64,000 nt of DNA. Source: Candidatus Zhuqueibacterota bacterium (GTDB lineage Bacteria; Zhuqueibacterota; Zhuqueibacteria; Oceanimicrobiales; Oceanimicrobiaceae). Where the stretch lies: contig JAJDAF010000050.1 of NCBI GenBank assembly GCA_029261995.1, positions 215,152 through 279,151 of the forward strand. Direction: 5' to 3'. Below the pieces are notes generated by a model. The model made no database searches, was not told the origin of the DNA, and worked only from the letters and a program-made list of their open reading frames with translations. The position numbers and the translations under genes are program-made. Positions 1-64,000 of the stretch are shown here, piece by piece (positions within the stretch are counted from its first letter, which is position 1; the number at the start of each line of letters is the position of its first letter).

Positions 1-2
1 TG

Positions 3-602
3 GAGGCGATCTCGCACTATCGCGATGTGGACTTATTCCTGACCGAAGCGCACCGTGTGCTGAAAAAAGGTGGCGTTGTCATTGTTTCGGATGGCAACAA
101 CGGTGCAAATCCATCGGTTCGCAGCAAAACCTATGAAATCTGGGATCGATTCGAGAATGGGCCGGTGGCGGATTCAGTACACGGTCATCGCATTGAGCGA
201 ACCTACGTGGACATGCGCAAAGAAATCATTGCAACGAATTTCCCAAAGATTTCCAGCAACGAAGTTAATGAACTCGCGGCAAGAACTTTCGGATTGGGCG
301 ACCAGAAAATCATAGAGGTGGTCCGGCAGTATCTTGATGGCGGTGAGAAGCCAAACAGCAAGTTCAAGATTGGCGTGCCAGCCTTCAATCCGCAAAAAAA
401 CGACTATATCGAGCGGCTGTTCGACCCGCGCGATCTGGCGCAGCAAATGGAAGAGATCGGCTTCAAGGCGACGCCCTACGCCCATTTTGGCGGCGCAGGA
501 GAAAAAGGCCTGAAGGGCAAAGCCAATGCTGTTCTGCGGGCAATCTCTCCAATCTCCTTGCTTGCTGCCCCAACGTTTAAGTTGGTCGGGGTGAAGCGCT
601 AG
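3..602 (+). CDS. class I SAM-dependent methyltransferase, 5'-truncated by the window edge
   Basis: Frame is open from the window start: EAISHYRDVDLFLTEAHRVLKKGGVVIVSD matches the 'H..D....L.E..RVLKxGG' motif of Methyltransf_11/25 enzymes. The SAM-binding motif I lies upstream of the window. Confidence 0.75.
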   Translation, partial: EAISHYRDVDLFLTEAHRVLKKGGVVIVSDGNNGANPSVRSKTYEIWDRFENGPVADSVHGHRIERTYVDMRKEIIATNFPKISSNEVNELAARTFGLGDQKIIEVVRQYLDGGEKPNSKFKIGVPAFNPQKNDYIERLFDPRDLAQQMEEIGFKATPYAHFGGAGEKGLKGKANAVLRAISPISLLAAPTFKLVGVKR

Positions 603-722
603 GTCGCGGCGTGAACGTTTTCATGCGCGAAACCAACTGGCGTTGGCAGATGGATTCAACTGCTTGCCAGGTCGGCCGGATACCAGTTCCGGCATGTGCT
701 GTTTCACGAAACATGCGTTGAC

Positions 723-2690
723 ATGACATCTAAAGAAAACTTGTTTGGCAACATACTTAAGACGCTGAGCTGGGGCCTGCTTGCAGGACTGCTCTGGGGC
801 CTCTATGAGGCAAGCGTGCTGCTTCTGACGCAATATCGCGCATTGATTGGCCAGGACGCCAGTGGCATCTGGAATCTCTACTCAGCGGCCCTTTTGAATT
901 ATGGATTCTTCGGGCTGGTACTCGGCGGCGCCTCGTGCGCATACCTGACAGCCACGTGGTTGACCTTCAAGAAAACACGAGAAGACTTTGCTGCCGGCCG
1001 CTACTTTGTGTTGAGCATAGCCGTTCTGGTAATGGTGCTGTGGGCGGGAGTTTATGCAAACCGCTACCCGTTGGCGCGCATTCCGCTTTCACATCCCTTC
1101 TCGATTGGGGCAAGCCTGGCGATCATCGTGGCAGGGTTTGCGCTCCTTCAGATTTTGTACAGGACGGTAGGAGGGCGCAGCTCAAGTCCCCAAACGGGCC
1201 TCCTGAATTTAAAAACTGTCGGCAAAATGTTGGCGCCGCCGGTGGTGGTTCTGCTGGGTGGTCTGATTCTGCACAGCTTTAGCAGTCAAGAAACGGCCAC
1301 GGCCGAGACTGACCTGACTACCTCCGCTGGAAGCACAGTTGTTTCGCACCCAGATGCCGGAAACCTGGATGCTCCTCCGAACATCATTTTGATCACAGCC
1401 GAAACCCTGCGGGCCGACCACCTGCCGCTGTACGGTTACGACAAGCCGTTGAAGACGCCAAACATCGAAAAACTGGCCCAACAGGGTGTAACGTTCGAGA
1501 ACTATTTCACCAATTCCTCCTGGACAAGGGCATCGGTCACGTCGATCATGACCTCTTTGTTCCCGCAGCAGCACGGGGCCACGGGCCTGCACGTGACGCT
1601 GATGGACAGCGTCTTGACCCTGCCGAAAATTCTGGAGGCCCATGGTTACCACTCGGCTGCATTTCTCACCAACGTCAATTCTGTTTCAAAGGGCTTTGCG
1701 TTTTCCGAAGTCTACTATGATGAAATGATCGAAGCGTTCCGGAATCCGCTGGCGGTCTCGCCATTTTCACTCAAGCCATTCCTGGTACGGCGTCTGCTCG
1801 GAACGGAGAATCAGTTGTCTCAGGATTTCCCCTTCGTATTTCCGACGGAGTTTGTCAACGATTGGTACCTGGATGCGGCAAACGTCAATTCGTTCATCCA
1901 GAAGTGGTTGGTCACAGCTCCGGAGAAGCCGTTGTTCCTCCAGATTCACTATCTGGATCCGCACGAGCCGTACCTGCGTCACCCCTACGAGGCTGTACAA
2001 TTCAATCTGAAATCGGGGTGGACCGTTGACTCAATTGTTGAGCTTTATGACCAGGAAATCGAGTATCTCGATTCTGAGTTGGGCCGACTACAGAAAATTC
2101 TCGCAGCAGCCGGAAGACTACAAAACAGCCTGTTCATTTTCACTTCGGACCATGGCGAGGAATTTCTTGACCATGGTGGTTGGGGGCATGGCAACCACCT
2201 CTATGATGAAACCTTGAGGGTACCCCTGGTCATGCGCTTTCCGGATGGCAAATGGGCAGGTTCGCGCGTGGCCAGTCCGACCTCGAGTGTTGACCTGGCG
2301 CCGACCATTGTTGAAGCCGCCGGAGTGGATGCACCGCCAGACTTTGAAGGCCACAGCCTGACGCCGGTGATCACCGGAGCCGAGCAAGGTCATCGACTGA
2401 TCACTTCGCACCTTCTGGCGCCTTCGTTTGAAATGGCGTCTATCATGAAGGACGACATGAAGTTCATTTCCCGGACTGGACTCAATTCAGGCAAATATCT
2501 GTTCAACTTGGCGCAAGACCCAGGCGAACAGAAGAATCTGATTGAGCAGCACCCTGAGATCGCAGCCGAGCTTGAAGCCACACTTGCAATAGTCGATCAG
2601 AAGTTTAAGGCGGAGCAGCGTCAGGGCAAACAACTGAGCCTGACCGAAGAACAAAAGAAAAGATTGCGGGCGCTGGGCTACTTGAAGTAG
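723..2690 (+). CDS. membrane-anchored sulfatase-fold (alkaline phosphatase superfamily) hydrolase/transferase
   Basis: About 5 N-terminal hydrophobic helices, then NIILITAETLRADHL, SWTRASVTSIMTSLFPQQHG, HYLDPHEPY, YDQEIEYLD, FTSDHGEEFLDHGGWGHG, VDLAPTI; ends RLRALGYLK. ATG 723 preferred over GTG 696. Confidence 0.85.
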   Translation: MTSKENLFGNILKTLSWGLLAGLLWGLYEASVLLLTQYRALIGQDASGIWNLYSAALLNYGFFGLVLGGASCAYLTATWLTFKKTREDFAAGRYFVLSIAVLVMVLWAGVYANRYPLARIPLSHPFSIGASLAIIVAGFALLQILYRTVGGRSSSPQTGLLNLKTVGKMLAPPVVVLLGGLILHSFSSQETATAETDLTTSAGSTVVSHPDAGNLDAPPNIILITAETLRADHLPLYGYDKPLKTPNIEKLAQQGVTFENYFTNSSWTRASVTSIMTSLFPQQHGATGLHVTLMDSVLTLPKILEAHGYHSAAFLTNVNSVSKGFAFSEVYYDEMIEAFRNPLAVSPFSLKPFLVRRLLGTENQLSQDFPFVFPTEFVNDWYLDAANVNSFIQKWLVTAPEKPLFLQIHYLDPHEPYLRHPYEAVQFNLKSGWTVDSIVELYDQEIEYLDSELGRLQKILAAAGRLQNSLFIFTSDHGEEFLDHGGWGHGNHLYDETLRVPLVMRFPDGKWAGSRVASPTSSVDLAPTIVEAAGVDAPPDFEGHSLTPVITGAEQGHRLITSHLLAPSFEMASIMKDDMKFISRTGLNSGKYLFNLAQDPGEQKNLIEQHPEIAAELEATLAIVDQKFKAEQRQGKQLSLTEEQKKRLRALGYLK

Positions 2691-2823
2691 TCTGTAAGAC
2701 CCAACGGAACGACCGACTGGTTTTGCAGTTACCTTGCTTTGGCCTGCGGGATTGGCTGTAGCGGAAACGGTTGACACAATTTTGAGCTGCATAAGCAGTA
2801 AAGATGTTATAAAGGAGGCACGG

Positions 2824-4635
2824 ATGGAACGGAGATGGAGAACTCAATGGATGACAGCGTGCAGCGCCGCGCTTCTGCTAGCCGCAAGCCTGACGCCGCT
2901 AACAACCGTGGTTGCTCAAGGCAAACACCCCTACCCCAGAATTGGGACATTCCACTTCTTCCGCGGCCAGGTACCGCCTGATTGGCATGCCCGAATGGAC
3001 CTTGTGGATATCAACAAAACCGACCCGGATATTCCGCGGGCGATCAAACGAAAAAATCCAAAAACCGTGGTGTTTTCAACAAGCGGTTGGACGGTCTGGA
3101 ACAGCAATAATCCGATTTCTGACACGGATATCAGCTTTCCGTCCGAGTGGTTTGCTCGTCGTGCTGATGGCTCGCCAATCGAGTTCGCTGGTAAGAAATT
3201 TCTGATCAATCTTTCAAATCACTGCCCGAAAGTCGATGGCAAGCGCTACAATGAACTGCTGCCAGACGTGCTCATTGACCGCGTAGATCTAACCGCGTTT
3301 GACGGCATTGCCAGCGACTGGCTCTGGCGCAAGCCGCATAACCAAACCGACATCGATCTCGACAACAACGGCCGCAACGATTACGACGAACACGGCAACG
3401 CTTGGGTTGAAGCGGAGTGGCGTGCCGGCGTGGAAACTCTGCTGCAGATTCTGCGCGGCAAGATGCCGCCCAATCGTTACGTCCTCGTCAACTCCGGACT
3501 GTTCCACCAGTATGGTTGGAACACCACCAACGGCCTGATTCTCGAAAACTACCGTGGCGTGCGCGGTTGGAACGGTTTCGAACGCAATTACTTCGGCTGG
3601 AGCGATACTTCACTGGAGCCGCGCATGATGATTTTCGACGTCATGCCGTCGCCAAAGGACCCGCGTATCAATGGCGAGCCGAAGGATTACTACACACACA
3701 TGCGCTTCATGCTGACCATCACACTCTTGGGAGAGGGCTATTTCAGCTATTCTGATTTTGAGGCCAGGGCGCTGCACCATTTCGACAAGTACTACGATGA
3801 ATATGATGTCGAGCTTGGCTGGGACCGCACCGGGCCACAAAAGTTGACCAATGGCTGCTGGGTTCGATTTTTCGATAAAGGCGTCTCCATCACCAATCCA
3901 TCTACTTCGACGACCAGGGTCAGTGATGGCGACTTGCGTGGTTTAAACGGCTACAACGGGCCTTACTACCGTTTTCTTGGGGGTCAGGATTCGCAGGTTA
4001 ACAACGGCCAGCAGTTCGATGGCATCGAGCTTTTTGGTGGCAAATTGGACGACGGCCTGATTGTCGGGGATGGCATCATTTTGTTGACCGAGCGCAAAAC
4101 CGTCATCGCGGATATCGTGGTGGACCAGCAAAACGCCGAGACCTCGCCCGGAAGCAAAAATGCGGACCTGCAGGGCGGCTGGACGGAAACCAATGATGTT
4201 GAAGACCCCTACAGTTTTCGCCAGGCCAAACACAACGGCTTATTTGGCGTCGCCTTTGCCAGTCCTGGCAGTGGCGGCAGCAAGGCGATCTATACTCCTG
4301 AAATTGGCATCGCCGGGGAGTACGACGTTTATGAGTGGCATGGCAAGCTCGAGGGGTTCAATATGGCGACCAACGTGCCGGTCAAAATCACCATTAACGG
4401 AGATGTGAAATTTAACCAGCGCATCGACCAGTCGCGCCAGTCCGGAAGCTGGAACCATCTCGGCAAATTCAGTTTTCCGGTTGGCGCTCGTTCTCGCATC
4501 GAGCTTTCAAATGACGCCAACGGTATGGTGGTAGCGGATGCCTTCAAGCTGGTTTCCGTGACTTCAGAGCAACCCGACAGAGATGTGACGGCGCCCACAA
4601 CGCCTTCCGGAGTGCGTGTCTCGAATGGCAATTAG
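2824..4635 (+). CDS. secreted putative glycoside hydrolase (GHL15-like) with golvesin/Xly-like C-terminal beta domain
   Basis: AGGAGG RBS at about 2813 and a signal peptide (MERRWRTQWMTACSAALLLAASLTPLTTVVAQ). Motifs FDGIASD, NGLILEN, MRFMLTITLLGEGYF, YYDEYDVELG, WVRFFDKGVSITNP resemble the GHL15 family. C-terminal YTPEIGIAGEYDVYEW...IDQSRQSGSWNHLGKFSF...VVADAFKL is golvesin-like. Assigned from recalled motifs. Confidence 0.65.
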   Translation: MERRWRTQWMTACSAALLLAASLTPLTTVVAQGKHPYPRIGTFHFFRGQVPPDWHARMDLVDINKTDPDIPRAIKRKNPKTVVFSTSGWTVWNSNNPISDTDISFPSEWFARRADGSPIEFAGKKFLINLSNHCPKVDGKRYNELLPDVLIDRVDLTAFDGIASDWLWRKPHNQTDIDLDNNGRNDYDEHGNAWVEAEWRAGVETLLQILRGKMPPNRYVLVNSGLFHQYGWNTTNGLILENYRGVRGWNGFERNYFGWSDTSLEPRMMIFDVMPSPKDPRINGEPKDYYTHMRFMLTITLLGEGYFSYSDFEARALHHFDKYYDEYDVELGWDRTGPQKLTNGCWVRFFDKGVSITNPSTSTTRVSDGDLRGLNGYNGPYYRFLGGQDSQVNNGQQFDGIELFGGKLDDGLIVGDGIILLTERKTVIADIVVDQQNAETSPGSKNADLQGGWTETNDVEDPYSFRQAKHNGLFGVAFASPGSGGSKAIYTPEIGIAGEYDVYEWHGKLEGFNMATNVPVKITINGDVKFNQRIDQSRQSGSWNHLGKFSFPVGARSRIELSNDANGMVVADAFKLVSVTSEQPDRDVTAPTTPSGVRVSNGN

Positions 4636-4696
4636 TGCAATGATTGCGAGCCAGATGAAGAGAGTATTGTGAGAGATAGAAAGGATTCGATTCTGA

Positions 4697-6613
4697 ATGC
4701 AGCAAGATAATACAAGTTTTGGCGCCTGGGTGAAGGCATTTTCCCGCAGCGCACTGTGGGCTGGTGGAATTGTTGGCGGGCTGGAGGCTCTGATTGTCGT
4801 GTCTCGAATCCTCAGCAGCAATGCTGTCGAGCTGGCGCTGCTTCTGCAAATTGTGATTTTTGTAAGTTTCGCGATAGCGCTGTTTGCGGGGCTCTTGCTC
4901 ATCTTCAATCTCATCTTCCTGCCCGTGCTCTATTTGCCGCTGAAGATGGTTGTCTCTCGATTTCAGAAGATCGGGCCATCGCAATTGAGTTGGGTGCTCA
5001 ATTTTCTTACAGCGACCTTTTTCTGTTTCCTGTTCTGGGCACACTACAATTCCGGCCGCTCGCTGCTCTCTGGCAAATCACTGCTTTATTCGGGTTTGGC
5101 GTTTGTCGGTGCTTTGGTCCTGGCGGAAATCGCAGCCCGACTCATGCATGGAGCTTCTGACAAACTCAAGTTGTGGCGCAAAGGAAAGCCAAGACCTTTT
5201 GTGGTTGTCTGGCTTCTGGTTCTCGGCGTGGCGCTGTTCATGAACTCGAATGGCATGGCTGGCGTTAGAAGCGCCAAGCCGAATGTGCTCTTGCTTATCA
5301 TCGATACACTGCGGGCTGACCGGCTCGGTTGCTACGGCTATGACAAGCCCACCTCGCCATCCATCGACCGGGTGGCCAGTGAAAGCGTGCTTTTTGAACA
5401 AGCTTACGTGTCGTGGGCCTCGTCTTTGCCGTCGCATTCGTCCATCATGACCTCCATGCAGCCCTACCACCACGGCGCTTTTCCAAACGGGAAATCTCTG
5501 AACGCCAAGCTTTTGACGCTGCCGAAGATTCTGCACGAGTACGGGTATAAGAATGCGGGCTTTGTTTCGAATACACTGGTTGGCAATCAGTACAATTTTG
5601 AGCTTGGGTACGACACTTTCACCGACCTGACCAAGTTTGACTACCACGACACCAGTTGGCAAATGTGGGTACGCACACTCGATACGATTCGGTTGTTCGA
5701 CAAAATCACTGACCGTGATTTGTTCACCGATTTGGCGCTTTCGTGGATTGAAAAACATCGCCACCGACCCTTCTTTCTCTGGGGGCAATGGCTACAGCCG
5801 CATGCACCGTACGAGCCGCCGGCCAGGCATCTGGCCAAATTCGAAGAGAGTTATTCCGGAATCGCCGACGGTAGCCTCAAGCAGATTTTCGACATCCGGC
5901 AGGGTAACGTGACCTTGAGTGATTCCGACCAACAACACTATTCTGCGCTTTACGATGGCGAGGTTGCTTGGTCAGACGAGCAAATCGGCGCCGTGTATGA
6001 TAAGCTGACCGAACTCGAGTTGCTCGAGAACTCGATCGTCATTATTACTTCTGACCACGGCGAAAACATGTTGGAACACGGACTGGAATATGGCCACGCC
6101 GGGGTCAACGAATCGAGCGTGCGGATCCCTTTGCTCGTACGACTGCCGGGCGGTAAGCGGATGCAGTTGGCACACGTCGTGCAGAGCATCGACATCGCCC
6201 CGACTGTACTCGACCTTCTGGACATCCCCATGCCTGACCAGTTTCACGGCAGGAGCGTTGTCCCACTGGTCGAGGGGCAGAAGGTAGAGTGGCCGAACGA
6301 AGCGTTCAGTGTCGGGTTTTGGAAGAAGCGCAATTTTTTCGGTCTGCGCAATGGGGATTGGAAGCTGATTCTGGATGTGCGGCAGCAAAATCAGACCTGG
6401 GCGCTATACCATCTACCCACAGACCCGCACGAGCGAAAGAATCGTTACGAAACTGAGCCCGGGACGGCGACCAAGATGAAGCACGCCATGGAGATTTGGC
6501 TTGCGAACGAGTTTGAGAATCTCGATCTCGTATACAAGCCCGGCGGTTTTTTTGAAGAAGATTTTGATGAAAAGACAATTCAGCGGCTGCGAACGCTTGG
6601 ATACATCAAGTAA
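4697..6613 (+). CDS. membrane-anchored sulfatase-fold hydrolase/transferase
   Basis: About 5 N-terminal TM segments; NVLLLIIDTLRADRLGCYG, SSLPSHSSIMTS, PHAPYEPP, YDGEVAWSD, ITSDHGE, SIDIAPTVLD; ends RLRTLGYIK. Confidence 0.88.
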   Translation: MQQDNTSFGAWVKAFSRSALWAGGIVGGLEALIVVSRILSSNAVELALLLQIVIFVSFAIALFAGLLLIFNLIFLPVLYLPLKMVVSRFQKIGPSQLSWVLNFLTATFFCFLFWAHYNSGRSLLSGKSLLYSGLAFVGALVLAEIAARLMHGASDKLKLWRKGKPRPFVVVWLLVLGVALFMNSNGMAGVRSAKPNVLLLIIDTLRADRLGCYGYDKPTSPSIDRVASESVLFEQAYVSWASSLPSHSSIMTSMQPYHHGAFPNGKSLNAKLLTLPKILHEYGYKNAGFVSNTLVGNQYNFELGYDTFTDLTKFDYHDTSWQMWVRTLDTIRLFDKITDRDLFTDLALSWIEKHRHRPFFLWGQWLQPHAPYEPPARHLAKFEESYSGIADGSLKQIFDIRQGNVTLSDSDQQHYSALYDGEVAWSDEQIGAVYDKLTELELLENSIVIITSDHGENMLEHGLEYGHAGVNESSVRIPLLVRLPGGKRMQLAHVVQSIDIAPTVLDLLDIPMPDQFHGRSVVPLVEGQKVEWPNEAFSVGFWKKRNFFGLRNGDWKLILDVRQQNQTWALYHLPTDPHERKNRYETEPGTATKMKHAMEIWLANEFENLDLVYKPGGFFEEDFDEKTIQRLRTLGYIK

Positions 6614-6663
6614 TGAAAGTTGCGCCCGCGCCCGCTGAAAAATGAATTGCCTGAGGAATTAGT

Positions 6664-8466
6664 GTGAACTATCTTAGACGTATAAGTGTGAATGTTGTTT
6701 TAGCCGCGACCCTTTTAACCGCCGCCAGCTCGATGGCTCAGCCAAATGGTCTTGGCGCTGACGGCAAAACCTTTGAACAGCGCCGTGACGATTGGCAAGC
6801 CCAGGTGCCAAGTCCCAGCGGCTCCATCAGCATGGTGGACCGCCGCAACTATTTGTTCACCTGGCTTGACGCCGGCGATCTTGATGGCGTGGTCTCCGAG
6901 ACCATCGAGAATTTTACGCGCGGCTATTGGCTGAACGACATCCGGGCGCAGCACGGTTTCGCTGCCGCGCTTCTCCTGAAATACGGTTCCAAAGGACGTG
7001 GCGTGCTTGGCGCGGGAGACGAGGATAACATCACGTCCAAGTACGACGACTGGATTTCGAGCAGCGGCACGTTTGGTGATTTAAATCCGAACAAACAGGT
7101 GTTTGCGATGGTGGGCGTTTATCTTTACACTACGAATTTTGACCGCAATCTCAAATTTCCCAACTTCGGGTACCCGGTAACGCTGAACCCACCGGTGCCC
7201 GGGCATTACAAGAACCACTGGCCATCATTCAGTTACAACGGCCACAGCTACGAATACGGCGGAGGCCCTTACAACGCCCGCCAGCTTGCGAAAGACTGGC
7301 TGGAGTGGGTGATGGATGGTCAGTATGTCCGCAAGCGGTCGCCGCGCGGTAATCGCGAGTTCGATTCCATCGTGTATGCCCGCGCTTACCCCGCGGCCAT
7401 GGCGATCCTGGCTGATCTGGCAGACGATCCCAAGCTGGCGCGCAAAGCGAAAATGTGCGCGGATTTGGCCCATCTCGACGCGGTGCTCGATTTTTCCGCC
7501 AACGCCTGGGGCGGCGCCATGGGGCGCAACGACTACCGGAAGAATTCTCGCTCGCCAATTTATCCTTTTCACCATTTTTGGGGAATGGGAGACAATCTTG
7601 ACGGTGACGAAGAAAAATGGAATGTGACCGCAAATTACTACCTCGACTACCGGGTGCCCGACGTTGCCGTGGATGCCGGTGTGCTGGAGGATGAGCCGGA
7701 CGACTATTGGCATTTCCACCAGGAGTACAACGAAGGCTATCTCAATGGAGAAGGCAAGGGCAAGTGGAATTGGGTGACAAAGTTCTACAATCTCGGCTCA
7801 AATGTCGGTCAGCCGCGCAATGGCTGGCAGCTTAGCGTCAAGGGCAGAGGACGGACCGGTTTTATCAGACTTTGGGTAAATGAGAGAGCCACCGAGCCCG
7901 ACGACAACCAGGAAACAAACTACATTGGCAGCAAGGGCAATCAGTTTCGCAACGCGTTGTTTGCGAACATCGGCAGCGGACCAAAACTTTGGGAAACTAC
8001 CACCGACGCAAGCTGGGAAATTGTCGATAAGGACGGAATCTGGAGTTTTCGCAAGCTGGGAAGAGTTATGGTCGCCGTGGGTATCGGCGCCTCCACCGCC
8101 TCGGTTGAGGTTGCCATTTCCGGTGTGGATTACCCGGACTGGAATGCTTTCAAGCAGGCCATTAAACAGAACGCGCTGCTGACCGCGGACTCCTATACGA
8201 CCTCCCGGGGCGCCGTAATTGGTAAGAAAGACTACTGTGGACTCAACGAGCCTGGCGACATCGACTTCCCGTTTCCGCGCATTCAAACCGTGGACCACCG
8301 CGGCAATTCGATTGTGAGCTGGCAGAACAATGTCATGACCGTTGCCCGGCATGGAAAGAAAATCGTTTACAACTTCAACAACTGGACTTACTCGGAGGAT
8401 GACTCCGAAGGGGATTTTGATGCGCCGCAGGTGCCGGTGGGCGTCAAGGTGCGGAGCGCGGACTAA
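6664..8466 (+). CDS. secreted hypothetical protein (600 aa)
   Basis: GAGGA RBS, GTG start, signal peptide (MNYLRRISVNVVLAATLLTAASSMAQ). Trp/Tyr/Asp-rich; helical middle (NREFDSIVYARAY...GGAMGRNDY) and beta-rich C-terminal half. No family recognised with confidence. Confidence 0.75.
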   Translation: MNYLRRISVNVVLAATLLTAASSMAQPNGLGADGKTFEQRRDDWQAQVPSPSGSISMVDRRNYLFTWLDAGDLDGVVSETIENFTRGYWLNDIRAQHGFAAALLLKYGSKGRGVLGAGDEDNITSKYDDWISSSGTFGDLNPNKQVFAMVGVYLYTTNFDRNLKFPNFGYPVTLNPPVPGHYKNHWPSFSYNGHSYEYGGGPYNARQLAKDWLEWVMDGQYVRKRSPRGNREFDSIVYARAYPAAMAILADLADDPKLARKAKMCADLAHLDAVLDFSANAWGGAMGRNDYRKNSRSPIYPFHHFWGMGDNLDGDEEKWNVTANYYLDYRVPDVAVDAGVLEDEPDDYWHFHQEYNEGYLNGEGKGKWNWVTKFYNLGSNVGQPRNGWQLSVKGRGRTGFIRLWVNERATEPDDNQETNYIGSKGNQFRNALFANIGSGPKLWETTTDASWEIVDKDGIWSFRKLGRVMVAVGIGASTASVEVAISGVDYPDWNAFKQAIKQNALLTADSYTTSRGAVIGKKDYCGLNEPGDIDFPFPRIQTVDHRGNSIVSWQNNVMTVARHGKKIVYNFNNWTYSEDDSEGDFDAPQVPVGVKVRSAD

Positions 8467-8568
8467 CTTGAACCGCAGATCGAATTCAGACTCGATGCCG
8501 ACGTGGTTCGACCGACAGAGTCCGGATGAAAACTCAACGACATCTTATCAAGATATTCAGGAACTTCA

Positions 8569-10713
8569 ATGAAACGACCACTTTCATCTTTTCTGGGGAC
8601 AGCCACGCTGTTTGGCGTGTGCGCCGCGCTCAGCCTGTTCTTGTCAGAATGGATTCTTGGCTCCTTCTACGCTGCAATCAATTATCGCACATTTCTGTTC
8701 TACCTTGCCCTTTATCTGCCGGCCGGTGCGGTCGGCGGTGCAGTGCTTGGGCTGTTCTTGAAGCTCTTCTCAAGTGTGCTAAGCTCCCGCTGGATAGGCG
8801 TAAATCGTCCATCCTTCTTGCCGGCCGCGGTGATGTTTTCGTTTTTCTACATCTACGGTTTCTACTACATCAATGAAAAACTGACTGCCCGCGTTGGCGC
8901 ACTGGCTCCCTTGAGTCTCGCCGCGGATCTGGCGTTTCTGTTGCTGTCTTTCCTGGTATTTCGCCTGGTTGTGGCGCTACCTGAACGAAAAGGTAGCGCA
9001 GTCCTGGGCTTTCTTGAAGTCGGTTTCTTGCCGCTGATTCTTCTTGTTGGAGTCAATTTGCGCTTTTTTATCTGGCAGCCGCCGCACACCCAAATACCCG
9101 AATTGGTCTTTGGCACAATTGCGTTTGGCCTGGCGGGTCTGGCGGGCGCCGCTTTGGTCTGGCTTCATGCAAAGATCTTGACCGCTTCAGCATCCACGGG
9201 TGCGCGATTCGCCAGTGTTGCGGTAATGGCAGCAATTGTGTTTGCCATTCTTGTTTGGAGCGGCACGCCATCGACCGCCAGTTTCGACCGCACTGACGAT
9301 GAGTTTTTGGCGCAGGAAGCCGTGCAAAAGCCAAAGAACATCATCTGGATTGTCACCGACACGGCACGCCGTGACCATGTTTCGGTGTACGGCGGCCAGC
9401 GACAGACAACCCCGAGCCTTGAGCAATTTGCACAGGATGCCCTGGTTTTTGATAACGCCATCTCGGCGGCGCCCTGGACTCTGCCTTCGCACGCCTCAAT
9501 GTTCACGGGCATGTTTCCTTCGAAACACGGCGCACATTTTGTTGGTGACGCCATGTTCTCGACACCGCTGGTGCCGGGCAATCTGACGATCGGTGAAATC
9601 CTTTCGGCGCACGGCTACAACACCGCTGGCATCGCAGCGAACAATGCCGGATTGTCGCGACAGCTTGGATGCCATCAGGGATTTCAGTACTATTTTGATG
9701 GCCGCCCGCTTGTCTTCAGTATGTTCTGGGGCAAGGTGCTGCTCCAGCTTTCGGATGATTTTCGCATCGACGAGTTGTGGGTGAATGAGGTCTGCCTGGC
9801 AACAGAAATGGAACCCATCGTCAACAACTGGCTCGATGACAATGCTGATGACGGACCCTTCTTCCTGTTCGTGAATTTGATGGAGCCGCACGGCGGCATC
9901 GCCTTTGTGCCCGAGCCCTATGACTCCCTGTACGGCTTCGATCGCCAACGCCAGCAAGAGGTCTTCAAAGACTTCGATGCAGACAAAGTAGTGTTTTACC
10001 AGGCGGAGGTGACGGACGAGCACCGGGCATTTTGGAATGGCTACGTTCAGCGGAAGATTACTTTCATGGATGCCTATCTCGGCCGTCTGTTCGCCAGGTT
10101 AAAAGAGAAGGGACTCTATGATGACAGCATGGTCATCGTAAATTCCGACCACGGCGAGCTTTTTGGCGAACACAACTCATTCGGCCATAACACGGATTTG
10201 TACAATGAGTTGATTCGAGTGCCGTTGATGGTGAAGTACCCGCAGGCCGCCAAAACCGGCCGTGATGCAAAACTGGTGCAGACAGTTGACCTCATGCCGG
10301 AAATTCTGGCCCAGCTAGGCATCGAGATCCCCGCTAATGTTCAGGGCCAGCCGATTGACCAGGCGAACCATCCGGTGATTGCCGAGCTTTTTCAGCAACA
10401 ACACAATGCGCATGCCAAACGCAGTCCCGGCAGATACTACCGTGACCTGCGAGCGATCTTTGGCAACGTTGCGGGCGATTCACTGAAATACATCTGGGCT
10501 TCAAATGACAAGGCCGAACTCTTTGACATGGCAAACGACCCGGATGAGCTAACCGACGTTCTGCAGCAGAGGCCGCTGGCGGCTGACTCCCTGCGTGCGA
10601 GACTTGGCCGATGGGCCAGTAGCTTCAAACCGATGGAGACCAAGGGCCAGACTCGGAATATCGACAAGAAGGAATTGGAGAAGCGTTTGCGCTCACTGGG
10701 GTATATCAAGTAG
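8569..10713 (+). CDS. membrane-anchored sulfatase-fold hydrolase/transferase
   Basis: About 7 N-terminal TM segments; NIIWIVTDTARRDHVSVYG, APWTLPSHASMFTG, NLMEPHG, NSDHGELFGEH..FGH, TVDLMPEIL; ends RLRSLGYIK. Confidence 0.88.
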   Translation: MKRPLSSFLGTATLFGVCAALSLFLSEWILGSFYAAINYRTFLFYLALYLPAGAVGGAVLGLFLKLFSSVLSSRWIGVNRPSFLPAAVMFSFFYIYGFYYINEKLTARVGALAPLSLAADLAFLLLSFLVFRLVVALPERKGSAVLGFLEVGFLPLILLVGVNLRFFIWQPPHTQIPELVFGTIAFGLAGLAGAALVWLHAKILTASASTGARFASVAVMAAIVFAILVWSGTPSTASFDRTDDEFLAQEAVQKPKNIIWIVTDTARRDHVSVYGGQRQTTPSLEQFAQDALVFDNAISAAPWTLPSHASMFTGMFPSKHGAHFVGDAMFSTPLVPGNLTIGEILSAHGYNTAGIAANNAGLSRQLGCHQGFQYYFDGRPLVFSMFWGKVLLQLSDDFRIDELWVNEVCLATEMEPIVNNWLDDNADDGPFFLFVNLMEPHGGIAFVPEPYDSLYGFDRQRQQEVFKDFDADKVVFYQAEVTDEHRAFWNGYVQRKITFMDAYLGRLFARLKEKGLYDDSMVIVNSDHGELFGEHNSFGHNTDLYNELIRVPLMVKYPQAAKTGRDAKLVQTVDLMPEILAQLGIEIPANVQGQPIDQANHPVIAELFQQQHNAHAKRSPGRYYRDLRAIFGNVAGDSLKYIWASNDKAELFDMANDPDELTDVLQQRPLAADSLRARLGRWASSFKPMETKGQTRNIDKKELEKRLRSLGYIK

Positions 10714-10758
10714 GTCGTTTCTCACCGCCGTTGATTGCAGGTTTCGCCAGCAAAATTT

Positions 10759-13326
10759 ATGGACGAATCAGGTCTCACCACAAAACTCAAACACGCCATC
10801 CATCTCGGCTGTTGGCTAGGTTTGATCGGCGGCGTAATACGCGTCGTCATTCTTCTTTTGCAAAACAATTACTTCACGCAGGAAATAGCCACGTTCGGCG
10901 TAAACTATCTGCAAGTTTCGGTCAACCATTTTCTCCTACTCGGTTTGGCATTCGGAATTCTGTTAGGGATCTGCTGGAGGTTGTTTCGTAGCCTGGAGGG
11001 ATTCCTGCTTGCCGGATTGCTTGTTGCGTTACCAATTCTGCCCGTCGCCAATTTTCTAAACAGGAATATCTTCCCCGGCCGTTTTCACCCAATCAGCCTG
11101 GCAGGCAACGCCGCCATATTGGTGATTATGATTGCCCTGGCAATCTGGCTGTTTCTACGCTGGTTCAAGCCGGTCCGTTTTCTGCACCGACTCTACAGCA
11201 AATGGACATTTGCTGCGGCATTCGTGCTCGTTGGATGTGTAAATCTCTTCTACCTGCTGCAAATGCCTGAAGCCCGTTTGCAGGCTGCATCCCCTGAACC
11301 TGACGGTTTGGCCGGGTTGTTCAGAACGGTGTCCGCATCAACTTCTGGCGGAGTGAAGACCGGTTTTTCCATGTCTGACATAAAGAATCACTTGACGAAA
11401 ACAGCAGAAGACAGACTCCCGTTGCTGGATGAACGCATCGCTCGCAAGGATACCGCGGACATCATGGCCGAGGCCGACGCCTCAATTGCCCGGACCTTTG
11501 ATCTTCTAAACATCGCACACACATTTCCGGGTGAGATTGAGTGGCGCCAGAATCCGACCAAAGACCGGGAATGGCTGCTTGCCCTCAATCGGATGGACTG
11601 GATTTGGAGCGTGGCCGTCGCTTACCGAATGACGCAGGATTCCCAATATGCGCTCGCCTTTGACCGCATCATGCGCAGTTGGTTCGAGCAGAATCCGGTG
11701 CCGCGTTGGAAAAACGAGCGCGACAACGTCTGGCGCCTGATCGAATCCAGCGCCCGCATGACCGACAGTTGGATTGAGGCATTTTTTATTTTCTATAATT
11801 GCGATCAAGTCAGCGAGGAAGTCAAGTGGCGCATGCTGGCCTCGTTTCATGACCACGCGCAATTCCTGGCACACTTTCGTTCTCCCAGGAGGAATCATCT
11901 GCTGCAGGAGACGTATGGCTTGCTAGCGGTCGCTGCCGCATTTCCTGAGTTCAAAATGTCAGAAACCTGGATCGAAATCGCCAGACTACGGCTTGACCGG
12001 GCCATGCGCGAGGACGTTTATCCGGACGGCGGTTACACGGAGGGGTCGATTTACTACCACCGCTTCGCCATTCGCATTCTGCAGGAGATTACCGATTTCG
12101 CGGCGGCGTACGATGTTCGCCTTTCCGACTTCTTCTACCAGCAGCTCGAGAAGATGTACAGTTTTCTCATGCACACTTCCCGTCCCGACGGCGTCATGCC
12201 GCAGATGAATGACGGCTTCCACGCCAAGAATCTCCGCATCATGTTTGACCGGCCGGCCGAGTTTTTTTCTCGGCAGGACTTCGAGTACTTTGCGAGCGAC
12301 GGCTACTCGGGTGTGCGGCCTGAATCACCGTCGGTAGCATTTCCCTATTCTGGCATTTACGTCATGCGCAGCGGGTGGGCGCGCCAGGCGCGCTACATGA
12401 TTACAGATGCCGGGCCGTTCGGTTCATCGCACGGCCACGAAGACAAGCTGAGTTTTGAGCTGTTCGCGTTTGGCAGGCCATTTATCGTGGAAAGCGGCAC
12501 TTACACGTACGTGCGAAACAAGTGGCGGAAGTACTTCACCAGTTCATTCGCGCATAACACGATTGTTGTGGACGGCCGTAGCCAGATTCGCTTTCCGGAT
12601 CAGGAGCTTTGGGTGAATGCGCCGCCCGAAACCCTGGCCAATCAATGGATTTCGACGGACGCATTCGACTACCTTGAGGCGCACTACGATGGCGGCTACG
12701 GCAGCGTTAAGGAAGATGTACTCAGCGGAATTGTCCACACCCGGCGCTGGCTGTTTGTAAAACCGGACTACTGGATCATTTGGGACGTTGTCGAGGGAGA
12801 GGGGGAGCATAAGTTGGAACAACTATTTCACTTCTGGCATGAAGCGAACGTCGAGATTCTGGGCGAGAACGAGATTCGGGCCAGCTACTCGGGTGGACCA
12901 GCCATGTCCGTCCATGTTCTTGGCGAGAAACAGGGCCGCTTGACTGCCGTGAGGGGACAAGATAGTCCGGTGCAGGGCTGGGTTTCTTCGGAGTACGGCA
13001 AGAAAATGCCGGCATCCAGCGTTCGCGTCACCCGCCAGGGCGTTCTGCCGATTTCCTTTGTCACTATTCTGGCGCCATCGGAACTTGGACAACCGGATGA
13101 ACGTGTAGAATCTGTTCAAGTCACGGCCGGCGGGCAGTCTACTCCCCAAACAGAAGCAATTGCGGTTAAGCTCACATTTGAGAATCAAGTCGATCACATT
13201 TTGATTGCGCCAAATCTTCGAGAAGAAAAATCCTTCGGGGAGTTTGCAACCGGAGCAGAGTTGTTCGCGGTTCGGGAGAAAGGCGCAACTGCTACTCAAC
13301 TGTTCAGTCGGGAGGATGTGAAATGA
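10759..13326 (+). CDS. membrane-anchored heparinase II/III family (polysaccharide lyase-like) protein
   Basis: About 4-5 N-terminal TM helices, then LNRMDW, NHLLQETYGL, YPDGGYTEGSIYYH, HGHEDKLSFEL, HNTIVVDG, HTRRWLFV, typical of Hepar_II_III_N plus Hepar_II_III. ATG 10759 preferred over TTG 10735. Confidence 0.85.
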   Translation: MDESGLTTKLKHAIHLGCWLGLIGGVIRVVILLLQNNYFTQEIATFGVNYLQVSVNHFLLLGLAFGILLGICWRLFRSLEGFLLAGLLVALPILPVANFLNRNIFPGRFHPISLAGNAAILVIMIALAIWLFLRWFKPVRFLHRLYSKWTFAAAFVLVGCVNLFYLLQMPEARLQAASPEPDGLAGLFRTVSASTSGGVKTGFSMSDIKNHLTKTAEDRLPLLDERIARKDTADIMAEADASIARTFDLLNIAHTFPGEIEWRQNPTKDREWLLALNRMDWIWSVAVAYRMTQDSQYALAFDRIMRSWFEQNPVPRWKNERDNVWRLIESSARMTDSWIEAFFIFYNCDQVSEEVKWRMLASFHDHAQFLAHFRSPRRNHLLQETYGLLAVAAAFPEFKMSETWIEIARLRLDRAMREDVYPDGGYTEGSIYYHRFAIRILQEITDFAAAYDVRLSDFFYQQLEKMYSFLMHTSRPDGVMPQMNDGFHAKNLRIMFDRPAEFFSRQDFEYFASDGYSGVRPESPSVAFPYSGIYVMRSGWARQARYMITDAGPFGSSHGHEDKLSFELFAFGRPFIVESGTYTYVRNKWRKYFTSSFAHNTIVVDGRSQIRFPDQELWVNAPPETLANQWISTDAFDYLEAHYDGGYGSVKEDVLSGIVHTRRWLFVKPDYWIIWDVVEGEGEHKLEQLFHFWHEANVEILGENEIRASYSGGPAMSVHVLGEKQGRLTAVRGQDSPVQGWVSSEYGKKMPASSVRVTRQGVLPISFVTILAPSELGQPDERVESVQVTAGGQSTPQTEAIAVKLTFENQVDHILIAPNLREEKSFGEFATGAELFAVREKGATATQLFSREDVK

Positions 13327-13715
13327 GGAAGCAATCCAGTCTCTTCACAATTGTTGGTGCTTTTGTTCTTGTCTTTTCTTTCAGTTCAACCGTTCAGAGT
13401 CAAGTTGCTTTGTTGGAGGATGGCCAGAACGCTCTTGGCCTGGGCGGGAGTTTGTACTACGACTTTGACGGTGCGGGAGGGTTTTCCGGGACTTTTTCTG
13501 CGCTGCTGCTTGATCGTCTGGATTTCAGTGTGACGCAAGGCAGGTTATATCCAAATTCAGAAGATTTCGTCGATTCGGTGTTGTCCCAGAGTTTCGATGT
13601 CCTGATCGGGACGCAAAACGACGACCGCAAACTCGTCTTTCTTGAACTTGGTGCGTCTCGTACCGAGGGCGACTTCAGCGGCTCGGTCTCGGCGGGTATG
13701 GTAATATCTTTCTGA
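13323..13715 (+). CDS. small secreted hypothetical protein, possibly outer-membrane beta-strand protein
   Basis: ATGA overlap with the upstream stop; signal peptide; alternating hydrophobic beta-strand pattern; terminal Phe (GMVISF). Confidence 0.55.
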   Translation: MRKQSSLFTIVGAFVLVFSFSSTVQSQVALLEDGQNALGLGGSLYYDFDGAGGFSGTFSALLLDRLDFSVTQGRLYPNSEDFVDSVLSQSFDVLIGTQNDDRKLVFLELGASRTEGDFSGSVSAGMVISF

Positions 13716-13992
13716 GAACCTATAGGTGAATTTCCGCAGCGCGAAAACGGTATTGGTGCTGCCGAGACGTCCGTCCTGACGCTCTCATCAATACCCCATT
13801 GTTTCACAATGCAACACCAAAAGAAACTATCTGATCCCTTTTAAGACATCAAAGTTATGTGCCGATAACATTAACGCCGACGTGTCACTGTTTAGGTCTT
13901 AAAAAATAGCATGTTAACACGATATTGAGAATATTTGAAATGACTGTGAGTATCGGTATAGAATTTGCAAACGCAAGACGACTGTTTTCAGA

Positions 13993-16224
13993 ATGGCTCA
14001 ATTCAAAAAGGACGGTGAATCGTTGATCAATCCGGAGAGTAGAATTAGACTCAAGCTTGGAGTCATTGTACCCTTCTTCCTAGTCTTCCTGCTTATCCTC
14101 GGATCCCAGCCGGCGCATGCCTACATCGGACCTGGCGCAGGCTTTGCTTTTCTGACCTCGTTCCTGATGTTGTTTGCCAGTTTTTTCATGGCGTTTTTTA
14201 CCCTGCTGACCTGGCCCATGAGGGTGTTCGTTCGCTTCTTCAAACGCCGCAAAGCGTTCGTACAAGCCAAAACGGACCGCGTCGTCATTCTGGGCCTCGA
14301 CGGCCTTGAGCCGACGATTACGGAACGGTTGCTCAAGCAAGGCAAGTTGCCGAACCTGCTGAGGTTGAAGGAGCAGGGGTCCTATTCGCATTTGCAAACC
14401 ACCTATCCCGCGATTTCGCCAGTGGCATGGTCAGCGTTTTCGACAGGCGTGAATCCGGGCGGGCACAACATTTTTGATTTCCTGTCTCGACACAAGCAGA
14501 CCTACATGCCTGAGCTTTCCTCCTCCAAAGTCGGCACACCAAGCCGGAAGCTATCCTTTGGGCAATATGAGATTCCGCTGGGCAAACCGATTGTTCGTTT
14601 TCTGCGTCGCAGCAAGAGTTTCTGGAAAATCTTGGGCGACCACGGCATTTTTAGCCATGTCCTGCGGGTTCCGATTACATTTCCACCCGAGAAATTTAAC
14701 GGCGCCATGCTATCCGCCATGTGTGCGCCTGATTTGTGGGGAACTCAAGGCACCTTTTCTTTTTTCACCACCGACGATTCGGTGGACCCCATCAAGGAAG
14801 GCGGAGACACACAGATTGTGACACGCAACGGCGACCGCGTCGAAGGCAATATCAAGGGGCCTGAGAATTCCATTAAGAAGAATCACGGCCAGATGCTGCT
14901 GCCATTTGTGGCCAAAATTTTGGGTGAAGACGAAGCCGAGCTTATCATCGGCAAAGAGAGGATTCATCTCAAAAAGAAAAAATACACGGAGTGGATCGAG
15001 CTTAAATTCAAAGCAGGCTTGGGCATCAAAGTGCAGGGTATCGCGCGGTTTTACCTGCTCGACACCAAACCGCATTTCCGTCTTTACATGACGCCCATAA
15101 ATATCGATCCTGAGACGCCGGCGTTGCCGATTTCGTACCCCTATTTCTACTCGGTCTACCTGGCCAAGCTGCACGGCAAGTTTGCAACTCTCGGCCTGGC
15201 CGAAGACACCTGGTCGCTCAACGAAGGCATCCTGGACGAGCAGGCGTTTCTGGAGCAGGCTTATCTGATTCATGACGAACGCGAAAAGCAGTTTTTCCAC
15301 GCTCTTGATAAAACCAAGAAGGGCTTATGCGCGGTCGTTGTTGATGCGACGGACCGAATTCAGCACATGTTTTTCCGAACGCTGGAGGATGACCATCCGG
15401 CGAACAAGGGCAAAGAAACGGAGAAATACAAGAACGTCATCGAAGACATGTACATTAAGATGGACGGCCTGGTGGGCCGAACCATGGAAAAAGTCAACAA
15501 AGACGACCTCTTTATCGTGCTCTCCGACCACGGCTTCAAGTCTTTCAAACGCGGCATCAATCTGAACGTTTGGCTGAAGGAGAATGGCTATCTCACCCTC
15601 AAAGATGGGGTTGAAAAAACAGGCGAGTTTTTTCAGGGCGTAGACTGGTCGAAAACAAAGGCCTACGCTTTTGGGCTTGCGGGTATCTACCTGAATGTGA
15701 AGGGCCGGGAGAAGCACGGCACTGTCGAACCAGGTGATGAGTACCAGAAGCTCAAGAGAGAGCTGATTGAGAAGCTTTCCGGCTTGATAGACCCGAAAAA
15801 CGGTAATGTCGCGATCACCGAAATGTATGATGGTCAAAAAATTTACAGCGGTCCCTACGTTAATGACGGCCCAGATTTGATCAGTGGTTACAACATCGGT
15901 TACCGCATCTCGTGGAACGGAGCCACCGGCGTTATTGATGACACTCTTTTTGATGACAACACGAAAGCCTGGAGTGGCGACCACTGCATCGATCCCAAGC
16001 TGGTTCCGGGTGTGATTTTCAGCAATATGAAAATAGCCGCGGCAAAGCCGGGACTTGTCGACTTGGCGCCAACGGTTCTGGATATGTTTGGAGTCGCCAA
16101 GCCGGGTTACATGACGGGGGCAAACATCTTTGAGACGACGCGTAGTGGCGTAAACGGGCGTGCTCACAAGATCGGCAAAGTCGAAACGGTTGAGATTACG
16201 GAGGTCGCGAACCCCAATGAGTAG
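13993..16224 (+). CDS. alkaline phosphatase superfamily protein (type I phosphodiesterase/nucleotide pyrophosphatase-like), membrane anchored
   Basis: VVILGLDG, PAISPVAWSAFSTGVNPGGHNIFDF, DRIQHMFF, VLSDHGF, WSGDHC, VDLAPTVL. N-terminus: signal-like segment ..PAHA|YIGPGAG followed by a TM helix and a basic stretch. Confidence 0.85.
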   Translation: MAQFKKDGESLINPESRIRLKLGVIVPFFLVFLLILGSQPAHAYIGPGAGFAFLTSFLMLFASFFMAFFTLLTWPMRVFVRFFKRRKAFVQAKTDRVVILGLDGLEPTITERLLKQGKLPNLLRLKEQGSYSHLQTTYPAISPVAWSAFSTGVNPGGHNIFDFLSRHKQTYMPELSSSKVGTPSRKLSFGQYEIPLGKPIVRFLRRSKSFWKILGDHGIFSHVLRVPITFPPEKFNGAMLSAMCAPDLWGTQGTFSFFTTDDSVDPIKEGGDTQIVTRNGDRVEGNIKGPENSIKKNHGQMLLPFVAKILGEDEAELIIGKERIHLKKKKYTEWIELKFKAGLGIKVQGIARFYLLDTKPHFRLYMTPINIDPETPALPISYPYFYSVYLAKLHGKFATLGLAEDTWSLNEGILDEQAFLEQAYLIHDEREKQFFHALDKTKKGLCAVVVDATDRIQHMFFRTLEDDHPANKGKETEKYKNVIEDMYIKMDGLVGRTMEKVNKDDLFIVLSDHGFKSFKRGINLNVWLKENGYLTLKDGVEKTGEFFQGVDWSKTKAYAFGLAGIYLNVKGREKHGTVEPGDEYQKLKRELIEKLSGLIDPKNGNVAITEMYDGQKIYSGPYVNDGPDLISGYNIGYRISWNGATGVIDDTLFDDNTKAWSGDHCIDPKLVPGVIFSNMKIAAAKPGLVDLAPTVLDMFGVAKPGYMTGANIFETTRSGVNGRAHKIGKVETVEITEVANPNE

Positions 16225-18199
16225 AATGTTACAATCTATTGCAGGCACGAGTTGCCTGCTCGTAAGCCTGTGTTTGCTTGCTGCGAGTTTCACTGGTTGC
16301 GACAAGACACGTGCGGATGCGCCACAAAAAAAAGTCATTGTGATAGGATTTGATGGCGCTGATCCCGACCTTTTAAATCAGTACATGAAAGAGGGCAGGC
16401 TGCCCAATTTTTCAAGGTTTGCACAGACCGGTGACTATATGCCGCTCGGGACCAGTGTACCGCCGCAAAGTCCCGTGGCGTGGTCGAATTTTATCACCGG
16501 CATGAATCCGGGCGGGCACGGCATCTACGACTTCATTCACCGTGACCCTGAGTTGATGACGCCGATTTCTTCCACCTCGAAGACCGAAGGTTCATCGAAC
16601 ACGCTCAAGATCGGCAAATGGTTGATCCCACTATCCAGTGGCCATGTCAAGAATTTGAGGCAGGGCGAGGCTTTCTGGACCATGCTGGAAGATAGGGGCA
16701 TCTCTACCACGGTCATCAAAGTACCGGCGAATTTCCCGCCTATTGAATCGGATGGCAAGACCTTGAGCGGCATGGGCACGCCTGATTTGCTCGGCAGTTT
16801 CGGGACGTTTTCCTTCTACACCGACGATCCGCCAGCCAACCGGGACGATATCTCCGGGGGCACGATTTATCCGGTAACTCTGGTCAACAACAGCTTTGAG
16901 TCAAATCTTGTGGGGCCCAAAAACGCTTTACTCGAAGGCGAGCCGGACGCAACCATTCCGTTCAAAGTCTACCGGGACGCTGAGAATGCGACTGCCAGAA
17001 TTGATGTGCAGGGCAAGCAGATTCTGCTGCAGGAGAAAGAGTGGAGCGACTGGCTTCAGGTCAACTTTGACCTCCTGCCCGCCGGTTTGACGGGTGTGAG
17101 CGGCATCTGCCGTTTCTACCTGAAAGAAGTTCGTCCCAAGGTGAAATTGTACGTCACGCCGATCAATATTGACCCATCGGCGCCTGCGCTGCCGGTCTCA
17201 ACACCGGAAGACTACGTTGAGGACCTGCACAAGTGTTGTGGCAATTTTTATACGCAGGGCATGCCCGAAGACACCAAAGCGCTCTCCTGGGGTGTGTTTG
17301 ACCACGATGATTTTCACAGCCAAAGTAAGAATGTTCTCGAAGAGCGGCTGCGCATGTTCAATCATGTCTACGACAACTATGAAGACGGCTTGCTCTTCTT
17401 CTACTTCTCCAGCACGGATCTCAACGCCCACATGTTTTACAATATGATCGATCCCGAGCATCCGGGCTACAAGCCCGAGTTGGCGGCGAAATATCATGAC
17501 GTGATTGCATCGGTCTATGAAGGCGTGGATGCAGTAGTCGGGCGTGTGCTTGACACAATCGACGATGAAACGACCGTGATGGTAATGTCAGACCATGGTT
17601 TTGCTCCTTTCCGAAGGGCCGTGCATCTCAATACCTGGTTGCTGCAGGAGGGCTATGTCTCTCTGCTTGACGAAACAAAGCAGGAGGAGTCAGACTATTT
17701 TTTGAACGTAGACTGGGGCAAGAGTCAGGTTTATGGCCTCGGTTTTAACGGGCTTTACGTCAATTTGCTTGGCCGTGAGAAATACGGCATCGTCAAATAC
17801 AGCGAGAAAGGCAAGCTCATTGATGAGATCGCCGACAAGTTGCTAGATCTGCGCGACCCGAAGAATGGCGAGAAAATTGTCGATAGAGTCTACCGCGCTA
17901 GCGAGATCTATTCCGGTGTCAACCTGCGCGGGGCCCCCGATCTTGTGATTGGTTATAAACGGGGTTACCGTGCATCCGACAAGACGGTGTTAGGCAGCTT
18001 TCCGAGGGAATGGATCGCTGACAACATGGATTCCTGGAGCGGTGACCACTGCATGGCGGCTGAGTTGGTTCCAGGAATCATTCTGTCAAACAAGAAGATC
18101 GTAGCCGAGAATCCGAAGCTGTATGATCTTGCCCCGACGATTTTATCAGAATTTGGGGTAGGTAAGAACGCAGATATGGTAGGGGAGTCCATCTTTTGA
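16217..18199 (+). CDS. alkaline phosphatase superfamily protein (NPP-like), probable lipoprotein; paralog of 13993-16224
   Basis: ATG 16217 overlaps the upstream stop by 8 nt; lipobox-like LAASFTG|C; VIVIGFDG, PPQSPVAWSNFITGMNPGGHGIYDF, MSDHGF, WSGDHC, YDLAPTIL. Confidence 0.85.
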   Translation: MSRMLQSIAGTSCLLVSLCLLAASFTGCDKTRADAPQKKVIVIGFDGADPDLLNQYMKEGRLPNFSRFAQTGDYMPLGTSVPPQSPVAWSNFITGMNPGGHGIYDFIHRDPELMTPISSTSKTEGSSNTLKIGKWLIPLSSGHVKNLRQGEAFWTMLEDRGISTTVIKVPANFPPIESDGKTLSGMGTPDLLGSFGTFSFYTDDPPANRDDISGGTIYPVTLVNNSFESNLVGPKNALLEGEPDATIPFKVYRDAENATARIDVQGKQILLQEKEWSDWLQVNFDLLPAGLTGVSGICRFYLKEVRPKVKLYVTPINIDPSAPALPVSTPEDYVEDLHKCCGNFYTQGMPEDTKALSWGVFDHDDFHSQSKNVLEERLRMFNHVYDNYEDGLLFFYFSSTDLNAHMFYNMIDPEHPGYKPELAAKYHDVIASVYEGVDAVVGRVLDTIDDETTVMVMSDHGFAPFRRAVHLNTWLLQEGYVSLLDETKQEESDYFLNVDWGKSQVYGLGFNGLYVNLLGREKYGIVKYSEKGKLIDEIADKLLDLRDPKNGEKIVDRVYRASEIYSGVNLRGAPDLVIGYKRGYRASDKTVLGSFPREWIADNMDSWSGDHCMAAELVPGIILSNKKIVAENPKLYDLAPTILSEFGVGKNADMVGESIF

Positions 18200-18320
18200 G
18201 GCGCTATTCGCAGGTCAGGGCATCTCAGGGTGGCTGAAGAAGAACATTGAGCTTGTGGAATTATTCATCGAGCTAGTGCAAATAGAACAAACCAGGGTTA
18301 GTCGATAAAGGAGTAAATTG

Positions 18321-18506
18321 ATGGCAAAGGTAAAACTTGAGAACGAACTATTTGACCGCGTCAAGAAATTTGCGGAGGTGGCTGGCTATTCGTCGGCTGA
18401 GGAGTTCATCGCTCACATTCTGGAGAAGGAGCTTTCATCGGTAGACGAAACAGATAGCGACGATGAGATCAAAAAGCGTTTGCAGGGTCTCGGTTATTTG
18501 TCCTAG
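18321..18506 (+). CDS. 61-aa hypothetical protein, CopG/ribbon-helix-helix-like N-terminus plus RLxxLGY C-terminal motif
   Basis: AAGGAG RBS at 18308-18313. Sequence MAKVKLENELFDRVKKFAEVAGYSSAEEFIAHILEKEL...DDEIKKRLQGLGYLS. Confidence 0.8.
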   Translation: MAKVKLENELFDRVKKFAEVAGYSSAEEFIAHILEKELSSVDETDSDDEIKKRLQGLGYLS

Positions 18507-18541
18507 TTTCTAAGAACCTAAGGAATGAAAAGCATCAGAAT

Positions 18542-19363
18542 ATGGATCTCATAAACGCAGCACTAAATACAGTTTTTGGGCTAGTCTTTTTGCCCTTCAG
18601 AAACGCAAGCCCGGTTTGGCCCATGCTTGTGATCTCCGTGGTCACGGGTGTGGCGATGCTGGTCATTTTCAAGGCGACCTCCGACCAGAACGCGATCAAA
18701 AGGGCGAAGAATTTGGTCAAAGGCCATTTCCTTGCGATCCGCCTGTACAAAGACGATATCGGGTTGATGGTAGACACGATGAAGAACATCATCGTGAGCA
18801 ATCTGCTTTATATGAAACAGTCGCTGCGTCCCATGCTGTTTTTGCTGGTTCCGGTTGGAATCATTCTGATTCAGCTTGGCGTGCGGTACGAATTCCGGCC
18901 TCTGAAGGTTGGCGAGGCCGTTGTCGTGTCTCTTCGTGTTGAAGATGCGGCTGTCGAGCTTGCGGATGTCCGCCTTGATTTGCCGGAAGGCTTGGAGTTG
19001 AATATCCCCCCTGTACGCGTGGAGCAACTTCGGGAAATCAACTGGCGGCTCAAAGCAACCCAATCGGGTGTTTTCAACCTGGCGTTCAAACACGGCGACC
19101 ATGTGGTTGACAAGCGCCTGCAGGTTGTCGATGCCCTCGCGCCTGTGACAGCTCAGGTAGCAAAACATGATATCGGTGTGACCATCATGAACCCGGCCGA
19201 ATCCAGCCTTGGAGAGGCATCGTTTGCCTCACTGGTGTCCATCTCATACCCGGTGCGGGATTTCGAACTCTGGGGTTTCAGCCTGCACTGGCTGGTGGCT
19301 TTTTTTGTCATCAGCTTGATTGCCGCTTTCGGATTTAAGGGCATGTTGGGCGTTGAAGTTTAG
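18542..19363 (+). CDS. DUF106/EMC3/TMCO1-like (Oxa1 superfamily-like) membrane protein with soluble insertion
   Basis: TM1 (MLVISVVTGVAMLVIFK)-ATSDQ, helical linker, MKQSLRPMLFLLVP-TM2, about 130-aa beta-rich insert, TM3 (LHWLVAFFVISLIAAFGFKGMLGV). Pattern recalled from archaeal DUF106; not searched. Confidence 0.6.
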   Translation: MDLINAALNTVFGLVFLPFRNASPVWPMLVISVVTGVAMLVIFKATSDQNAIKRAKNLVKGHFLAIRLYKDDIGLMVDTMKNIIVSNLLYMKQSLRPMLFLLVPVGIILIQLGVRYEFRPLKVGEAVVVSLRVEDAAVELADVRLDLPEGLELNIPPVRVEQLREINWRLKATQSGVFNLAFKHGDHVVDKRLQVVDALAPVTAQVAKHDIGVTIMNPAESSLGEASFASLVSISYPVRDFELWGFSLHWLVAFFVISLIAAFGFKGMLGVEV

Positions 19364-19411
19364 ATTATTAATGCGTAGTTGGTTCAAACTGCATCTCTGA
19401 GAAGGAGTAAA

Positions 19412-20284
19412 ATGAGCTACAAGCTACTATCGTTCAAGACGAGCGAAGAACACGACATCGAGCAATGGAACGACCGCAGTTTGGAAGGAGAACTCAAAAG
19501 TTTCGAAGACCGGACGCTTGTCCGCATTTTCGACAAGTATCTGGGTGGCTCTAAGGCAAGGATTTTGGAAGGAGGCTGTGGATTCGGTGCCTGGTGCGAA
19601 TGGTTTCAGAATCGCGGCCACGACATCGTTGGCATTGAGTATGACCAGAATATCGTCGCTCGCGCCAGAGAATTCAAGCCGGATGTAGCTGTCGAGTTGG
19701 GGGATATCACCGATCTCAATTATCCCGACAATTCGTTTGACGCATACATTTCGTTGGGCGTCATTGAGCATTTTGAGCATGGCCCCGAAAAGTCCCTGGC
19801 AGAGGCTCACCGAATTCTTAAACCAGGGGGACTGGCGTTTGTCACGACTCCGTGGCTAACTGTCCTGCGTCGTACTTTGTCCCACCCGATACGCAGTCTT
19901 TATTTTCTGAAAAGAAAGCTCAAAGGACAGCCGAACTACTTTTGGGAGTATCGCTTCACCAAGATCGAGTTGCGGAACTACCTGGAGCAGGCTGGTTTCG
20001 AGATCATCTGCGAAGACGTTGACGATTACGAATCTGAAGCGACCAACAGGCATATTGGCTTATGGGCAGACTGGTTTTTTCTGAGAGAGCCGGACGGAGA
20101 GATTTGGGAACTCAACCGGAAAGGCAAATTTGTATTGAAGCTTTTGAAAACGCTGGCGCCGGCCACCTGGTTTTGTTCAGGGCTGCATCTGGTAGCACGG
20201 GCCAAGAAGGATGACGTGGCTGAAACTGTCTCCTCATCCGACAATCATAAAGAGGTTAAAAAGATGCAAGCTACAATTGCATAA
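19412..20284 (+). CDS. class I SAM-dependent methyltransferase
   Basis: AAGGAG RBS; ILEGGCGFG (motif I), GIEYD, GDITDL, DAYISLGVIEH, RILKPGG. Confidence 0.9.
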   Translation: MSYKLLSFKTSEEHDIEQWNDRSLEGELKSFEDRTLVRIFDKYLGGSKARILEGGCGFGAWCEWFQNRGHDIVGIEYDQNIVARAREFKPDVAVELGDITDLNYPDNSFDAYISLGVIEHFEHGPEKSLAEAHRILKPGGLAFVTTPWLTVLRRTLSHPIRSLYFLKRKLKGQPNYFWEYRFTKIELRNYLEQAGFEIICEDVDDYESEATNRHIGLWADWFFLREPDGEIWELNRKGKFVLKLLKTLAPATWFCSGLHLVARAKKDDVAETVSSSDNHKEVKKMQATIA

Positions 20285-20348
20285 CTAGTGTAACTGTTCT
20301 ATCTTAACTCAGTTTACCGAATTCAGTAACGATAAAGGAAATTGTTTT

Positions 20349-21512
20349 ATGAATCTAATTGCGCCACACGGTGGCCAACTTGTCAATCGAGTTTTAAAAG
20401 GTGATGAACGTGATGCTGCCCTGGAAAGAAGCAAGGGCTTACGGAAACTGCAACTGGGCCCTACTTCGGTTTCTGATCTCGAGTTGATTTCTGTCGGCGC
20501 GTGTAGTCCGCTGACAGGCTTTATGAAGAAGGCTGATTACGAGAGTGTCGTCGATAATATCAGACTTGCAAATGGCATGGTCTGGTCGATTCCGATTACC
20601 TTGGCCGTCTCCAGGACCGTGGCAGACGAGTTGAAGGAGGGCGACGAGCTTCTGCTGACCAATGACGCCGACTACCCGCTTGCGATTATGACCCTGGAGG
20701 AAAAATACACTTACGACAAGAATCGAGAGGCCGAGCAAGTCTATCGCACTACTGACGAAGCTCATCCGGGAGTGGCAAGAGCGCTTCGGCAAGGCGAGAT
20801 TCTATTGGGTGGGGATATCCAGCTAATCAACCATTTGCCTGATTTACCGTTTCCGGATTTCCGCCATGAGCCTGCCGCAACTCGCAAAGCCTTCGCGGAG
20901 CGGGGCTGGACAACTATCGTGGCATTTCAAACCCGGAACCCGATTCATCGGGCGCATGAGTATCTGACCAAAGTCGCTCTTGAAGGCGTCGATGGCCTTC
21001 TGATTCACCCCCTCGTCGGCGAGACGAAATCGGATGACGTGCCGGCGGCAGTGCGCATGGAATGCTATAAAATGATGATGAAAAACTACTACAATCCGAA
21101 GCGAGTTATGCTGAGTGTGTTCCCGGCTGCCATGCGTTATGCCGGCCCGCGTGAAGCCATTTTTCACGCCATGCTGCGAAAAAACTATGGCTGTAGCCAT
21201 CTCATCGTTGGCCGGGACCATGCGGGTGTTGGTGACTACTACGGAACTTACGATGCCCAAGAGATTTTCGACCAGTTCACGGCTGATGAACTAGGCATCG
21301 TCCCGATGAAATTCGAGCACTCATTCTACTGCAAATTAACGAAACAGATGGCGACGGAAAAAACAAGCCCGAGTACGGGTCCGGAACATCGTGTTTTTCT
21401 GAGCGGTACGAAGGTGCGCGAAATGCTGACGCGCGGCGAGATGCCGCCGGAACAGTTTACGCGGCCCGAAATAGCACAGGTGCTGATCGATAGTTACAAG
21501 AAGAACGCGTAA
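20349..21512 (+). CDS. sat: sulfate adenylyltransferase (ATP sulfurylase)
   Basis: PHGGQLVNR, SPLTGFM, WSIPITL, FQTRNPIHRAHEYL, MRYAGPREA, VGRDHAGVG, LSGTKVREML. Confidence 0.97.
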   Translation: MNLIAPHGGQLVNRVLKGDERDAALERSKGLRKLQLGPTSVSDLELISVGACSPLTGFMKKADYESVVDNIRLANGMVWSIPITLAVSRTVADELKEGDELLLTNDADYPLAIMTLEEKYTYDKNREAEQVYRTTDEAHPGVARALRQGEILLGGDIQLINHLPDLPFPDFRHEPAATRKAFAERGWTTIVAFQTRNPIHRAHEYLTKVALEGVDGLLIHPLVGETKSDDVPAAVRMECYKMMMKNYYNPKRVMLSVFPAAMRYAGPREAIFHAMLRKNYGCSHLIVGRDHAGVGDYYGTYDAQEIFDQFTADELGIVPMKFEHSFYCKLTKQMATEKTSPSTGPEHRVFLSGTKVREMLTRGEMPPEQFTRPEIAQVLIDSYKKNA

Positions 21513-21571
21513 CAGAAAACAGAAAAGAAAAATGAATTCAAATTCTACCCAGAACAGGAGGTAATAGTTAG

Positions 21572-22153
21572 ATGTCCGAATCATTGAAAGCAGCGACGAT
21601 CTGGTTTACAGGACTTCCATCTTCCGGCAAGTCAACCTTGGCGGTTTTGTTGGAAAACGAACTAAAAAAACGCGGGCGCACGGTTGAAGTTCTCGACGGT
21701 GACGTTGTAAGAACGAATCTGAGCAAAGGCCTGGGCTTCAGCAAGGAAGATCGCGACACCAATATCAAACGAATTGGCTTTGTCTGCCACTTGCTGTCAC
21801 GTAATGGCACCTTTGCCGTATCCGCAGCCATCTCACCCTACAAAGAAATTCGTGACGATGTCCGCGACATGATTGGCGATTTCGTCGAGATCTTTGTCGA
21901 TTGCCCGCTCGACGAGTGCATAAAGCGCGACGTCAAAGGTCTCTACAAGAAAGCCATAGCTGGCGAAATTCAGGGCTTTACCGGCATCTCTGACCCTTAT
22001 GAGCCACCAACCGATGCTGAACTCATCGTCAAGACCGGTGAAGAAGAGCCGCAGGAAAGCCTACGGAAGATTCTCGCGAGGCTCGAGGAGTTGGGCTATC
22101 TGGCAAAGAATGGCGTGGCCGAGACTTCTGAAGCCGAAATGGCATCCGCCTGA
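21572..22153 (+). CDS. cysC: adenylyl-sulfate kinase
   Basis: AGGAGGT RBS; [13 protein letters not shown]-loop, [41 protein letters not shown]. Confidence 0.97.
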
Positions 22154-22216
22154 ACTGGAATCTGAATGATTGGCTGTTCCGGACTCCGGGACAGCCACTT
22201 TTACAACGGAAACCCT

Positions 22217-23359
22217 ATGTCACAGAACGGAAGAATCAGAGTCCTGCAGCTAGTTGAGGGCATGAATTGGGGCGGAGCTGAAACCAAGCTCCTAGAGCTT
22301 ATTGTAAACATGGATCGTGAGCGATTTGAGACCACGGTGTGCAGTCTCGGCATGGGTGACCGTCTGAAAGATCGGTTTGATGAACTGGGGATCCCGTTTG
22401 TCAATTTTGCGCGGCGGGGCAAAGTTGACCCCAGATTGATCTGGGATGTTTCCAAGCTCATCCGCAAAGAAAAATTTGACGTCGTGATGACGACCCTGTT
22501 TTACGCTGACGTCGTTGGAGCGCTGGCGAGCGCCATCAGCCCAAACAAGGCCGTCTTCTCCTGGGAAACGATATCCGCGCCGGAGTGGTTGATCAAACAC
22601 CGCCTGCTCGCCTACCGTTTTGCGATGAAATTCTGCAGCAAGGTTGTTTCGGTGTCGCACGCCACCGCAAAGTGGCTGGTAGACGAACGTGGGCTGTCTG
22701 AGAACCAGATTACCGTGATCCCCTACGGCGTCAACCTTGAGCTTTACAAGCAGGGCAGGAGTCCGGAACTGCGGGAAGAACTCGGAATTTCTGCCGATGC
22801 AAGAGTGGTTGGTGTCGTGGCCCGGCTTCACCCTCAGAAGGGACATTGCTACCTGATCGACGCGGCGCAGAAAGTTGTTGAGGACCATGAGAACGTCGTT
22901 TTTGTGTTTGCAGGAGATGGCGAGCTGCGCAAACCTCTTGAGGAGCAGGTGGCCGAAGCAAATCTGAGCAATCACGTCAAATTTCTCGGCTTCAGAAGTG
23001 ATGTCAAGGAACTGCTGACAACGTTTGACATTTTTTGCTTACCTTCGCTCTATGAGGGCCTGCCGAATGTCATCCTGGAAGCGATGGCCTGCGCGCTGCC
23101 CGTTGTAGCCACTTCCGTCGATGGCACCGTTGAATTGATCGACGACGGCAGCACCGGCTTTCTTGTGCAGCCAAAACAACCGCAGACACTTGCCTCAAGG
23201 ATTTCTGCTCTGTTGGACGACGCCGACCTCAGACAACGTTTTGGCCAACAAGGGCGTCGCAAAGTAGAAGAGCAGTACTCTTTGCGAATGCAGGTCGAGA
23301 ACTTTCAAAATCTCTACAGTGCGCACGCCGGAAATGGCAATCTGAATGGAAAGCACTAG
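22217..23359 (+). CDS. glycosyltransferase family 4 (GT-B)
   Basis: GGAETKL, IPYGVNL, ARLHPQKGH, FLGFRSDV, PSLYEGLPNVILEAMA, PVVATSVDG. Confidence 0.93.
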   Translation: MSQNGRIRVLQLVEGMNWGGAETKLLELIVNMDRERFETTVCSLGMGDRLKDRFDELGIPFVNFARRGKVDPRLIWDVSKLIRKEKFDVVMTTLFYADVVGALASAISPNKAVFSWETISAPEWLIKHRLLAYRFAMKFCSKVVSVSHATAKWLVDERGLSENQITVIPYGVNLELYKQGRSPELREELGISADARVVGVVARLHPQKGHCYLIDAAQKVVEDHENVVFVFAGDGELRKPLEEQVAEANLSNHVKFLGFRSDVKELLTTFDIFCLPSLYEGLPNVILEAMACALPVVATSVDGTVELIDDGSTGFLVQPKQPQTLASRISALLDDADLRQRFGQQGRRKVEEQYSLRMQVENFQNLYSAHAGNGNLNGKH

Positions 23360-23624
23360 CAGTGCTATTCCGGTCTCCCGATTTGTTACCATCTGAAACA
23401 CTTGTATTCACGTGAACATCATTGCGGGCCCGACCTGCGCGGTTTGGCATGGTCCGTCGCGTAGTCAGCACGACTGTTGGCAATCTGCGCTGGATTTGGC
23501 AGTGGCACGCTTCTTGCAAAATTCTTGGTTTGTCTCGGATGTAACAGTTTGAAAATGCCGGACTAAAAGTTAATTTTTTTTCATCTATTTCCGATAAGTA
23601 GTGTGACGGCACATAAGGGTGACT

Positions 23625-24347
23625 ATGAAGACGAATGACAAGATAGCGGTCCTAATCCCGGCTTACAATGAGGCTGGCTCGATAGAGCGAGTTGTCCATG
23701 GCATTCAGGAGACCAATCCGGGTGTCGATATTGTCGTGATCAATGATGGTTCGGCTGACCAGACGGCTGCGTTAGCTGAGAAGGCCGGTGCGACGGTTCT
23801 GTCTCTTGCTGTAAATCTGGGCTACGGTGCGGCGCTTCAGACCGGATACAAGTTTGCTGTGAAGCAAGGCTATGACTACACCGTCCAGATCGATGGTGAC
23901 GGCCAGCATGATCCGCGCTTCATCGACAAGCTGATTTCCGAGCTTAAAGACGGCGCGGATGTCGCAATTGGCTCGCGGTTTCTGGGAAATCTCGGCAAGT
24001 ACGACAATCCGGCCCTGCGCCAGCTTGGAATGACTTTTTTTCGGTTTCTAATCTATCTGTTCATCAAACGAAAGATAACGGATCCGACTTCTGGTTTCCA
24101 GGCGCTCAACCGTCGAGTTGTGGAGTTTTTCGCCACCAGTCAACAGTACCCGTCCGATTTTCCGGATGCGGATATTATCATCCTGTTGCACTACGCAGGT
24201 TTCAGCGTCGCCGAGGTGCCGGTCGTGATGTACAACAGCGAGACTGGCAAATCGATGCATAGCGGCCTCAAGCCTATCTACTACATCATCAAGATGCTCT
24301 TGTCGATTTACGCTGTCTTATTCGGGAAGGAGCGACTGGCAAACTAA
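23625..24347 (+). CDS. glycosyltransferase family 2, polyprenol-phosphate sugar synthase (DPM1/PpgS)-like
   Basis: LIPAYNE, VINDGS, VNLGYGAA, QIDGDGQHDP, GSRF, TDPTSGF, EVPV. Confidence 0.92.
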   Translation: MKTNDKIAVLIPAYNEAGSIERVVHGIQETNPGVDIVVINDGSADQTAALAEKAGATVLSLAVNLGYGAALQTGYKFAVKQGYDYTVQIDGDGQHDPRFIDKLISELKDGADVAIGSRFLGNLGKYDNPALRQLGMTFFRFLIYLFIKRKITDPTSGFQALNRRVVEFFATSQQYPSDFPDADIIILLHYAGFSVAEVPVVMYNSETGKSMHSGLKPIYYIIKMLLSIYAVLFGKERLAN

Positions 24348-24348
24348 C

Positions 24349-24756
24349 ATGCCTCTAAAAGCACAAATCATCATCATTTTTCTGAGTTCCGGACTTTTTC
24401 TTTTCGTTCTCAATTTGATACGCAAGCGTCGCCTCAAGATCGAACATTCGATCCTCTGGTTGCTCGTGAGCGTCACGATTCTCGTGGCGTCAATTTGGAC
24501 GCGGCTAGCCGACAGCGTCGCGTTGTTCATCGGGATTGAATACCCGCCGGCGCTATTTCTATCGATTGCCATCCTGTTCTCACTTGTCATCTTGATGCAT
24601 TTCTCGATAGAACTTTCGAAGCTGAAAGACCAGAACAAGAATCTCACTCAGGAACTCGCGATTTATAAAACTACTGTGAACAAGCTAGCAACAAGGACTG
24701 ATTCGCTGAATGACAATAACGCCGCTCACGAGAGAGAACGCACCTCTATGGAATAG
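24349..24756 (+). CDS. DUF2304 domain membrane protein
   Basis: Three TM helices, IRKRRLKIEHSILW, GIEYPPALF, SIELSKLKDQNKNLTQELAI; directly downstream of GT2, the usual DUF2304 context. Confidence 0.85.
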   Translation: MPLKAQIIIIFLSSGLFLFVLNLIRKRRLKIEHSILWLLVSVTILVASIWTRLADSVALFIGIEYPPALFLSIAILFSLVILMHFSIELSKLKDQNKNLTQELAIYKTTVNKLATRTDSLNDNNAAHERERTSME

Positions 24757-25747
24757 CTTCGTCGACGCTCACCCAGGCGCCAACTTGTATCAGCACCTGG
24801 GATGGAAAACCGTTTTCGAGGACGTCTTCGGATATTCGCCGCATTATTTGCTCGCCCTGGACTCGGGCAATTCGCCACAGGGCATCCTGCCCATGTTTCT
24901 CATGACCGATATTTTCAGAAGGAAATACCTGGTCTCGAACCCCTTTTCGAATTTTGCGGGGGTGTGCGCCGAGAATGGCGATGTAGAAGGCCTGCTTGTC
25001 GATGAGGCCATCAAGCTTGCCAGACAACATAAGGCGAGATATGTTGAGTTCAGACAGCTCGGGTCCAGGCTGCAACGGGATCTGCCTGCAAAAGACAGCT
25101 TCGTGACGCTCATGTTGAATCTTTCTGGCGACCCGGAGCTGCATTGGTCCAAGATCTCGTCACGCAATCGCAACAAGATCCGGAAGGCTGAGAAGAGTGG
25201 GTTGAGCGTGGACTTTGGTATGCAGCACTTGGCTGATTTCCACCGGATTTATTCGATCAACCTGAGGCACTTGGGCACGCCCATATTTCCGCTGCGCATG
25301 TTTCAGAAAGTAGCGGAGGTCTTCCAGGAGCAGGTTGAGTTGCTTGTTCTCAAGCATGGTGGGGAGGTGGTTTCGGGCATGTTTCTCTTCAAATTCAAGG
25401 ACATGATTTCTGAGCCTTGGGTCGCATCATTGCGCAAATACAATCGAGTTTATGTTAACAATCTTCTGTACTGGCAGGCGATACGGTATGCTTGTGAGAA
25501 CAACTTTTCCGTGTTCGACTTCGGGCGGTCTACGGTCGATACCGGAACTTACAGTTTCAAGCTGCAGTGGGGAGCCGAGCCCGTTCAACTCCATTATCAG
25601 TACCATCTCAACCTCGCACGTGAGATTCCCGTGGTCGATGCCAGGGACAACAAATATCAAAAGGCGATAGATGTCTGGAAACGCCTTCCGCTTGCGCTGA
25701 CGAATTTTGTTGGCCCACGCGTGGTACAATATTTGCCCGAACTCTGA
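24710..25747 (+). CDS. FemAB-like GNAT-fold protein (PEP-CTERM/XrtA locus-associated type)
   Basis: WKTVFEDVFGY, LVSNPF, YVEFRQ, RNKIRKAEKSGL, NLRHLGTP, FDFGRS, YSFKLQWGA. Confidence 0.85.
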   Translation: MTITPLTRENAPLWNSFVDAHPGANLYQHLGWKTVFEDVFGYSPHYLLALDSGNSPQGILPMFLMTDIFRRKYLVSNPFSNFAGVCAENGDVEGLLVDEAIKLARQHKARYVEFRQLGSRLQRDLPAKDSFVTLMLNLSGDPELHWSKISSRNRNKIRKAEKSGLSVDFGMQHLADFHRIYSINLRHLGTPIFPLRMFQKVAEVFQEQVELLVLKHGGEVVSGMFLFKFKDMISEPWVASLRKYNRVYVNNLLYWQAIRYACENNFSVFDFGRSTVDTGTYSFKLQWGAEPVQLHYQYHLNLAREIPVVDARDNKYQKAIDVWKRLPLALTNFVGPRVVQYLPEL

Positions 25748-25767
25748 GTTCATTCGATGCTAAACCA

Positions 25768-26643
25768 ATGAAAAACATACTGACATTCGACATAGAAGAC
25801 TGGTACCATCCTAATTTGGCGGATAAAGATTTGCTGGGCGCGGGACCTTTTGAAGACCGCGTTGAGGAACCTACGTTACGAATTCTCAATATCTTAGACG
25901 AGACTCATAACAAAGCTACTTTTTTTGTAGTTGGTGACATCGCAGAAAAATTTCCGGACTTAGTTCGTGAAATCGTCAGACGCGGCCATGAAGTCGGCTC
26001 GCACGGTTACCGCCATAATTTGGTTTATGACTATACAGAAGCTCAGTTTGAAACAGATTTGGGCAACTCCGTTCGACTGCTCGAGAAAATCACCGGTAGA
26101 AAAGTGTTAGGTTACCGGGCGCCTTCCTGGTCTCTAGGCGAAAAAACCCCATGGGCCTGGGATGCCATGCACGACTTGGGACTGCAGTACGACTCTAGTT
26201 TATATCCTTTCAAAACATTTCTTTACGGCGACAGCACATCATCGCGTTTCGAGTACAACTTGACTTTGTCGGGTGACAAGCCATTTCGAGAGATTCCACC
26301 GTCGGTGGCCGAAGTGCTGGGGCGCCGGGTACCATTTTCTGGAGGCTTTTATTTCAGGGTCGTGCCGTACGTCTTTCTGAAGGCAGGAATTCGGCAGTAC
26401 AATCGTGCAGGCCAGCCGGCCGTGGTGTACTTGCATCCCTGGGAGATCGATGTTGAGCAGCCCCGCCTCAAGCCAGACGCACTCAAGCGTTTTATCTTGT
26501 ACGCGAATCTTAAGAGAACAGAAAAGAAGCTGCGACGCTTGCTTACAGACTTCAGATTCATCTCTATCAAAGACCACTGGGGTTTGACTGATGCCAGGCC
26601 ACAACCGCAGCTAGCGGTTTCTGCCGGGGAGCCAGTGCAATAG
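25768..26643 (+). CDS. polysaccharide deacetylase family protein with DUF3473 (XrtA-system type)
   Basis: LTFDIEDWY, ATFFVVG, GHEVGSHGYRH, GYRAPSWS, YDSS, FSGGFYFR, VYLHPWEID. Confidence 0.9.
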   Translation: MKNILTFDIEDWYHPNLADKDLLGAGPFEDRVEEPTLRILNILDETHNKATFFVVGDIAEKFPDLVREIVRRGHEVGSHGYRHNLVYDYTEAQFETDLGNSVRLLEKITGRKVLGYRAPSWSLGEKTPWAWDAMHDLGLQYDSSLYPFKTFLYGDSTSSRFEYNLTLSGDKPFREIPPSVAEVLGRRVPFSGGFYFRVVPYVFLKAGIRQYNRAGQPAVVYLHPWEIDVEQPRLKPDALKRFILYANLKRTEKKLRRLLTDFRFISIKDHWGLTDARPQPQLAVSAGEPVQ

Positions 26644-28182
26644 ATGTCGGCCCTGCAGAAAAAAATGAGGATGCTGAGCTACTACGACAGACTGGCAATC
26701 GCCTTTAGCATACTCATGTTTGCGGTCTTGCTGGTCGTTGGTTCGTACCATAGAATGGGCGGCTACGGCGTAGAGACCGACTTCTACTGGTCGTACGCCC
26801 CAGATGCTCAGCGGATAGTGCAAGGGCAAACACCCCAGGAACCTGGCGTCGGGCCGGTTTATGCGCTCACTTTGGCATTTAGCAATTTGTTCGTGCAAGA
26901 CTGGTTTGTGAGTGGTAAGCTCCTGTCAATGTTTTCAGCCGTTCTGTGTGGTCTGTTTACCTTCAGTTTTATCAAACAGTTTTTCGATGACCGCCTTGGT
27001 TTTTTCACGCTTGTGCTCTGGCACGCTACGGTGCTGCCCTGGGCTATTGTCGCTTCGACAGATTTGTTCTTCGCCATGCTTGTCGCATTCTCCATCTATT
27101 TGATGTTTAGGGGAGGGCAGATAACAAACACAAACCTCGTGCTCGCCGGCATTCTGATGGCCGTGACTTACATGACAAGGCACAATGCTGTGGTTCTGCC
27201 GATTGGCGTTGTGATGATTGTTGCCTTGATCAATCCGGATGAATGGACATGGAGCAAGCGTTTGCAGGGGCTGGCGGTCTTCGCCGGCGCATTTGCCCTG
27301 GCCAGCCTACCCTGGTCGATTGTTCAGTTGATGAGCAGCGAACCAGCGGTTCGAGGTGATAGCTATCTCATTATAGCCAGCCATTTTTATGGCGCGCCAG
27401 GCGTGGTATCTTCAGAGGATATGAGACTGGCGGCCGGAAAATTCGACTCTTTATCCTCGGTCGTGTTTTACGATCTCGGGCATTTTGTAAAGCACTATCT
27501 ATCAAATCTATATCGCCACTTTTACAAAGTGCTTATTACATCCATCAGATTCCCGACTTTTCTGTTCGTCGCGGCGGGCGCGTTTGCTTTGGTCACCCGG
27601 ATGAGTCGCAAACAGGCATCCTTGTTTGTCTTTCCCGCACTGAGTTTCCTGTTGCTTTGTCTGGTGCACTATGAGCCCCGCTACTACCTGTATCTGGTTT
27701 CGTTTTTTATCATGCCTGCGGCCTACTTTCTATTCAGTGATGATGCAATAGACGGTGGCGCAAACGCAGGTGTCTTGAGGTGGATAAAATATGCAGCTTT
27801 TGGCCTGACCGTCCTGTTTGTTTTAATTTCATCGACTCGGGAAGTCAGACAGAATATCAGTGGCGAGCCTAGAGAGTTGCTCGAAATGGCTGCTGAATTA
27901 CGCCAGAAAGCGGATAACCATGAGGCCATCATCGCGAGGAAACCTCACCTGGGATTTCTGACCGAGCGAGAGACTGTCTACTTTCCCGAAGCATCTACGT
28001 TGCCCATGCTGCTTGAATATGCTGCCGCGGAAAACGCCGGCTATCTGTTGTACGGCGAGATGGAAGCCCAGCGCCGGCCAGAACTCAACTTCTTGTTGGA
28101 GCCAGACGGCCTGCCAGATGAGTTGGAACCGATCTTCGTCTGGGACAATCCCAGGACAGTCGTCTATAAAATAAGAATCTAA
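26644..28182 (+). CDS. GT-C fold glycosyltransferase (ArnT/PMT, GT39/GT83-like) integral membrane protein
   Basis: About 11-12 TM segments; acidic first loop (VETDFYWSY), PGVGPVY, STDLFF, YMTRHN, HYEPRYYL; small soluble C-terminal domain. Confidence 0.72.
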   Translation: MSALQKKMRMLSYYDRLAIAFSILMFAVLLVVGSYHRMGGYGVETDFYWSYAPDAQRIVQGQTPQEPGVGPVYALTLAFSNLFVQDWFVSGKLLSMFSAVLCGLFTFSFIKQFFDDRLGFFTLVLWHATVLPWAIVASTDLFFAMLVAFSIYLMFRGGQITNTNLVLAGILMAVTYMTRHNAVVLPIGVVMIVALINPDEWTWSKRLQGLAVFAGAFALASLPWSIVQLMSSEPAVRGDSYLIIASHFYGAPGVVSSEDMRLAAGKFDSLSSVVFYDLGHFVKHYLSNLYRHFYKVLITSIRFPTFLFVAAGAFALVTRMSRKQASLFVFPALSFLLLCLVHYEPRYYLYLVSFFIMPAAYFLFSDDAIDGGANAGVLRWIKYAAFGLTVLFVLISSTREVRQNISGEPRELLEMAAELRQKADNHEAIIARKPHLGFLTERETVYFPEASTLPMLLEYAAAENAGYLLYGEMEAQRRPELNFLLEPDGLPDELEPIFVWDNPRTVVYKIRI

Positions 28183-28372
28183 TGAAGGGCAAAATGGAGC
28201 TGTGACCTCAGGGGCGGATAGCGCGATGAGCTAGCAGAATGAGACTGCGTTGGGAGGAAAACAACGACCAGTTCACCACCAGGGACTTCAAATGAAAGCA
28301 ACGGACGTAAACATCTTGGGTCAGAGAGCAGACGGAATTGCTGGAGAATCAAGCATCAGGAGAAAGATTAAC

Positions 28373-31300
28373 ATGACTAAGTTCCACAGCACCCGCATCG
28401 TCGCAATGGTTATGCTGACCACATTTTTTGCACTGGGTTTGACTGCGAACACTAGCGCGCAAGTAAAGATAATGCCACTTGGCGATTCGATCACCAGAGG
28501 AGTCAGCGGCGCAACCGACGATGCTGGTTACCGAAATGACCTGGCGTCCTTGCTGGCTGGCGGCGGACTTTTTTTTAACTTCGTCGGTTCTCAAGTGGAT
28601 GGTTCAGGCTTTGATCCGAGCCACGAGGGACATGACGGATTTCGGGCCGATCAGATTCGCGACAACGTCATCAGCTACCTGAACGGCGCTTTCACCACCA
28701 ATGAAACCGGAATCATCATCCTGATGGTTGGAACAAATGACATCTCAAGCGACCAGACACCTGAGACAACGCGAGATGAGATTGAAGGCATCATCGATGC
28801 AATTCATGCATACAACGCCAACCTCAAGATCATTCTCTCCAGTGTCGTGCCGCGTACAGATGAGAAGGATGCACAGACCACTTCGCTCAACAACTTGATT
28901 GAAGCTCTGTTCTATAAGAAGCGTGACGATGAAGGCCGCAATTTGTTCTACGCGGGCAGCAACGAGGTTTTTAAACAGAACGCAGGTTGGGCAGTTGACT
29001 ATTTCGCTGACTCGGTTCACCCCAATGACACCGGATACAATCAACTTGCCGAAGTGTTCTTCAACGCAGTGATGGTGGCTTTCAACAGCACAAGCACTGA
29101 GGTTACCGATAATTTCCAGCGCGTCAGCCTGGGCACGACTTGGGACGCAGACCCGGAAGTGCAAATTCAAAGTGGCGACCTCGCAAATACCGCAACCAGC
29201 GGCGGAGGCTCGTGGGACCAGATGGCGACCTACCGGGGCATCAAGAACCCGACAAGTATCGCCGTGAAATGGGCTGCCGATGCTGACGTGGCAGGCCTCA
29301 CGGAGGCTGGTCTGGCTCTGCTGCTCAATGCCGCTACGAAAGATGCCGACGGCTATCTTGCCTGGATTAGTCCTGCAGACAACCAGCTTCGCCTTTGGAC
29401 GATCAATAACGGTAGTACCGATCAAGATCTTCTGGCCAGCAACCCCAGCAGCCAGGCTTCGCCCCCGGGCGCAGGAGACATTTTGCAGGTCGATGTTGCC
29501 GTCACGCTCAGCAACATCCAATTTGATTACTATGTTAACACTGTATTTGCAGGCTCCGTGTCGATTACAAATCCCGGACTGACTGGCGAACGTTACTCCG
29601 GCATCCTTTCAAAACATAGCCTGAAGAACGATGTCGCGGAGTTCTCGATTAAGAAGACATCAGACACCACACCGCCCGATGCGATTGACAATCTGATCGC
29701 GACTTCTCCGACCGCAACCTCTCTCACGCTTAACTGGACATCGACAGGTGATGACGGCAACACAGGCCAGGCCTCTAGCTACGATGTCAGGTTCTCCACC
29801 TTCAATATCAATGAGGCGAACTTCGAGCAGGCTGTGCCGGCCACAGACGCTCCTGCGCCGGCATTGTCGGGAACTGCTGAGAGTTTTGTTGTTTCGGCAC
29901 TACAGCCGGGCACACAGTACAATTTTGCTCTCAAGATCATTGACGAGGCGGGCAATGCTTCCGCCATCTCAAACATCGCGTCAGCGACAACGGTTGCCGG
30001 CAATGTTGTGGTTGACGAGTTCAATCGTAGTACGCTGGGCTCGGAATGGACCACGGCGCCTGATTACGCGATCGTCAATAACCAATTGGCCAACACATCC
30101 TTGTCCGACATCCAGTGGAACGAGATGGCGGTTTACAATGCGCGCAAGAAGCCAAATGAAGTCTCCTTCAAGTGGGGCGATAATGCGGACGCCGGCGGCA
30201 TCGATCAGGGTGCTTTCTTTATTGCAGTCGGCGCGGCAAGCGCAAATGCCAACGGTTATGCGATTTCCCGGCGAACAGCGGCCAACGAACTACGCTTGTG
30301 GCGGGTTGAAGATGGTGAAATCACTAGCGTCGTCGAGAAAAACACCTCGCCGCTGCTTTCAGCGCCGCAGCCAGGGGATGTTGTCAAGGTTCAGATTACG
30401 GTCGATGAGTTCGGAAATCGCTTCGACTTCTACAAGAATGGCGTCCTGGATGGACGAGTGGAAGATACTGGGCTCATTCACGACATGACAGGTGACTACT
30501 GGGTGGGAGTTGCGCTACGCGGCAACCGCAATAACGATCTTGATGATTTCACCATTCTTCTTGAGCTGGGTACTCCCTCGCGATTTGAAGTTGCAGCAGG
30601 TGACGCGCAGGTTGACACCGTAAGCCAGGAGTTGCCCACGCCAATCACCGTTCGCGTCACCGATGATGCCGGTAGCCCGATTCAAGGCATCAACGTGAAT
30701 TTCGCTGTTATCGCGGGCGGAGGTTCAGTCGATGTGGCGCCACCAAAAGACGACATTGTCATCGAGGCAGAGCAAGGAGTTCTCAACTCACCGATGGTGA
30801 CCGCTACCGACGCCAACGCATCGAAGGGGCAATATATTCACGTTCCGGATGGAGGCGGTGGTGATGCCCAGAACCCTGGCATCGCGACCTTCACAATCAA
30901 TATTGAGACTGCTGGCAACTACATCATGTGGGGCCGGGCAATTTTTCCGAATGCCAACGCAGATGCCTATAAGGTACTTGTAGACGGCACAGCTTACAAC
31001 TGGGACATCGGCCAGAGGATTCATCAGCCAGACTGGACATGGGACGCGTTGACACACCGGGGCAGTGGCTCGGCTACAAACCCGGAGCTTGACCCGGTTG
31101 TTTTGAATCTGACTGTTGGCCTCCACACCATTAAGATTCAGGAGGCAAAAGATGGCGCAAAGCTTGACCAGTTCGTGATTACACGGCAAGGCTCGAGTTT
31201 CCTGCCGCCCGTCGATCAGGGCCCGGTTGAGGCAGGTGGCACATTTACCGATGCCACCGGTGAAGCCAACACCGTATGGAGAATCGGTCCGACCCCAGGA

Positions 31301-34300
31301 CTGAATCAGGTGCAGGCAACTGCGACTGGGTTTACGCCGCTAACTTTTTCGGCAACTGGCCGCGCCGGACGCGTGACGACGATTACCAAGGTTTCGGGTG
31401 ACAACGCGACTGGCGACCGCGGGCAACAGTTATCTCAGCCATTTATTGTGCAACTACGTGATGAGTTCGGCAATCTTGCTGCTGACGCTCCCACCACCTG
31501 GACGGTAATTACTGGAAACGGAACGCTCTCATCGTCCAACCCGGTAACCACCGATGCTCAAGGTCGGGCGCAAAGCACATTGACGCTTGCTACCGATACA
31601 GGGTTGAATGAAGTGCGAGTGACCGCAGTAGGTTACACTGGAGAAAACATCATATTCACCGCCACGCCAAATCCTGGCGCTCCGTCGGCCATTACTCTGC
31701 ATTCGGGCGACGGCCAGGTTGGGACAGCAAACAGCGCGTTGGCAACTCCCTTGCGGGTTCGTGTGACGGATGATATCGGTACGCCAGTGCCCAATCATAG
31801 TGTGACCTTTGCAGTAACGGGTGGCAACGGAAGTGTGAATCCAACCTCCACCACTACCGGTGCTGATGGCATAGCTGAGACAGTTTGGACACTTGGTTCG
31901 GAGATCGGTGTCGTGCATCAAGTGCAGGCCACCGCGGCTGGTGTACCGGGTTCCGTAACCTTCAGTGCCAGTGTGGCAACACCGGCGAGCTTCGAAGCTG
32001 TTTCGTCGCTGGCGCACCAGGGCATCGCGGGTATCCCGCTGCCCGATTCCATTAAGATTCGGGTCAAGGACACGTTGGGCAAGAACCTTCCGGGCTACCC
32101 CGTTGAGTTTAGTATCGTGACTCTTGGAGGATTCGAGCAGGGCAGTGTTAACGGTAGCACCGACCCGGTCACCGTGCACACAGGTCAGGACGGAATCGCA
32201 AGAGTCGAATGGCGGCTCGGCCCGCAGGCAGGCACCAACAACAACAAGCTTCGGGCTACGGCGACTTTCAACGACAGCCCGATCAACGGCGCACCCATCG
32301 AGTTTACTTCGTCAGCTCAGATTGGTTCTGCCACTCATCTTGTAGAAGTTTCTGGCAACAATCAAGGCGGTTTTATTGAAGCGCAACTGGCCCAGCCTTT
32401 TGTGGTTCAGGTGACTGACGGAAGCAACCCGGTGGAGAACTGGCTTGTTACCTTCGAGATGATTGAGGGCGGCGGCAAATTTCCGAATGGCCAGAGCGTG
32501 ATGACTCGCATTACGGATGCGAACGGTCGAGCCAGCATCAACTACACGCTTGGCAGTTCGGCCGGGACGCCGCAGAATCCTTTTAACAATGTCATTCACG
32601 CTATTGCGGAAAACAACAATCAGGCGTTGAGCGGTTCGCCAATCATCTTTCGCGCTTCGGCCTTGGCTTCTAGCGCATCTACTCTGGCGAGATTGGGTGG
32701 TGACGGCCAGCAGGGCGACGCAGGTCAACCGCTGCCCCAGGCCATTCAGGTCAAAGTGACGGATGACGCCGGCAATGGCATCGGCACTCACGATGTATTC
32801 TTCAAGGTAACCGCCGGTGGCGGAACCATCAACGGCGAGACTGCGACCGAGGTTCTGGTTCAGACGTCCGGAAATGGTGTCGCCAGCGTGAATTGGTACT
32901 TGGGCGGCGCACTTGGCGTGAACTCACAGAACCTGGAAGTTCGGGCCGATGATGGCATCAACCAACTCAGCGGCTCGCCAATGACTTTTCAGGCGACATC
33001 TATCGCCGGCGCAGTTGACCCGGCGGTATCGACCGTGACTTCAGACCTGAGCGCGGTGCAGGCCAATGGCATCGCCAAGGCGACAATTACGGTAACCCTG
33101 ACTGACAAGTTCGGGAATCCGATTCCAGGGAAGCCCGTGGTTCTCACTTCCACCGGCGGCGGCAACGTTTTTGCCCAACCGCTGACGCTGACAAACGCTA
33201 GCGGACAGGTTACCGGAACGCTGGCCTCAACGGTGGCTGAGCTCAAGACGGTCTCGGCGCAGATCACGGGAGGCATCTCACTGACATCTTCTGTCGATAT
33301 TTCCTTTATTCCGGAGCCGCCGGAGCGGGTCACCCTAAATCGCGGCAACAACCAGACTACCAACGTTGGCACGGCGGTTCAGGACCCAATCGAGATTCTC
33401 GTTACCGACCGGTTCAACAATCCGGTCCCAGGCGTCAATGTTCGATTTGAAGTCACGAGCGGCGGCGGTTTCATTCTCGAAACCAACGAGCCGGCGCCAT
33501 CTGAGTCACAATCTCAGGCGAACGAGACCGTTACCAACAGCGAAGGCAAGGCGTGGGGCGTTTGGATTTTGGGTTCTTCGCCAAATACCAACACCGCTAT
33601 CGCACGTGCGTTCTTCAGCAACCAGGAGTTGAGCGGCTCACCGGTTACTTTCACGGCCATCGGTGTTACCGCCTCCGCGACCCGAATGGAGGTTCATGCC
33701 GGCAACAATCAAGTCAATGAATACGCAGGCTTCGAACTGCCGGAAATGCTGGAAGTGAAGGTCACCGACAACAGTGGCAGGCCGGTTTCAGGCGTGACAG
33801 TGGATTTCAATGTCTCGCTCGGCGGTGGAACGCTGTCAGACACCGCGCCGAAATCCAATCACAACGGTCTTGCGCGCACCCACTTCACGCTTGGACCCAG
33901 CGTGGGAACAAATGAAGTCGGCGCATCAAACAGCAGTCTCTCCGGTTCGCCCATCATTTTCCGTTTCGAGAGCATTACCGGCGGGCCGTCTAAGATCACG
34001 ATTGACTCGGGAGACGGGGGGATAGCCACGGTTAATGGTGCTTTGGGTGTGGCGATGAAAATCACTGACTTATTTGACAATCCTGTTCGCGAAGCCGACA
34101 CCAATTTCGAAGTCGTTCAGGGCGGCGGCAGCGTCCTTGACAGCGACGCGCAAACCAACTCGCTTGGAGTCGCACGCGCGACGATTCTCATGCCACAGAA
34201 TGCCGGAGAAGTTTATGTTAAGGGCACAGCCGATGCCATGTCAGGCTTCTTCGTTACATTCAGGCTGCAGGCCCTGCCTGGCTCTGCTGCCAAGCTGGCC

Positions 34301-35728
34301 CTGTATGATGGCGACGGACAAGAAGGCACGATCGGGCGCTCCCTGGTTCAGCCATTGCAAGTGCAGGTGACAGATCAGTTTGACAATCCGGTGTCTGGCG
34401 TTTTGATTCGTTGGATTGGCACCATTGGTGGTGGTTCGGTTTCGCCTGCGGAATCCAACACGGATGAGAATGGGTTGGCCGCAACCAGTTTTTCAGTCGG
34501 TAGCCAACCTGGCACGAACAAAGCCCAGGCATTTTCATCGATTAGCCTCAATCCGTCTCAGATTGAGTTTACAGCGGTGGGAGTGGCGAACAACTTTCCG
34601 ATATTCACCAACCTTGCCGACCAAACGGTGACGGAAGGCAGTCCGCTGCAGTTCCAGGTCACAGCTCAGGACGATGACGGCGATCCGATTAGCTACGAGG
34701 CGCACAATCTGCCGCCAGGTGCTTCGTTCAGCTCGAACAGTGCTACCTTCGGTTGGACGCCCTCGGCGAGCCAGCAAGGCGAGTACCAAGTCACCTTCAT
34801 CGCCCGCGACAACCGCAACGGTCTGGATTCCGAGACAATCACCATCACGGTGAACAACAACAATAATCCGCCGCAGATCACGGCTTTTGAGCCAAGCCAG
34901 GCGAAATTAGACAGGGTTTGGGGTTCGGTGATTCGCTTTTCAGTGGATGTGTCAGATGCAGACGGCGACCAACTCACCTATCTCTGGCAACTGTTTGGCC
35001 CGTTCGTGCCAAACGGACAACTTTTGTCCACATCGCAATCCTTGGATTTCGACACGGGCAGTACCGAACCGGCCACCGATTCCGTCAGAGTGATTGTCTC
35101 CGACGGACAGGATGCCGACACTCTCAGCTGGGAAGTCAGCATCTTCGTCTCGGTTGAACTTTCCAGCTTCTCAGCGGAGTTTGCTGGATTCGAGGGTGTC
35201 AAAATCGCCTGGGGAACCAGCCGCGAAACAAGCAACACGGGCTTTGATATTTTCCGCAGCGACTCGAAAGATGGTGAGTACACAGCGGTCAACACTGAAC
35301 TCATCCCGCCGACAGAAGGTGGCGGGCTATACGAGTTTCACGACACAGAGGTAGAAGCCGGAAGGCGCTACTACTACCTCCTGGAAGATATGGACATCAA
35401 CGGCGTCCGCACCGAGCATGGTCCGATTCAGGTTGATGCTGCTGCACCCGAGACTTTCGCGATGAGCCAGAACTATCCGAATCCGTTCAATCCGGAAACC
35501 AAGATTCGCTATCAACTACCGAAGACCACGAAAGTCGTCATCAGAATTTTTGACATTCTGGGCCGTCAGACCCGGGTTCTTGTGGAAGACCGTAAAGAAG
35601 CCGGCTTCCATGTGGCAACATGGAATGCTCGTAACGATGATGGCACGAGGGTTGCGTCCGGAATCTATTATTTCACCATTTCAGCAGGTGAGTTTAAGAT
35701 GACAAAGAAGATGTTATTATTGAAGTAA
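28373..35728 (+). CDS. giant secreted protein: SGNH/GDSL hydrolase, beta-sandwich, FN3, beta-sandwich, Ig repeats (with inserted CBM-like domain), T9SS-type-A/FlgD-like CTD
   Basis: AGGAGA RBS and signal peptide from ATG 28373. SGNH blocks GDSIT, GTND, DSVHPN; FN3 DTTPPDAIDNL; about 10 G(D/N)xQ-led Ig repeats plus one Big_1-like; VELSSFSA domain; NYPNPFNPET...KKMLLLK. Confidence 0.85.
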   Translation: MTKFHSTRIVAMVMLTTFFALGLTANTSAQVKIMPLGDSITRGVSGATDDAGYRNDLASLLAGGGLFFNFVGSQVDGSGFDPSHEGHDGFRADQIRDNVISYLNGAFTTNETGIIILMVGTNDISSDQTPETTRDEIEGIIDAIHAYNANLKIILSSVVPRTDEKDAQTTSLNNLIEALFYKKRDDEGRNLFYAGSNEVFKQNAGWAVDYFADSVHPNDTGYNQLAEVFFNAVMVAFNSTSTEVTDNFQRVSLGTTWDADPEVQIQSGDLANTATSGGGSWDQMATYRGIKNPTSIAVKWAADADVAGLTEAGLALLLNAATKDADGYLAWISPADNQLRLWTINNGSTDQDLLASNPSSQASPPGAGDILQVDVAVTLSNIQFDYYVNTVFAGSVSITNPGLTGERYSGILSKHSLKNDVAEFSIKKTSDTTPPDAIDNLIATSPTATSLTLNWTSTGDDGNTGQASSYDVRFSTFNINEANFEQAVPATDAPAPALSGTAESFVVSALQPGTQYNFALKIIDEAGNASAISNIASATTVAGNVVVDEFNRSTLGSEWTTAPDYAIVNNQLANTSLSDIQWNEMAVYNARKKPNEVSFKWGDNADAGGIDQGAFFIAVGAASANANGYAISRRTAANELRLWRVEDGEITSVVEKNTSPLLSAPQPGDVVKVQITVDEFGNRFDFYKNGVLDGRVEDTGLIHDMTGDYWVGVALRGNRNNDLDDFTILLELGTPSRFEVAAGDAQVDTVSQELPTPITVRVTDDAGSPIQGINVNFAVIAGGGSVDVAPPKDDIVIEAEQGVLNSPMVTATDANASKGQYIHVPDGGGGDAQNPGIATFTINIETAGNYIMWGRAIFPNANADAYKVLVDGTAYNWDIGQRIHQPDWTWDALTHRGSGSATNPELDPVVLNLTVGLHTIKIQEAKDGAKLDQFVITRQGSSFLPPVDQGPVEAGGTFTDATGEANTVWRIGPTPGLNQVQATATGFTPLTFSATGRAGRVTTITKVSGDNATGDRGQQLSQPFIVQLRDEFGNLAADAPTTWTVITGNGTLSSSNPVTTDAQGRAQSTLTLATDTGLNEVRVTAVGYTGENIIFTATPNPGAPSAITLHSGDGQVGTANSALATPLRVRVTDDIGTPVPNHSVTFAVTGGNGSVNPTSTTTGADGIAETVWTLGSEIGVVHQVQATAAGVPGSVTFSASVATPASFEAVSSLAHQGIAGIPLPDSIKIRVKDTLGKNLPGYPVEFSIVTLGGFEQGSVNGSTDPVTVHTGQDGIARVEWRLGPQAGTNNNKLRATATFNDSPINGAPIEFTSSAQIGSATHLVEVSGNNQGGFIEAQLAQPFVVQVTDGSNPVENWLVTFEMIEGGGKFPNGQSVMTRITDANGRASINYTLGSSAGTPQNPFNNVIHAIAENNNQALSGSPIIFRASALASSASTLARLGGDGQQGDAGQPLPQAIQVKVTDDAGNGIGTHDVFFKVTAGGGTINGETATEVLVQTSGNGVASVNWYLGGALGVNSQNLEVRADDGINQLSGSPMTFQATSIAGAVDPAVSTVTSDLSAVQANGIAKATITVTLTDKFGNPIPGKPVVLTSTGGGNVFAQPLTLTNASGQVTGTLASTVAELKTVSAQITGGISLTSSVDISFIPEPPERVTLNRGNNQTTNVGTAVQDPIEILVTDRFNNPVPGVNVRFEVTSGGGFILETNEPAPSESQSQANETVTNSEGKAWGVWILGSSPNTNTAIARAFFSNQELSGSPVTFTAIGVTASATRMEVHAGNNQVNEYAGFELPEMLEVKVTDNSGRPVSGVTVDFNVSLGGGTLSDTAPKSNHNGLARTHFTLGPSVGTNEVGASNSSLSGSPIIFRFESITGGPSKITIDSGDGGIATVNGALGVAMKITDLFDNPVREADTNFEVVQGGGSVLDSDAQTNSLGVARATILMPQNAGEVYVKGTADAMSGFFVTFRLQALPGSAAKLALYDGDGQEGTIGRSLVQPLQVQVTDQFDNPVSGVLIRWIGTIGGGSVSPAESNTDENGLAATSFSVGSQPGTNKAQAFSSISLNPSQIEFTAVGVANNFPIFTNLADQTVTEGSPLQFQVTAQDDDGDPISYEAHNLPPGASFSSNSATFGWTPSASQQGEYQVTFIARDNRNGLDSETITITVNNNNNPPQITAFEPSQAKLDRVWGSVIRFSVDVSDADGDQLTYLWQLFGPFVPNGQLLSTSQSLDFDTGSTEPATDSVRVIVSDGQDADTLSWEVSIFVSVELSSFSAEFAGFEGVKIAWGTSRETSNTGFDIFRSDSKDGEYTAVNTELIPPTEGGGLYEFHDTEVEAGRRYYYLLEDMDINGVRTEHGPIQVDAAAPETFAMSQNYPNPFNPETKIRYQLPKTTKVVIRIFDILGRQTRVLVEDRKEAGFHVATWNARNDDGTRVASGIYYFTISAGEFKMTKKMLLLK

Positions 35729-35751
35729 TCGAAGAGTAGTTGCATCACGAC

Positions 35752-35788
35752 CCGCGCGAGGGTGCGCCTGCTCTCGCGCGGATTTTTT
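35752..35788 (+). terminator. Rho-independent terminator
   Basis: Stem CCGCGCGAG (35752-35760) / CTCGCGCGG (35773-35781) followed by ATTTTTT, 24 nt after the 35728 stop. Confidence 0.75.
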
Positions 35789-36076
35789 ACCATGACGTTT
35801 TTGCAGCTTTTGTCCGCGTGATGCCGAGCAGGCCGTAATTACCAGAATGGATGGAAGAGTCAAGACAAGGAGACCGAATGTAGAACGAATTGCGCAAGAC
35901 CTGATACTGCAACAACTTCATCATAAGCATCTTTCACTGCCCCACACTGAACTGCTTCTTTGTTTTGCTTCGACGTAGCCATACTTTGGTGACTAGATGG
36001 ATCTCATCCTCAACCGATTGTGCACGTGCAGCACACTACCCTTTAAGGAGGGTATGATTTTTTTTGGAGAAGGAAA

Positions 36077-39000
36077 ATGAATACTAGAATTTTCTCGATA
36101 GGCTTGTTGATTGTTGTGGCCATGACTGCTGCCACAACTTCCCGGGCAAATGCCCAAACCAGGATCATGCCGCTCGGCGACTCCATCACGCGTGGCGTCG
36201 ATGGACCATCAACCGACGATGCCGGCTATAGAAACGACCTGGATGCTTTGCTTACCGCGGAAGGCGTCAGCTTCGACCTGGTGGGCTCGCTCACCGACGG
36301 CGCCGGATTTGACAGCAACCATGAAGGCCACGACGGCTTTCGTGCAGACGAACTACTGCTGAACATCGGAACCTATCTGTCGGCCACTCCGGACATCATC
36401 ATTTTGCATATCGGGACAAACGATGTTTCGAATGGTCAGTCGGCCGAAAGCACACGCGACGAAATCGAAGATATCATCGATACCATTCACACCTTTGATC
36501 CCACCATCAAGATCATTCTGTCTAGCATCGTGCCGCGCATCGACGGAATGGACAATGAAACCACGACACTGAATACGCTGATCGAAGATTTGTTTTACAA
36601 GAAGCGCGACCAGCAGAGCCGCAATCTCTACTACGCCGGGATGAATGAGCTCTATAAGCAAAACCCGAGCTGGGCAACCGCCTATTTTGACGCCGGAGAC
36701 GACGTGCATCCCAATGATGCCGGACATGCCGTCGCGGGAGAAACCTATTTCAACGCGGTCATGACCGCATTGAACAGTAGCAGCACTTCAGTCACCGATA
36801 ATTTTGAACGAACGAATCTGGGAACCACCTGGAGCGCAGATCCCGAGTTCGCGATTCAGGGTGGGGACTTGGTCAACACGGCCATCACCGGGACCTCGCG
36901 CTGGGAGTATCTGGCTACTTATCGCTCTATCAAGAACCCAAACAGCGTTGCCGCAAAGTGGGCCGCGGACGCTGACGCCGACGGCATCGACAACGCTGGA
37001 TTGGCTTTGCTGCTTGATGCCGCCAGCGCCAATGCCTCTGGCTACCTTGCCTGGATTTCGGCGTCAGCGAACGACCTGCACCTCTGGACGATCACCAGCG
37101 GCACCGTTGATCAAGACCAGTTGACGACCAATCCGGCCAGTCTGGTGGCTGCCCCTGTAGCTGGCGCGGTGACCCGAGTTGAGGTTATCGTCGATCCGAC
37201 GAACCTGAAGTTTGACTACTATGTCAACGACGCGTTTGCCGGCAGCGTCACCATCGACAATCCCGGTCTGAGCGGAGACAATTACGCAGGCGTTGTGATG
37301 CGCCATGACAAAAGTAATGATATTGATGAATTCACCCTGCTGAAGGCGACAGACACGACGCCACCTGATGCGGTTAGCGATCTCATCGCGGGCACGCCTC
37401 TGGCGACGTCAGTTCCACTATCGTGGCTTTCGACTGGAGATGACGCCGCCACGGGCATTGCTAGCCGCTATGATATGCGGTATTCAACACAGGAGATCAC
37501 GGTGGCCAACTTCGAGTCGGCTCTACAGGTTTTGGGACTTCCCGATCCTCTCGTAGCGGGCACGTTGCAAGAAGTCAACGTCACAGGTCTACAGCCTGGC
37601 AGGCAGTATTTTTTCGTCATGAAAGTCATCGATGAGGCCGGCAATGAATCCGACCTCTCGAATCAGGCCAGCGCGACCACGGTAGCCGGCAATCTGTTCA
37701 CCGACAATTTCAACCGCAGCACCGGCTTGGGCGACGATTGGGTCGCCGATCCCGCTTATGACATTAGTAACAACCGCTTGACCAACACTTCTTCCGACGG
37801 TTTGTGGGATGATATTGCGGTGCTCACAGCCCGAAAGAATCCCGTTGAGGTCTCGTTTAAACTCGGTGAAAACTCAGACGCCGACGGCATTGACCAGACT
37901 GGTTTTGTGATTGTGTTTGATGCACCGAGCCCCACGGCCAGCGGATATGCGGTGACTCGCCGCACGGCGGACAATTCCCTGCGGCTCTGGCGTCTGGTTG
38001 ATGGTGCGATTTTCACCGTAATCGACAAAGTCTCAGCACCCTTGCTTGCTGTACCCGAGCCTGGTGACGTCGTTAAAATTCAGATCACGGCTGATGGCAG
38101 CGCAAATAAGTTCGATTTCTTTATCAACGGCGTCTTCGATGGCAGGGTGGAAGACATCGCCTTCGAGCACGACTTGTCTGCAGATAGCTGGGCTGGCGTT
38201 ACCTTGCGCAGCAATCTCAATAACGACATCGACGATTTCACAGTACTGCTCGAAGTCGGAGCGCCGGCCAGTCTCGTGGCCGTTGGAGGCGACGCACAAG
38301 TGGATACGGTTGGGCAGCAGCTTCCCGAGCCCCTGTGCGTGAAAGTCGTGGATGAGAATGACAGTCCGATTCAGGGTATTAACGTCACATTCGAGGTTCT
38401 CGAAGGCGGCGGTAGTGTCGATGTTACTCTCCCATCCGACGACATCGTTGTCGAAGCGGAATCTGGGACAATTCATTCCCCCATGAGCGTGGAGTTTGAT
38501 GCCAACGCGTCTAACGAAAAATATATCGAGGTCCCGAACGGTTTGGGAGGCGGTGGCGGCAATCTGGGCTCGGCTGAATATCTGATAAACATCGACCAGG
38601 CGGGCGACTATGTGATGTGGGGACGTGCGATTTTTCCCGATGCAGAAAACGACGCATTTCGAATCATTGTCGGTGGTCAGTCCTATCAGTGGGACGTCGG
38701 CCAACGAGTGCATTCTTCAAATTGGCAGTGGGACGCGGTGTCGCATCGCGGCAATGGCAGCGCTAAGAGTCCTCAGTTTGATCCTCTTGTCTTCAGCTTT
38801 GAGGCCGGCATTCACACGCTGGTCGTGGAGGAAGCAAAAGACGGCACCAAGCTGGATCAATTCGTCATCACGCCGGTTGGTTCCGACTTCGAGCCTCCTG
38901 TCGACGATGGCCCGGTTGAAGCCGGTGGCGTTTTCACGGATGGGGAAGGCCTTGCGTGCGCGAATCTGACTCTTGGTCCGATACCAGGTACGAACACGGT

Positions 39001-42000
39001 GCAGGCGAGTGTCTCTGGCTTGCCAAGTGTTGCGTTTGTGGCGACCGGTGTTTCGCCGGCGATCGCTACGATCACAAAGATTTCCGGGGATGGTCAGACA
39101 GGCCAACAGAGTGAGGTTATTCAGCCGTTTGTTGTCGAAATGCGTGACAGCCAGGATAATCTGGCCGTTGGTGCAGAGGTCAATTTCGAGGTGCTCGCTC
39201 CGGGCAACGGAACCATTTCTACCACCAATCCCGTCATCGCCAATGCGCTTGGCCGTGCCAGCACAACCCTGACCATGGCGACCAACGCCGCAGTTAACCA
39301 GGTTCGAGTCACTGCTCCCGGTTACGTTGGTAGCGAGGTCATCTTCACCGCTACCTTGCCATCGGGCGATCCCGAGAAAATCGAATTGGCGGGTGGCGAC
39401 GGACAGGTCGGTACCGCCGGACAAATGGTCCCCAATCCGCTGCAAGTTCTGGTCACGGATGCGGATGATATTCCCATTGCTGGCCACAGCGTGAGTTTTC
39501 GAGTTCTGGATGGCGGCGGCTCTCTGGATGGCTCACCCACTCAGTCCGTAGCAACTAACGCCTTGGGTATCGCGGAAGTGAATTTGACTCTCGGAACGCA
39601 GGGTGGGACTCTGAACCGGGTGGAGGCATCAGCTCCAGGCCTGGCGGGTTCGCCAGTCATCATTTCCGCGACGGCAGCGCTTGCGCATGAACTGACGGCT
39701 GTGTCTGACATCAATCAGAGTGGCACGGCGAACCTCCCCGTTGCTGATTCAATCGAAGTTAAAATTCTCGATGAGCTGGGTGGCAATCTCCCCAATCACG
39801 ATGTGCTCTGGACGATAGTGGCTGGCGCCGGCTTTGTCAATGGCAGCCCGCAAATCATGACCCGAAGCAACAGTGACGGAATCGCAAAAGTGGAGTGGCG
39901 CCTTGGCGCCGCTGTTGGCATCGATACGCACACTCTGCGAGCCGAAAGCTCGCAGAAGGGGGAGGCGCTTGTCGGTTCTCCCGTCACGTTCACTGCCGAT
40001 GCTGTTGAAGGCCCCGCGGAGAATCTCAATGTTGTGTCTGGCGACGATCAGACTGGGGTTGCTCTACAGCAGCTTCCGCAACCTCTCCTTGTCAAGGTGA
40101 CGGACAAGGACGATGCGGCCGTGGCTGGCTGGCCCGTTACCTTTGCAGTAACCGCTGGTGATGGCAACATCGAAGGCGTCTCCAGCAAACTTGTTTTTAC
40201 CGACGCAAAGGGTGAAGCGGAAGCAGTTCTCACGCTTGGCAGCGGTGTCGGCTTTGAGAATAACAAAGTAGAAGCATCCGCTCCCCAGACGGTTTCCGAG
40301 ATGTTTACAGCCTCAGCGCGCGCCACCGCAGCCACACAAATGACTCTTGTTGAAGGAGACGGCCAGACAGGACCCGCGGGTTTACCTCTGCCGAAAAAGG
40401 TCCAAGTACGCGTCACCGACGATGACAACAACAATATCGCAGGACAGATTGTTTCTTTCAGAATTGAAGGCGGTGATGGGACGATAAATGGCATAGCGGC
40501 CGGAGATACCTTGAAAAATGCCACCAGCAACGAAACCGGGATTGCTGAAGTGACCTGGTACGTGGGCGGTGAGCTTGGAAGCCAAACTCAGGCTCTGGAG
40601 ATTGCCGCGGATGATGGGCTGAGCGATGTGGGTGGTTCTCCGATTCTGATAACAGCGACCGCAATCACAGGCCCGGTGGATGCCGACGAATCGACTATCA
40701 CCTCGGACAAATCCGCTGTTCAAGCCAACGGCCAGGACGAAGCAACCATAACGGTTCGTCTGACGGACCGATTCGGCAATCCGGTATCCAGTGCCGTGGT
40801 CACGTTGACCAGCGATAATTCCGGAGATACGATAGGTCAACCTCCGTCAGTAACGGATGCCAACGGTGAAGCAACAGGGACCATTTCCTCCACCGCGCCT
40901 GGAACCCGGCAGGTTGGCGCAAGTGGCGGTGGTGTGACTCTGAATCATCCGGTCGAGCTTGTCTTTCTGACTGTGACTCCGGAGAAGGTCGCGCTGCAGG
41001 CCGGCAACAATCAGACAGGAAACGTCGGTACTGTCCTGCCGGAGCCGCTTCAGGTTCTGGTTACAGACGAGTTCGACAATCCGGTACCCGGAATCACCGT
41101 TGAGTTCGATGTCACCGGCGGCGGTGGATTTATTCTCGACGAATCCGTTGCCTCCTCTGGCGGCAGCGCAGTCAACAAAGTAACCGATGCTTCCGGAATC
41201 GCCCGTGCCTCTTGGGTGCTTGGCGCCAATCCGGGGAGCAATCTCGTCGAGGCAAAAGCGGTTTTCGATGGCACTGAGCTTAATGGTTCTCCCATTGGTT
41301 TTTCGGCCACCGGAGCGACAGCTGTTGCAACCACGCTGAGCCTATTCTCAGGAAACGAACAGGCGGGAGGGGCAGGTGCACCTTTGCCAGAGCCTTTGCA
41401 GGTTAAGGTGACAGACGCCTCCGGGTTACCGGTTGCCGGCGTCACCGTGAATTTCGATATCCTCTCTGGCGGCGGATCGTTATCGACAGCCAACACCAGC
41501 ACGGACTATCAAGGCATTGCGAGTTCCGTTTTGACTCTCGGGCCTGAGGTCGGCACAAACCGCGCTCGTGCCCGAGCACCTGAAATGAGCGGCCAGCCTG
41601 CGTTCATTTTCACCGCCGAAGGGTTGAGTGGCACGCCATCGAGGCTCACTCGGGTGGACGGCCACAACGGCACCGCCGTTGTCAACAGCAACCATAGCAT
41701 TTCTGTGCTCGTTACTGACCTCAACGACAATCCCATCGAGGGGGTCGTGGTTGATTTTGAGGTCGTCACAGGCGGCGCCACGATGAACGCTCCATCCGCG
41801 ACCACCGATGCTGGCGGCATTGCAGAAGCCGAAGTCAGGATGCCGTTCACAGCGGGCGATGTGATTGTGCGGTCCAGATCAGTGCTGCTGTCCAATTTCT
41901 TCGTGGATTTCATCATCCATGGCGTCAGCGGGCCAGCGGTCAATATTGATGTTTTTGCGGGCAACAACCAAGATGGTACGGTTGGCCGGGAGCTGGTCCT

Positions 42001-43366
42001 GCCTCTTCAGGTATTCGTCAGCGACGTGTTTGGCAATCCGGTTTCAGCGCATCCCGTGACCTGGGTCGCGGATAGTGGTAATTCTGTCAGTGCGCAAAAC
42101 TCCGTCACCGGCGAGAATGGCGTTGCGTCAACCGGATTCACGATTGTAAACTTCGGCGAGAATTCCGCCGAAGCACGCGCCAACGGCTTGACGGGCAGCC
42201 CGGTCGTGTTCACTGCCAGTGGCGTCGGAAACAATTTTCCGGTATTTGTTGATATCGGCAACAAGCAGGTGAGCGAAGGCAACCTGCTGCAGTTTGTCAT
42301 CAACGCTACCGACGCAGACGGAGATGCCGTTACCTACGAGGCAGAAGACGTCCCAGCAGGGGCCGGTTTCAACGGCGCTTCCGGGAGTTTTACCTGGATT
42401 CCGTCCGCTGGACAGCATGGTGACTATCAGGTTACGTTTATTGCGAGAGATGGCCGCGGCGGACTTGACGTCGAGACGGTTATGATATCGGTAAGCAACA
42501 GCAACAACCCACCGGTTCTGACGCAATTCATACCCGAACAATCTGAAGTGCGCTTCATCACCAGCGAGGTGATTCTTTTCTCGGTCACTGTGACTGACGC
42601 AGACAACGATGATTTGAACTATTCGTGGTTCCTGTTCAAAGGTGAGTCAACCGATGGGCAGGAAGTGTCACAGGTGTCATCTTATGTCATGGATACCGGC
42701 GTGCAAGAGCCGGCAAGCTATACGGTCCGGGTCACCATCAGCGACGGCAAGGATGAAATCTCCCATGAGTGGAAGATCGATGTTGTCACTTCGGTTGAGT
42801 TGACGAGCTTCGCCGTTGATTTTGAAGGGTTTGATGGAGCCAGGGTTTCCTGGGCCACGAGCCGTGAAACCAACAATAGCGGGTTCAACGTGCTCCGCAG
42901 CCTGACTCAAGGCGGCGAGTACGAGAAGCTCAATTCCAAGCTTATCCCATCTAGTGAGGAACGGGATTATGTTTTCGTAGACCGGTTAGCAAACGCCGGG
43001 CGTCGCTTCTACTACAAACTCGAAGATGTTGATGTCAACGGCGTGAAAACCCAGCATGGCCCAATTGCAATCACTGTTGCGGCTCCGGAGACGTTCGCGT
43101 TGAGTCAGAATTTCCCGAATCCATTCAATCCGGAGACCCGGATTCGTTACCAGCTTCCCAGAGCTGGAGAGGTGACGCTGAAGATTTTTGATCTGCTTGG
43201 CAGGGAAGTGCTGACGCTGGTGTCTGAACAGAAAGATGCGGGATTTCATGTCGTCACCTGGAATGCACGCAACAGCATGGGGGCGCATGTGAGTTCTGGC
43301 GTCTATTATTATCAAATCGTGTCTGGCGACTTCAGGCACACGCGCAAAATGATACTCGTGAAATGA
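36077..43366 (+). CDS. giant secreted SGNH/Ig-repeat protein with T9SS-type-A/FlgD-like CTD; full-length paralog of 28373-35728
   Basis: GGAGAAGGA RBS; signal peptide; GDSIT, GTND, DDVHPN; same domain order as the upstream gene; NFPNPFNPET...RKMILVK. Confidence 0.87.
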   Translation: MNTRIFSIGLLIVVAMTAATTSRANAQTRIMPLGDSITRGVDGPSTDDAGYRNDLDALLTAEGVSFDLVGSLTDGAGFDSNHEGHDGFRADELLLNIGTYLSATPDIIILHIGTNDVSNGQSAESTRDEIEDIIDTIHTFDPTIKIILSSIVPRIDGMDNETTTLNTLIEDLFYKKRDQQSRNLYYAGMNELYKQNPSWATAYFDAGDDVHPNDAGHAVAGETYFNAVMTALNSSSTSVTDNFERTNLGTTWSADPEFAIQGGDLVNTAITGTSRWEYLATYRSIKNPNSVAAKWAADADADGIDNAGLALLLDAASANASGYLAWISASANDLHLWTITSGTVDQDQLTTNPASLVAAPVAGAVTRVEVIVDPTNLKFDYYVNDAFAGSVTIDNPGLSGDNYAGVVMRHDKSNDIDEFTLLKATDTTPPDAVSDLIAGTPLATSVPLSWLSTGDDAATGIASRYDMRYSTQEITVANFESALQVLGLPDPLVAGTLQEVNVTGLQPGRQYFFVMKVIDEAGNESDLSNQASATTVAGNLFTDNFNRSTGLGDDWVADPAYDISNNRLTNTSSDGLWDDIAVLTARKNPVEVSFKLGENSDADGIDQTGFVIVFDAPSPTASGYAVTRRTADNSLRLWRLVDGAIFTVIDKVSAPLLAVPEPGDVVKIQITADGSANKFDFFINGVFDGRVEDIAFEHDLSADSWAGVTLRSNLNNDIDDFTVLLEVGAPASLVAVGGDAQVDTVGQQLPEPLCVKVVDENDSPIQGINVTFEVLEGGGSVDVTLPSDDIVVEAESGTIHSPMSVEFDANASNEKYIEVPNGLGGGGGNLGSAEYLINIDQAGDYVMWGRAIFPDAENDAFRIIVGGQSYQWDVGQRVHSSNWQWDAVSHRGNGSAKSPQFDPLVFSFEAGIHTLVVEEAKDGTKLDQFVITPVGSDFEPPVDDGPVEAGGVFTDGEGLACANLTLGPIPGTNTVQASVSGLPSVAFVATGVSPAIATITKISGDGQTGQQSEVIQPFVVEMRDSQDNLAVGAEVNFEVLAPGNGTISTTNPVIANALGRASTTLTMATNAAVNQVRVTAPGYVGSEVIFTATLPSGDPEKIELAGGDGQVGTAGQMVPNPLQVLVTDADDIPIAGHSVSFRVLDGGGSLDGSPTQSVATNALGIAEVNLTLGTQGGTLNRVEASAPGLAGSPVIISATAALAHELTAVSDINQSGTANLPVADSIEVKILDELGGNLPNHDVLWTIVAGAGFVNGSPQIMTRSNSDGIAKVEWRLGAAVGIDTHTLRAESSQKGEALVGSPVTFTADAVEGPAENLNVVSGDDQTGVALQQLPQPLLVKVTDKDDAAVAGWPVTFAVTAGDGNIEGVSSKLVFTDAKGEAEAVLTLGSGVGFENNKVEASAPQTVSEMFTASARATAATQMTLVEGDGQTGPAGLPLPKKVQVRVTDDDNNNIAGQIVSFRIEGGDGTINGIAAGDTLKNATSNETGIAEVTWYVGGELGSQTQALEIAADDGLSDVGGSPILITATAITGPVDADESTITSDKSAVQANGQDEATITVRLTDRFGNPVSSAVVTLTSDNSGDTIGQPPSVTDANGEATGTISSTAPGTRQVGASGGGVTLNHPVELVFLTVTPEKVALQAGNNQTGNVGTVLPEPLQVLVTDEFDNPVPGITVEFDVTGGGGFILDESVASSGGSAVNKVTDASGIARASWVLGANPGSNLVEAKAVFDGTELNGSPIGFSATGATAVATTLSLFSGNEQAGGAGAPLPEPLQVKVTDASGLPVAGVTVNFDILSGGGSLSTANTSTDYQGIASSVLTLGPEVGTNRARARAPEMSGQPAFIFTAEGLSGTPSRLTRVDGHNGTAVVNSNHSISVLVTDLNDNPIEGVVVDFEVVTGGATMNAPSATTDAGGIAEAEVRMPFTAGDVIVRSRSVLLSNFFVDFIIHGVSGPAVNIDVFAGNNQDGTVGRELVLPLQVFVSDVFGNPVSAHPVTWVADSGNSVSAQNSVTGENGVASTGFTIVNFGENSAEARANGLTGSPVVFTASGVGNNFPVFVDIGNKQVSEGNLLQFVINATDADGDAVTYEAEDVPAGAGFNGASGSFTWIPSAGQHGDYQVTFIARDGRGGLDVETVMISVSNSNNPPVLTQFIPEQSEVRFITSEVILFSVTVTDADNDDLNYSWFLFKGESTDGQEVSQVSSYVMDTGVQEPASYTVRVTISDGKDEISHEWKIDVVTSVELTSFAVDFEGFDGARVSWATSRETNNSGFNVLRSLTQGGEYEKLNSKLIPSSEERDYVFVDRLANAGRRFYYKLEDVDVNGVKTQHGPIAITVAAPETFALSQNFPNPFNPETRIRYQLPRAGEVTLKIFDLLGREVLTLVSEQKDAGFHVVTWNARNSMGAHVSSGVYYYQIVSGDFRHTRKMILVK

Positions 43367-43385
43367 TAAGATAAGTGAAAGATAT

Positions 43386-43416
43386 GCCTCCCGGCGACGC
43401 TGGGAGGCTTTCTTTC
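43386..43416 (+). terminator. Rho-independent terminator
   Basis: Stem GCCTCCC (43386-43392) / GGGAGGC (43402-43408) followed by TTTCTTTC. Confidence 0.65.
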
Positions 43417-43637
43417 AGCAGGGGAAGAACTCGGCAATTCGCTTTGTTCTCAAGGGTGAAGCGTTTGATCTCGCAAAATTTTTGTTCGTCTTTGATATTT
43501 TCTGCGTTCATTATAAAAAGCGGTACTAATCTATGTGAAAATCAATCAGATACAATATTACTAGCAAACAGTAATTTAGATCGTGAAATAACTTTTCCTC
43601 ACTGAACCATACATCGACTGACGAACCAACGAGGATT

Positions 43638-46600
43638 ATGCTGCGACTTCTGCTACTACTTTCAGCGCTTACCTACACTATTCCCAATCTAGCATTCTCG
43701 CAAGTCGAGTTTCAGCGGCATACTATTTTTAGTGAGCTGCGCGGGGCCTATTGGGTTCATGCTATAGATGTCGATGGCGACGGCGACCTCGACCTGGTGA
43801 GTGCAGCGTTTGATGGCATTGACTGGTGGGAGAACGATGGCAATCAGAATTTCAGCCAACGTTCCGTGGACACCCAGATGCAGGGTGCCTGGTCCGCCCA
43901 CGCTGACGATATGGACAATGATGGTGACATCGATATTCTGGCATGCTCGCCAACAGATGACGAAGTCGTGCTCTGGCTGAACGACGGTCAGCAGAATTTC
44001 GACGACAAGATAGTTATTGACAACAAGGGGCAGGACCCAGAAACCGTCCTCACTACCGACCTGGATCAGGACGGCAATCGGGATATCATGGTCGCCATGT
44101 GGGAAAGCCGGCACATTGTCTGGTACCGGAATAAGGGCGACGGTGTCTTCGAAAAAAATGTGGTCGAGCGCGATATGAAGGGCGCGCATTCGGTGGCTGC
44201 CGGAGATTTGGACGGCGACGGAGATGTGGATTTGGTGGCGAACGGCTCATCGGAAACCAACTGGTACATGAACACGGGCAACCAGTCGTTTGTAACGGTG
44301 CCTTTGAGTGCTACGGGTGGTCTGGTCATCCACACGACTGACCTGGATCAAGACGGAGACATGGATATCCTGCGCAGCCAGCGTGATAATGGGGATATTG
44401 ACTGGTTTGAAAACGATGGCGCCGGCTCCTTCACCGAGCGAAATATCGCGACGGAATTCGGCGACTGCTGGTCCGTCAGAACCGGCGACGTCGATGCCGA
44501 TGGCGACCTGGATGTGGCGGCAGCTGGTTTTGAGGCAAACAATATCACGGTCTGGCTGAACGACGGCACCGAGACTTTCGGGCCCGGCATCGTTCTGGGC
44601 AACGTAAACACACCACGCTTCGTTCAGATTGCAGATATCGATGGTGATGGTGACGGTGATGTCGCGGCTGCAATTCGCGATGACCGGGATCTTGCCTGGT
44701 ACGAGAAAGTCGGCAGTCCGCCTCCTCCGAAAAGCCTGACTCTTGTGGCCCCTGCAAGTGGCGACACTCTGCTGGCGGCCTCGCAGTTCGAAGTTAACTG
44801 GACTTCCACTGGCGAGATCGCCGACGTCAGAATTGAGTTTTCCGCGGATAATGGCCAGAGCTGGAACCAGGTTGTGACCGTGCCCAATTCAGGTTCGTAT
44901 CTCTGGAGCGTCCCTGATATCTCTAGTCCTTTTGCCCTGTTGCGCATCTCCGGCTCTCTTGAAGGCGAGCCATCGGTGCAGCACGAAACACCATTCACCG
45001 TGCTGCGCGCACAAGACTTTCCGCGGAGAGTGACTCTCGTGAGTCCTAACGGCGGTGAAAGGATGTTCATCGATTCTACCTTCACCGTGACTTGGGTGTC
45101 GGAAGGCCCGGTAACGCTGGTAGGACTGGAGTTCTCAGCGGATAACGGGCTGCAATGGATACCCATTGTCAGCCAGACACAGAATGACGGCAGCTACGCC
45201 TGGAACGTACCTGACGTACCCTCTCAAACCTGCCTGCTGCGAGTCACCGATGTCGAAGATCCGTCCGTGTTCGATGGCAGCGACGCGAATTTTGCGATCG
45301 AGCGGTTCGTTGTGCCGCAAACCATCACAGTGGTCAGCCCGGCGACGGGCGAGTCGATTTGGGCTGATTCAAGTTTTGTGATCGCGTGGAATTCGACCGG
45401 TGAGATAAGCAATGTTCGACTCGATTTTTCCGCGGACAGTGGCCTGAGTTGGAGTGTGATTGATTCATCCGCACCGAACGCGGGTTCTTTTCTGTGGACA
45501 GTGCCGGACACCTCATCTCAAAACTGCCTGATTCGAATCGCGGATGCTGCTGATTCCGTTCCATCTACATTGAGCCCGGGTGCGTTTACTATTCGTCGCA
45601 TGCGTGACTTGGCGCCAGAAATTCGATCATTTGAGCCCATTTCCGGCCCACCCGGAACACTGGTGACCCTTCGAGGGAAGCAGTTTTCCGAAATAACTCG
45701 GGTTGATATCTCAGGGGTCTCAGCACCATTTGCCATGGTGTCCGACACGGTTGTGGTCATCACCATCCCGCAGGCCGCAACGACGGGATTCATCTCAGCG
45801 ACCAATTTTGCAGGGACCGGTGTCAGTCTCTCGGCCTTTGAAGTTTCAGCAGGGCTGGAGACGGTCACTCTGTTTTTCCCACCGACAGACGATGCGCAAG
45901 TCAAACTCGACTCTCCGGGCCGAAATTACGGCGATAAGCTATCTTTCAAGGTTGAGCTGGGCAGCTTCCAAAGCTACCTGAAGTTCAAGGTCGATGGCGT
46001 TGCTGGCAGGCTGGTTAGCGCGACTCTGCAGTTGATCGTCAGCGCGCCGAGCAGTTTTGGCGGCCGGCTGCATCATGTTTCGAACGACATGGTTGGCAGT
46101 TCTACGCCTTGGACAGAGGACAGCTTGAGCTTTGATAATGCACCTCTGGTGACGGGCTCGCCAATCGATTCGGTGGAGGCCGTGACGTTAGGAGAAAAAG
46201 TCCAGTTTGATGTCCAAACGGCAATCTCCGGCGACAGCACTATTTCTTTCGCCCTGACCAGTAGTTCTGGTGATCAGGTAGAATATCATTCTAAGGAAAG
46301 CGACTTCGCGCCCAAGCTTGTTGTGGTCATCGAGCGCGAGGGAAATATCGCTCCCTACGCACAGAGAGACCACGGAGTTACTTTTGAGGATACGCCTGTG
46401 ACAGTTGAGGTGCTGGCAAACGATGTGGATCCCGATGGCAATGTTGATGCCTTGTCACTAGCGATTGTCGCACCACCGTCGAGCGGTAGCGCAACCCTGT
46501 CAGCCGGACAAATCGAATTTACGCCGCAGCAGGATTTTTTTGGCGAGGATAGTCTGGCCTACACTGTATCCGATGATGCGGGCAAGGTGTCGAACGCGGC

Positions 46601-48074
46601 GATTCTTCACCTCACCGTCCTGCCTGTCAATGACATCCCGGTTGCCGTGCCGGACAGCATTCTCACCCTGTGGGCTGACTCAATCGCTGTACCTGTGTTG
46701 GGCAACGACTTTGATATTGATGACGAGTTAAAACCGGCTTCCGTGAGAATTGTGCGCGGCTCGCAAGCCAATGCCGTGCTGCATGTGTCTCCTGAAACCG
46801 GCGTTGTGTTCTATCTTCCGGCCCTGCATTTTTCTGGTGTTGACTCTTTCGCCTACACGGTTGAAGACAACGCCGGAGCAGTTTCGAATGAGGCGCTTGT
46901 CAAGATTCTCTTGCAGGACGGCAACCGCCCACCTGTGGCCGTCAACGATAGCGTTGACACGGCTGAAAACGTTGCTGTCGTCATCCCGATTGCTGCCAAC
47001 GACACCGATCCGGAAGGAAATCTAGATCTAACTTCAGTCACGATTTCGACGCAGCCTGTCTCTGGGACTGTTTCGATAGACGAGCAGACCGGCGCGGTTA
47101 GTTACATGCCGAACCCCGGATTTCGGGGGACCGATACTTTTGGCTACACTATTGAGGATGCCTTCGACCTGCTTTCCAACGAGGCTACGGTTTTGGTCAG
47201 GGTCGGGCATAGCAATCATGCGCCTGAGATTACCGGTTTCACACCGGAATTGCTGCTGCTTGCGTTACAACAGAACGAGACCAAACATTTCTCCGTCACG
47301 GCATCTGACGCAGATGGCGATGCGCTCACTTACTCCTGGGTGCTGCGCAATGAACTTACCGGAGAACAAGACCAGGTATCAAGCGACTCCGAGTATTTGT
47401 TGAATGCTACTGTCCTGCAACCCGCAGGCTATTCGCTGAACGCGGCCATTTCGGACGGCGATGCGTCAGCCACACTGGAGTGGCGGCTCGACGTGGTTAG
47501 TTCTGTCGAATTGACTCAGTTTGAAGTCCATTTCGCCGAATTCACCGGAGCCCAGATATCATGGTCTACCAGCCGTGAAAGCCGGAATAGTGGTTTCAAT
47601 CTTCTGCGCAGCCAATCCGAAACTGGAGAGTTCGTGCGGTTGAATGACGAGCTTCTCAATCCACGAGAGGATGGACTCTATGAATTCATCGACCCGGACG
47701 TAACTCCAGGCAGCTATTTTTACACCCTCGAAGACGTTGACATAAACGGCCGCAAGAGTCTTCATGGCCCGATTGCCGTAGAAATCGCCGTTCCACGAGA
47801 TTTTTCGGTGAGCCGGAACTACCCGAATCCATTCAATCCGGAAACCCGGATTCGATTTGAGTTGCCATCTTCCGGGCGGATTGTCCTGGCCATATACAAT
47901 GTCGTCGGCCAACTGGTCAAGACCTTGGCGGACGAGAGCATGGAGGCAGGGTTTCACGTGGCAAGCTGGGATGGCCGCAACGAAAATGGCCAGGTCGTGG
48001 GTTCCGGTATCTACTACTACCGTGTTAACTTTCAGAGCAAATCCTTCACGGGTAGAATGTTGCTGATGAAATAG
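43638..48074 (+). CDS. secreted FG-GAP/VCBS 7-blade propeller protein with Ig-like, IPT/TIG, DNRLRE (CBM96-like) and Big_9-like domains and T9SS-like CTD
   Basis: GAGGA RBS; signal peptide; 7 DxDxDGDxD-type loops; three 'L/V..P..G......W' Ig domains; PEIRSFEPISGPPG; DDAQVK...SYLKF...PKLVV; three PVAVND-type repeats; NYPNPFNPET...RMLLMK. Confidence 0.85.
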   Translation: MLRLLLLLSALTYTIPNLAFSQVEFQRHTIFSELRGAYWVHAIDVDGDGDLDLVSAAFDGIDWWENDGNQNFSQRSVDTQMQGAWSAHADDMDNDGDIDILACSPTDDEVVLWLNDGQQNFDDKIVIDNKGQDPETVLTTDLDQDGNRDIMVAMWESRHIVWYRNKGDGVFEKNVVERDMKGAHSVAAGDLDGDGDVDLVANGSSETNWYMNTGNQSFVTVPLSATGGLVIHTTDLDQDGDMDILRSQRDNGDIDWFENDGAGSFTERNIATEFGDCWSVRTGDVDADGDLDVAAAGFEANNITVWLNDGTETFGPGIVLGNVNTPRFVQIADIDGDGDGDVAAAIRDDRDLAWYEKVGSPPPPKSLTLVAPASGDTLLAASQFEVNWTSTGEIADVRIEFSADNGQSWNQVVTVPNSGSYLWSVPDISSPFALLRISGSLEGEPSVQHETPFTVLRAQDFPRRVTLVSPNGGERMFIDSTFTVTWVSEGPVTLVGLEFSADNGLQWIPIVSQTQNDGSYAWNVPDVPSQTCLLRVTDVEDPSVFDGSDANFAIERFVVPQTITVVSPATGESIWADSSFVIAWNSTGEISNVRLDFSADSGLSWSVIDSSAPNAGSFLWTVPDTSSQNCLIRIADAADSVPSTLSPGAFTIRRMRDLAPEIRSFEPISGPPGTLVTLRGKQFSEITRVDISGVSAPFAMVSDTVVVITIPQAATTGFISATNFAGTGVSLSAFEVSAGLETVTLFFPPTDDAQVKLDSPGRNYGDKLSFKVELGSFQSYLKFKVDGVAGRLVSATLQLIVSAPSSFGGRLHHVSNDMVGSSTPWTEDSLSFDNAPLVTGSPIDSVEAVTLGEKVQFDVQTAISGDSTISFALTSSSGDQVEYHSKESDFAPKLVVVIEREGNIAPYAQRDHGVTFEDTPVTVEVLANDVDPDGNVDALSLAIVAPPSSGSATLSAGQIEFTPQQDFFGEDSLAYTVSDDAGKVSNAAILHLTVLPVNDIPVAVPDSILTLWADSIAVPVLGNDFDIDDELKPASVRIVRGSQANAVLHVSPETGVVFYLPALHFSGVDSFAYTVEDNAGAVSNEALVKILLQDGNRPPVAVNDSVDTAENVAVVIPIAANDTDPEGNLDLTSVTISTQPVSGTVSIDEQTGAVSYMPNPGFRGTDTFGYTIEDAFDLLSNEATVLVRVGHSNHAPEITGFTPELLLLALQQNETKHFSVTASDADGDALTYSWVLRNELTGEQDQVSSDSEYLLNATVLQPAGYSLNAAISDGDASATLEWRLDVVSSVELTQFEVHFAEFTGAQISWSTSRESRNSGFNLLRSQSETGEFVRLNDELLNPREDGLYEFIDPDVTPGSYFYTLEDVDINGRKSLHGPIAVEIAVPRDFSVSRNYPNPFNPETRIRFELPSSGRIVLAIYNVVGQLVKTLADESMEAGFHVASWDGRNENGQVVGSGIYYYRVNFQSKSFTGRMLLMK

Positions 48075-48251
48075 GACGATTTCCCTCGGGGCAGAACCCA
48101 CTGTCGCATTTTTTTTCGACAAACTGCCCTTTCCCGTCTGCAAAACCTACTCGCAAGCCGTATAGTTAAATTGAAAATATTATGCCTTTTTGTGGCTGCT
48201 CACGGACGATTGGTCATGCACCTTTGACTTTCTACCTCTGGAGACCGAACG

Positions 48252-51200
48252 TTGCGCAAACGACTTGCTGCTCCCGTTTTCTTGATCCTCTCACTCCTGC
48301 TTGCGCCCGCTATTGGGGCCCAGCCATCATTTACCCGCCACCTGGTTGACGGCGCGCTTCGTGGCTCCTATTGGGTTCATGCGACAGACGTCGATGGTGA
48401 CGGTGACATCGACTTGGTTTCCGCTGCGTTTGATGGCATCGACTGGTGGGAGAACGACGGCAATGAGAATTTCACCAAGCATCTCGTGGACAGGATGCAG
48501 GGTAATTGGAGCGCGCATGCGGACGACCTGGATAATGATGGCGATGTCGATATCCTAGCCTGTTCACCCTCTGAAGATATCACCATGTTTTATGAGAACA
48601 ACGGTTCAGAATCATTCGACAAGATTTTGGTGGACGACCGCGGTCTTGACCCGGAGAGGGTGCACGCTGTTGACATTGATGGCGACGGCGATTTGGATAT
48701 TCTGGCGCCACTTTGGGAGGACCGCGACCTGGCGTGGTACCGCAATGACGGCAACTCCTTTTTGAAGCGCGTCATCGACGGTAACTTGTTCGGCGCACAT
48801 TCCATCAGCGCCGCTGACTTCGACGGCGACGGTGACATCGATGTGGTTGGCTCAGGTTCGGGCAAAACCAAGTGGTACGAAAACAATGGTTCCGAGTCTT
48901 TCACCCATCGTGAAATCGATGGCGTTGGTGGCCTGAGCGTGAATGTCGCCGACATCGACAGCGATGGTGACATAGATATCCTGCGAACTCAACGCAACAA
49001 CGGCGACGTTGACTGGTATGAAAACAATGGCAATGGTGATTTCACTGAGCGCCAGATTGAGAGTCAGTTCGGCGACTCCTGGGCAGCGGTTGCCGGCGAC
49101 ATTGACGGCGATGGTGATCTGGATGTTGCCGCGGCCGGCTTTGACGCGAATAATATCACCGTGTGGTTCAATCAGGGCCAGGGTAGCTTTGGACCAGCGG
49201 TTGTGGTTGCGGGAGGGACAGAGCCTCGCTCAGTTTACATCGAAGACATCGATGGCGATGGCGACGGCGATATATGCGCGGCAGTCCGCGGCGACAGGGA
49301 CTTGCTCTGGTTCGAAGTAGATGGCGTACCTACGCCTTCCGGGACGCTGACACTGACCGCGCCAAATGGCGGCGAGTCGTATGTCCAGGGCCAGAATGTA
49401 AGTGTGATGTGGAACGCAACCGGCACTTTCGCCGACATCAAGATCGAGCTTTCTCAGGACGACGGCAACAGTTGGTCTACCATCAGGAACAGCACCTCGA
49501 ATGACGGCAGCTACACGTGGAGCGTCCCCGCCACGCCATCGGACCTGTGCCTGATCCGGATTTCAGATGCGGCGGATGGATCGCCATCGGACATCAGCGA
49601 TGCCAGATTCACCATTGCAGCCGAGCCCACACCACAGATCTCTTCGTTCAATCCAAGCAGCGGAGAGCCGGGCACGGATGTCACGATTCTGGGCTCGACC
49701 CTTAGCGCTGTCAACGAAGTCAAGTTTAACGGCGCGGTGACGACATTTTTCATTCTTTCAGACACCGTGATAACCGCCACAGTGCCTGTCGGCGCAATAA
49801 CCGGTAAAATTGGCGTGAGTGACGGGGTCAACTCTCAGCAAAGTTCGCAGATTTTCACCGTGACCTCTGGTGGGGGCGCTGCTGTAGAGACCTTTCAGTC
49901 GGTCCACGACGCTCAGGTGAAGCTCACCGCGCTGGGCTCGAACTATGGTAGTAAATCCTCCACAAAAGTGGAAGTGAATAAGTTTGTTTCCTATTTCAAA
50001 TTTGAGGTTTCGGGATTGAACGACCCCGTTTCCAACGCCAGACTGCGTTTATTCTGCACAGGAGGCAGCGTTGAGGGCGGAGATGTTCGCCGGGTAGCAA
50101 ACAGCTATGCCAACTCAGCCACGGATTGGCAAGAGCAGGATCTCACTGCCGACAACGCGCCGCAACTTGATGCTCCTCAGGTCGGCAGTCTCGGTCCCGT
50201 TGCGGCGGAGACCCTCGTCGAAGTTGATGTTACCGCAGCAGTGAACGGGAACGGCACATTCAGTTTTGCCATTCAGAGCGGTACAGGGGATCAGGCAAAG
50301 TTCTCTACCAAAGAAGGGAGTGTCCCGCCCGAGTTGATCGTTGAAACGACTCCGGGGAGTGGGACTACTAAGTATTCTCTTGGTACGACCACGGTCGGTT
50401 CCGGCTCGGTTTCCCTGAGTCCGGCGGGTGGCGTTTACGAGAACAACACTTCCGTGCAACTCACGGCCATGCCAGTTTCAGGGTGGCAGTTTGCTGGCTG
50501 GGGCGGGGATCTCAGCGGTTTGGAGAATCCAGCCACCATCACGATGACCGCAAACAAAAATGTAACGGCCACATTCACGGAGCAGGGCGGAGGTGGCTCG
50601 TCGCTTACCTTTAACCCAGTCGATGATGCGAGGGTCAAATCGACCAGTCCTGACGGGAATTACGGAAGCGACGTGGAACTGCGCATTCGCAAAGGCAGCC
50701 CGAGCTATGACAGCTATCTGAAGTTTCAGGTCAGTGGGTTGACTGGTGGCGTCTCAAGCGCTACTTTGCGCCTCTATGTCACCGACGGTAGTCCTGGTGG
50801 TGGTGACATCTACTCGGTCTCAAATACCTACCGGGGCAGCAATGGTGCCTGGGATGAAGGTGGCCTGACTTGGGACAATCGGCCCGTCATAGAGGGAACA
50901 CCGCTATCATCAGTCGGTGAGGTTGTAGCAGAATCCTGGGCTGAGTTTGATGTGACATCAGCGATGGTCGGGAATGGAACGTTTAGTTTCGGAATTATGA
51001 ACAACACCTCAAACAGCGCCAAATACTACTCCAAAGAGGGCAGTAAACCGCCCGAGCTGGTGGTCGTCTCCGAGACCGGTGGCGTGACCCAATATGCAGT
51101 CGTCGCTTCCACGCAGGGCGCGGGAGCAGTCTCATTCAGTCCACCCACAGGGCTTTACGACGAGAACACCCAGGTGCAACTTACGGCAGTTCCAGAAAAC

Positions 51201-53399
51201 GGTTGGCAGTTTGTCGGTTGGAGCGGAGATCTGAGTGGTTCTCTCAACCCCGAGTCGTTGACAATGGATGGCAACAAGGGTGTTACGGCCACATTCTCCG
51301 AGATTCCGCTGCAAGAGTACTCACTGAGTGCGACGACATCTGGTTCGGGCAGTGTGACGTTCAACCCGGCGGGCGGAGTTTACCCTGCTGATACTCAGGT
51401 GCAGGTGACCGCGGCTCCGGCAAGCGGCTGGCAGTTTGATGGATGGAGCGGAAACTTGAGCGGCTCAGCCAATCCAGCCACTGTCGCGATGAATGCAAAC
51501 AAGAATGTGACGGCCAACTTTTCAGAAGCTACGGTCGAAGAATTCACTCTCTCCGCCATGGTGACCGGCTCGGGGAGCGTAACTCTGAATCCTGCCGGGG
51601 GAACCTACCTGGCAGGGACGCAAGTGCAGTTGACTGCGGATGCTGCTTCTGGTTGGCAGCTTGATTCGTGGGGTGGTGATCTTAGCGGCAACTCGGTAAC
51701 CCAAACCCTGACAATGAACTCAAACAAGAGTGTCACTGCTTCTTTCTTGCAGCAGAGTGGCGGCAGCTCGGCCATTGTCTTCAACCCAATCGAAGATTCG
51801 CGTGTCAAGTCCAGCAGTCCTGATGGAAACTACGGCGGTGACGGCGAACTGCGCCTGCGCAAGGGCAGCCCGAACTATGACAGCTATCTGAAATTTCAGG
51901 TCAGCGGCCTGTCCGGCGCTGTGTCAATTGCGACGTTGCGACTCTATGTGACCGACGGAGGTTCAGACGGAGGAGAGGTCTATTCGGTTTCAAACAGCTA
52001 TCGGGGGAGCAATTCATCCTGGGATGAAGATGTCTTGACTTGGAACAATCGACCCGTGATCGATGGTGCGCCACTTTCGACCGTCGGCGAGGTCGCGGTC
52101 GATTCCTGGGTTGAATTTGATGTGACCTCTGCCGTGACTGGAACCGGCACCTTCAGTTTTGGCCTTCTGAACAACAACTCGAACAGCATTAAGTATTTCT
52201 CAAAGGAAGGCGCAAATCCGCCGGAGCTGATTGTGACTTCGGGCTCAGGCAGCGGGAGTAGCAATCAGCCCCCGGTCGCCGTCGATGATGCCGCCACGAC
52301 TGCGCAGAGCGTGTCCGTGGTTATCAATATCGCGGGCAATGACACCGACTCTGACGGCGCACTTGACCTTGCTTCGGTTGTGTTGACGAGTCAGCCCGCT
52401 AGTGGTTCAGCGTCAGCGAATCCAGTCTCAGGGCTGGTGACTTATGCGCCGGCCATCGGCTTCTCTGGAACGGATAGCTTTTCTTACGTGATAAATGACA
52501 ATGAAGGGGCAACATCCAACCAGGCGACCGTATTGATTTCAGTGATCGGTAGTGGCGGAGGAGGCACATCTACCATTTCCTTCGCTCCCGTGGATGATAA
52601 TCAGGTCAAAGTCACCGAATCCGGTCGAAACTACGGCGACAAGAGCACGATGAAGGTAGAGCAAAACAAGTTCGTATCGTACTTCAAGTTTGTTGTGCAG
52701 GGGCTGACCGGTCCGGTTCAGTCCGCCAAGCTTCGGTTGTATGCAGTCAGTAGCAGTGACGACGGCGGCTCGATGTATCCTGTTTCAAACCATTTTGCCG
52801 GATCAAGTGCAGAGTGGCTGGAAGAGAGCCTGAATGCCGGAAACGCACCTGAGATTTTGGAATCGCCGATTGCGACTTTTGGCAGGGTAAAAGTAGAGAC
52901 ATTTGTCGAGGTAGACATCACTTCCGCGGTTACCGGCAATGACACGTACTCGTTTGCGCTGGCCAGCAATTCCAGCGACCAGATCAAGTATGAGACGAAG
53001 GAAGGCACTAACGCACCGGAACTCACCGTGGAGTTTGGTGGAACTGCAACATTGGGGACTCCCGACGATGTCGTGGCGGAATTCTCGATGCTGACCGAAG
53101 GCGCCCGAGTCGCACTGCCTGAGACTTTCGGCTTGAGCCAGAACTATCCTAATCCGTTCAACGCCGGCACCAACATAGAGTATGCATTGCCAGAGGGAGC
53201 GGCAGTCAGAATCGTGCTCTACAATCTCATCGGTCAGGAAGTCAGGACACTGATCGACCGTTTCCAGGATGCTGGCTTTCGAAACGTCCATTGGAATGGC
53301 AAGGACAATTCCGGGCTAGATGTTAGCTCTGGAGTCTATTTTGTGCAAATGGTGGTTGGCGAGCGCAAGTTTGTTCGTCGGGCTATGCTGCAGAAATAA
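48252..53399 (+). CDS. secreted FG-GAP propeller protein with IPT/TIG, four DNRLRE (CBM96-like) domains, four InlB B-repeat-like domains, Big_9-like domain and T9SS-like CTD
   Basis: GGAGA RBS and TTG start; signal peptide; 7 FG-GAP loops; four D(A/S/N)(Q/R)VK...SY(F/L)KF...SKEG..PEL blocks; four 'G.G.V...P.GG.Y...T.V.L.A.P..GWQF.GW.G' repeats; NYPNPFNAGT...RAMLQK. Confidence 0.85.
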   Translation: MRKRLAAPVFLILSLLLAPAIGAQPSFTRHLVDGALRGSYWVHATDVDGDGDIDLVSAAFDGIDWWENDGNENFTKHLVDRMQGNWSAHADDLDNDGDVDILACSPSEDITMFYENNGSESFDKILVDDRGLDPERVHAVDIDGDGDLDILAPLWEDRDLAWYRNDGNSFLKRVIDGNLFGAHSISAADFDGDGDIDVVGSGSGKTKWYENNGSESFTHREIDGVGGLSVNVADIDSDGDIDILRTQRNNGDVDWYENNGNGDFTERQIESQFGDSWAAVAGDIDGDGDLDVAAAGFDANNITVWFNQGQGSFGPAVVVAGGTEPRSVYIEDIDGDGDGDICAAVRGDRDLLWFEVDGVPTPSGTLTLTAPNGGESYVQGQNVSVMWNATGTFADIKIELSQDDGNSWSTIRNSTSNDGSYTWSVPATPSDLCLIRISDAADGSPSDISDARFTIAAEPTPQISSFNPSSGEPGTDVTILGSTLSAVNEVKFNGAVTTFFILSDTVITATVPVGAITGKIGVSDGVNSQQSSQIFTVTSGGGAAVETFQSVHDAQVKLTALGSNYGSKSSTKVEVNKFVSYFKFEVSGLNDPVSNARLRLFCTGGSVEGGDVRRVANSYANSATDWQEQDLTADNAPQLDAPQVGSLGPVAAETLVEVDVTAAVNGNGTFSFAIQSGTGDQAKFSTKEGSVPPELIVETTPGSGTTKYSLGTTTVGSGSVSLSPAGGVYENNTSVQLTAMPVSGWQFAGWGGDLSGLENPATITMTANKNVTATFTEQGGGGSSLTFNPVDDARVKSTSPDGNYGSDVELRIRKGSPSYDSYLKFQVSGLTGGVSSATLRLYVTDGSPGGGDIYSVSNTYRGSNGAWDEGGLTWDNRPVIEGTPLSSVGEVVAESWAEFDVTSAMVGNGTFSFGIMNNTSNSAKYYSKEGSKPPELVVVSETGGVTQYAVVASTQGAGAVSFSPPTGLYDENTQVQLTAVPENGWQFVGWSGDLSGSLNPESLTMDGNKGVTATFSEIPLQEYSLSATTSGSGSVTFNPAGGVYPADTQVQVTAAPASGWQFDGWSGNLSGSANPATVAMNANKNVTANFSEATVEEFTLSAMVTGSGSVTLNPAGGTYLAGTQVQLTADAASGWQLDSWGGDLSGNSVTQTLTMNSNKSVTASFLQQSGGSSAIVFNPIEDSRVKSSSPDGNYGGDGELRLRKGSPNYDSYLKFQVSGLSGAVSIATLRLYVTDGGSDGGEVYSVSNSYRGSNSSWDEDVLTWNNRPVIDGAPLSTVGEVAVDSWVEFDVTSAVTGTGTFSFGLLNNNSNSIKYFSKEGANPPELIVTSGSGSGSSNQPPVAVDDAATTAQSVSVVINIAGNDTDSDGALDLASVVLTSQPASGSASANPVSGLVTYAPAIGFSGTDSFSYVINDNEGATSNQATVLISVIGSGGGGTSTISFAPVDDNQVKVTESGRNYGDKSTMKVEQNKFVSYFKFVVQGLTGPVQSAKLRLYAVSSSDDGGSMYPVSNHFAGSSAEWLEESLNAGNAPEILESPIATFGRVKVETFVEVDITSAVTGNDTYSFALASNSSDQIKYETKEGTNAPELTVEFGGTATLGTPDDVVAEFSMLTEGARVALPETFGLSQNYPNPFNAGTNIEYALPEGAAVRIVLYNLIGQEVRTLIDRFQDAGFRNVHWNGKDNSGLDVSSGVYFVQMVVGERKFVRRAMLQK

Positions 53400-53765
53400 G
53401 CGTTTCCAGTCTCCTGTGAGTCATCTCTTCCGTTTTGTCGGGCTGGCTCCGTGGCCGAAAAGACAAGACGCTACTCTACCCACGTCACGTGACTCTTCTA
53501 TCATTCTCCCGAGGCTACTTAAGTTCACTTTTTGCTCCGCATTCAAGCACGATAAACGGTACTGTTCTGGCATACCGGAGATTTCATCCAGCACATGACA
53601 GGGCGCTGCGGTCGTCTTGAAGCCAGACCGCGTGTTTGCCGCCCAATCATGGTTTTCCGGTCTCGGGGGAGCACGCATCGTCTCCTATATCATCTGGAAT
53701 GCCGATTGTTCCACGGCTAGGAGAATGCCTGCACAGTCACCAACCTTCAACACGAGGGAGCATCT

Positions 53766-56700
53766 ATGCGACAGGTTCGCTACAACTCAGAAATGTGGAT
53801 TGCATCAGTGGTCGTTTTATGTCTGAGCCTTGGCGGTTCAACTTCCGTATTGGCCCAGGGTGAACCTATCACCTTCAGCGTTACCGGCGATATCCCTTAC
53901 GGCACAAATGAAGTGCCCACGATGGCGGAGCAAATAGCCAAACACAACTTGTACAGCCCGTCTGATTTCTTCGTGCATGTCGGCGATCTCAATGCCGGTA
54001 GTGAGTCCTGCAAAGAGTCACGATATATTGAAGTTGCGGAGATGTTGAAGACGCTCGCCGTGCCGGCCTACGTCATTCCCGGCGACAATGAATGGGTGGA
54101 TTGTTCTAACCCCGACCAGGCCTGGAATTGGTGGACTTCCAGTTTTTACGATTTCGAAGATAATTTCTGCGGTGTCCCCATCGTCGAGCGCCAGGATGTC
54201 CGGCCCGAGAATTTTGCATTTATGCTGAAAGGTGTCCTGTTCGTAGGCATCAACATCCCGGCAGGCCGGCAAGGCGGCACGCTGGAAGCGGACCGCCTGC
54301 AGGACGATGCCGACTGGGTAGATTTTCAGTTCACCGACAAGGTCAGCCAGGTTCGGGCGGCGGTTGTTTTTGGACACGCAGGCAATTCCGGCAATCGCGG
54401 GGCATTTTTTACTCAATTTCAGGTTTCAGCCCGCAATTTCGTGAAGCCAGTTCTCTACGTCATGGGTGATCGACATAGCTGGAAGGTCACTGATCCGTGG
54501 ATGGAACCGAACATGATGAAGATTGTGGTCAATCGTGGCGGCCTTGAGGATCCGGTTCAACTCACTGCGGGCATGGGTTCCGACAATAGCATTTGGGAGA
54601 TTGTACGAAATCCGCTTTCAGGGAGTCCGCAACTTTTCAATCGTGAGCCTTGTGTTGAAGCCGGCTCTGATCAGATTATTTCACAGTCTGACATTCTGAA
54701 CCTGAGTGGCAACGCCTCAGATGACGGCGTACCGAACAACCCAGTGAATTTTGAACTCACCTGGAGTAAGGCGAGTGGGCCAGGTACGGTCTCGTTCAAT
54801 GATGTGCATTCGTTGAGCACGACGGCGACGTTCTCAGCACCCGGCAATTATATGGTGCGGCTTACCGGCAACGATGGTGGCCTGCAAGGCACAGATGAAA
54901 TGCTGGTTACTGTCGAGAGCGAGGGGCCGGTGCTCACTGTTAGTGATCCCTTTGTTACGGAAGGCAACAGTGGTACCACCAGTCTCGTATTCACCGTCGA
55001 AGTCGTCAATGCCGACGGCTCCCCGGTGACGGTACACTATCAAACTGCCGACAGTACGGCCCAAGCTGGCCTTGATTATACAGCGATCTCAGGCGACCTG
55101 ACTTTCTCCGGCGGCACAACCACTCGCACTGTCGCTGTGGCTGTCATCGGAGAAACCGATTTCGAGCCCGATGAACTGGTGCAACTCAGGCTTTCAAACG
55201 CTACTGGCGCACCGATTGGGAAGAATGTCGGACTGGGAACCATTGAGAACGACGACCAACCGCAGCAGTTTACACTCGATATTTCCGTGCAGGGCATCGG
55301 CAACATGGCCCCGTCCCCAGGCCCAAATCTCTACATCGAAGATTCACAGGTTATCGTCAGCGCAAGTCAAACGCAAGGCGATTGGGCATTCGACCATTGG
55401 CAAGGCGACCTCACTGGCTCCGCCAACCCCGACACGATTCTCATGGACTCCGACAAGAACATCATCGCGGTGTTCGTTTTTAACAATCCTCCCACTGCAA
55501 GCAACGACAGCTACGCCGTCAACGAAGATGGCAACCTACAGATCACAGCACCAGGCCTTCTGCTCAATGATTCTGATGTGGACGGAGATGCCGTTGTCGT
55601 GGCCGATGTTCAGACTCCCGCGCATGGCAGCGTGACATTCAGCAGAGATGGTGCATTTGGCTACACCCCGACGCCAGATTTTTTTGGCCAAGACACCATG
55701 CTTTATATTGTCCATGATGGCAAGGGCAAGCAGGACACCGCGAATGCTCTCATCGATGTGCTTCCGAGCAATGACCTGCCGGTGGGGGTCGCGGACGTTT
55801 ATGCAGGCGATCCCAACCAGACCGTGGTGGTCGCCGCGCCAGGTGTACTGACCAACGATATCGATGTAGATGGCGACCTGCTGAGCGCACAACTTCAGAC
55901 CACAACCTCCAGTGGCACGTTGAATTTTCTGGCTGATGGCTCATTCACTTATGTGCCTGACAACGGTTTTACAGGCACCGATGAGTTTACCTACCTGGCC
56001 CTGGATAGTCAGGGGCCGAGTACTCTGACTACGGTTGAGGTCGCCATCGGCCTGCCGACCATCTTCACTTTTAATCCACTTGAGGACGGACAGGTTCGAG
56101 ACACGAGTCCGGATCAGAATTATGGCGCCGATGCGACGCTGCGGATCAGAGACGGCAGCCCGCTCTACAGTTCCTTCCTGAAGTTCAATCTCTCAGGAAT
56201 CGGAGCTGTGATTTCGGCCAAACTCAGATTGTATGTCACCGACCCCGGGCCAAATGGTGGCGCCGTGGCCCTGACCTCAAACAACTTCGTTGGCACGAGC
56301 ACGCCGTGGGACGAAGACCTGTTGAACTGGGGCAATGCTCCGGTCATCAATGGCACGCTGTCGAGCCTGGGCGAAGTTTTCGCGGACACCTGGGTCGAGT
56401 TTGATGTCACCAGCGGCGTCTCGGGTCCCGGCATTTACAGCTTCGGCGTGCAGCCGGCGTCAACCAACAGTGTCATTTTCAGTTCGAAGGAAGGCACTCA
56501 TTCACCGCAGCTCATCGTCGAGGCGTTTCCGAGTGGCGGCGGAAGTCTGCCGGACATTACGCTTCTGCCGGCGTCGCACGATTTTGGCGGCGTCAATATT
56601 GACAGCAGCCGAGCCCGCCTGTTTGAAATCAGAAATGACGGCACAGCGGATTTGCTCATCACCAACATAACGCTGCAGGGCGTGGATGTGATCGATTTTG

Positions 56701-59700
56701 GCATCCTTAGCGGCGGTTCTCTGGGGACACTCGCGCAAGCGGGTAGTCAGATCGTGGAAGTCCAATTTACGCCTTCGGCGACCGGTATCAGGAATGCGAC
56801 CCTGCACATCGAAAGCAACGATCCCGACGAGAATCCTTTCGATGTTTCGTTGGCAGGCACTGGGCTGGCGACGCCTGGGCCGAACTTGGTGGTGACGCCA
56901 GTCGGCCATGACTTTGGCCTTATCCAGACTGGCAGCAGCGCCTCCACGAGTTTCGATGTTCACAACAACGGCACCACCGATTTGGATGTGACTCTGGTGA
57001 CAATTGCGGGACTGGACGCTCCCGACTTCAGTCTTGACGGAACAACCACCAGCTTTATGCTGATTCCCGGGCAGACCCGGTCTTTGGGCACCAGTTTTAG
57101 TCCGGCGGCCACCGGAGCCAAGAGTGCCAACCTCCTTTTTGTCAGCAATGACCCGGATACGGATTCGCTGCTGGTTCCGTTGTCAGGAACAGCGTTCGAC
57201 GGCAGTGGAGGCAGTGGTCAGGTAGCGCATGAAGAAACTCAAACCGGTAGCGCGCTCAGCGCGGCCTCAGTCGCAACCGGTCTGCCGCTAGTTGCGCGCA
57301 CCGGGGATATCTACGTTGCTGCCATTGCCCTGCGTCGCGTAGTCGATGTCACTGCAGTTGACGGACTCGGGCTCAACTGGTCCCGGGTTCAGCAACAGTG
57401 CGCTGCGCGTGGACAGACCAGCGTTGAAGTCTGGATCGGACAGGGCGTGCCGACTACGTCTGAATCCGTCACCGCGACCTTCGCATCGTCGGTCACCAGC
57501 GCTTCCATTGCGGTCGCCAGGTACTCTGGCGCTGATTTAAACACTCCCATCGGCAACATTGCGAATGGCAACTCGCTTGGGCTTGCAGGTGCCTGCAGCG
57601 GTGGCACGGATTCTCCTGCATACAGTTTTAATTTGACAACGACAACCACTGGCAGTGTTGTGTTTGGCGCCGCCACGCTACGCAATCGTTCGCATACTTC
57701 CGGAGCGGGGTACATTGAGCGTGCCGAATTGGAATCTGGTACGGGTGGCGATGCCACGACTTTGGCGGTGCAAGATCAAAGCGTGACCATTCCGGGCAGC
57801 ATCGCCCTGAATGGGGCCTTTAGCAGCTCCGTGGATTGGGCGGTAGTTGGCTTTGAGTTGCGGCCCGGGAGTACTGGCCCGGACATCGCGCTATCCCCTG
57901 AGACTCACGATTTCGGCTCTGTGGTGCAGGGATCGAACGCTGAGCAGACCTTCAAAATCAGAAACCAGGGTGGAGAGAATCTGAATATCTCACAAATCCA
58001 GGTGACGGGCACGGATTCCACGGCGTTTGTAATCTTCGCCAGCGATGGCACGCCAACTCTCGCTGCTGGTGATAGCCACGAGGTGATTGTCCGGTTTACG
58101 CCCACCGTTTTCGCGACCATGACCGCGAATCTGAGCATCTTGAGCAACGACAGCGATGAATCACCGTTTGTTGCGCCGCTGTCGGGAACCGGGGTAGCAC
58201 CGCCGGCGCCGGACATCGCTGCAACACCGGCTTCAATCGATTTCGGGGATTTGCTTGAGGGGTTGACCACTTCATCTACCATCATATTGCGCAACATGGG
58301 CAGCGCCGACCTGAGTGTCTCGAGCTTGGCTATCAGCGGTGTGGACAGTGCGGAGTTTTCGATCATTGGCGGGGGACCGCCGTTCATTCTCAATCCTGAC
58401 TCGTCACGTGTGGTCGAGGTCGGTTTCTCACCAGCAACTGCTGGCGCCAAAACGGCGACTCTGAATATTGCCAGCAATGACCCGGATGAGAATCCTTTCG
58501 CTATTCCGTTGGCTGGAAATGGCTTGCCGGCCGTGCCAGACATTGCTCTAATCCCGGATACTCTCGGCTTCGGAGACTTAATTGCAGGACTCAGCAGCCA
58601 GCTTTCCCTTCAGGTGCGGAATGTCGGAGATCTCGATCTTTCTGTGTCATCTACGACGCTTGTGGGTGCGCAGGCTGGCGAGTTTGGTATTGCAAGTGGT
58701 GGAGGAGCTTTCGTGCTCAACCCGGATTCATCTCGCACCCTGACACTCAGCTTCAATCCTGACTCGGCTGGCGCCAAGAACGCCACGCTGCAATTCGCCA
58801 GCAACGACCCGGATGAGAATCCAGCACCGGCGGTTTTGCTCGGCAACGGTCTGCCGGCTTTTCCTGACATCTTTGTGAGCAAGGATACGCTCGACTTTGG
58901 CCAGGTTTTGACCGGAACGACCGGCTTGGTCGATTTCGAAGTCCGCAATAACGGTGTAGCTGACCTGAATGTCAATCCGCTGGGACTGCTTGGAGCAGAC
59001 ATAGCCGATTTCAGCGTCTTTTCCGGAGATGGCCCATTTGTTCTGAAACCAGACTCAAGCCGAATCATCCAAATGCAATTCGCGCCTGTTTCTGCTGGTC
59101 CGAAACAAGCGACGGTGCAAATCGTTAGCGACGATCCTGATGAGAATCCAACCGTGCAGACTCTGCTGGCGAATGCCATTCTGGCCGTTCCAGATATCGC
59201 CAACCTGCCGGATTCTCTCGATTTCGGCAGCCTGCTCGAGGGCACAACATCGACACAGCTTCTGGAGATTCAGAACACCGGCGTGGTCGCCTTGGATGTG
59301 ACAGTGGTCACTCTGACCGGGCCGGACGCTGGCGAGTTTGGCATCGTGGCCGGAGGTGGACCCTTTGTTCTGCAGCCTGATTCCAGCCGAATGCTGACCG
59401 TGCAGTTTGCGCCTGACTCGGCCGGCGCAAAAACCGCCTTTGTCCATCTTGAAAGTAATGATCCTGACGAGAGTCCGCGTGACATTCCGCTGCATGGAAC
59501 GGGTGTGCCTGCGCAGCCAAATCTCGCTTTGTCGCCCGATTCGGTGCAATATGGGGATGTTGTTTTTGGGGCCACCGTTTCTCGAACCATCGAAGTGCGG
59601 AACACCGGCGTTATCGATCTGGATGTCTTCTCCCTGGGGATTCGCGGGGCGACGGCGGAACACTTCAAAATGCCGGATAGCTCCGGATTTGTCTTGAATC

Positions 59701-62700
59701 CTGATTCGACGCGGCTGGTCGAAGTCCGTTTTACCGCATCGACGCTTGGGTTGAAGTTGGCATTTTTGCAGATTGTCAGCAACGATCCCGATCAAGGCGT
59801 CTTTGATGTGCCTCTTTCGGCCAACAGCGTGCCGCTTGCAGAACCTGAGATTGATGTCGCCCGTTCCAGCCTGGAGTTCGGCGGAGTGAAGGTAGGGGAC
59901 TCCAACGTCGGGTTTGTCACGGTTGAGAATCTCGGAACCGCGGATTTGCAGGTTAGCTCGTTGGCGCTGAACGGACCTGAATCCGGGGATTATCAGTTGT
60001 TGAGCGCACCATTCACGGTCTTGCCTGGCGATACTCATGACGTTGACATTCAGTTTTCACCATCGACGCCTGACTTGAGGAACGCAACGCTGCAAATTTT
60101 CAGCAACGATGCCGACGAAAGTCTGGTCGAAGTACAATTGAGCGGCGTCGGTTTGACTGGCTCTACCGGTGGCGGCGATGTCGTGTTTGAGTCCACTCAC
60201 AATGGAGCGACGGTCAACGCGACTTCCGTCGCGACAACCGAACCCGTACCGGGCGCTGCAGGTCAACTTTATCTTGCTGCTATTTCCATGCGCCGGCCGA
60301 CAGACGTCACGGGCGTAAGTGGTATGGGTTTGACCTGGGTACGCCTCCATGCCCAGTGTACAGGACGTGGACAAACGGGCCTCGAAGTCTGGCATGCAAT
60401 CGGCACAGGAAGCGGCGGGCCAGTCACCGCGACCCTCACAACCACCGTTGCAAGCGCTGTAATCAATGTGACGCGGTATTCTGGTATTGACGAGAACAGT
60501 CCGTTCGGCAATCTTGTTTTTGGAAACTCGAATGGCCCGGATGGCGCATGTTCAGGAGGCACGGATGGGGACGCATACAACTTTGATATCGCCACGACCG
60601 CGGATGGCGCCATAATCTACGGTGCCGCTGCTCTGCGCAACAAGCGCCACACGCCGGGCAACGGCTATGTTGAAAGGGACGAGGCATTTGCCGGTAGCGG
60701 CGGCGATATGGCCACTGTGGCCATCGAGGATCAGAGTGTGGCAGTTGCCTCCACACGGCCTTTGGACGGTGCGTTCAGTAAGGCCGTGGACTGGGCAGTC
60801 ATTGGCGTCGAAATCCGTCCCGGTGGCGGCGCGGCGCCGGATATCGTGGTCTCGCCGGTTTCACACGACTTTGGATCTATTGTACTCGGAAACACCAGTG
60901 CGCAGACTTTCCAGGTGCTGAATCTCGGCACCGTCGATCTCAATGTCAGCGCAACCACGTTGGAAGGAATCGATGCGAGCAGCTTTCAGTTTACGACTGG
61001 CCAGGGCGCGTTTGTTCTTCCGTCTGGTGTCAGTCGCAACATCGAGGTGCAATTTGCACCGGCCAGCTCTGGCACGAAGACTGGCGCACTTCGGCTGGTT
61101 AGTGATGATCCAGACGTAGCACAACTGGACATCCCGCTCTTCGGCACGGCGTTGGCTCCGGATATTCTGGCGCTGGCTGACACTTTGGATTTCGCTGTGG
61201 TGGTTGTTGGTAGCACCGGGAACAGGACCGCATCTCTGCGCAATGTTGGGACGTCACCACTGCAAGTATCTGCCGCTTTTCTGGTAGGGCCCGATTCCGC
61301 AAATTTCGCAATTGCCGGTGGCGCCGGTGCTTTTACGCTGCAACCGGACTCGACGAAAAACATCGCGATTCATTTTGCTCCAACAAGCTCCGGCCTGAAA
61401 CAAGCGACACTGCGGATTGCCAGCGACGATCCGGACGAAAATTATCTTGATATCACTCTGTTCGGCAGCGGATTGGATCCAATCCCGGACATTGCGGCTT
61501 CGCCTGTGGCGCTGGATTTCGGAAGCCAGTTTGTCGGTCAGGCAGCCACTTTGAGCGTCATTATTCAAAATCTGGGAGTAGTGGATCTCAGCGTAAGCAG
61601 CGCAACTATGGAAGGCGCCAATCCCTCTGAATTTGGAATAGTGAATGGCGGCGGCCCTTTTGTGTTAAGCCCCGATTCCAGCCGCGTCGTGGAGGTGCAG
61701 TTCTCGCCGACAGTTACCAGCGCCAGCACGGCCGCGTTGCGGTTGATGAGCAACGATCCGGACGAGAGCCCATTTGACGTTTCTGTTTCGGGAGTCGGCT
61801 TGCCCGCGTTGCCTGATATCAACACGGATATTGCCACAGTCGACTATGGCTCTCTCCTCGTTGGAGTTAGCAGTCTGCGAACAATCGTCTTGAGCAACGC
61901 AGGTGTTGTCAATCTGGAGGTTACAGCTACGGAAGTGATTGGTCCGGATAGCCTGGATTTTTCGATCACCTCTGGAGCAGGTGGCTTCACGCTGGCGCCC
62001 GATTCCAGCCGCACACTGGGCCTGATATTTGTGCCCGGCGCGTCCGGGTTGCGCCAGGCGACCTTGCGCGTCCAAAGCAACGACCCAGATGAGAATCCAT
62101 TTGATATCCCGCTTCAGGGTGGCGGAATTGCCGCAATCCCGGACATCGCGAGTTTGCCGGTGGCACTTGATTTCGGTGATGTGGTCGAGCAAACTACCAG
62201 TGCTCGAAACCTTGTGTTGTCGAATGCGGGCGTCGTAGACCTGGAAATCTCTGCTTTGCAGATTGTCGGAGTCGATCCGACCTTGTTTGCGATTACTGCT
62301 GGCGCTGGCCCGTTTACCCTCAATCCGGATTCAAGCCGGACGATTGAGATCTCGTTTACGCCGGATGGGGTTGGCGCCAAAAACGCAGTTCTACGGGTCA
62401 GCAGTAATGATCCCGATGAGAATCCGTTTGACGTGCCGCTCACGGGTAACGGCGTGCTACCTGACCAGCCTGATATCGCGGTCAGTCCCGCCAGTCTGGA
62501 TTTTGGCAACATCACGCAAGGCTCGAGCAGCGGTCTCTCACTGTTGGTTCGCAATGATGGCACGGCCGACTTGAATGTGAGTTCTCTTCAGATCACGGGG
62601 GCCGGCGCAGGTCAGTTTAGCGTAGCAGGCGCAGGTTTTGTTCTGGCTCCGAATACAAGTCAGTCCCTCGATATCGGCTTTACTCCCAGTTCAATTGGAA

Positions 62701-64000
62701 GCAAGAATGCCATAATGCAAATCACCAGCGATGATCCAGATGAGAACCCTTTTGAGACCACGTTGGCCGGATTCGGCCTGTCCGCGCCGATTGGCGGCGG
62801 CGATGTTGTGTTTGAAGAATCGCAAAGCGGTGGCGCCGTAAGTGCAACTTCCGTAGCCACTACGACACCTGTAGCAGGGGTGAACGACCATCTTTATCTT
62901 GCTGCTATTTCCTTCAGACCACCAGTGGCTGTCACTTCAGTTTCAGGACTTGGCTTGGTGTGGACCCGCGTCCAGGCGCAGTGTTCCGGGCGTGGGCAGA
63001 CCGGAGTCGAAGTCTGGAGCGCGATTGGGGTCAGCACAGGCACCGGTGTTGTCACCGCAGATTTTGCTAGCACGGTCAGCAGTGGCGTCATCTCGGTGAC
63101 GCGCTATTCCGGCGCAGATCCATCTAACCCGATTGGCGATGTCGTCTTCGGAAACACGCAAGGAATAAGTGGGGCTTGTTCCGGTGGAACGGACTCTCCT
63201 GCCTATCAGTTTAGCCTCAACACCTCCGTGGACGGCGCTGTCGTTTACGGAGCGTCCGCGCTGCGAAATCGTGACCATTTCCCGGGTGCAGCCTATACAG
63301 AGCGAGATGAAGCATCCGCCGGCAGCGGCGGAAGCACAGCAGGTGTAGCTGTCCAGGAGCAGACCGTTGCTTCTGCTGGTAGCGTCGTCTTTGACGGCTC
63401 CTTCAACAATAATGTAGATTGGGCGATTGCCGGCCTGGAAATACGCCCGGGAGCTGGAGGCGACCAGCCAGATATTGCCGCGTCGCCATCCAGTCACAAT
63501 TTTGGCGATGTCGTGGTTGGAGCGAACACGTCACATGTCTTCCAGATTCTGAACGCCGGCACGGCAGATCTCGCGGTCAGCACCACGGCTCTGACCGGCA
63601 CGGACTCGGCGGATTTTCAATTCTTGAGTGGTAACGGCACGTTCATACTCCCCTCCGGCCTGACCCGCGATATCGAAGTCGATTTTGCGCCAGGCAGCGG
63701 TGGTACAAAAAATGCCAGACTTCGGATCGAAAGCAACGACCCCAATGATAACCCGGTTGAAATCGACTTGTTGGGGAACGGCGTCGCTGTGCCGGAACCG
63801 GATATCACCGTAGGTCCGTTGTCGCACGACTATGGCAGCCTTTTTGTGGGCCAGAGCGCCACCCGTGGATTTGTGGTTAGAAATGACGGCACCGCCAATC
63901 TGGAAGTGACTTCGACTATGATCAGCGGTCTGGACGCGGCGGAATTCGCCGTGTCAGGCGGAGGCGGAACCTTTATGCTGGCTCCAGGTGACAGCCAGAC
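53766..64000 (+). CDS. giant secreted protein, >3411 aa, 3'-truncated: metallophosphoesterase, PKD-like, Calx-beta, B-repeat, two Big_9-like, DNRLRE, at least 17 choice-of-anchor D (ASH/Hydin-like) repeats, three copies of an unrecognised ~217-aa domain
   Basis: Not in the ORF track (no stop in window). GAGGGAG RBS, ATG 53766, MRQVRYNSEMWIASVVVLCLSLGGSTSVLAQ. Hand translation of the first ~900 nt and many later segments stays in one frame to ...GGTFMLAPGDSQ at 64000. Head motifs TGDIPY, VHVGDL, PGDNEW, FGHAG, GDRH. Confidence 0.9.
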   Translation, partial: MRQVRYNSEMWIASVVVLCLSLGGSTSVLAQGEPITFSVTGDIPYGTNEVPTMAEQIAKHNLYSPSDFFVHVGDLNAGSESCKESRYIEVAEMLKTLAVPAYVIPGDNEWVDCSNPDQAWNWWTSSFYDFEDNFCGVPIVERQDVRPENFAFMLKGVLFVGINIPAGRQGGTLEADRLQDDADWVDFQFTDKVSQVRAAVVFGHAGNSGNRGAFFTQFQVSARNFVKPVLYVMGDRHSWKVTDPWMEPNMMKIVVNRGGLEDPVQLTAGMGSDNSIWEIVRNPLSGSPQLFNREPCVEAGSDQIISQSDILNLSGNASDDGVPNNPVNFELTWSKASGPGTVSFNDVHSLSTTATFSAPGNYMVRLTGNDGGLQGTDEMLVTVESEGPVLTVSDPFVTEGNSGTTSLVFTVEVVNADGSPVTVHYQTADSTAQAGLDYTAISGDLTFSGGTTTRTVAVAVIGETDFEPDELVQLRLSNATGAPIGKNVGLGTIENDDQPQQFTLDISVQGIGNMAPSPGPNLYIEDSQVIVSASQTQGDWAFDHWQGDLTGSANPDTILMDSDKNIIAVFVFNNPPTASNDSYAVNEDGNLQITAPGLLLNDSDVDGDAVVVADVQTPAHGSVTFSRDGAFGYTPTPDFFGQDTMLYIVHDGKGKQDTANALIDVLPSNDLPVGVADVYAGDPNQTVVVAAPGVLTNDIDVDGDLLSAQLQTTTSSGTLNFLADGSFTYVPDNGFTGTDEFTYLALDSQGPSTLTTVEVAIGLPTIFTFNPLEDGQVRDTSPDQNYGADATLRIRDGSPLYSSFLKFNLSGIGAVISAKLRLYVTDPGPNGGAVALTSNNFVGTSTPWDEDLLNWGNAPVINGTLSSLGEVFADTWVEFDVTSGVSGPGIYSFGVQPASTNSVIFSSKEGTHSPQLIVEAFPSGGGSLPDITLLPASHDFGGVNIDSSRARLFEIRNDGTADLLITNITLQGVDVIDFGILSGGSLGTLAQAGSQIVEVQFTPSATGIRNATLHIESNDPDENPFDVSLAGTGLATPGPNLVVTPVGHDFGLIQTGSSASTSFDVHNNGTTDLDVTLVTIAGLDAPDFSLDGTTTSFMLIPGQTRSLGTSFSPAATGAKSANLLFVSNDPDTDSLLVPLSGTAFDGSGGSGQVAHEETQTGSALSAASVATGLPLVARTGDIYVAAIALRRVVDVTAVDGLGLNWSRVQQQCAARGQTSVEVWIGQGVPTTSESVTATFASSVTSASIAVARYSGADLNTPIGNIANGNSLGLAGACSGGTDSPAYSFNLTTTTTGSVVFGAATLRNRSHTSGAGYIERAELESGTGGDATTLAVQDQSVTIPGSIALNGAFSSSVDWAVVGFELRPGSTGPDIALSPETHDFGSVVQGSNAEQTFKIRNQGGENLNISQIQVTGTDSTAFVIFASDGTPTLAAGDSHEVIVRFTPTVFATMTANLSILSNDSDESPFVAPLSGTGVAPPAPDIAATPASIDFGDLLEGLTTSSTIILRNMGSADLSVSSLAISGVDSAEFSIIGGGPPFILNPDSSRVVEVGFSPATAGAKTATLNIASNDPDENPFAIPLAGNGLPAVPDIALIPDTLGFGDLIAGLSSQLSLQVRNVGDLDLSVSSTTLVGAQAGEFGIASGGGAFVLNPDSSRTLTLSFNPDSAGAKNATLQFASNDPDENPAPAVLLGNGLPAFPDIFVSKDTLDFGQVLTGTTGLVDFEVRNNGVADLNVNPLGLLGADIADFSVFSGDGPFVLKPDSSRIIQMQFAPVSAGPKQATVQIVSDDPDENPTVQTLLANAILAVPDIANLPDSLDFGSLLEGTTSTQLLEIQNTGVVALDVTVVTLTGPDAGEFGIVAGGGPFVLQPDSSRMLTVQFAPDSAGAKTAFVHLESNDPDESPRDIPLHGTGVPAQPNLALSPDSVQYGDVVFGATVSRTIEVRNTGVIDLDVFSLGIRGATAEHFKMPDSSGFVLNPDSTRLVEVRFTASTLGLKLAFLQIVSNDPDQGVFDVPLSANSVPLAEPEIDVARSSLEFGGVKVGDSNVGFVTVENLGTADLQVSSLALNGPESGDYQLLSAPFTVLPGDTHDVDIQFSPSTPDLRNATLQIFSNDADESLVEVQLSGVGLTGSTGGGDVVFESTHNGATVNATSVATTEPVPGAAGQLYLAAISMRRPTDVTGVSGMGLTWVRLHAQCTGRGQTGLEVWHAIGTGSGGPVTATLTTTVASAVINVTRYSGIDENSPFGNLVFGNSNGPDGACSGGTDGDAYNFDIATTADGAIIYGAAALRNKRHTPGNGYVERDEAFAGSGGDMATVAIEDQSVAVASTRPLDGAFSKAVDWAVIGVEIRPGGGAAPDIVVSPVSHDFGSIVLGNTSAQTFQVLNLGTVDLNVSATTLEGIDASSFQFTTGQGAFVLPSGVSRNIEVQFAPASSGTKTGALRLVSDDPDVAQLDIPLFGTALAPDILALADTLDFAVVVVGSTGNRTASLRNVGTSPLQVSAAFLVGPDSANFAIAGGAGAFTLQPDSTKNIAIHFAPTSSGLKQATLRIASDDPDENYLDITLFGSGLDPIPDIAASPVALDFGSQFVGQAATLSVIIQNLGVVDLSVSSATMEGANPSEFGIVNGGGPFVLSPDSSRVVEVQFSPTVTSASTAALRLMSNDPDESPFDVSVSGVGLPALPDINTDIATVDYGSLLVGVSSLRTIVLSNAGVVNLEVTATEVIGPDSLDFSITSGAGGFTLAPDSSRTLGLIFVPGASGLRQATLRVQSNDPDENPFDIPLQGGGIAAIPDIASLPVALDFGDVVEQTTSARNLVLSNAGVVDLEISALQIVGVDPTLFAITAGAGPFTLNPDSSRTIEISFTPDGVGAKNAVLRVSSNDPDENPFDVPLTGNGVLPDQPDIAVSPASLDFGNITQGSSSGLSLLVRNDGTADLNVSSLQITGAGAGQFSVAGAGFVLAPNTSQSLDIGFTPSSIGSKNAIMQITSDDPDENPFETTLAGFGLSAPIGGGDVVFEESQSGGAVSATSVATTTPVAGVNDHLYLAAISFRPPVAVTSVSGLGLVWTRVQAQCSGRGQTGVEVWSAIGVSTGTGVVTADFASTVSSGVISVTRYSGADPSNPIGDVVFGNTQGISGACSGGTDSPAYQFSLNTSVDGAVVYGASALRNRDHFPGAAYTERDEASAGSGGSTAGVAVQEQTVASAGSVVFDGSFNNNVDWAIAGLEIRPGAGGDQPDIAASPSSHNFGDVVVGANTSHVFQILNAGTADLAVSTTALTGTDSADFQFLSGNGTFILPSGLTRDIEVDFAPGSGGTKNARLRIESNDPNDNPVEIDLLGNGVAVPEPDITVGPLSHDYGSLFVGQSATRGFVVRNDGTANLEVTSTMISGLDAAEFAVSGGGGTFMLAPGDSQ
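56550..64000 (+). repeat. coding tandem repeats: 16 complete plus 1 partial ~109-aa (~327-nt) choice-of-anchor D/ASH-like domains
   Basis: Units begin P(D/N/E)I/L...(D/G/E/Q/N)(F/Y)G and contain S(N/D)D(P/S/A)(D/N). Approximate starts: 56550, 56880, 57880, 58208, 58535, 58863, 59190, 59517, 59843, 60837, 61157, 61485, 61812, 62138, 62468, 63467, 63797. Confidence 0.85.
57219..63452 (+). repeat. three dispersed copies of a ~217-aa domain (57219-57869, 60177-60824, 62802-63452)
   Basis: Shared motifs Y(V/L)AAI, G(L/M)GL.W, QC..RGQT..EVW, RYSG, GACSGGTD..AY.F, DWA..G.E(L/I)RPG. Confidence 0.88.

Follow-up and report, generated by a model that had tools for sequence, protein, structure and literature searches.

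The stretch of DNA analysed here (the window; 64,000 nucleotides of contig JAJDAF010000050.1) carries a chain of 26 genes. All long open reading frames of this chain lie on the + strand, as an earlier note on this DNA had described, and all coordinates below refer to that strand. The close junctions described there proved exact: g7 and g8 overlap by 4 nt at 13323, g9 and g10 by 8 nt at 16217, and g17 and g18 by 47 nt at 24710; g16 and g17 lie 1 nt apart at 24349, and g19 and g20 abut at 26644. The chain opens with g1 (3..602), the 3' part of a gene for a 338-aa SAM methyltransferase, which gives weak Methyltransf_11/23 matches in the window and methyltransferase Pfam families as the full gene on the contig.

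A walk along the same contig showed that positions 1-28182 are the 3' third of a single-strand Wzx/Wzy locus of ~81 kb. The glycan locus begins ~53 kb upstream of the window, which had been taken for the whole locus. Upstream, also on the + strand, are genes for a STAS protein, Wza, Wzc, an epimerase, UDP-glucose dehydrogenase, a priming transferase (TIGR03025, 413.6 bits, cut-off 295.55), two Wzx proteins, one Wzy-type protein (Wzy_C), three further PMT_2 proteins, more than 12 glycosyltransferases, and three Asn-synthase-type amidotransferases whose best match is TIGR03108. A GH39 gene lies upstream of the window, and the housekeeping genes mreCD-pbp2-rodA precede the glycan locus. The same-strand Wza, Wzc, priming transferase, two Wzx and Wzy-type genes answer the suggestion that Wzx/Wzy/Wza be sought on the flanking contig, and they bear out the proposal of a dedicated surface-glycan pathway. 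The likeness that had been drawn to glycosaminoglycan or alginate maturation is an analogy only.

Genes g2 to g8 form a periplasmic tailoring block, in which three sulfatase-fold enzymes of the Thr/Ser type alternate with GHL15-like, orphan secreted, and heparinase II/III-like proteins. The three enzymes, g2 (723..2690; PF00884, E 1.6e-50), g4 (4697..6613; E 4.9e-50) and g6 (8569..10713; E 8e-49), are of the PF00884+SGSH_C family, each with a multi-TM anchor and a sulfatase-fold domain predicted to be periplasmic (by the positive-inside rule for g2). Their nucleophile motifs are T-R-A-S-V, S-L-P-S-H and T-L-P-S-H, respectively, and g2 ends in the tail RLRALGYLK. Interspersed are g3 (2824..4635), a secreted GHL15-like protein with a Golvesin_C domain and a signal-like N-terminus (PF14885, E 1.5e-10; PF25275, E 1.8e-19), and g5 (6664..8466), an orphan secreted protein of 600 aa that had no match in Pfam, NCBIfam or PDB, even by profile search; its own family comprises 41 clusters, and in some of them it is joined to SLH or dockerin domains. 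The next gene, g7 (10759..13326), encodes a predicted five-TM anchor and a periplasmic heparinase II/III-like domain with both Hepar_II_III_N and Hepar_II_III_C (PF16889, E 2.4e-48; PF07940, E 9e-39). It is a candidate lyase or C5-epimerase, and its score against the HepC model (196 bits) is far below the cut-off of 700. The start of g8 (13323..13715), a 130-aa protein with a signal peptide and no family match in HMM searches, overlaps the g7 stop. The hydrolase-like and lyase-like proteins recorded earlier thus correspond to g3 and g7.

None of g2, g4 and g6 has the C/S-x-P-x-R formylglycine motif, and Thr or Ser occupies the nucleophile position. In an alignment of g2, g6 and 120 listed best matches of g4 (g4 itself included), this residue was Thr or Ser in 122 of 122 proteins, and the DTLRAD and SDHGE blocks were conserved. 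The PDB relatives of g4 are 5g2v, 6hhm and 5g2t, and its Ser aligns with the formylglycine position. The view of the three proteins as sulfate-editing sulfatases fails because the motif is missing. If nothing but the names of the families is considered (sulfatase, heparinase II/III, GHL15, with GH39 upstream), the region does resemble a polysaccharide utilisation locus, in which sulfatases, heparinase and glycoside hydrolases would degrade glycosaminoglycan-like sulfated glycans of a host or of algae and the giant proteins described below would capture the substrate. Such a catabolic role is very improbable: there is neither a formylglycine motif nor a maturase; the enzymes are membrane-anchored, co-oriented and embedded in a biosynthetic operon with glycosyltransferases, Wzx/Wzy and PAPS synthesis; and the gene calls across the parts read include no SusC/SusD, transporter or sugar-catabolic genes.

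The sulfate block, g9 to g14, begins with a four-gene module found across phyla (g9, g10, a 61-aa LGY-tailed protein and g11), followed by genes for a methyltransferase, Sat and CysC. The first protein, g9 (13993..16224; PF01663, E 4e-29), is an NPP-clade AP enzyme with an AYIGPGAG membrane anchor and a domain predicted to face the cytoplasm; Ser142 is at the nucleophile position, aligning with the sulfatase Cys. A 33-sequence alignment of g9 has a mean column identity of 59% and ~100 residues invariant across phyla, and the best fold matches of its structure model (pLDDT 81.7) are Xanthomonas NPP, ENPP1 and PhnA. Its paralogue g10 (16217..18199; PF01663, E 4e-39; 40% identity) is an NPP-clade lipoprotein (lipobox FTG|C) predicted to face the periplasm, with relatives in 470 stretches of species-representative genomes. 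The 61-aa protein (18321..18506), called as a gene on the contig, ends in KKRLQGLGYLS and is kept in 67 of 80 related loci; g11 (18542..19363), a 273-aa membrane protein, is kept in 66 of 80. The model of g11 (pLDDT 93.9) shows a helical bundle, an Ig-like sandwich and a C-terminal TM helix, with no whole-chain match in PDB. The remaining genes encode a SAM methyltransferase (g12, 19412..20284; PF08241, E 2.8e-22), sulfate adenylyltransferase (g13, 20349..21512; NF003166, 569.5 bits, cut-off 387) and APS kinase (g14, 21572..22153; NF002059, 263.6 bits, cut-off 244). Both PAPS-synthesis genes recognised earlier therefore exceed their NCBIfam cut-offs, and the count of five AP-superfamily proteins holds, with three of PF00884+SGSH_C and two of PF01663. 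These enzymes look active, judging from the conserved DTLRAD and SDHGE blocks and the invariable Thr/Ser nucleophile in the one group and from the invariant residues and NPP fold of g9.

The earlier note had proposed looking for sulfotransferases on the flanking contig; in the ~161 kb read, neither the Pfam labels of all called genes nor an HMM scan revealed one from a known family. Support for sulfation therefore comes from sat and cysC, comparative genomics and a published archaeal precedent; a recognisable sulfotransferase is not part of it. Of 80 loci taken from species-representative genomes of many phyla, ~66 have the module. A cysC gene is located within 10 kb in 17 of these loci and sat in 14-15, and in 8 loci the distance between sat or cysC and an NPP-like gene is below 100 nt. 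The operon at L065 reads, in full, sat-NPP-cysC-NPP-NPP-NPP-61aa-g11like, with close variants at L075, L036, L030 and L084. A domain scan of the KSB1 locus L009 revealed an 877-aa fusion of PUA_2, ATP-sulfurylase and Phosphodiest domains, and for its 878-aa cluster-mate at L016 tblastn showed the same Sat-to-NPP adjacency. A sulfotransferase of 184-205 aa (PF13469/PF00685) stands beside the module in 8 loci; most of the maps drawn have it directly 3' of the gene for the g11-like protein. The precedent comes from Halobacterium salinarum, in which the AP-superfamily sulfatase-like proteins Agl30 and Agl31 are needed for N-glycan sulfation; either alone led to sulfation of the host N-linked glycan when placed in Haloferax volcanii (PMC11980604). 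Their structural neighbours 5G2U and 6HHM are also among the PDB matches of g4. Together with this precedent, the repeated position of the module beside sat/cysC, a Sat-NPP fusion protein or a small sulfotransferase supports the sulfation reading.

Some observations count against sulfation. In Aminicenantes, the module lies among housekeeping-type genes rather than glycan genes, and predictions place g10, like the sulfatase-fold domains, in the periplasm, a compartment without PAPS; at L011, no sat or cysC was found within the 22 kb examined, though the whole arrangement is kept. The five AP enzymes could instead be phosphodiesterases or transferases of the LtaS, EptA, OpgB and BcsG kind, moving phosphoethanolamine, phosphoglycerol or similar groups on or off the polymer, with PAPS serving an unrecognised classical sulfotransferase elsewhere or another pathway. 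EptA and LtaS are likewise built from a Thr/Ser nucleophile, a multi-TM anchor and a periplasmic domain, NCBIfam gives weak matches to EptA, CptA, LtaS and YejM, some relatives have the sulfatase fold fused to a PMT_2 GT-C domain (P0094), the best structural matches of g9 are phosphodiesterases, and the periplasm is out of reach for PAPS. We nevertheless regard this explanation as rather unlikely, since S1 sulfatases resemble the catalytic domains far more closely (E 1e-36 to 1e-20) than EptA or LtaS do, the repeated NPP-sat/cysC adjacency and fusion across phyla would be left unexplained, and Agl30/Agl31 put the same fold in glycan sulfation (PMC11980604). The polymer of the locus is probably sulfated, as far as gene content and homology indicate, by unconventional phosphatase-fold enzymes.

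The glycan locus closes with a side-branch and linking block, g15 to g20. It comprises a GT4 glycosyltransferase of the family of VimF and XrtA-type stp2 (g15, 22166..23359; PF00534, E 1.7e-48; TIGR03088, 204 bits, below cut-off), a PpgS-like GT2 polyprenyl-phosphate sugar synthase (g16, 23625..24347; PF00535; NF058614, E 1.7e-30, below cut-off) and its partner, a small DUF2304 membrane protein (g17, 24349..24756; PF10066, E 2.4e-26), a VimA-type FemAB-family aminoacyl/acyl transferase (g18, 24710..25747; TIGR03019, 309.1 bits, cut-off 260.35), a VimE-type CE4 polysaccharide deacetylase with DUF3473 (g19, 25768..26643; PF01522, PF11959; TIGR03006, 270.5 bits against a cut-off of 276.2) and, as last gene, a periplasm-acting GT-C (PMT_2) glycosyltransferase with ~10 TM segments (g20, 26644..28182; PF13231, E 1.7e-9). 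The glycosyltransferases and deacetylase noticed earlier are thus of the GT4, GT2, GT-C and CE4 types. VimA (which matches TIGR03019), VimE (a CE4 enzyme), VimF (a glycosyltransferase) and WbpS (an Asn-synthase-type amidotransferase) jointly build the linking sugar that anchors T9SS cargo (PMC7468200). The locus parallels this module in g18, g19, g15 and the upstream amidotransferases; the complete Wbp set is not there, with no DegT aminotransferase among the gene labels. Exosortase-type EPS loci, too, ordinarily include genes for FemAB proteins, deacetylases and amidotransferases.

Downstream lie genes for five giant proteins, all with a type-A T9SS CTD (...NYPNPFN...). Two are paralogues (51% identity), g21 (28373..35728; 2451 aa) and g22 (36077..43366; 2429 aa); both carry at the N-terminus a GDSL/SGNH esterase domain in which the GDS, GxND and DxxH blocks are intact, followed in g21 by fn3, Big_1 repeats and He_PIG. 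An FG-GAP propeller occurs in g23 (43638..48074; 1478 aa), with TIG, CBM96 and cadherin-like repeats, and in g24 (48252..53399; 1715 aa), with four CBM96 stretches (E 7e-113) and InlB-B-like repeats. The window holds the first 3411 aa of the 5016-aa g25 (53766..64000; full-length protein P0121), with PKD, Calx-beta and cadherin-like repeats, CBM96 and ~14 ASH/HYDIN-type Ig domains, and its CTD lies beyond the window. All five had been described as carbohydrate-binding; CBM96 is found in g23, g24 and g25 only. Alginate, an anionic polyuronate, is the ligand of the founding CBM96 (PMC9971899). The giants are separate transcription units, with their own strong terminators (35752-35781 for g21 and 43386-43408 for g22) and gaps of 177-366 nt. 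They are present as described earlier and are T9SS cargo; the proposed scaffold role is putative.

The two halves are linked in relatives. The closest relative keeps the whole order: methyltransferase, sulfatase-fold genes, NPP module, sat/cysC, Vim-like genes and two GDSL giants. In this MAG, GCA_046757165.1, one contig runs from NPP to PMT_2 and on to GDSL giants of 2446 and 2437 aa, and another carries GH39, methyltransferase, four sulfatase-fold genes, GHL15, g5 and the heparinase-like gene. A GDSL giant (59-62% identity) follows PMT_2 at L011, and at L014 one follows the module and a sulfotransferase even though the GT4-to-PMT_2 block is absent, so this adjacency outlived a rearrangement. 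The earlier note would have abandoned its reading had the halves never been linked in relatives and shown unrelated expression; the closest relative and two others link them.

An alternative without a functional tie, in which an island of T9SS adhesin or esterase genes merely happens to stand behind an ordinary Wzx/Wzy locus for exopolysaccharide and the synteny reflects recent common ancestry, is unlikely, though the most plausible of the rival readings. Each giant has its own terminator and a long upstream gap, linkage is documented only in close relatives (g10 identity 69-75%), giant homologues were found at three relatives only among the 80 loci (the DNA examined at most loci being too short to show one), and EPS loci routinely contain genes for FemAB proteins and deacetylases (PMC7468200). 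Against this stand the L014 rearrangement, Vim-type genes abutting cargo genes, CBM96 as a binder of anionic polysaccharide, and the interval between g20 and g21, in which no terminator is predicted. The giants are probably displayed on or bound to the polymer.

In the working model, repeat units would be built on undecaprenyl phosphate, Sat and CysC would supply PAPS, and AP-fold enzymes would add sulfate in place of a classical sulfotransferase. Of the AP-fold enzymes in the window, g9 alone has its domain predicted on the cytoplasmic side of the membrane, the side on which PAPS occurs. Periplasmic AP-fold and lyase/epimerase-like enzymes would tailor the polymer after export. The amino sugar deacetylated by g19 could be aminoacylated by g18, offering a free amine at which a T9SS sortase could join the giants to the sugar by their cleaved C-termini. 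The anionic polymer may also be a ligand of the CBM96 modules and a substrate for de-esterification by the GDSL domains. Gene content, motifs, predicted topology, synteny and the association with sat/cysC are established; from them we infer sulfation itself, the enzymes responsible for it, and covalent or lectin-type display of the giants.

The source organism is an uncultured KSB1/Calditrichota-like biofilm bacterium of FCB type with T9SS cargo. Its nearest relatives are MAGs that bear the label KSB1 or Calditrichaceae, in keeping with the FCB placement made earlier. From the earlier picture of a sulfated polymer with scaffold proteins, the glycan pathway and the linked halves stand; sulfatase editing does not, and sulfation would proceed without a recognisable sulfotransferase. 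That the first 28182 nt belong to a Wzx/Wzy-dependent surface-polysaccharide locus, that the giants from 28373 onwards belong with its polymer, and that AP-fold enzymes sulfate it has, taken together, about an even chance of being correct.

All 26 genes of the window lie on the + strand, and the gene junctions named in the earlier note proved exact: overlaps of 4 nt at 13323, 8 nt at 16217 and 47 nt at 24710, a 1-nt gap at 24349, and an abutment at 26644. Family scans bore out the inventory claimed there, namely PAPS synthesis, five proteins of the alkaline phosphatase (AP) superfamily, glycosyltransferases, a deacetylase, and a lyase-like and a hydrolase-like protein. Pfam places g2, g4 and g6 in PF00884 with SGSH_C, following multi-TM N-termini (PF00884 full-length, E about 1e-50); g3 is a GHL15 protein with a Golvesin_C domain, g7 is heparinase II/III-like and membrane-anchored, and g9 and g10 are PF01663 proteins. 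The start codon of g2 is the ATG at 723, not a GTG. Two methyltransferases are encoded in the window, together with ATP sulfurylase (Sat; NF003166, 569.5 bits against a cut-off of 387) and APS kinase (CysC; NF002059, 263.6 bits against a cut-off of 244). These are accompanied by a GT4 glycosyltransferase (g15), a PpgS-like GT2 with its DUF2304 partner (g16 and g17), a FemAB family protein (g18; TIGR03019, 309.1 bits, above the cut-off of 260.35), a CE4 deacetylase (g19; PF01522; TIGR03006, 270.5 bits, just below the cut-off of 276.2), and a PMT_2 GT-C protein (g20).

The glycan genes do not begin with the window. By exact look-up the window proteins were placed on two contigs, an assembly contig of 117.8 kb and another contig of 370 kb, and the upstream DNA of the same contig was read in 10-kb steps. 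The same-strand array opens at its 5' end with a STAS protein, Wza (PF02563, 227 aa) and Wzc (779 aa, with Wzz, GNVR and AAA_31). Also upstream on this strand are an epimerase, a priming glycosylphosphotransferase (TIGR03025, 413.6 bits against a cut-off of 295.55), UDP-glucose dehydrogenase, more than 12 glycosyltransferases, three more PMT_2 proteins, two Wzx flippases (Polysacc_synt), one Wzy_C protein (Wzy or ligase), three Asn-synthase-type amidotransferases with TIGR03108 as best model, carAB, a GH39 protein, and one methyltransferase beyond g1. Since these genes share the strand and are preceded by the housekeeping genes mreCD-pbp2-rodA, the glycan locus is about 81 kb long, of which the final 28 kb fall within the window. 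The earlier note had proposed a search of the flanking contig for Wzx, Wzy and Wza, and these were found upstream on the same strand; Wza, Wzc, a priming transferase, Wzx and a Wzy-type protein together characterize a Wzx/Wzy-dependent (group-1-like) locus. The earlier interpretation, a dedicated pathway for a sulfated surface polymer, is partly supported: its outline holds, but the sulfatase reading fails and the start of the system lies further upstream than was seen. The upstream part of the locus (L004:3684-8047 and L003:6628-10008, same contig) contains carA and carB, and in addition an FrhB-like iron-sulfur flavoprotein whose gene precedes that of an orphan protein of 611 aa; the carA/carB and FrhB-like genes possibly provide carbamoylation or pyruvylation steps. 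The 611-aa orphan had no family match beyond a marginal one to LarA, and comparison with g5, the orphan secreted protein of the window, was negative, so that it was rejected as a g5 paralogue.

The three sulfatase-family proteins lack the formylglycine motif, C/S-x-P/A-x-R. At the positions aligned to solved sulfatases g2 reads TRASV, g4 SLPSH and g6 TLPSH, with Thr, Ser and Thr at the formylglycine position and Val, His and His replacing the motif arginine. An alignment of 122 proteins was assembled from g2, g6 and the 120 listed best matches of g4 (g4 included) in a search of 5.8 billion proteins; all 122 have Thr or Ser at the nucleophile position, none has Cys there or Arg at the site of the motif arginine, and the metal-binding blocks DTLRAD and SDHGE are conserved. 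On this alignment g2, g4 and g6 belong to a Thr/Ser-type clade within the sulfatase fold, and the clade looks active. A role as true, sulfation-editing sulfatases was rejected for want of the motif, and a catabolic utilisation locus was rejected because the genes stand in a biosynthetic context. By the positive-inside rule, the catalytic domains of g2, g4, g6 and g7 are predicted to face the periplasm. One 903-aa relative of g4 (P0094) carries a Thr-type sulfatase-fold domain fused to a PMT_2 (ArnT-like GT-C) membrane domain, an arrangement that fits periplasmic action on a lipid-linked substrate.

An identity of g7 as an Agl32-type epimerase was rejected, as the fold of Agl32 differs (cellobiose-2-epimerase-like). 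No PDB sequence was matched by g5 (window 6664-8466), whether as a single sequence or as a family profile, and its family comprises just 41 clusters among 5.8 billion proteins; several members have SLH or dockerin domains, which suggests an extracellular role. Two types of shared tail were seen. An RLxxLGY tail is present in g2, g4, g6 and the 61-aa protein encoded after g10, and CysC has a similar RLEELGYL near its C-terminus (window 22061-22153); because the tails of the sulfatase-fold proteins are predicted to lie in the periplasm but CysC and the 61-aa protein in the cytoplasm, one common docking partner is hard to explain. Tails of another type, similar to each other, end g3 and g5, two secreted proteins that are otherwise unrelated: D-V-T-A-P-T-T-P-S-G-V-R-V (4576-4635) in g3 and D-F-D-A-P-Q-V-P-V-G-V-K-V (8413-8466) in g5.

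The other two AP-superfamily proteins, g9 and g10, form a module with the 61-aa gene and g11, a 273-aa membrane protein. Neither g9 nor g10 matched a PDB sequence. The structural model of g9 has an NPP-like core fold, with best Foldseek matches in the PDB to Xanthomonas NPP (7mw8/2gsn), ENPP1 and phosphonoacetate hydrolase (1ei6), at E 1e-9 to 1e-7 and TM on target of 0.56-0.62. The g9 family is large (2,749 representative clusters at E<=1e-30), and g9-type proteins have a mean column identity of 59% across phyla, with D103, P143, D512-H513 and D663-H664 invariant and S142 nearly so (at least 90%). Ser142 aligns with the nucleophile cysteine of sulfatases. An NPP-like core, a Ser/Thr nucleophile and bimetal ligands place g9 and g10 with the NPP clade on the model and alignment of g9. 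The catalytic domain of g9 is predicted to be cytoplasmic, and g10 is a lipoprotein predicted to be periplasmic. In the model of g11 (pLDDT 93.9) a helical bundle is combined with an Ig-like sandwich and with a TM helix at the C-terminus; the model matched nothing in the PDB at E<=0.001 by Foldseek, the Ig-like insert alone matching weakly. Comparison with solved members of the EMC3/Oxa1/DUF106 insertases did not recognise the three-TM Oxa1-type fold, and this identity was rejected for g11.

Gene neighbourhoods connect this module to sulfate activation. With g10, 80 loci were collected from species-representative genomes and all window proteins were scored against them. The genes for g9, g10, the 61-aa protein and g11 occur together in about 66 of the 80, in lineages labelled KSB1, Calditrichaceae, Aminicenantes, Planctomycetota, Eisenbacteria, Armatimonadota, Vicinamibacteria and others. 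CysC was found within 10 kb in 17 of the 80 loci and Sat in 14-15, and in 8 of them fewer than 100 nt separate an NPP-like gene from sat or cysC. A given two-gene locus would be present by chance in a 20-kb stretch in well under 1% of genomes, by rough inference, and the association of the module with sat/cysC is therefore taken as real. The clearest case is an operon in locus L065 (L065:2935-13080) with the order sat-NPP(459)-cysC-NPP(443)-NPP(748)-NPP(682)-61aa-g11like, in which a 74-aa gene precedes sat and a PMT_2 GT-C gene lies just upstream; L075, L036, L030 and L084 contain near-copies lacking one or two members. This type of operon is self-contained and occurs in distant lineages. In a KSB1 relative (L009:5156-7789), PUA_2, ATP sulfurylase and PF01663 Phosphodiest domains are fused in one 877-aa protein, whose gene is followed by cysC and a 448-aa NPP-like gene, and an 878-aa member of the same protein cluster holds the equal position in L016 (L016:14035-16671), where tblastn also gave the Sat-to-NPP adjacency. 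On the other side, sat/cysC were not seen in the 22 kb read of L011, and in Aminicenantes the module lies among housekeeping-type genes.

A 184-205-aa PF13469/PF00685 sulfotransferase lies beside the module in eight loci, in the printed maps mostly directly behind the g11-like gene; no literature match was found for PF01663 with a sulfotransferase. Around the operons in L065, L036, L075 and L030, the neighbours scanned with Pfam are genes for envelope glycans or for T9SS cargo, and none is a classical sulfotransferase.

In the locus studied here, as in nodPQ/nodH-like systems, the glycan genes include an ATP sulfurylase and an APS kinase of their own, and no cysH is labelled in the locus. A search for sulfotransferases nearby, also proposed in the earlier note, came out negative: no called gene in the approximately 161 kb read has a sulfotransferase family label (PF00685, PF13469 or similar), and an HMM derived from the 8 sulfotransferases that lie by the module found nothing in six frames of the DNA read at E<=10. 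The sulfotransferases of the Synechan xss cluster of Synechocystis PCC 6803 are classical PAPS-dependent enzymes, and none of that kind occurs in these 161 kb, which have instead five AP-fold enzymes with their own sat and cysC. The xss genes form a cluster for sulfated-EPS biosynthesis in which sulfotransferases are prominent, and xss resembles the present locus as a bacterial Wzx/Wzy-type EPS locus for a sulfated polymer (putatively sulfated here), there involved in biofilm or bloom formation (PMC8205485).

A precedent for sulfation by AP-fold enzymes comes from archaea. Agl30 and Agl31 of Halobacterium salinarum are sulfatase-like members of the AP superfamily, one membrane-bound and one soluble, that are required for N-glycan sulfation, and the introduction of either into Haloferax volcanii led to sulfation of the N-linked glycan (PMC11980604). 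The text on these proteins says nothing of PAPS or of any donor, and it names neither a nucleophile nor an active site (PMC11980604). Like g2, g4 and g6, they are encoded in a glycan gene cluster, their nearest solved structures (5G2U and 6HHM) are also among the matches of g4, and their glycan, as predicted here, is also methylated and contains uronic acids; they differ in being archaeal and acting on a dolichol-linked tetrasaccharide, whereas g2, g4 and g6 are bacterial with domains predicted to be periplasmic. Given this precedent, sulfation by AP-fold enzymes is a reasonable reading by analogy and not pure speculation. A periplasmic location is predicted for four of the five AP enzymes and fits poorly with direct use of PAPS. 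The AP-fold sulfate module is the single unconventional element of the system, and it recurs widely and is uncharacterised in bacteria.

The remaining 36 kb of the window are occupied by five giant proteins (g21-g25) of 2451, 2429, 1478, 1715 and 5016 aa, the last running past the window end, each with a type-A T9SS C-terminal sorting domain (CTD). They had been described as five giant carbohydrate-binding secreted proteins; the number is right, and a carbohydrate-binding CBM96 domain was found only in g23, g24 (four copies) and g25. The founding member of CBM96 binds alginate, an anionic polyuronate (PMC9971899). The first two giants, g21 and g22, are 51% identical and have an N-terminal GDSL/SGNH esterase domain with intact catalytic blocks. 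In g25, large Pfam-free stretches lie between ASH/HYDIN-type Ig domains (window 57219-63452). A 60-mer taken from the end of the window had no exact match among genome contigs. Strong intrinsic terminators are predicted after g21 (35752-35781) and g22 (43386-43408), as hairpins with G+C-rich stems of 13 bp and 10 bp followed by T runs; together with gaps of 177-366 nt between the giants, they argue against a tight operon. The g20-g21 junction, by contrast, has no predicted terminator.

Gene order in relatives ties the giants to the glycan genes. In the closest relative, GCA_046757165.1 (75% identity for g10, 82% for g9), one contig carries genes for an NPP, 63-aa and 273-aa proteins, a methyltransferase, sat, cysC, GT4, GT2, DUF2304, FemAB, the deacetylase and PMT_2, followed on the same contig by GDSL giants of 2446 and 2437 aa. 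On another contig of this genome, GH39 and a methyltransferase are followed by four sulfatase-fold genes with GHL15 and g5 in between, and the heparinase-like gene comes last, at the contig end. A homologue of the GDSL giants (59-62% identity) follows PMT_2 in L011, from the KSB1 MAG OFTM72, and in L014 a GDSL giant directly follows the module and sulfotransferase. This conserved order refutes the idea that the two halves are never linked in relatives, the three cases all being fairly close relatives. A search of metagenome contigs with the N-terminus of the GDSL giants was uninformative, yielding just 29-46% matches to GDSL domains on soil contigs. A search for RNA runs found none; the DNA runs are biofilm metagenomes.

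The genes between the module and the giants resemble the Wbp/Vim pathway of Porphyromonas gingivalis and Tannerella forsythia, in which an aminoacylated linking sugar attaches T9SS cargo to A-LPS (Veith et al. 2020, PMC7468200). In that pathway VimA matches TIGR03019, VimE is a CE4 deacetylase, VimF is a predicted glycosyltransferase, and WbpS, an Asn-synthase-type amidotransferase, matches TIGR03108 (PMC7468200). Here g18 corresponds to VimA, g19 to VimE, the GT4 protein g15 to VimF and the three upstream amidotransferases to WbpS, and both systems have an anionic Wzx/Wzy glycan and type-A CTD cargo. A TIGR03019 transferase, a CE4 deacetylase and a GT4 thus stand beside type-A CTD cargo, as expected of a Vim-type locus. 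The systems differ in phylum, in that the linking genes here directly adjoin the cargo genes, and in that the genes here point to polymer export by Wza/Wzc rather than to an LPS and the anchoring is predicted. A complete WbpA/B/E/D set was not seen in the locus, in which no DegT aminotransferase is labelled; it has UDP-glucose dehydrogenase, a hexapeptide acetyltransferase, and a GFO_IDH_MocA fusion that weakly resembles UDP-GlcNAc 3-dehydrogenase.

The same enzymes also recall the EPS loci of XrtA/PEP-CTERM systems, since TIGR03019, TIGR03006, TIGR03088 and TIGR03108 are the best matches of g18, g19, g15 and the amidotransferases. Only g18 passes the curated cut-off and the other three of the four fall below. 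No exosortase was found among the called genes of the record from 20 to 117 kb or in Pfam/NCBIfam scans of the window genes, and membership in this group was rejected, as no exosortase is present in the parts read and the giants have T9SS CTDs, not PEP-CTERM. For g16, g17 and g20 there is a further parallel. In mycobacteria PpgS (Rv3631), Rv3632 and a GT-C enzyme form a polyprenyl-phospho-GalNAc route to the galactosamine on arabinogalactan. Both routes have a GT2 polyprenyl-phosphate sugar synthase, a small DUF2304-type partner, a GT-C and a deacetylation step, the match to PpgS being at family level only (NF058614, 106 bits against a cut-off of 370).

Judged by gene content, the system would combine known kinds, a Wzx/Wzy locus for a sulfated EPS and a Vim-type display of T9SS cargo. 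A uronate-rich repeat unit would be assembled on undecaprenyl phosphate, methylated and amidated, and sulfated with PAPS from Sat and CysC; AP-fold enzymes would add the sulfate, and g9 is the candidate for this step on the cytoplasmic side. Flipping, polymerisation and export through Wza/Wzc would follow. Tailoring in the periplasm may involve the Thr/Ser-type sulfatase-fold enzymes and g10, with the GHL15-like, orphan and heparinase-like proteins as partners, and a polyprenyl-phosphate route (g16, g17 and g20) would supply a side sugar. A sugar deacetylated by g19 and aminoacylated by g18 could offer the amine for attachment of T9SS cargo, the giants being bound to the polymer through CBM96 or tethered to it, and their GDSL domains may strip ester groups.

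A bolder version, which we regard as improbable, is an inner-membrane-spanning sulfation route made up wholly of AP-fold enzymes, whose polymer, through a Vim-type aminoacylated sugar, covalently anchors T9SS giants outside Bacteroidota. In such a route g9 would remove the sulfuryl group from PAPS or APS and place it on its own Ser nucleophile or on a polyprenyl-phosphate carrier, g11 and the 61-aa LGY protein would hold the group or pass it across the membrane, and g10 and the three sulfatase-fold enzymes would sulfate the exported polymer at distinct positions.

Few bacterial pathways for sulfated polysaccharides have been characterised, and those met in a literature search were mainly from cyanobacteria and Kiritimatiellae. 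The gene neighbourhoods suggest that in many uncultured phyla, including KSB1, Calditrichota, Aminicenantes, Planctomycetota, Eisenbacteria and Armatimonadota, PAPS synthesis is coupled to AP-fold enzymes in place of classical sulfotransferases. If AP-fold enzymes do sulfate glycans, sulfated matrices would be far commoner than gene annotation indicates, and many 'sulfatase' and 'phosphodiesterase' genes in metagenomes would be biosynthetic. The Vim-type module beside giant T9SS cargo provides a concrete, testable case of tethering outside Bacteroidota. Exosortase loci and, on the present reading, T9SS anchoring draw on the same enzymes to build the acceptor, a hint that glycans may generally be prepared for protein attachment by deacetylating a sugar and aminoacylating it with a FemAB-type enzyme.

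Follow-up and report, generated by a model that had tools for sequence, protein, structure and literature searches.

S1, S2 and S3, three genes that databases would name sulfatases, lie in the 64,000-nucleotide stretch of DNA analysed here (the window). As judged by their sequences, they cannot encode formylglycine (FGly) sulfatases, and the likeliest role of their products is to attach an anionic group to the exopolysaccharide of the cell instead of removing one. We tentatively favour a reading in which all three are metal-dependent, FGly-independent group transferases that use a covalent Thr/Ser intermediate and act on an exported glycan, carrying either a phospho-type group or sulfate.

Nucleophile motifs and active-site residues

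The three genes and their nucleophile motifs are:
S1: 723..2690, + strand, 655 aa (an upstream GTG at 696 is a possible start); 5-TM anchor (aa 1-188), then a Thr-type sulfatase-fold domain with Glu227 as metal ligand (AETLR), W-T268-R-A-S-V, H414, D476-H477-G-E479 and H489; C-terminal tail RLRALGYLK
S1 motif W-T-R-A-S-V: 1521..1538, + strand, Thr268 codon 1524-1526; replaces C/S-x-P-x-R
S2: 4697..6613, + strand, 638 aa; about 5 TM, then a Ser-type sulfatase-fold domain with D203, S-S243-L-P-S-H, H369, D453-H454-G-E and H467; tail RLRTLGYIK
S2 motif S-S-L-P-S-H: 5420..5437, + strand, Ser243 codon 5423-5425
S3: 8569..10713, + strand, 714 aa; 7-TM anchor (aa 1-230), then a Thr-type sulfatase-fold domain with D264, W-T304-L-P-S-H308, N358, H441, D527-H528-G-E530 and H540; tail RLRSLGYIK
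S3 motif W-T-L-P-S-H: 9475..9492, + strand, Thr304 codon 9478-9480

All three proteins match the whole Pfam Sulfatase profile PF00884 (E 1.6e-50 for S1, 4.9e-50 for S2 and 8e-49 for S3), and the SGSH_C domain is matched in each as well. When S3 is aligned to solved sulfatases with phmmer, its ...aapwTLPSHasmftg... pairs with ...ypvSSPARgmlmtg... of 2qzu and ...cpsSTPARaglltg... of 7oz8, so that Thr304 aligns with the Ser that is the FGly precursor and His308 with the Arg of the motif. The motifs of S1, S2 and S3 share the same columns in a MAFFT alignment, and in the AlphaFold model of S3 Thr304 opens the helix 304-313, after the strand 292-298. The nucleophile column holds Thr in 53 of the 55 sequences of the S3 family alignment (Ser in the other 2) and in 55 of 56 for S1 (Ser in 1); Cys is found in neither alignment, and no sequence of either has Arg in the +4 column. 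These counts argue that the motif replacement is not due to chance. The original prediction that the FGly motif is missing from all three proteins is thus borne out; while it gave the motif sequences correctly, the positions attached to them (723, 4697 and 8569) are gene starts.

The sulfate-binding K/H/K/R residues of sulfatases fare similarly: every basic one is replaced in S1-S3. As had also been predicted, no FGE or anSME domain is present in any large ORF of the window, nor did we detect one in the 18 kb upstream on the same contig (82 kb covered in all). If S1-S3 were ordinary type I sulfatases whose maturase, FGE or anSME, is encoded at an unlinked site, this would account for the Pfam Sulfatase match, the arylsulfatase-type NCBIfam matches and the Ser at the S2 nucleophile position. 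However, those NCBIfam matches reach 140-181 bits against cut-offs of 433-900, the Lys/His sulfate-binding residues and a maturase are missing as described above, and the sequence contradicts this explanation directly: the nucleophile is never Cys, the motif Arg is absent from all three proteins and the Pro from S1. We give it almost no credence.

The metal and catalytic positions of the EptA/MCR-1 set, by contrast, are all kept in S1-S3 and are near-invariant in more than 100 homologs. By alignment, D264/T304/H441/D527-H528-G-E530/H540 of S3 correspond to E246/T285/H395/D465-H466-G-E468/H478 of MCR-1. This conservation bears on whether the proteins could be catalytically silent and instead scaffold or sense the assembly of envelope polysaccharide, similar to PbgA/YejM, which has the same architecture and a weak NCBIfam match to S1-S3. 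With seven catalytic and metal positions kept in three paralogs and near-invariant family-wide, a pseudo-enzyme is not expected, and we regard such a role as highly improbable.

Membrane domains and family relationships

The N-terminal domains have the 5-7 TM helices originally predicted: seven in S3 (a confident AlphaFold model, pLDDT 92.6), five hydrophobic segments in S1, and five in S2, where one 69-residue hydrophobic stretch is taken as two. By positive-inside counts, the large positive loops of all three proteins are inside, and the acidic linker and catalytic domain are predicted to be on the outer side of the membrane. Conservation of the membrane domain, including an invariant Glu27 in TM1 and the loop YGFYYINEKLTPGVG, suggests that it is more than an anchor. 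It has no Pfam match and no match among solved structures; some homologs are fusions with PF03706, the YbhN/MprF membrane domain, which handles lipids.

Rather than being local oddities, S1-S3 are, on sequence evidence, members of a huge uncharacterised Thr-nucleophile branch of PF00884. The family spans many bacterial phyla and the haloarchaea, its Thr is near-invariant, and its Thr-type members fall into W-T-x-P-S-H and W-T-R-P-S-x subtypes. Many members are soluble lipoproteins, Tat-exported or cytoplasmic proteins, and the cytoplasmic haloarchaeal ones are sited in glycan-assembly clusters, not degradation loci. By both sequence profile and predicted fold, the catalytic domain is nearest to FGly sulfatases and phosphonate monoester hydrolases (PMHs), not to EptA or LtaS: family-profile scores are 200-226 bits for the former, 68 for E. 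coli EptA and 16 for OpgB, and NCBIfam EptA-type models score S1-S3 at 16-41 bits against cut-offs of at least 404. The LtaS/EptA-style label that the proteins had been given therefore holds for architecture and catalytic residues, and fails for membership of the LtaS/EptA/OpgB family. In the structural comparison by Foldseek the predicted fold is nearest to FGly sulfatases/PMHs (target TM-score 0.58-0.70); the catalytic set, by alignment, is of EptA type.

The distance between families also speaks to the transferase reading: in bit score no known transferase comes within a factor of three of the FGly sulfatases/PMHs in closeness to the catalytic domain, the membrane domain and that of EptA/LtaS are not related, and those family members that are soluble lipoproteins or cytoplasmic could not draw on a membrane donor as an anchored enzyme would; these observations run against it. 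The Thr-nucleophile AP superfamily also includes plain hydrolases (NPP, alkaline phosphatase).

S1-S3 could be outward-facing phosphodiesterases or phosphatases, or FGly-independent sulfatases. They would then trim or edit the polysaccharide or the lipid that carries it; stripping off a transient group and setting the polymer free are two examples. NPP phosphodiesterases have a nucleophile motif of the T-x-P-x-H type, S3 exceeds the Pfam Phosphodiest threshold (48.9 bits versus 23), the nearest solved relatives are all hydrolases, adjoining proteins are glycoside-hydrolase-like and lyase-like, and the family has many members that are Tat-exported or plain lipoproteins. While this makes hydrolysis conceivable, a hydrolase with a soluble substrate would not need a polytopic domain that is conserved and has invariant residues, bacterial and haloarchaeal family members occupy biosynthetic rather than catabolic loci, and the FGly gem-diol chemistry behind efficient sulfatase hydrolysis is missing. 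We consider hydrolysis unlikely.

The polysaccharide locus and the group proposed to be transferred

S1-S3 belong to a locus with a complete Wzx/Wzy polysaccharide set (PMT_2, Wzy, Wzx, GT4/GT2, deacetylase and FemAB-like genes). Its synteny is kept in Calditrichota/KSB1 relatives; in relatives the sulfatase-like paralogs number four, compared to the three here. The neighbouring features are:
X1: 2734..4635, + strand, secreted or anchored protein, GHL15-like with Golvesin_C; between S1 and S2, kept in relatives
X2: 6664..8466, + strand, secreted 600-aa protein with no family match; between S2 and S3
Heparinase II/III-like protein: 10735..13326, + strand, membrane-anchored with 4-5 TM, polysaccharide lyase or C5-epimerase-type fold; its gene comes after the sulfatase-like ones in every close relative
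PF01663 module: 13993..19363, + strand, four conserved genes encoding NPPa (membrane hairpin, catalytic domain predicted cytoplasmic), NPPb (predicted exported), a 61-aa protein ending in an S1-S3-type RLxxLGY tail and a 273-aa membrane protein; NPPa and NPPb are both PF01663 proteins
sat (ATP sulfurylase) and cysC (APS kinase): 20349..22153, + strand, PAPS synthesis within the polysaccharide locus

In the transferase mechanism that we propose, each of S1-S3 would be anchored in the inner membrane through a 5-7-helix domain of its own, with its catalytic domain in the periplasm. A metal bound by Asp/Glu, Thr, Asp and His would activate the Thr/Ser. The donor would be embedded in the membrane and bound by the polytopic domain, and attack by the Thr/Ser on its tetrahedral anionic group (a sulfate ester or phosphodiester head group) would yield a covalent Thr-O-X enzyme; two extra histidines (H441 and H540 in S3) would steady the leaving group and the intermediate. 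X would then be handed to a hydroxyl of the Wzx/Wzy-made exopolysaccharide, on the lipid carrier or the growing polymer. The paralogs may serve different positions or sugars, and the interleaved secreted glycan-binding/hydrolase-like proteins and the heparinase II/III-like protein may act on that exported polymer too. The active site and topology lead us to rank sulfate, as X, behind a phospho-type head group that a membrane phospholipid would supply. To our knowledge, all characterised enzymes combining a polytopic anchor with an outward Thr/Ser AP-superfamily domain (EptA/B/C, MCR, LtaS, OpgB, BcsG, GacH) are head-group transferases with a membrane phospholipid donor.

PAPS is made in a locus with no canonical or Pfam sulfotransferase between carB and the T9SS adhesins, a gap that phospho-group transfer by S1-S3 would not account for and that weighs against it. 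S1-S3 might instead be the outer arm of sulfation, passing sulfate via a sulfo-threonine enzyme to the exported polysaccharide from a sulfated carrier that is made from PAPS in the cytoplasm and flipped outward. Besides filling that gap, this would fit the recurrence of Thr-type sulfatase-like, PF01663 and PAPS genes together in Terriglobia (where cysDN-cysC and a PHP phosphatase are present without a sulfotransferase), Chloroflexia and the metagenome locus L095, and the RLxxLGY tail that S1-S3 have in common with the APS kinases of six such loci. The nearest solved relatives are sulfatases, three to four paralogs suit position-specific sulfation, and a stable sulfo-enzyme was reportedly trapped in FGly-to-Ser arylsulfatase mutants by Recksiek and co-workers in 1998. 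However, PAPS is absent from the non-cytoplasmic side on which the catalytic domains are predicted to be, we know of no lipid-linked sulfate donor, and the basic sulfate-binding residues are lost. Moreover, among 57 related loci PAPS genes are present in 4 of the 5 with PF01663 genes and in none of the 52 without, and the sulfatase-like gene is absent from 5 of 7 PF01663 modules with PAPS genes. The PAPS link of the locus thus goes mainly via the neighbouring PF01663 module. The original prediction correctly placed S1-S3 beside PAPS synthesis, but with PAPS genes found only where PF01663 is present and the domains predicted to face outward, this adjacency is weak support for sulfo-transfer by S1-S3 themselves, which we consider doubtful.

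Comparison with known systems

Type I (S1) FGly sulfatases and PMHs are closest both in the profile search, at E 1e-58 to 6.5e-66, and in predicted fold, where Foldseek gives E 1e-18 to 2.5e-20 with the target TM-scores cited above, specifically the arylsulfatase/PMH/choline-sulfatase branch, for example PDB 4upi, 4upl, 2vqr, 2w8s, 7oz8 and 6g5z. They have in common with S1-S3 a two-domain catalytic core with an SGSH_C-type C-terminal subdomain, and the D-x-x-R-x-D first strand, P-H and S-D-H-G-E motifs. S1-S3 differ in having Thr/Ser instead of FGly and no C/S-x-P-x-R, in the change of the G-K-x-x-H pair to A/S-N-x and of the Lys 13 residues past the DHG Asp to His, and in the added TM domain and RLxxLGY tail. 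NPPs (PF01663) resemble S1-S3 in the Thr nucleophile in a T-x-P-x-H context and the Asn past the next strand; S3, however, scores far higher on PF00884 (167 bits) than on PF01663, and its C-terminal subdomain and DHGE...H segment are of sulfatase/EptA type.

EptA/MCR-1, and LtaS, OpgB, BcsG and GacH as the same type of machine, have a polytopic N-terminal anchor and an outward AP-superfamily domain, as S1-S3 do. The catalytic set of EptA/MCR-1 matches one to one, down to the +13 spacing of D-H-G-E...H and the T-x-x-S motif, and S1 carries the EptA-type Glu ligand in G/A-E-T-x-R-A. In contrast, the membrane domain is not related, and the C-terminal subdomain is sulfatase-like.

Finally, Agl30 (VNG1056C) and Agl31 (VNG1057C) of Halobacterium salinarum are sulfatase-fold N-glycan sulfotransferases, a possible precedent that would favour sulfation: deletion shows that they are needed for glycan sulfation, their expression in Haloferax volcanii sulfates a foreign glycan, and two positions are served by the pair (Zaretsky et al., mBio 2025, PMC11980604). 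That paper gives no donor, motif or mechanism for them. They are cytosolic or single-span proteins on the cytoplasmic face that act before the lipid-linked glycan flips (PMC11980604), while S1-S3 are predicted to face outward, which weighs against sulfation by S1-S3. Haloarchaeal Thr-type members of the S1-S3 family occupy clusters similar to those of Agl30/Agl31.

Sulfatase-fold membrane proteins that lack the formylglycine motif

Three co-oriented genes encode the sulfatase-fold membrane proteins that we refer to as S1, S2 and S3:

723-2690, plus strand: S1, with an alternative GTG start at 696; PF00884 over the full profile (E 1.6e-50); nucleophile codon at 1524-1526, plus strand, located by the family alignment
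4697-6613, plus strand: S2; PF00884 over the full profile (E 4.9e-50); nucleophile codon at 5423-5425, plus strand, located by the family alignment
8569-10713, plus strand: S3; PF00884 over the full profile (E 8e-49); nucleophile codon at 9478-9480, plus strand, located by phmmer and the family alignment

Each protein also matches the SGSH_C C-terminal subdomain in Pfam, and these hits, together with matches to solved sulfatases by profile and by Foldseek, assign all three to the alkaline-phosphatase-like sulfatase fold. Because phmmer aligns the S3 segment aapwTLPSHasmftg with ypvSSPARgmlmtg of 2qzu and with cpsSTPARaglltg of 7oz8, we place Thr304 of S3 at the formylglycine (FGly) position and His308 at that of the motif Arg; in the family alignments, W-T-R-A-S-V of S1 and S-S-L-P-S-H of S2 share the columns of the S3 motif. 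The original prediction held that none of the three has the FGly motif and that the window encodes no FGE or anSME maturase, and both points are borne out. Where sulfatases have C/S-x-P/A-x-R, S1 has T-R-A-S-V, S2 S-L-P-S-H and S3 T-L-P-S-H, with Thr or Ser as the nucleophile and the Arg absent, and a search of the sizeable ORFs of the 64-kb window, and of 18 kb of the same contig lying upstream, found neither an FGE nor an anSME domain. With the motif missing, that S1–S3 are true FGly sulfatases is improbable in the extreme.

Homology searches with S3 and S1 retrieved hundreds of proteins. The S3-type alignment (55 sequences) has Thr as the nucleophile in 53 and Ser in two, followed by Pro at +2 (54), Ser at +3 (all 55) and His at +4 (54), and the S1-type alignment (56 sequences) has Thr in 55 and Ser in one, followed by Pro or Ala at +2, Ser or Ala at +3 and a hydrophobic residue (V/I/F/M) at +4. 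No Cys at the nucleophile column and no Arg at +4 was found among the 111 sequences of both alignments. Judged by these alignments, the family divides into two subtypes, W-T-x-P-S-H, to which S3 and (with Ser) S2 belong, and W-T-R/K-P/A-S-hydrophobic, that of S1, and loss of the FGly motif is a family trait rather than decay.

Scanning one genome per species with the pattern WT[LIV]PSHAS gave at least 600 matches. Among the matches listed, 582 are confirmed relatives, with members in Planctomycetota, Acidobacteriota, Chloroflexota, Myxococcota, Gemmatimonadota, Calditrichota/KSB1 and archaea. Likewise, for a single haloarchaeal ‘Thr-type’ member (Thr or Ser at the FGly position), 2822 of the candidates scored are relatives at E<=1e-20. 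Thr-type proteins come as cytoplasmic forms without a signal sequence, as lipoproteins or Tat-exported proteins, and as polytopic membrane proteins; some are fused to the YbhN/MprF membrane domain PF03706, which hints at a lipid substrate. These fusions of a Thr-type domain to PF03706 (YbhN / lysyl-PG synthase TM) are about 1000 aa long (P0140, P0142, P0153, P0159, P0160 and others). We found nothing relevant in the literature on the motif string TLPSH, and no literature tying sulfatase-like proteins to sulfated exopolysaccharide. The Thr-type branch is very large, unstudied relative to the literature and misannotated: thousands of bacterial and haloarchaeal genes are labelled ‘sulfatase’ or ‘arylsulfatase A-like’ though unable to form formylglycine, which inflates sulfatase counts in genomes and metagenomes and masks an unstudied enzyme family.

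S1–S3 are the membrane-anchored and, by prediction, outward-facing form of this branch. In the S3 model there are seven TM helices (5-34, 39-66, 83-105, 114-135, 144-167, 176-203 and 210-230); S1 has five hydrophobic segments and S2 about five. Strongly positive loops alternate in all three proteins, and the last TM helix runs into an acidic linker followed by the catalytic domain, so that the positive-inside rule predicts the N-terminus inside and the catalytic domain outside. The N-terminal membrane domains match no Pfam family, EptA-type PF08019 included (S1 and S2 being compared by HMM only), and that of S3, folded alone (pLDDT 84.5), finds nothing in the PDB at E<=0.001, with TM-scores of at most 0.24. 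An EptA- or LtaS-type membrane domain in S3 was rejected on these grounds. Glu27 in TM1 is invariant among S3 orthologues, and they conserve the outer loop YGFYYINEKLTPGVG; this conservation suggests that the membrane domain does more than anchor the protein.

Relatives and active site of the catalytic domain

With the S3-family profile, solved FGly sulfatases and phosphonate monoester hydrolases (PMHs) reach 200-226 bits, among them 4upi (6.5e-66), 7oz8, 2vqr, 2w8s and choline sulfatases. The AlphaFold model of S3 is confident (pLDDT 92.6, pTM 0.91), and its Foldseek matches are of the same kind, with 4upl (2.5e-20), PMHs and choline sulfatase at target TM-scores of 0.58-0.70; no EptA, LtaS or NPP structure is among the top 50. 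Against E. coli, the S3-family profile gives 73 bits for AslA, 68 bits for EptA and no match to OpgB, and the S1-family profile gives 89, 58 and 15.9 bits, respectively (OpgB E 0.23). All three proteins fall far under the NCBIfam cut-offs for arylsulfatase, choline sulfatase, EptA, CptA, MCR, LtaS and YejM, scoring 15-41 bits on the EptA/CptA/MCR models (cut-offs 404-1250) and 21-41 bits on LtaS (cut-off 970). These scores set the catalytic domain apart as a separate branch beside the arylsulfatase/PMH/choline-sulfatase group.

In the alignments, the residues with which sulfatases bind sulfate are all replaced in S1–S3. The motif Arg becomes His in S2 and S3 and Val in S1. The G-K-x-x-H pair becomes A-A-N-N in S3 (G-Y-x-T-x-x-x-A-A-N-N), T-N-V-N in S1 and S-N-T-L in S2, with an Asn kept at this site in 48 of 55 sequences. 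The Lys after DHG/DNG gives way to a His at D+13, present in all three proteins, in 54/55 S3-type and in 55/56 S1-type homologues.

The residues retained or acquired instead match the catalytic set of EptA and MCR. In MCR-1, Glu246, Thr285, Asp465 and His466 are the Zn1 ligands, and His395 and His478, the latter oriented by Glu468, form a second site (PMC5216409). By sequence alignment alone, MCR-1 E246/T285/H395/D465/H466/E468/H478 correspond to S3 D264/T304/H441/D527/H528/E530/H540, and the same set (Glu/Asp, Thr, His, Asp-His, Glu, His; Ser for Thr in S2) can be traced in S1 and S2. The D-H-G-E-(9 residues)-H spacing, with His at D+13, is common to S3 and MCR-1/EptA; Glu227 of S1, in A-E-T-L-R-A-D, aligns with G-E-T-S-R-A-E of E. 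coli EptA; and across the nucleophile, residues 253-320 of S3 are 39% identical to EptA 232-297 by BLASTP (T-L-P-S vs T-A-V-S). In the S3 model, Thr304 opens helix 304-313 after strand 292-298, which, as modelled, is the usual nucleophile position of the superfamily. A catalytic set this well conserved makes it very unlikely that S1–S3 are pseudo-enzymes. The Thr-type family joins a sulfatase/PMH scaffold to the catalytic residues of lipid head-group transferases, and therefore represents a natural nucleophile switch inside the alkaline-phosphatase superfamily.

We tentatively favour, as a possibility short of probable, the reading that S1–S3 are ping-pong group transferases. A group X would be taken from a membrane-embedded donor to form a covalent Thr-O-X enzyme intermediate, and would then be passed, outside the membrane, to an exported or lipid-linked polysaccharide. 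To our knowledge, all characterised enzymes that share this architecture and these residues (EptA, MCR, LtaS, OpgB, BcsG, GacH) are such transferases; it is this precedent, and a conserved polytopic domain that is hard to explain otherwise, that leads us to transfer, and by analogy with the same enzymes a phospho head group is the likelier X. Plain hydrolysis, with S1–S3 acting as NPP-like phosphodiesterases or FGly-independent sulfatases, would leave the polytopic domain hard to account for, and we consider it unlikely.

A polysaccharide locus with PAPS synthesis

S1–S3 belong to a Wzx/Wzy polysaccharide locus that is complete and also encodes PAPS synthesis. In order, it reads:

Upstream of the window: carB, the left boundary
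Upstream to S1: PMT_2, Wzy_C, GT4, Wzx, AsnB-like, FrhB-like, a 611-aa cytoplasmic protein with no family match (L084 2735-4570, upstream of the window), GT4, GT1, GH39-like, methyltransferase
723-10713: S1, GHL15/Golvesin_C protein, S2, secreted 600-aa protein, S3
10735-13326: heparinase II/III-like protein with its own membrane anchor of 4-5 TM, followed by a 130-aa ORF
13993-19363: the PF01663 proteins NPPa and NPPb, a 61-aa protein and a 273-aa membrane protein
Next: methyltransferase, sat, cysC (cysC at 21572-22153)
Next: GT4, GT2, FemAB-like, DUF3473 deacetylase, PMT_2
28250-63998: giant T9SS-sorted surface proteins, the right boundary

KSB1/Calditrichota relatives keep the order GHL15 protein, sulfatase-like genes, heparinase-like gene, PF01663 genes, methyltransferase and sat, and have four sulfatase-like paralogs, all with Thr. 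Heparinase II/III-type folds serve as uronate C5-epimerases in animals, and by this analogy the polymer may contain epimerised uronic acids. The 130-aa ORF (13323-13715) overlaps the stop of the heparinase-like gene, has no family match and was not found in the relatives by tblastn. The two secreted proteins (2734-4635 and 6664-8466) are unrelated over most of their length and have similar tails, ...DVTAPTTPSGVRVSNGN and ...DFDAPQVPVGVKVRSAD. Directly downstream of the polysaccharide locus, the region 28250-63998 encodes five giant surface proteins of 1478 to >3411 aa, with GDSL lipase, Big_1/invasin, FG-GAP, CBM96, cadherin-like and ASH/HYDIN-like Ig repeats and T9SS C-terminal sorting domains.

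No Pfam sulfotransferase (PF00685, PF13469 and relatives) was found in the window or the upstream locus, with unassigned proteins searched at lenient thresholds; the same models do detect two in a Chloroflexia locus (L045). Sulfate as X would fill this gap of PAPS without a consumer, and it fits the sulfatase ancestry, the number of paralogs and the archaeal precedent; FGly-to-Ser sulfatase mutants, moreover, reportedly trap a sulfo-Ser intermediate. It presupposes, however, that sulfate is donated outside the cytoplasm, for which we know of no precedent, and the neighbourhood statistics point first to the PF01663 enzymes. We therefore regard sulfate as an improbable choice of X.

These statistics come from loci centred on either gene. 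Among 57 Thr-type-centred loci of at least 12 kb, PAPS genes occur in four, all of which also have PF01663 genes, and in 0/52 of the loci without PF01663 genes. Of 42 metagenome loci of at least 12 kb centred on NPPa, 40 have the 61-aa gene and 37 the 273-aa gene, and across 80 loci Thr-type genes are found in 10, PAPS genes in seven and both in two. From these counts, the PAPS connection is real and well above chance, holding with two non-orthologous ATP sulfurylases, and it runs chiefly through the PF01663 module. The four-gene module, so regularly found with its 61-aa and 273-aa genes, is its own unit, and with Thr-type and PAPS genes so infrequent as neighbours, our candidate single sulfation module (PAPS, Thr-type, two PF01663, 61-aa and 273-aa genes) was weakened by the NPPa-centred scan. 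The original prediction’s placing of S1–S3 beside PAPS synthesis holds for this locus, where sat-cysC is present, but lends less support than it seems to, the link being chiefly to PF01663.

Individual loci illustrate the association. A Terriglobia locus (L027) encodes a PHP phosphatase, cysD, cysN, cysC, a membrane Thr-type gene, a mini version of it, NPPa, NPPb and the 61-aa and 273-aa genes, and no sulfotransferase was found in it. In this MAG the membrane Thr-type gene (4281-6381) is split over two overlapping frames, by frameshift or assembly error, and the mini version (6549-7400; cytoplasmic, 283 aa) keeps W-T-S-P-S-H, E-T-H and D-H-G-E...G-H. Two Chloroflexia loci (L045, L060) have Wzx, a sulfotransferase, PF01663, cysC, a second PF01663, a soluble Thr-type protein (W-T-L-P-V-H), GT2 and a second sulfotransferase; in a metagenome locus (L095), a membrane Thr-type gene is found with cysC, sat, a PF01663 gene and NPPa. 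Between distant lineages, NPPa keeps 50-58% identity. It has an invariant membrane hairpin, A-Y-I-G-P-G-A-G-F-A-F-L, which precedes RVFVRFFKRRK, so that the protein probably faces the cytoplasm; no signal sequence was found in the Chloroflexia PF01663 proteins.

A shared tail connects these proteins. S1, S2 and S3 end in (K/R)RLRxLGY(I/L)K, as do almost all family members, the cytoplasmic haloarchaeal ones included, and the free-standing 61-aa protein ends in ...DDEIKKRLQGLGYLS. In six independent module loci (L045, L060, L095, L107, L141, L158/160) the APS kinase has an extra acidic C-terminal extension of about 50 residues ending in RL(K/R)xLGY(I/L), e.g. ...RLKALGYI; the extension is absent from the window’s own CysC. 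Across all loci retrieved, only 191 of the 8352 ORFs of 50 aa or more have the tail at the C-terminus: 120 Thr-type, 57 copies of the 61-aa protein, 6 CysC, 3 PF01663, 2 CysD and 3 others. The tail is found on exported and cytoplasmic proteins alike and may serve AP-superfamily domains for docking or oligomerisation; its presence on APS kinase would hint most directly that PAPS goes to an enzyme of this set. Together with the conserved Thr/His set, it offers direct targets for mutagenesis.

A more elaborate and decidedly doubtful scheme would make the locus a bacterial counterpart of Golgi-type polymer sulfation: cytoplasm-facing NPPa would take sulfate from PAPS and load it onto a membrane lipid carrier (in related loci with APS kinase docked onto NPPa via the added RLxxLGY tail), the sulfated carrier would be flipped, and outward-facing S1–S3 would accept the sulfate as sulfo-threonine and distribute it over different positions of the exported polysaccharide. 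If true, this would be a new sulfotransferase class with the first lipid-linked sulfate donor. Having three membrane-anchored paralogs amid a full set of polysaccharide genes, and PAPS synthesis without a canonical sulfotransferase, the locus is a good test bed for how exported polysaccharides gain anionic groups and whether sulfation can occur outside the cytoplasm.

Comparison with known systems

The original prediction of LtaS/EptA-style transferases stands in part. The putative active site and the overall layout are like those of EptA, and S1 and S2, with about five TM segments, and S3, with seven, have their catalytic domains predicted outside, as in the five-TM, extracytoplasmic arrangement of LtaS and OpgB. 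The proteins are nevertheless not members of the EptA, LtaS or OpgB families: they do not reach the family-level scores of EptA/MCR, their catalytic domains lack sequence relatedness to LtaS/OpgB, and the S3 membrane domain is a different one, as the want of any Pfam or PDB match indicates. From canonical PAPS sulfotransferases they differ in that the P-loop fold is absent, by Pfam, from all proteins of the window and upstream locus.

In archaea, two haloarchaeal Thr-type proteins (L089, L090), cytoplasmic and with W-T-L-P-S-H, are each paired with an adjoining second sulfatase-like gene in glycan-assembly clusters (Wzy_C, Wzx, GT2/GT4, methyltransferase, DUF3473 deacetylase) that closely resemble the bacterial locus in gene content. 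Haloferax Agl7 (HVO_2046), which we had taken to be possibly sulfatase-like, was dropped as a lead: the literature confirms a role in sulfation but not the protein family, and none links Agl7 to ‘sulfatase’. None of the 120 proteins listed of the 2822 relatives of the haloarchaeal query is named Halobacterium. In the published account (PMC11980604), Agl30 and Agl31 of Halobacterium salinarum (VNG1056C/VNG1057C) are sulfatase-fold glycan sulfotransferases with no named mechanism, donor or catalytic residue; both are placed before flipping, with Agl31 cytosolic. They would thus work on the side of the membrane that has PAPS, whereas the catalytic domains of S1–S3 are predicted outside. Compared by that paper’s description, they share with S1–S3 a sulfatase-like fold and a setting in a glycan-assembly cluster, and they are the only experimental precedent (PMC11980604).

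Follow-up and report, generated by a model that had tools for sequence, protein, structure and literature searches.

The question raised by this locus is why two secreted proteins without detectable similarity to each other end in the same short peptide. The proteins, here designated ProtA and ProtB, are encoded near the start of the window, by which is meant the whole 64,000-nucleotide stretch of DNA that was analyzed; numbered from its first letter, the relevant features are as follows.

696..2690, + strand, membrane-anchored sulfatase-fold protein with a polytopic N terminus and PF00884 (Pfam), first of three paralogs
2824..4635, + strand, ProtA, secreted enzyme of 603 residues (ORF list, Pfam)
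2734, + strand, alternative upstream TTG start of ProtA
ProtA residues about 1-33, signal peptide
ProtA residues 107-353, GHL15 glycoside-hydrolase-like domain (Pfam PF14885, 1.4e-10)
ProtA residues 446-577, Golvesin_C β-sandwich (Pfam PF25275, 1.6e-19), followed by a linker and then the tail
4582..4632, + strand, tail A, DVTAPTTPSGVRVSNGN, which is D-x-T-A-P-x-x-P-x-G-V-R-V (13 residues) plus 4 residues
4697..6613, + strand, second sulfatase-fold paralog, membrane-anchored, directly downstream of ProtA
6664..8466, + strand, ProtB, secreted protein of 600 residues from a family without a name (ORF list)
ProtB residues about 1-25, signal peptide
8413..8463, + strand, tail B, DFDAPQVPVGVKVRSAD, the same 13-residue motif as in tail A, likewise with 4 residues before the stop
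8569..10713, + strand, third sulfatase-fold paralog, membrane-anchored, directly downstream of ProtB
10735..13326, + strand, membrane-anchored heparinase II/III-like lyase (Pfam PF16889, PF07940), which closes the cassette

The three sulfatase-fold paralogs alternate with ProtA and ProtB, and the order of the cassette is conserved in two further loci, L083 and L084; judged from the sequence, ProtA and ProtB belong to a conserved sulfatase-rich polysaccharide cassette. The ORF at 2734/2824..4635 terminates in PDRDVTAPTTPSGVRVSNGN (stop codon 4633-4635) and that at 6664..8466 in EGDFDAPQVPVGVKVRSAD, so that the pattern common to both ends is D-x-x-A-P-x-x-P-x-G-V-[RK]-V plus four residues. Both proteins have Sec-type signal peptides, and BLASTP detects no similarity between them (best E = 2), which bears out the original prediction that two unrelated secreted proteins share one 13-residue C-terminal tail. 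It had also been predicted that neither carries a C-terminal domain (CTD) of the type IX secretion system (T9SS), and this is correct according to Pfam, which matches neither such a CTD (PF18962, PF13860, CHU_C), nor fn3, nor dockerin (PF00404) in either protein; ProtB has no Pfam or NCBIfam match at all, and no model in these collections, CTERM models included, covers the tail.

The remaining element of that description, a resemblance to only the first strand of an FN3 domain, is borne out by the profile. The tail covers positions 2-13 of Pfam fn3 (PF00041), the strand-A segment, and, like the linker and strand A of an ordinary FN3 domain ('DTTAPSAPTGLTA'), it starts D-T-T-[AP]-P-x-x-P and has alternating inward-facing hydrophobic residues. 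It differs from an FN3 domain in that the first strand stands alone, with a stop within 1-5 residues and with V-[RK]-V at positions 11-13. A complete FN3 domain (seven strands, about 85-90 residues) is not present, the tail being only 13 + 4 residues long, and there is no room for a hidden one after the stops because the next genes begin 62 nucleotides after ProtA and 103 nucleotides after ProtB. An FN3 domain continuing unseen past the stop is ruled out by these gaps and by orthologs that stop at the identical point. Tail A corresponds to the linker plus strand A, with the FN3 domain itself missing. In the AlphaFold2 (AF2) model of ProtA, which has a mean pLDDT of 93.2, the tail has values of 45-55 and no secondary structure, and it would thus appear not to be packed in cis.

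Comparison with homologs indicates that this ending is conserved. The tail forms the C-terminal end of about 57 of 87 ProtA homologs and about 21 of 41 ProtB homologs, and these two unrelated families keep it as identity falls from 78% to about 30%. Its carriers include proteins of KSB1-like bacteria, Phycisphaerae, Desulfobacterota, Nitrospirota, and Rokubacteria. Simple truncation, in which homologs would run on into an FN3 domain, is not seen; most stop at the same place, and ProtA homologs of 930-950 residues, in which a complete FN3 domain begins at the tail position of the 600-residue class and is followed by another domain, yet end in the tail again. In other homologs of both families the site is taken by known anchoring or docking elements, namely dockerin (PF00404, at the corresponding site of P0035, P0099, and P0114), SLH, a T9SS CTD (P0079), a transmembrane (TM) helix (P0074), or a GGCGC tail (P0043); of the ProtB homologs without the tail, 15 have SLH at the C terminus and 3 have dockerin. 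Replacement of the tail by dockerin, SLH, a T9SS CTD, or a TM helix lends comparative support to a role in anchoring or docking. The earlier suggestion of an anchoring signal is upheld to this extent; a sortase- or exosortase-type sorting signal is unsupported, because the tail lacks a hydrophobic segment.

An HMM built from the tails of ProtA homologs was used to scan every six-frame ORF of the 7.18-Mb genome. Nine matches fall in ORFs of at least 250 residues, and eight of these lie within 8 residues of the stop, as compared with an expectation of 1.6% (binomial p = 4e-14); the sole internal match is the start of a genuine FN3 domain. Enrichment at C termini had been set beforehand as a check on the prediction, and the motif passes it clearly. 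The proposed search of the proteome for signal-peptide proteins with this ending found about 10, comprising, besides ProtA and ProtB, two phytases, a purple-acid-phosphatase-like protein, an alginate-lyase-like protein, a β-helix protein, a heparinase-like protein, and a DUF2271 protein, among others, and at least six different folds precede the tail. The general consensus is D-x-T-[AP]-P-x-P-P-x-[GN]-V-[RK]-V, with R (37%) or K (33%) at position 12, followed by 1-5 mostly polar residues that vary in length and sequence, and then the stop.

Although the tail matches the strand-A segment, it is not an ordinary strand A. When tails were compared with 528 covalently linked A strands from the subfamily of the candidate acceptor FN3 domains described below, positions 11-13 were found to be V-[RK]-V in tails versus L-[TS]-A in linked strands, with V/I instead of L at position 11, V/I instead of A at position 13, and R/K at position 12 in 44-80% of tails versus 6% of linked strands; the p values of these differences range from 1e-5 to 1e-28, the counts including phylogenetically related sequences. 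In a concatenation test, tails were joined to an FN3 domain that lacks strand A and scored against the fn3 profile, with shuffled tails as controls. The strand-A-less FN3 alone matches from profile position 13 or 14 to 83. Addition of tail A extends the match from 14-83 to 2-83 with a gain of 7.4 bits (0.9 for the shuffled tail), and tail B gives 4.5 bits and positions 4-83; over all concatenations, the start moves to positions 2-4 and the gain is 3.4 to 7.4 bits, as opposed to 0 to 0.9 for shuffled tails.

Domains of this kind are encoded in the same genome. The following candidate acceptors account for three of its eight PF00041 matches; in each, the match begins at profile position 12-13 and comes immediately after a signal peptide.

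Contig C23, 77777-78472, - strand, signal peptide, strand-A-less FN3, and T9SS CTD
Contig C22, 134181-135770, - strand, signal peptide, strand-A-less FN3, three Ig domains, and T9SS CTD
Contig C33, 400072-400425, + strand, signal peptide, strand-A-less FN3, and tail

The three FN3 domains form one subfamily (SWDxNxExDLAGY). The C23 and C22 proteins end in FlgD_ig/CHU_C/Por_Secre_tail CTDs, and an SprA homolog is present in the genome. GTDB genomes from many phyla encode 72 proteins with the same N-terminal architecture. In 100 small homologs, the conserved Trp is never preceded by a strand-A motif, and at the C terminus they have dockerin, a T9SS CTD, a Gly-Cys/TM tail, or the tail itself. In tandem FN3 arrays, strand A is missing in the first copy only. 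The acceptors also have a specialization reciprocal to that of the tails. Asp follows the conserved Trp in 54% of strand-less N-terminal copies versus 11% of the copies located internally in those proteins (p = 4.5e-7, a statistic that counts phylogenetically related sequences), and in all three candidate acceptors of the genome. In human FNfn10, Glu9 of strand A and Asp23, which follows Trp22, are spatial neighbors, and the hydrogen bonds between strands A and B center there (PMC1950483); these two residues are the equivalents of the tail R/K position and the acceptor Asp. In AF2 models, the strand-A-less FN3 has six FN3 strands, and in P0129, a protein with both halves, the tail SVRVQI is predicted as a β-strand with moderate confidence (pLDDT 65-69). 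Both halves are also carried by L022, L033, and L035. Inspection by eye of covariation between the residue after the Trp and tail position 12 in the both-half proteins offered too few informative cases. No close relative of the subfamily with a solved structure turned up in a sequence search of the PDB. Strand A is exchanged between chains in an FN3 structure with N-terminal strand swapping (PDB 4m6a). It should be noted that the strand-less N-terminal FN3 could instead be a self-sufficient six-strand variant with another ligand.

The tail is probably a plug-in tag of a kind not previously described, by which enzymes dock onto FN3 domains that are anchored at the surface and lack strand A; that it acts as a donor strand bound by an FN3 acceptor is, on the sequences, about an even proposition. 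The tag would be a portable and obligately C-terminal element, a Pro-rich linker plus a specialized FN3 strand A, carried by Sec-exported enzymes and unstructured on its own protein. It would act by β-strand complementation, inserting alongside strand B, in antiparallel orientation, where an FN3 domain without strand A leaves that strand exposed, with a predicted salt bridge from the R/K at position 12 to the acceptor Asp following the B-strand Trp. The acceptor domain, lying directly behind the signal peptide, would be the distal tip of an adaptor or surface protein with a C-terminal anchor, and CTD-less enzymes such as ProtA and ProtB would be tethered non-covalently. Both the mutual binding and its site in the cell are what we infer from these features. 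The tail proteins have only Sec signals, and in a diderm their encounter with CTD adaptors would, speculatively, be limited to the periplasm or to co-export, in which case CTD-less enzymes might hitch-hike through the T9SS together with the adaptor. Extended more tentatively, to a degree that leaves it somewhat doubtful, the proposal would be of a natural split-FN3 tag-and-catcher system in many phyla, in which enzyme tails plug into strand-A-less FN3 tips of adaptors with lineage-specific anchors. The other end of the adaptor would be a T9SS CTD here, giving the T9SS ride, and dockerin, Gly-Cys/TM tails, or more FN3 domains elsewhere, and proteins with both halves could form donor-strand-exchanged chains.

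Among other explanations, the tail might be, as was also suggested originally, a sorting or secretion signal for a dedicated machine (a processing protease, a transpeptidase, or an outer-membrane exporter) with no FN3 acceptor. Its conservation and strictly C-terminal position on Sec-exported proteins and its exchange with known sorting domains are what such a signal would show, but the motif is followed by neither a hydrophobic helix nor a basic cluster but by only 1-5 polar residues, no model in NCBIfam or Pfam describes it, and no conserved protease or sortase neighbors it in the window, L083, or L084. The spread from KSB1-like bacteria to Rokubacteria fits one lineage-specific machine poorly, and the mimicry of FN3 strand A is left unexplained, making this reading unlikely. 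Binding to a non-protein component of the envelope (the anionic or sulfated exopolysaccharide of the locus, LPS, or a wall polymer) through the basic residue and polyproline is still harder to credit. It would account for the conserved R/K at position 12, for the location of ProtA and ProtB in a polysaccharide biosynthesis and sulfatase cassette, and for replacement of the tail by SLH, a binder of wall polymers. However, one basic residue per 13 would make a weak polyanion binder, the carriers include phytases and phosphatases that are unconnected to the ProtA/ProtB locus, and the alternating V-x-V strand pattern and exact fn3-profile fit point to strand pairing between proteins.

Two further explanations dispense with a partner. 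The tail could work in cis as a structural cap, a spacer, or an exoprotease-resistant end, in keeping with the resistance of Pro-rich ends to carboxypeptidases and with its invariable position behind a β-sandwich or β-helix domain; this is improbable in view of the detached, unstructured tail in the ProtA model, the at least six different preceding folds, the replacement by anchoring modules, and a G-V-[RK]-V segment that is more conserved, and further from ordinary A strands, than a spacer would require. Least credible, and strongly disfavored, is a functionless relic of FN3 domains truncated just past strand A. The start of the complete FN3 of the 930-950-residue ProtA homologs at the tail site of the shorter class would suit a relic, but the tail recurs at the end of these homologs, differs in signature from ordinary A strands, always lies 1-5 residues from the stop, and is retained over the identity range given above in two unrelated families and in about 8 other proteins of the genome. 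Some narrower candidates were also considered. The Bacteroidota O-glycosylation sequon D-[ST]-[AILVMT] is rejected because S/T is found at position 2 in only about a third of the tails; recognition of the free C terminus by PDZ or Ctp-type proteins is unlikely, since the 1-5 residues after the motif are variable; and the Pro-Pro endopeptidases (PMC8610288) are a family restricted to Firmicutes.

Docking by a donor strand has parallels in known systems. Donor-strand complementation and exchange occur in chaperone-usher pili and in the type V pili of Bacteroidia. In these systems, as proposed here, an Ig-like fold that lacks one edge strand is completed by a short strand at the end of another chain, and such an acceptor is represented by the three genome FN3 domains that start at position 12-13; P0129, L022, L033, and L035 could in principle polymerize head to tail like pilus subunits. 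The differences are that the fold is FN3, that strand A rather than G is missing, and that the donors are many unrelated soluble enzymes and not fiber subunits. A C-terminal β-strand of PilC/PilY1 complements minor pilins (PMC12918778). Like the dockerins of cellulosomes, which bind cohesins, the tail is a C-terminal module on diverse secreted enzymes that act on polysaccharides or phosphate compounds, and adaptors composed of a strand-A-less FN3 and a dockerin exist; however, dockerin is a Ca-binding domain with a duplicated loop-helix motif and roughly 65 residues as opposed to 13, has no sequence relation to the tail, and does not act by the β-strand addition proposed here. LPXTG/sortase, PEP-CTERM/exosortase, GlyGly-CTERM/rhombosortase, and T9SS CTD signals are equally C-terminal, interchangeable, and present on unrelated exported proteins, but the tail has neither the TM helix and basic cluster of sortase- and exosortase-type signals nor the 70-100-residue fold of the T9SS CTD, and no cognate sorting enzyme for the tail was found. 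SpyTag/SpyCatcher is a pair of engineered split-domain tags derived from CnaB2. As in that pair, an Ig-like domain would be rebuilt in trans from a strand peptide of 13 residues, and the strand-swapped FN3 scaffold of PDB 4m6a illustrates that strand A can pass between chains. The tail system would, however, be natural, have FN3 and not CnaB as the acceptor fold, and presumably be non-covalent; SpyTag-like isopeptide chemistry, which depends on an invariant reactive Lys/Asp pair, is unlikely because position 12 is occupied by R as often as by K.

Whatever its partner, the tail constitutes a C-terminal module that is conserved and uncatalogued and escapes present annotation pipelines; literature searches found no description of it. 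If the donor-strand interpretation is true, it would be a minimal protein-docking device, five times shorter than dockerin, used by several phyla to display or co-export many different enzymes, and would explain the retention by cells of numerous "soluble" secreted hydrolases in uncultured lineages. It would also add a non-fiber use of strand complementation, lead to the reassignment of thousands of "hypothetical proteins" composed of a signal peptide and FN3 as adaptors, and provide a natural peptide/FN3 pair for protein engineering.

The donor-strand part of the original prediction is thus favored by the candidate acceptors, the profile fit, and the reciprocal charge specialization, but not by gene linkage between tails and acceptors. 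In this genome, genes for strand-A-less FN3 domains and for tails are non-adjacent; across 80 GTDB loci with strand-A-less FN3 domains (1.2 Mb), no flanking enzyme gene has the tail, which occurs there only on FN3 proteins, and inspection of L001 and L002 by hand found no tail genes beside those for the FN3 domains. Neither chaperone/usher genes nor a processing protease was found around the tail genes or acceptor genes. Two related genomes with the ProtA/ProtB tails also have orthologs of all three adaptors. The numbers of donors and acceptors in the present genome are about 10 tails and 3 strand-A-less FN3 domains.

The C-terminal ends of ProtA and ProtB, two proteins encoded in the window, carry the same 13-residue peptide, D-x-x-A-P-x-x-P-x-G-V-[RK]-V (positions 1 to 13), which in both is followed by four residues and then the stop.

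2824..4635, + strand, ProtA, C-terminal end ...PDRDVTAPTTPSGVRVSNGN, then stop
6664..8466, + strand, ProtB, C-terminal end ...EGDFDAPQVPVGVKVRSAD, then stop

Both proteins have signal peptides of the Sec type. ProtA is composed of GHL15 (PF14885) and Golvesin_C (PF25275) domains and ProtB has no family match in Pfam or NCBIfam; the two show no similarity by BLASTP (best E = 2), and profile searches of Pfam and NCBIfam gave neither a T9SS CTD nor an fn3 match in either. The original prediction that two unrelated secreted proteins share a tail, and that neither has a T9SS CTD, is thus upheld. An FN3 domain hidden downstream is ruled out because the next genes are only 62 nt (ProtA) and 103 nt (ProtB) away. 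It should be noted that the ProtA reading frame opens at TTG 2734, 30 codons upstream of the signal-peptide ATG at 2824; the latter is the likely start and is favored because orthologues start near this ATG.

The tail is very probably a conserved, functional, and obligately C-terminal module. When a tail HMM was searched against the ORFs of the 7.18-Mb genome in all six frames, with counts taken from ORFs of ≥250 aa, eight of the nine matches lay within 8 residues of the stop as compared with 1.6% expected (p = 4e-14), so that the enrichment at C termini named beforehand as a test was found; the sole internal match is a real FN3 start. About 10 signal-peptide proteins in this genome bear the tail, weaker cases included: ProtA, ProtB, two beta-propeller phytases and a purple-acid-phosphatase-like enzyme adjacent on contig C11, and alginate-lyase-like, beta-helix, heparinase-like, DUF2271, and 118-aa FN3 proteins. 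In the ProtA family, it stands at the end of ∼57 of 87 homologues (identity from 78% down to ∼30%), with 1–5 residues after it, and in the ProtB family it ends ∼21 of 41; tailed ProtA homologues with a named organism are from KSB1, Calditrichaeota, or Phycisphaeraceae or are given just as "bacterium." Simple truncation of an FN3 domain is contradicted by ProtA homologues of 930–950 aa, which have a complete FN3 domain at the site of the tail in the short forms, followed by one more domain, and yet end in the tail again.

The C11 enzymes (104478-109905, − strand, outside the window) are three adjacent secreted phosphate-releasing proteins, each ending in the tail; the two phytases have a CarboxypepD_reg domain and the metallophosphatase a Big_1 domain, and the trio looks like a phosphate-scavenging cluster sharing one tag. 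A DUF4962/heparinase II/III-like protein on contig C58 (208330-210763, − strand) has a degenerate tail, ...EDTVSPLAPTGVKATQD, with S-P-L-A-P where other tails have [AP]-P-x-x-P, and perhaps belongs to the set as a weaker or diverging member.

Judged from its sequence, the tail consists of an FN3 linker followed by strand A. An FN3 domain that lacks strand A is by itself matched by Pfam fn3 only over positions 13/14–83, but with a tail placed before it the match reaches positions 2–4, with gains of 7.4 bits (ProtA tail), 4.5 bits (ProtB), and 3.4 bits (P0129, a small FN3 protein), as opposed to 0–0.9 bits for shuffled tails; the likeness to a first FN3 strand noted in the original prediction therefore stands. 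The tails nevertheless differ from 528 covalently linked A strands in tandem arrays of the relevant FN3 subfamily, the consensus of which is D-T-T-[AP]-P-[AS]-[AV]-P-T-G-L-[TS]-A. Position 11 is V/I in tails (10 of 10 in this genome) but L in 64% and V/I in 12% of linked strands; position 12 is R/K in 70% of the ProtA family, 44% of the ProtB family, 67% of small FN3 proteins, and 8 of 10 tails in this genome, as compared with 6% of linked strands; and position 13 is V/I in tails but Ala in 57% of linked strands. The p values for these differences, in which kinship of the sequences is ignored, range from 1e-5 to 1e-28.

A scan of the genome with PF00041 gave eight matches, five of which begin at profile position 1–4 or are weak and internal, while three begin at position 12–13, immediately after the signal peptide. 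These three candidate acceptors are the genome's only strong members of the subfamily SWDxNxExDLAGY...YYFAVTAYDxSGNESGFSNEV.

C23:77777-78472, − strand, signal peptide, FN3, and FlgD_ig/CHU_C-type T9SS CTD
C22:134181-135770, − strand, signal peptide, FN3, three Big_5 domains, and T9SS CTD
C33:400072-400425, + strand, P0129, signal peptide, FN3, and tail

The finding of a SprA homologue indicates that T9SS is present in this genome, and orthologues of all three adaptors occur in two related genomes having the tailed ProtA/ProtB cassette. AF2 and Foldseek confirmed an FN3 fold with six core strands for the subfamily. The strand-A motif P-x-x-P-x-x-h-x-h is absent from the 28 residues preceding the conserved Trp in all of 100 small database homologues; in most, the signal peptide, or a lipoprotein Cys with a Gly/Ser linker, leads directly into strand B, and their C termini bear dockerins (dozens), T9SS CTDs, Gly-Cys/TM tails, or the tail itself, or are bare. 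In GTDB genomes, 72 proteins begin with the same passage from signal peptide to strand B and have the same range of anchors; the phyla represented include KSB1, Desulfobacterota, Nitrospirota, Acidobacteriota, and Methylomirabilota. In giant tandem arrays the first copy alone is without strand A.

At eight loci of Desulfobacterota and relatives (L008, L013, L014, L019, L021, L023, L030, and L052), such proteins have as their last residues either poly-Gly and then CFI(Q/T/K)(T/S)AGF or GGGCFI and a TM helix; this Gly-Cys C terminus is a sorting-type tail recurring on one N-terminal module. On a 100-kb contig (L002, 8001-13314), a cohesin-domain protein and another protein of the signal peptide and strand-A-less FN3 type (556 aa) are encoded 4 kb away from a 170-aa adaptor with a strand-A-less FN3 and a dockerin, an arrangement that suggests layered docking from FN3 tip to dockerin to cohesin. 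A 16.5-kb Logan contig (L001) encodes, at 1313-1651, a 112-aa protein with signal peptide, strand-A-less FN3, and tail, adjoining a Laminin_G_3 protein; this contig is rich in small genes, gives VRR_NUC and DNA-polymerase-thumb matches, and looks phage-like, and mobile elements may therefore use the module too. In eight small proteins of this type (P0135, P0139, P0144, P0147, P0191, P0208, P0222, and P0237), the tail runs on for 10–25 residues into a strand-turn-strand, as in ...PPTGLRQYEIIINMNSGMVTIKSG, perhaps a donor element in hairpin form.

Tails and candidate acceptors are specialized at positions that would face each other. Asp directly follows the strand-B Trp in 13 of 24 strand-less first copies as compared with 85 of 786 internal copies of the same array proteins (p = 4.5e-7), in 75% of small adaptors, and in all three acceptors of this genome. 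In human FNfn10, the hydrogen bonds between strands A and B are centered on Arg6 and Asp23, and Asp7 and Glu9 of strand A cluster in space with Asp23, which is next after Trp22 (PMC1950483). When the fn3 profile is used for alignment, position 12 of the tail falls on Glu9, so that the Arg/Lys of the tail would neighbor the acceptor Asp; by this analogy, their proximity would be a specific prediction of A–B pairing in trans.

A structural role for the tail within its own protein is unlikely, because in the AF2 model of ProtA (67 sequences; mean pLDDT 93.2) residues 579–603 have pLDDT 45–55 and no secondary structure, and at least six different folds precede the tail in this genome. The strongest comparative argument for an attachment or docking device is that attachment modules occupy its site in both families: dockerin repeats (∼5 ProtA and 3 ProtB homologues), SLH domains (∼6 and ∼15), and, in the ProtA family, with none seen in the ProtB family, a T9SS CTD (P0079), a TM helix (P0074), and a GGCGC tail (P0043). 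The tail resembles dockerins as a shared C-terminal docking module but lacks their defining features, as it does those of sortase-type signals, the T9SS CTD, and SpyTag; as compared with an FN3 domain it is the first strand only, and its proposed mode of binding is like that of a pilus donor strand. No description of it was found in Pfam, NCBIfam, the PDB, or the full-text literature. We consider it reasonably likely that the tail is a docking or anchoring tag. The predicted binding by strand complementation to strand-A-less FN3 domains is more tentative, though plausible. The original suggestion of an anchoring signal or a donor strand is thus supported in part, by the exchange with attachment modules and the existence of strand-A-less adaptors, but not as regards sortase-type features or gene linkage. 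The 10-kb flanks of 80 strand-A-less FN3 genes (1.2 Mb) contain no gene for a tailed enzyme, and tails occur there only on four of the FN3 proteins (the HMM detected those of L022, L033, and L035, and inspection by eye that of L016); donors and acceptors are scattered in this genome, in a ratio of ∼10 to 3. In a diderm setting, enzymes exported by Sec alone would encounter CTD adaptors in the periplasm, and their display on the surface would require co-export with the adaptor through T9SS.

P0129 has both halves. Its tail residues 109–114 (SVRVQI) are modeled by AF2 as a β-strand at pLDDT 65–69, whereas ProtA has coil at this place. Its match in arrays spans strand B through strand A of the following domain, so that P0129 corresponds to a single repeat in permuted register, whose tail could either complete its own domain in cis or be swapped with that of another chain in trans.

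The genes around ProtA and ProtB form a conserved cassette in the order methyltransferase, membrane sulfatase(s), ProtA, sulfatase, ProtB, sulfatase, and membrane heparinase II/III, and the ProtA and ProtB orthologues of the cassette retain their tails. In another genome (L084), genes for a Wzx-type flippase, glycosyltransferases, and a carbamoyltransferase surround the cassette, a setting that indicates a locus of polysaccharide synthesis and modification. The three membrane-anchored sulfatase-fold paralogues of the window (696-2690, 4697-6613, and 8569-10713) all end in ...LR(A/T/S)LGY(L/I)K, as do their orthologues in two other genomes (L083 and L084), and L084 also encodes a DUF2061 protein with the C-terminal end ...LKELGYL; as far as sequence goes, this LGY-type end is a second conserved C-terminal peptide of the cassette.
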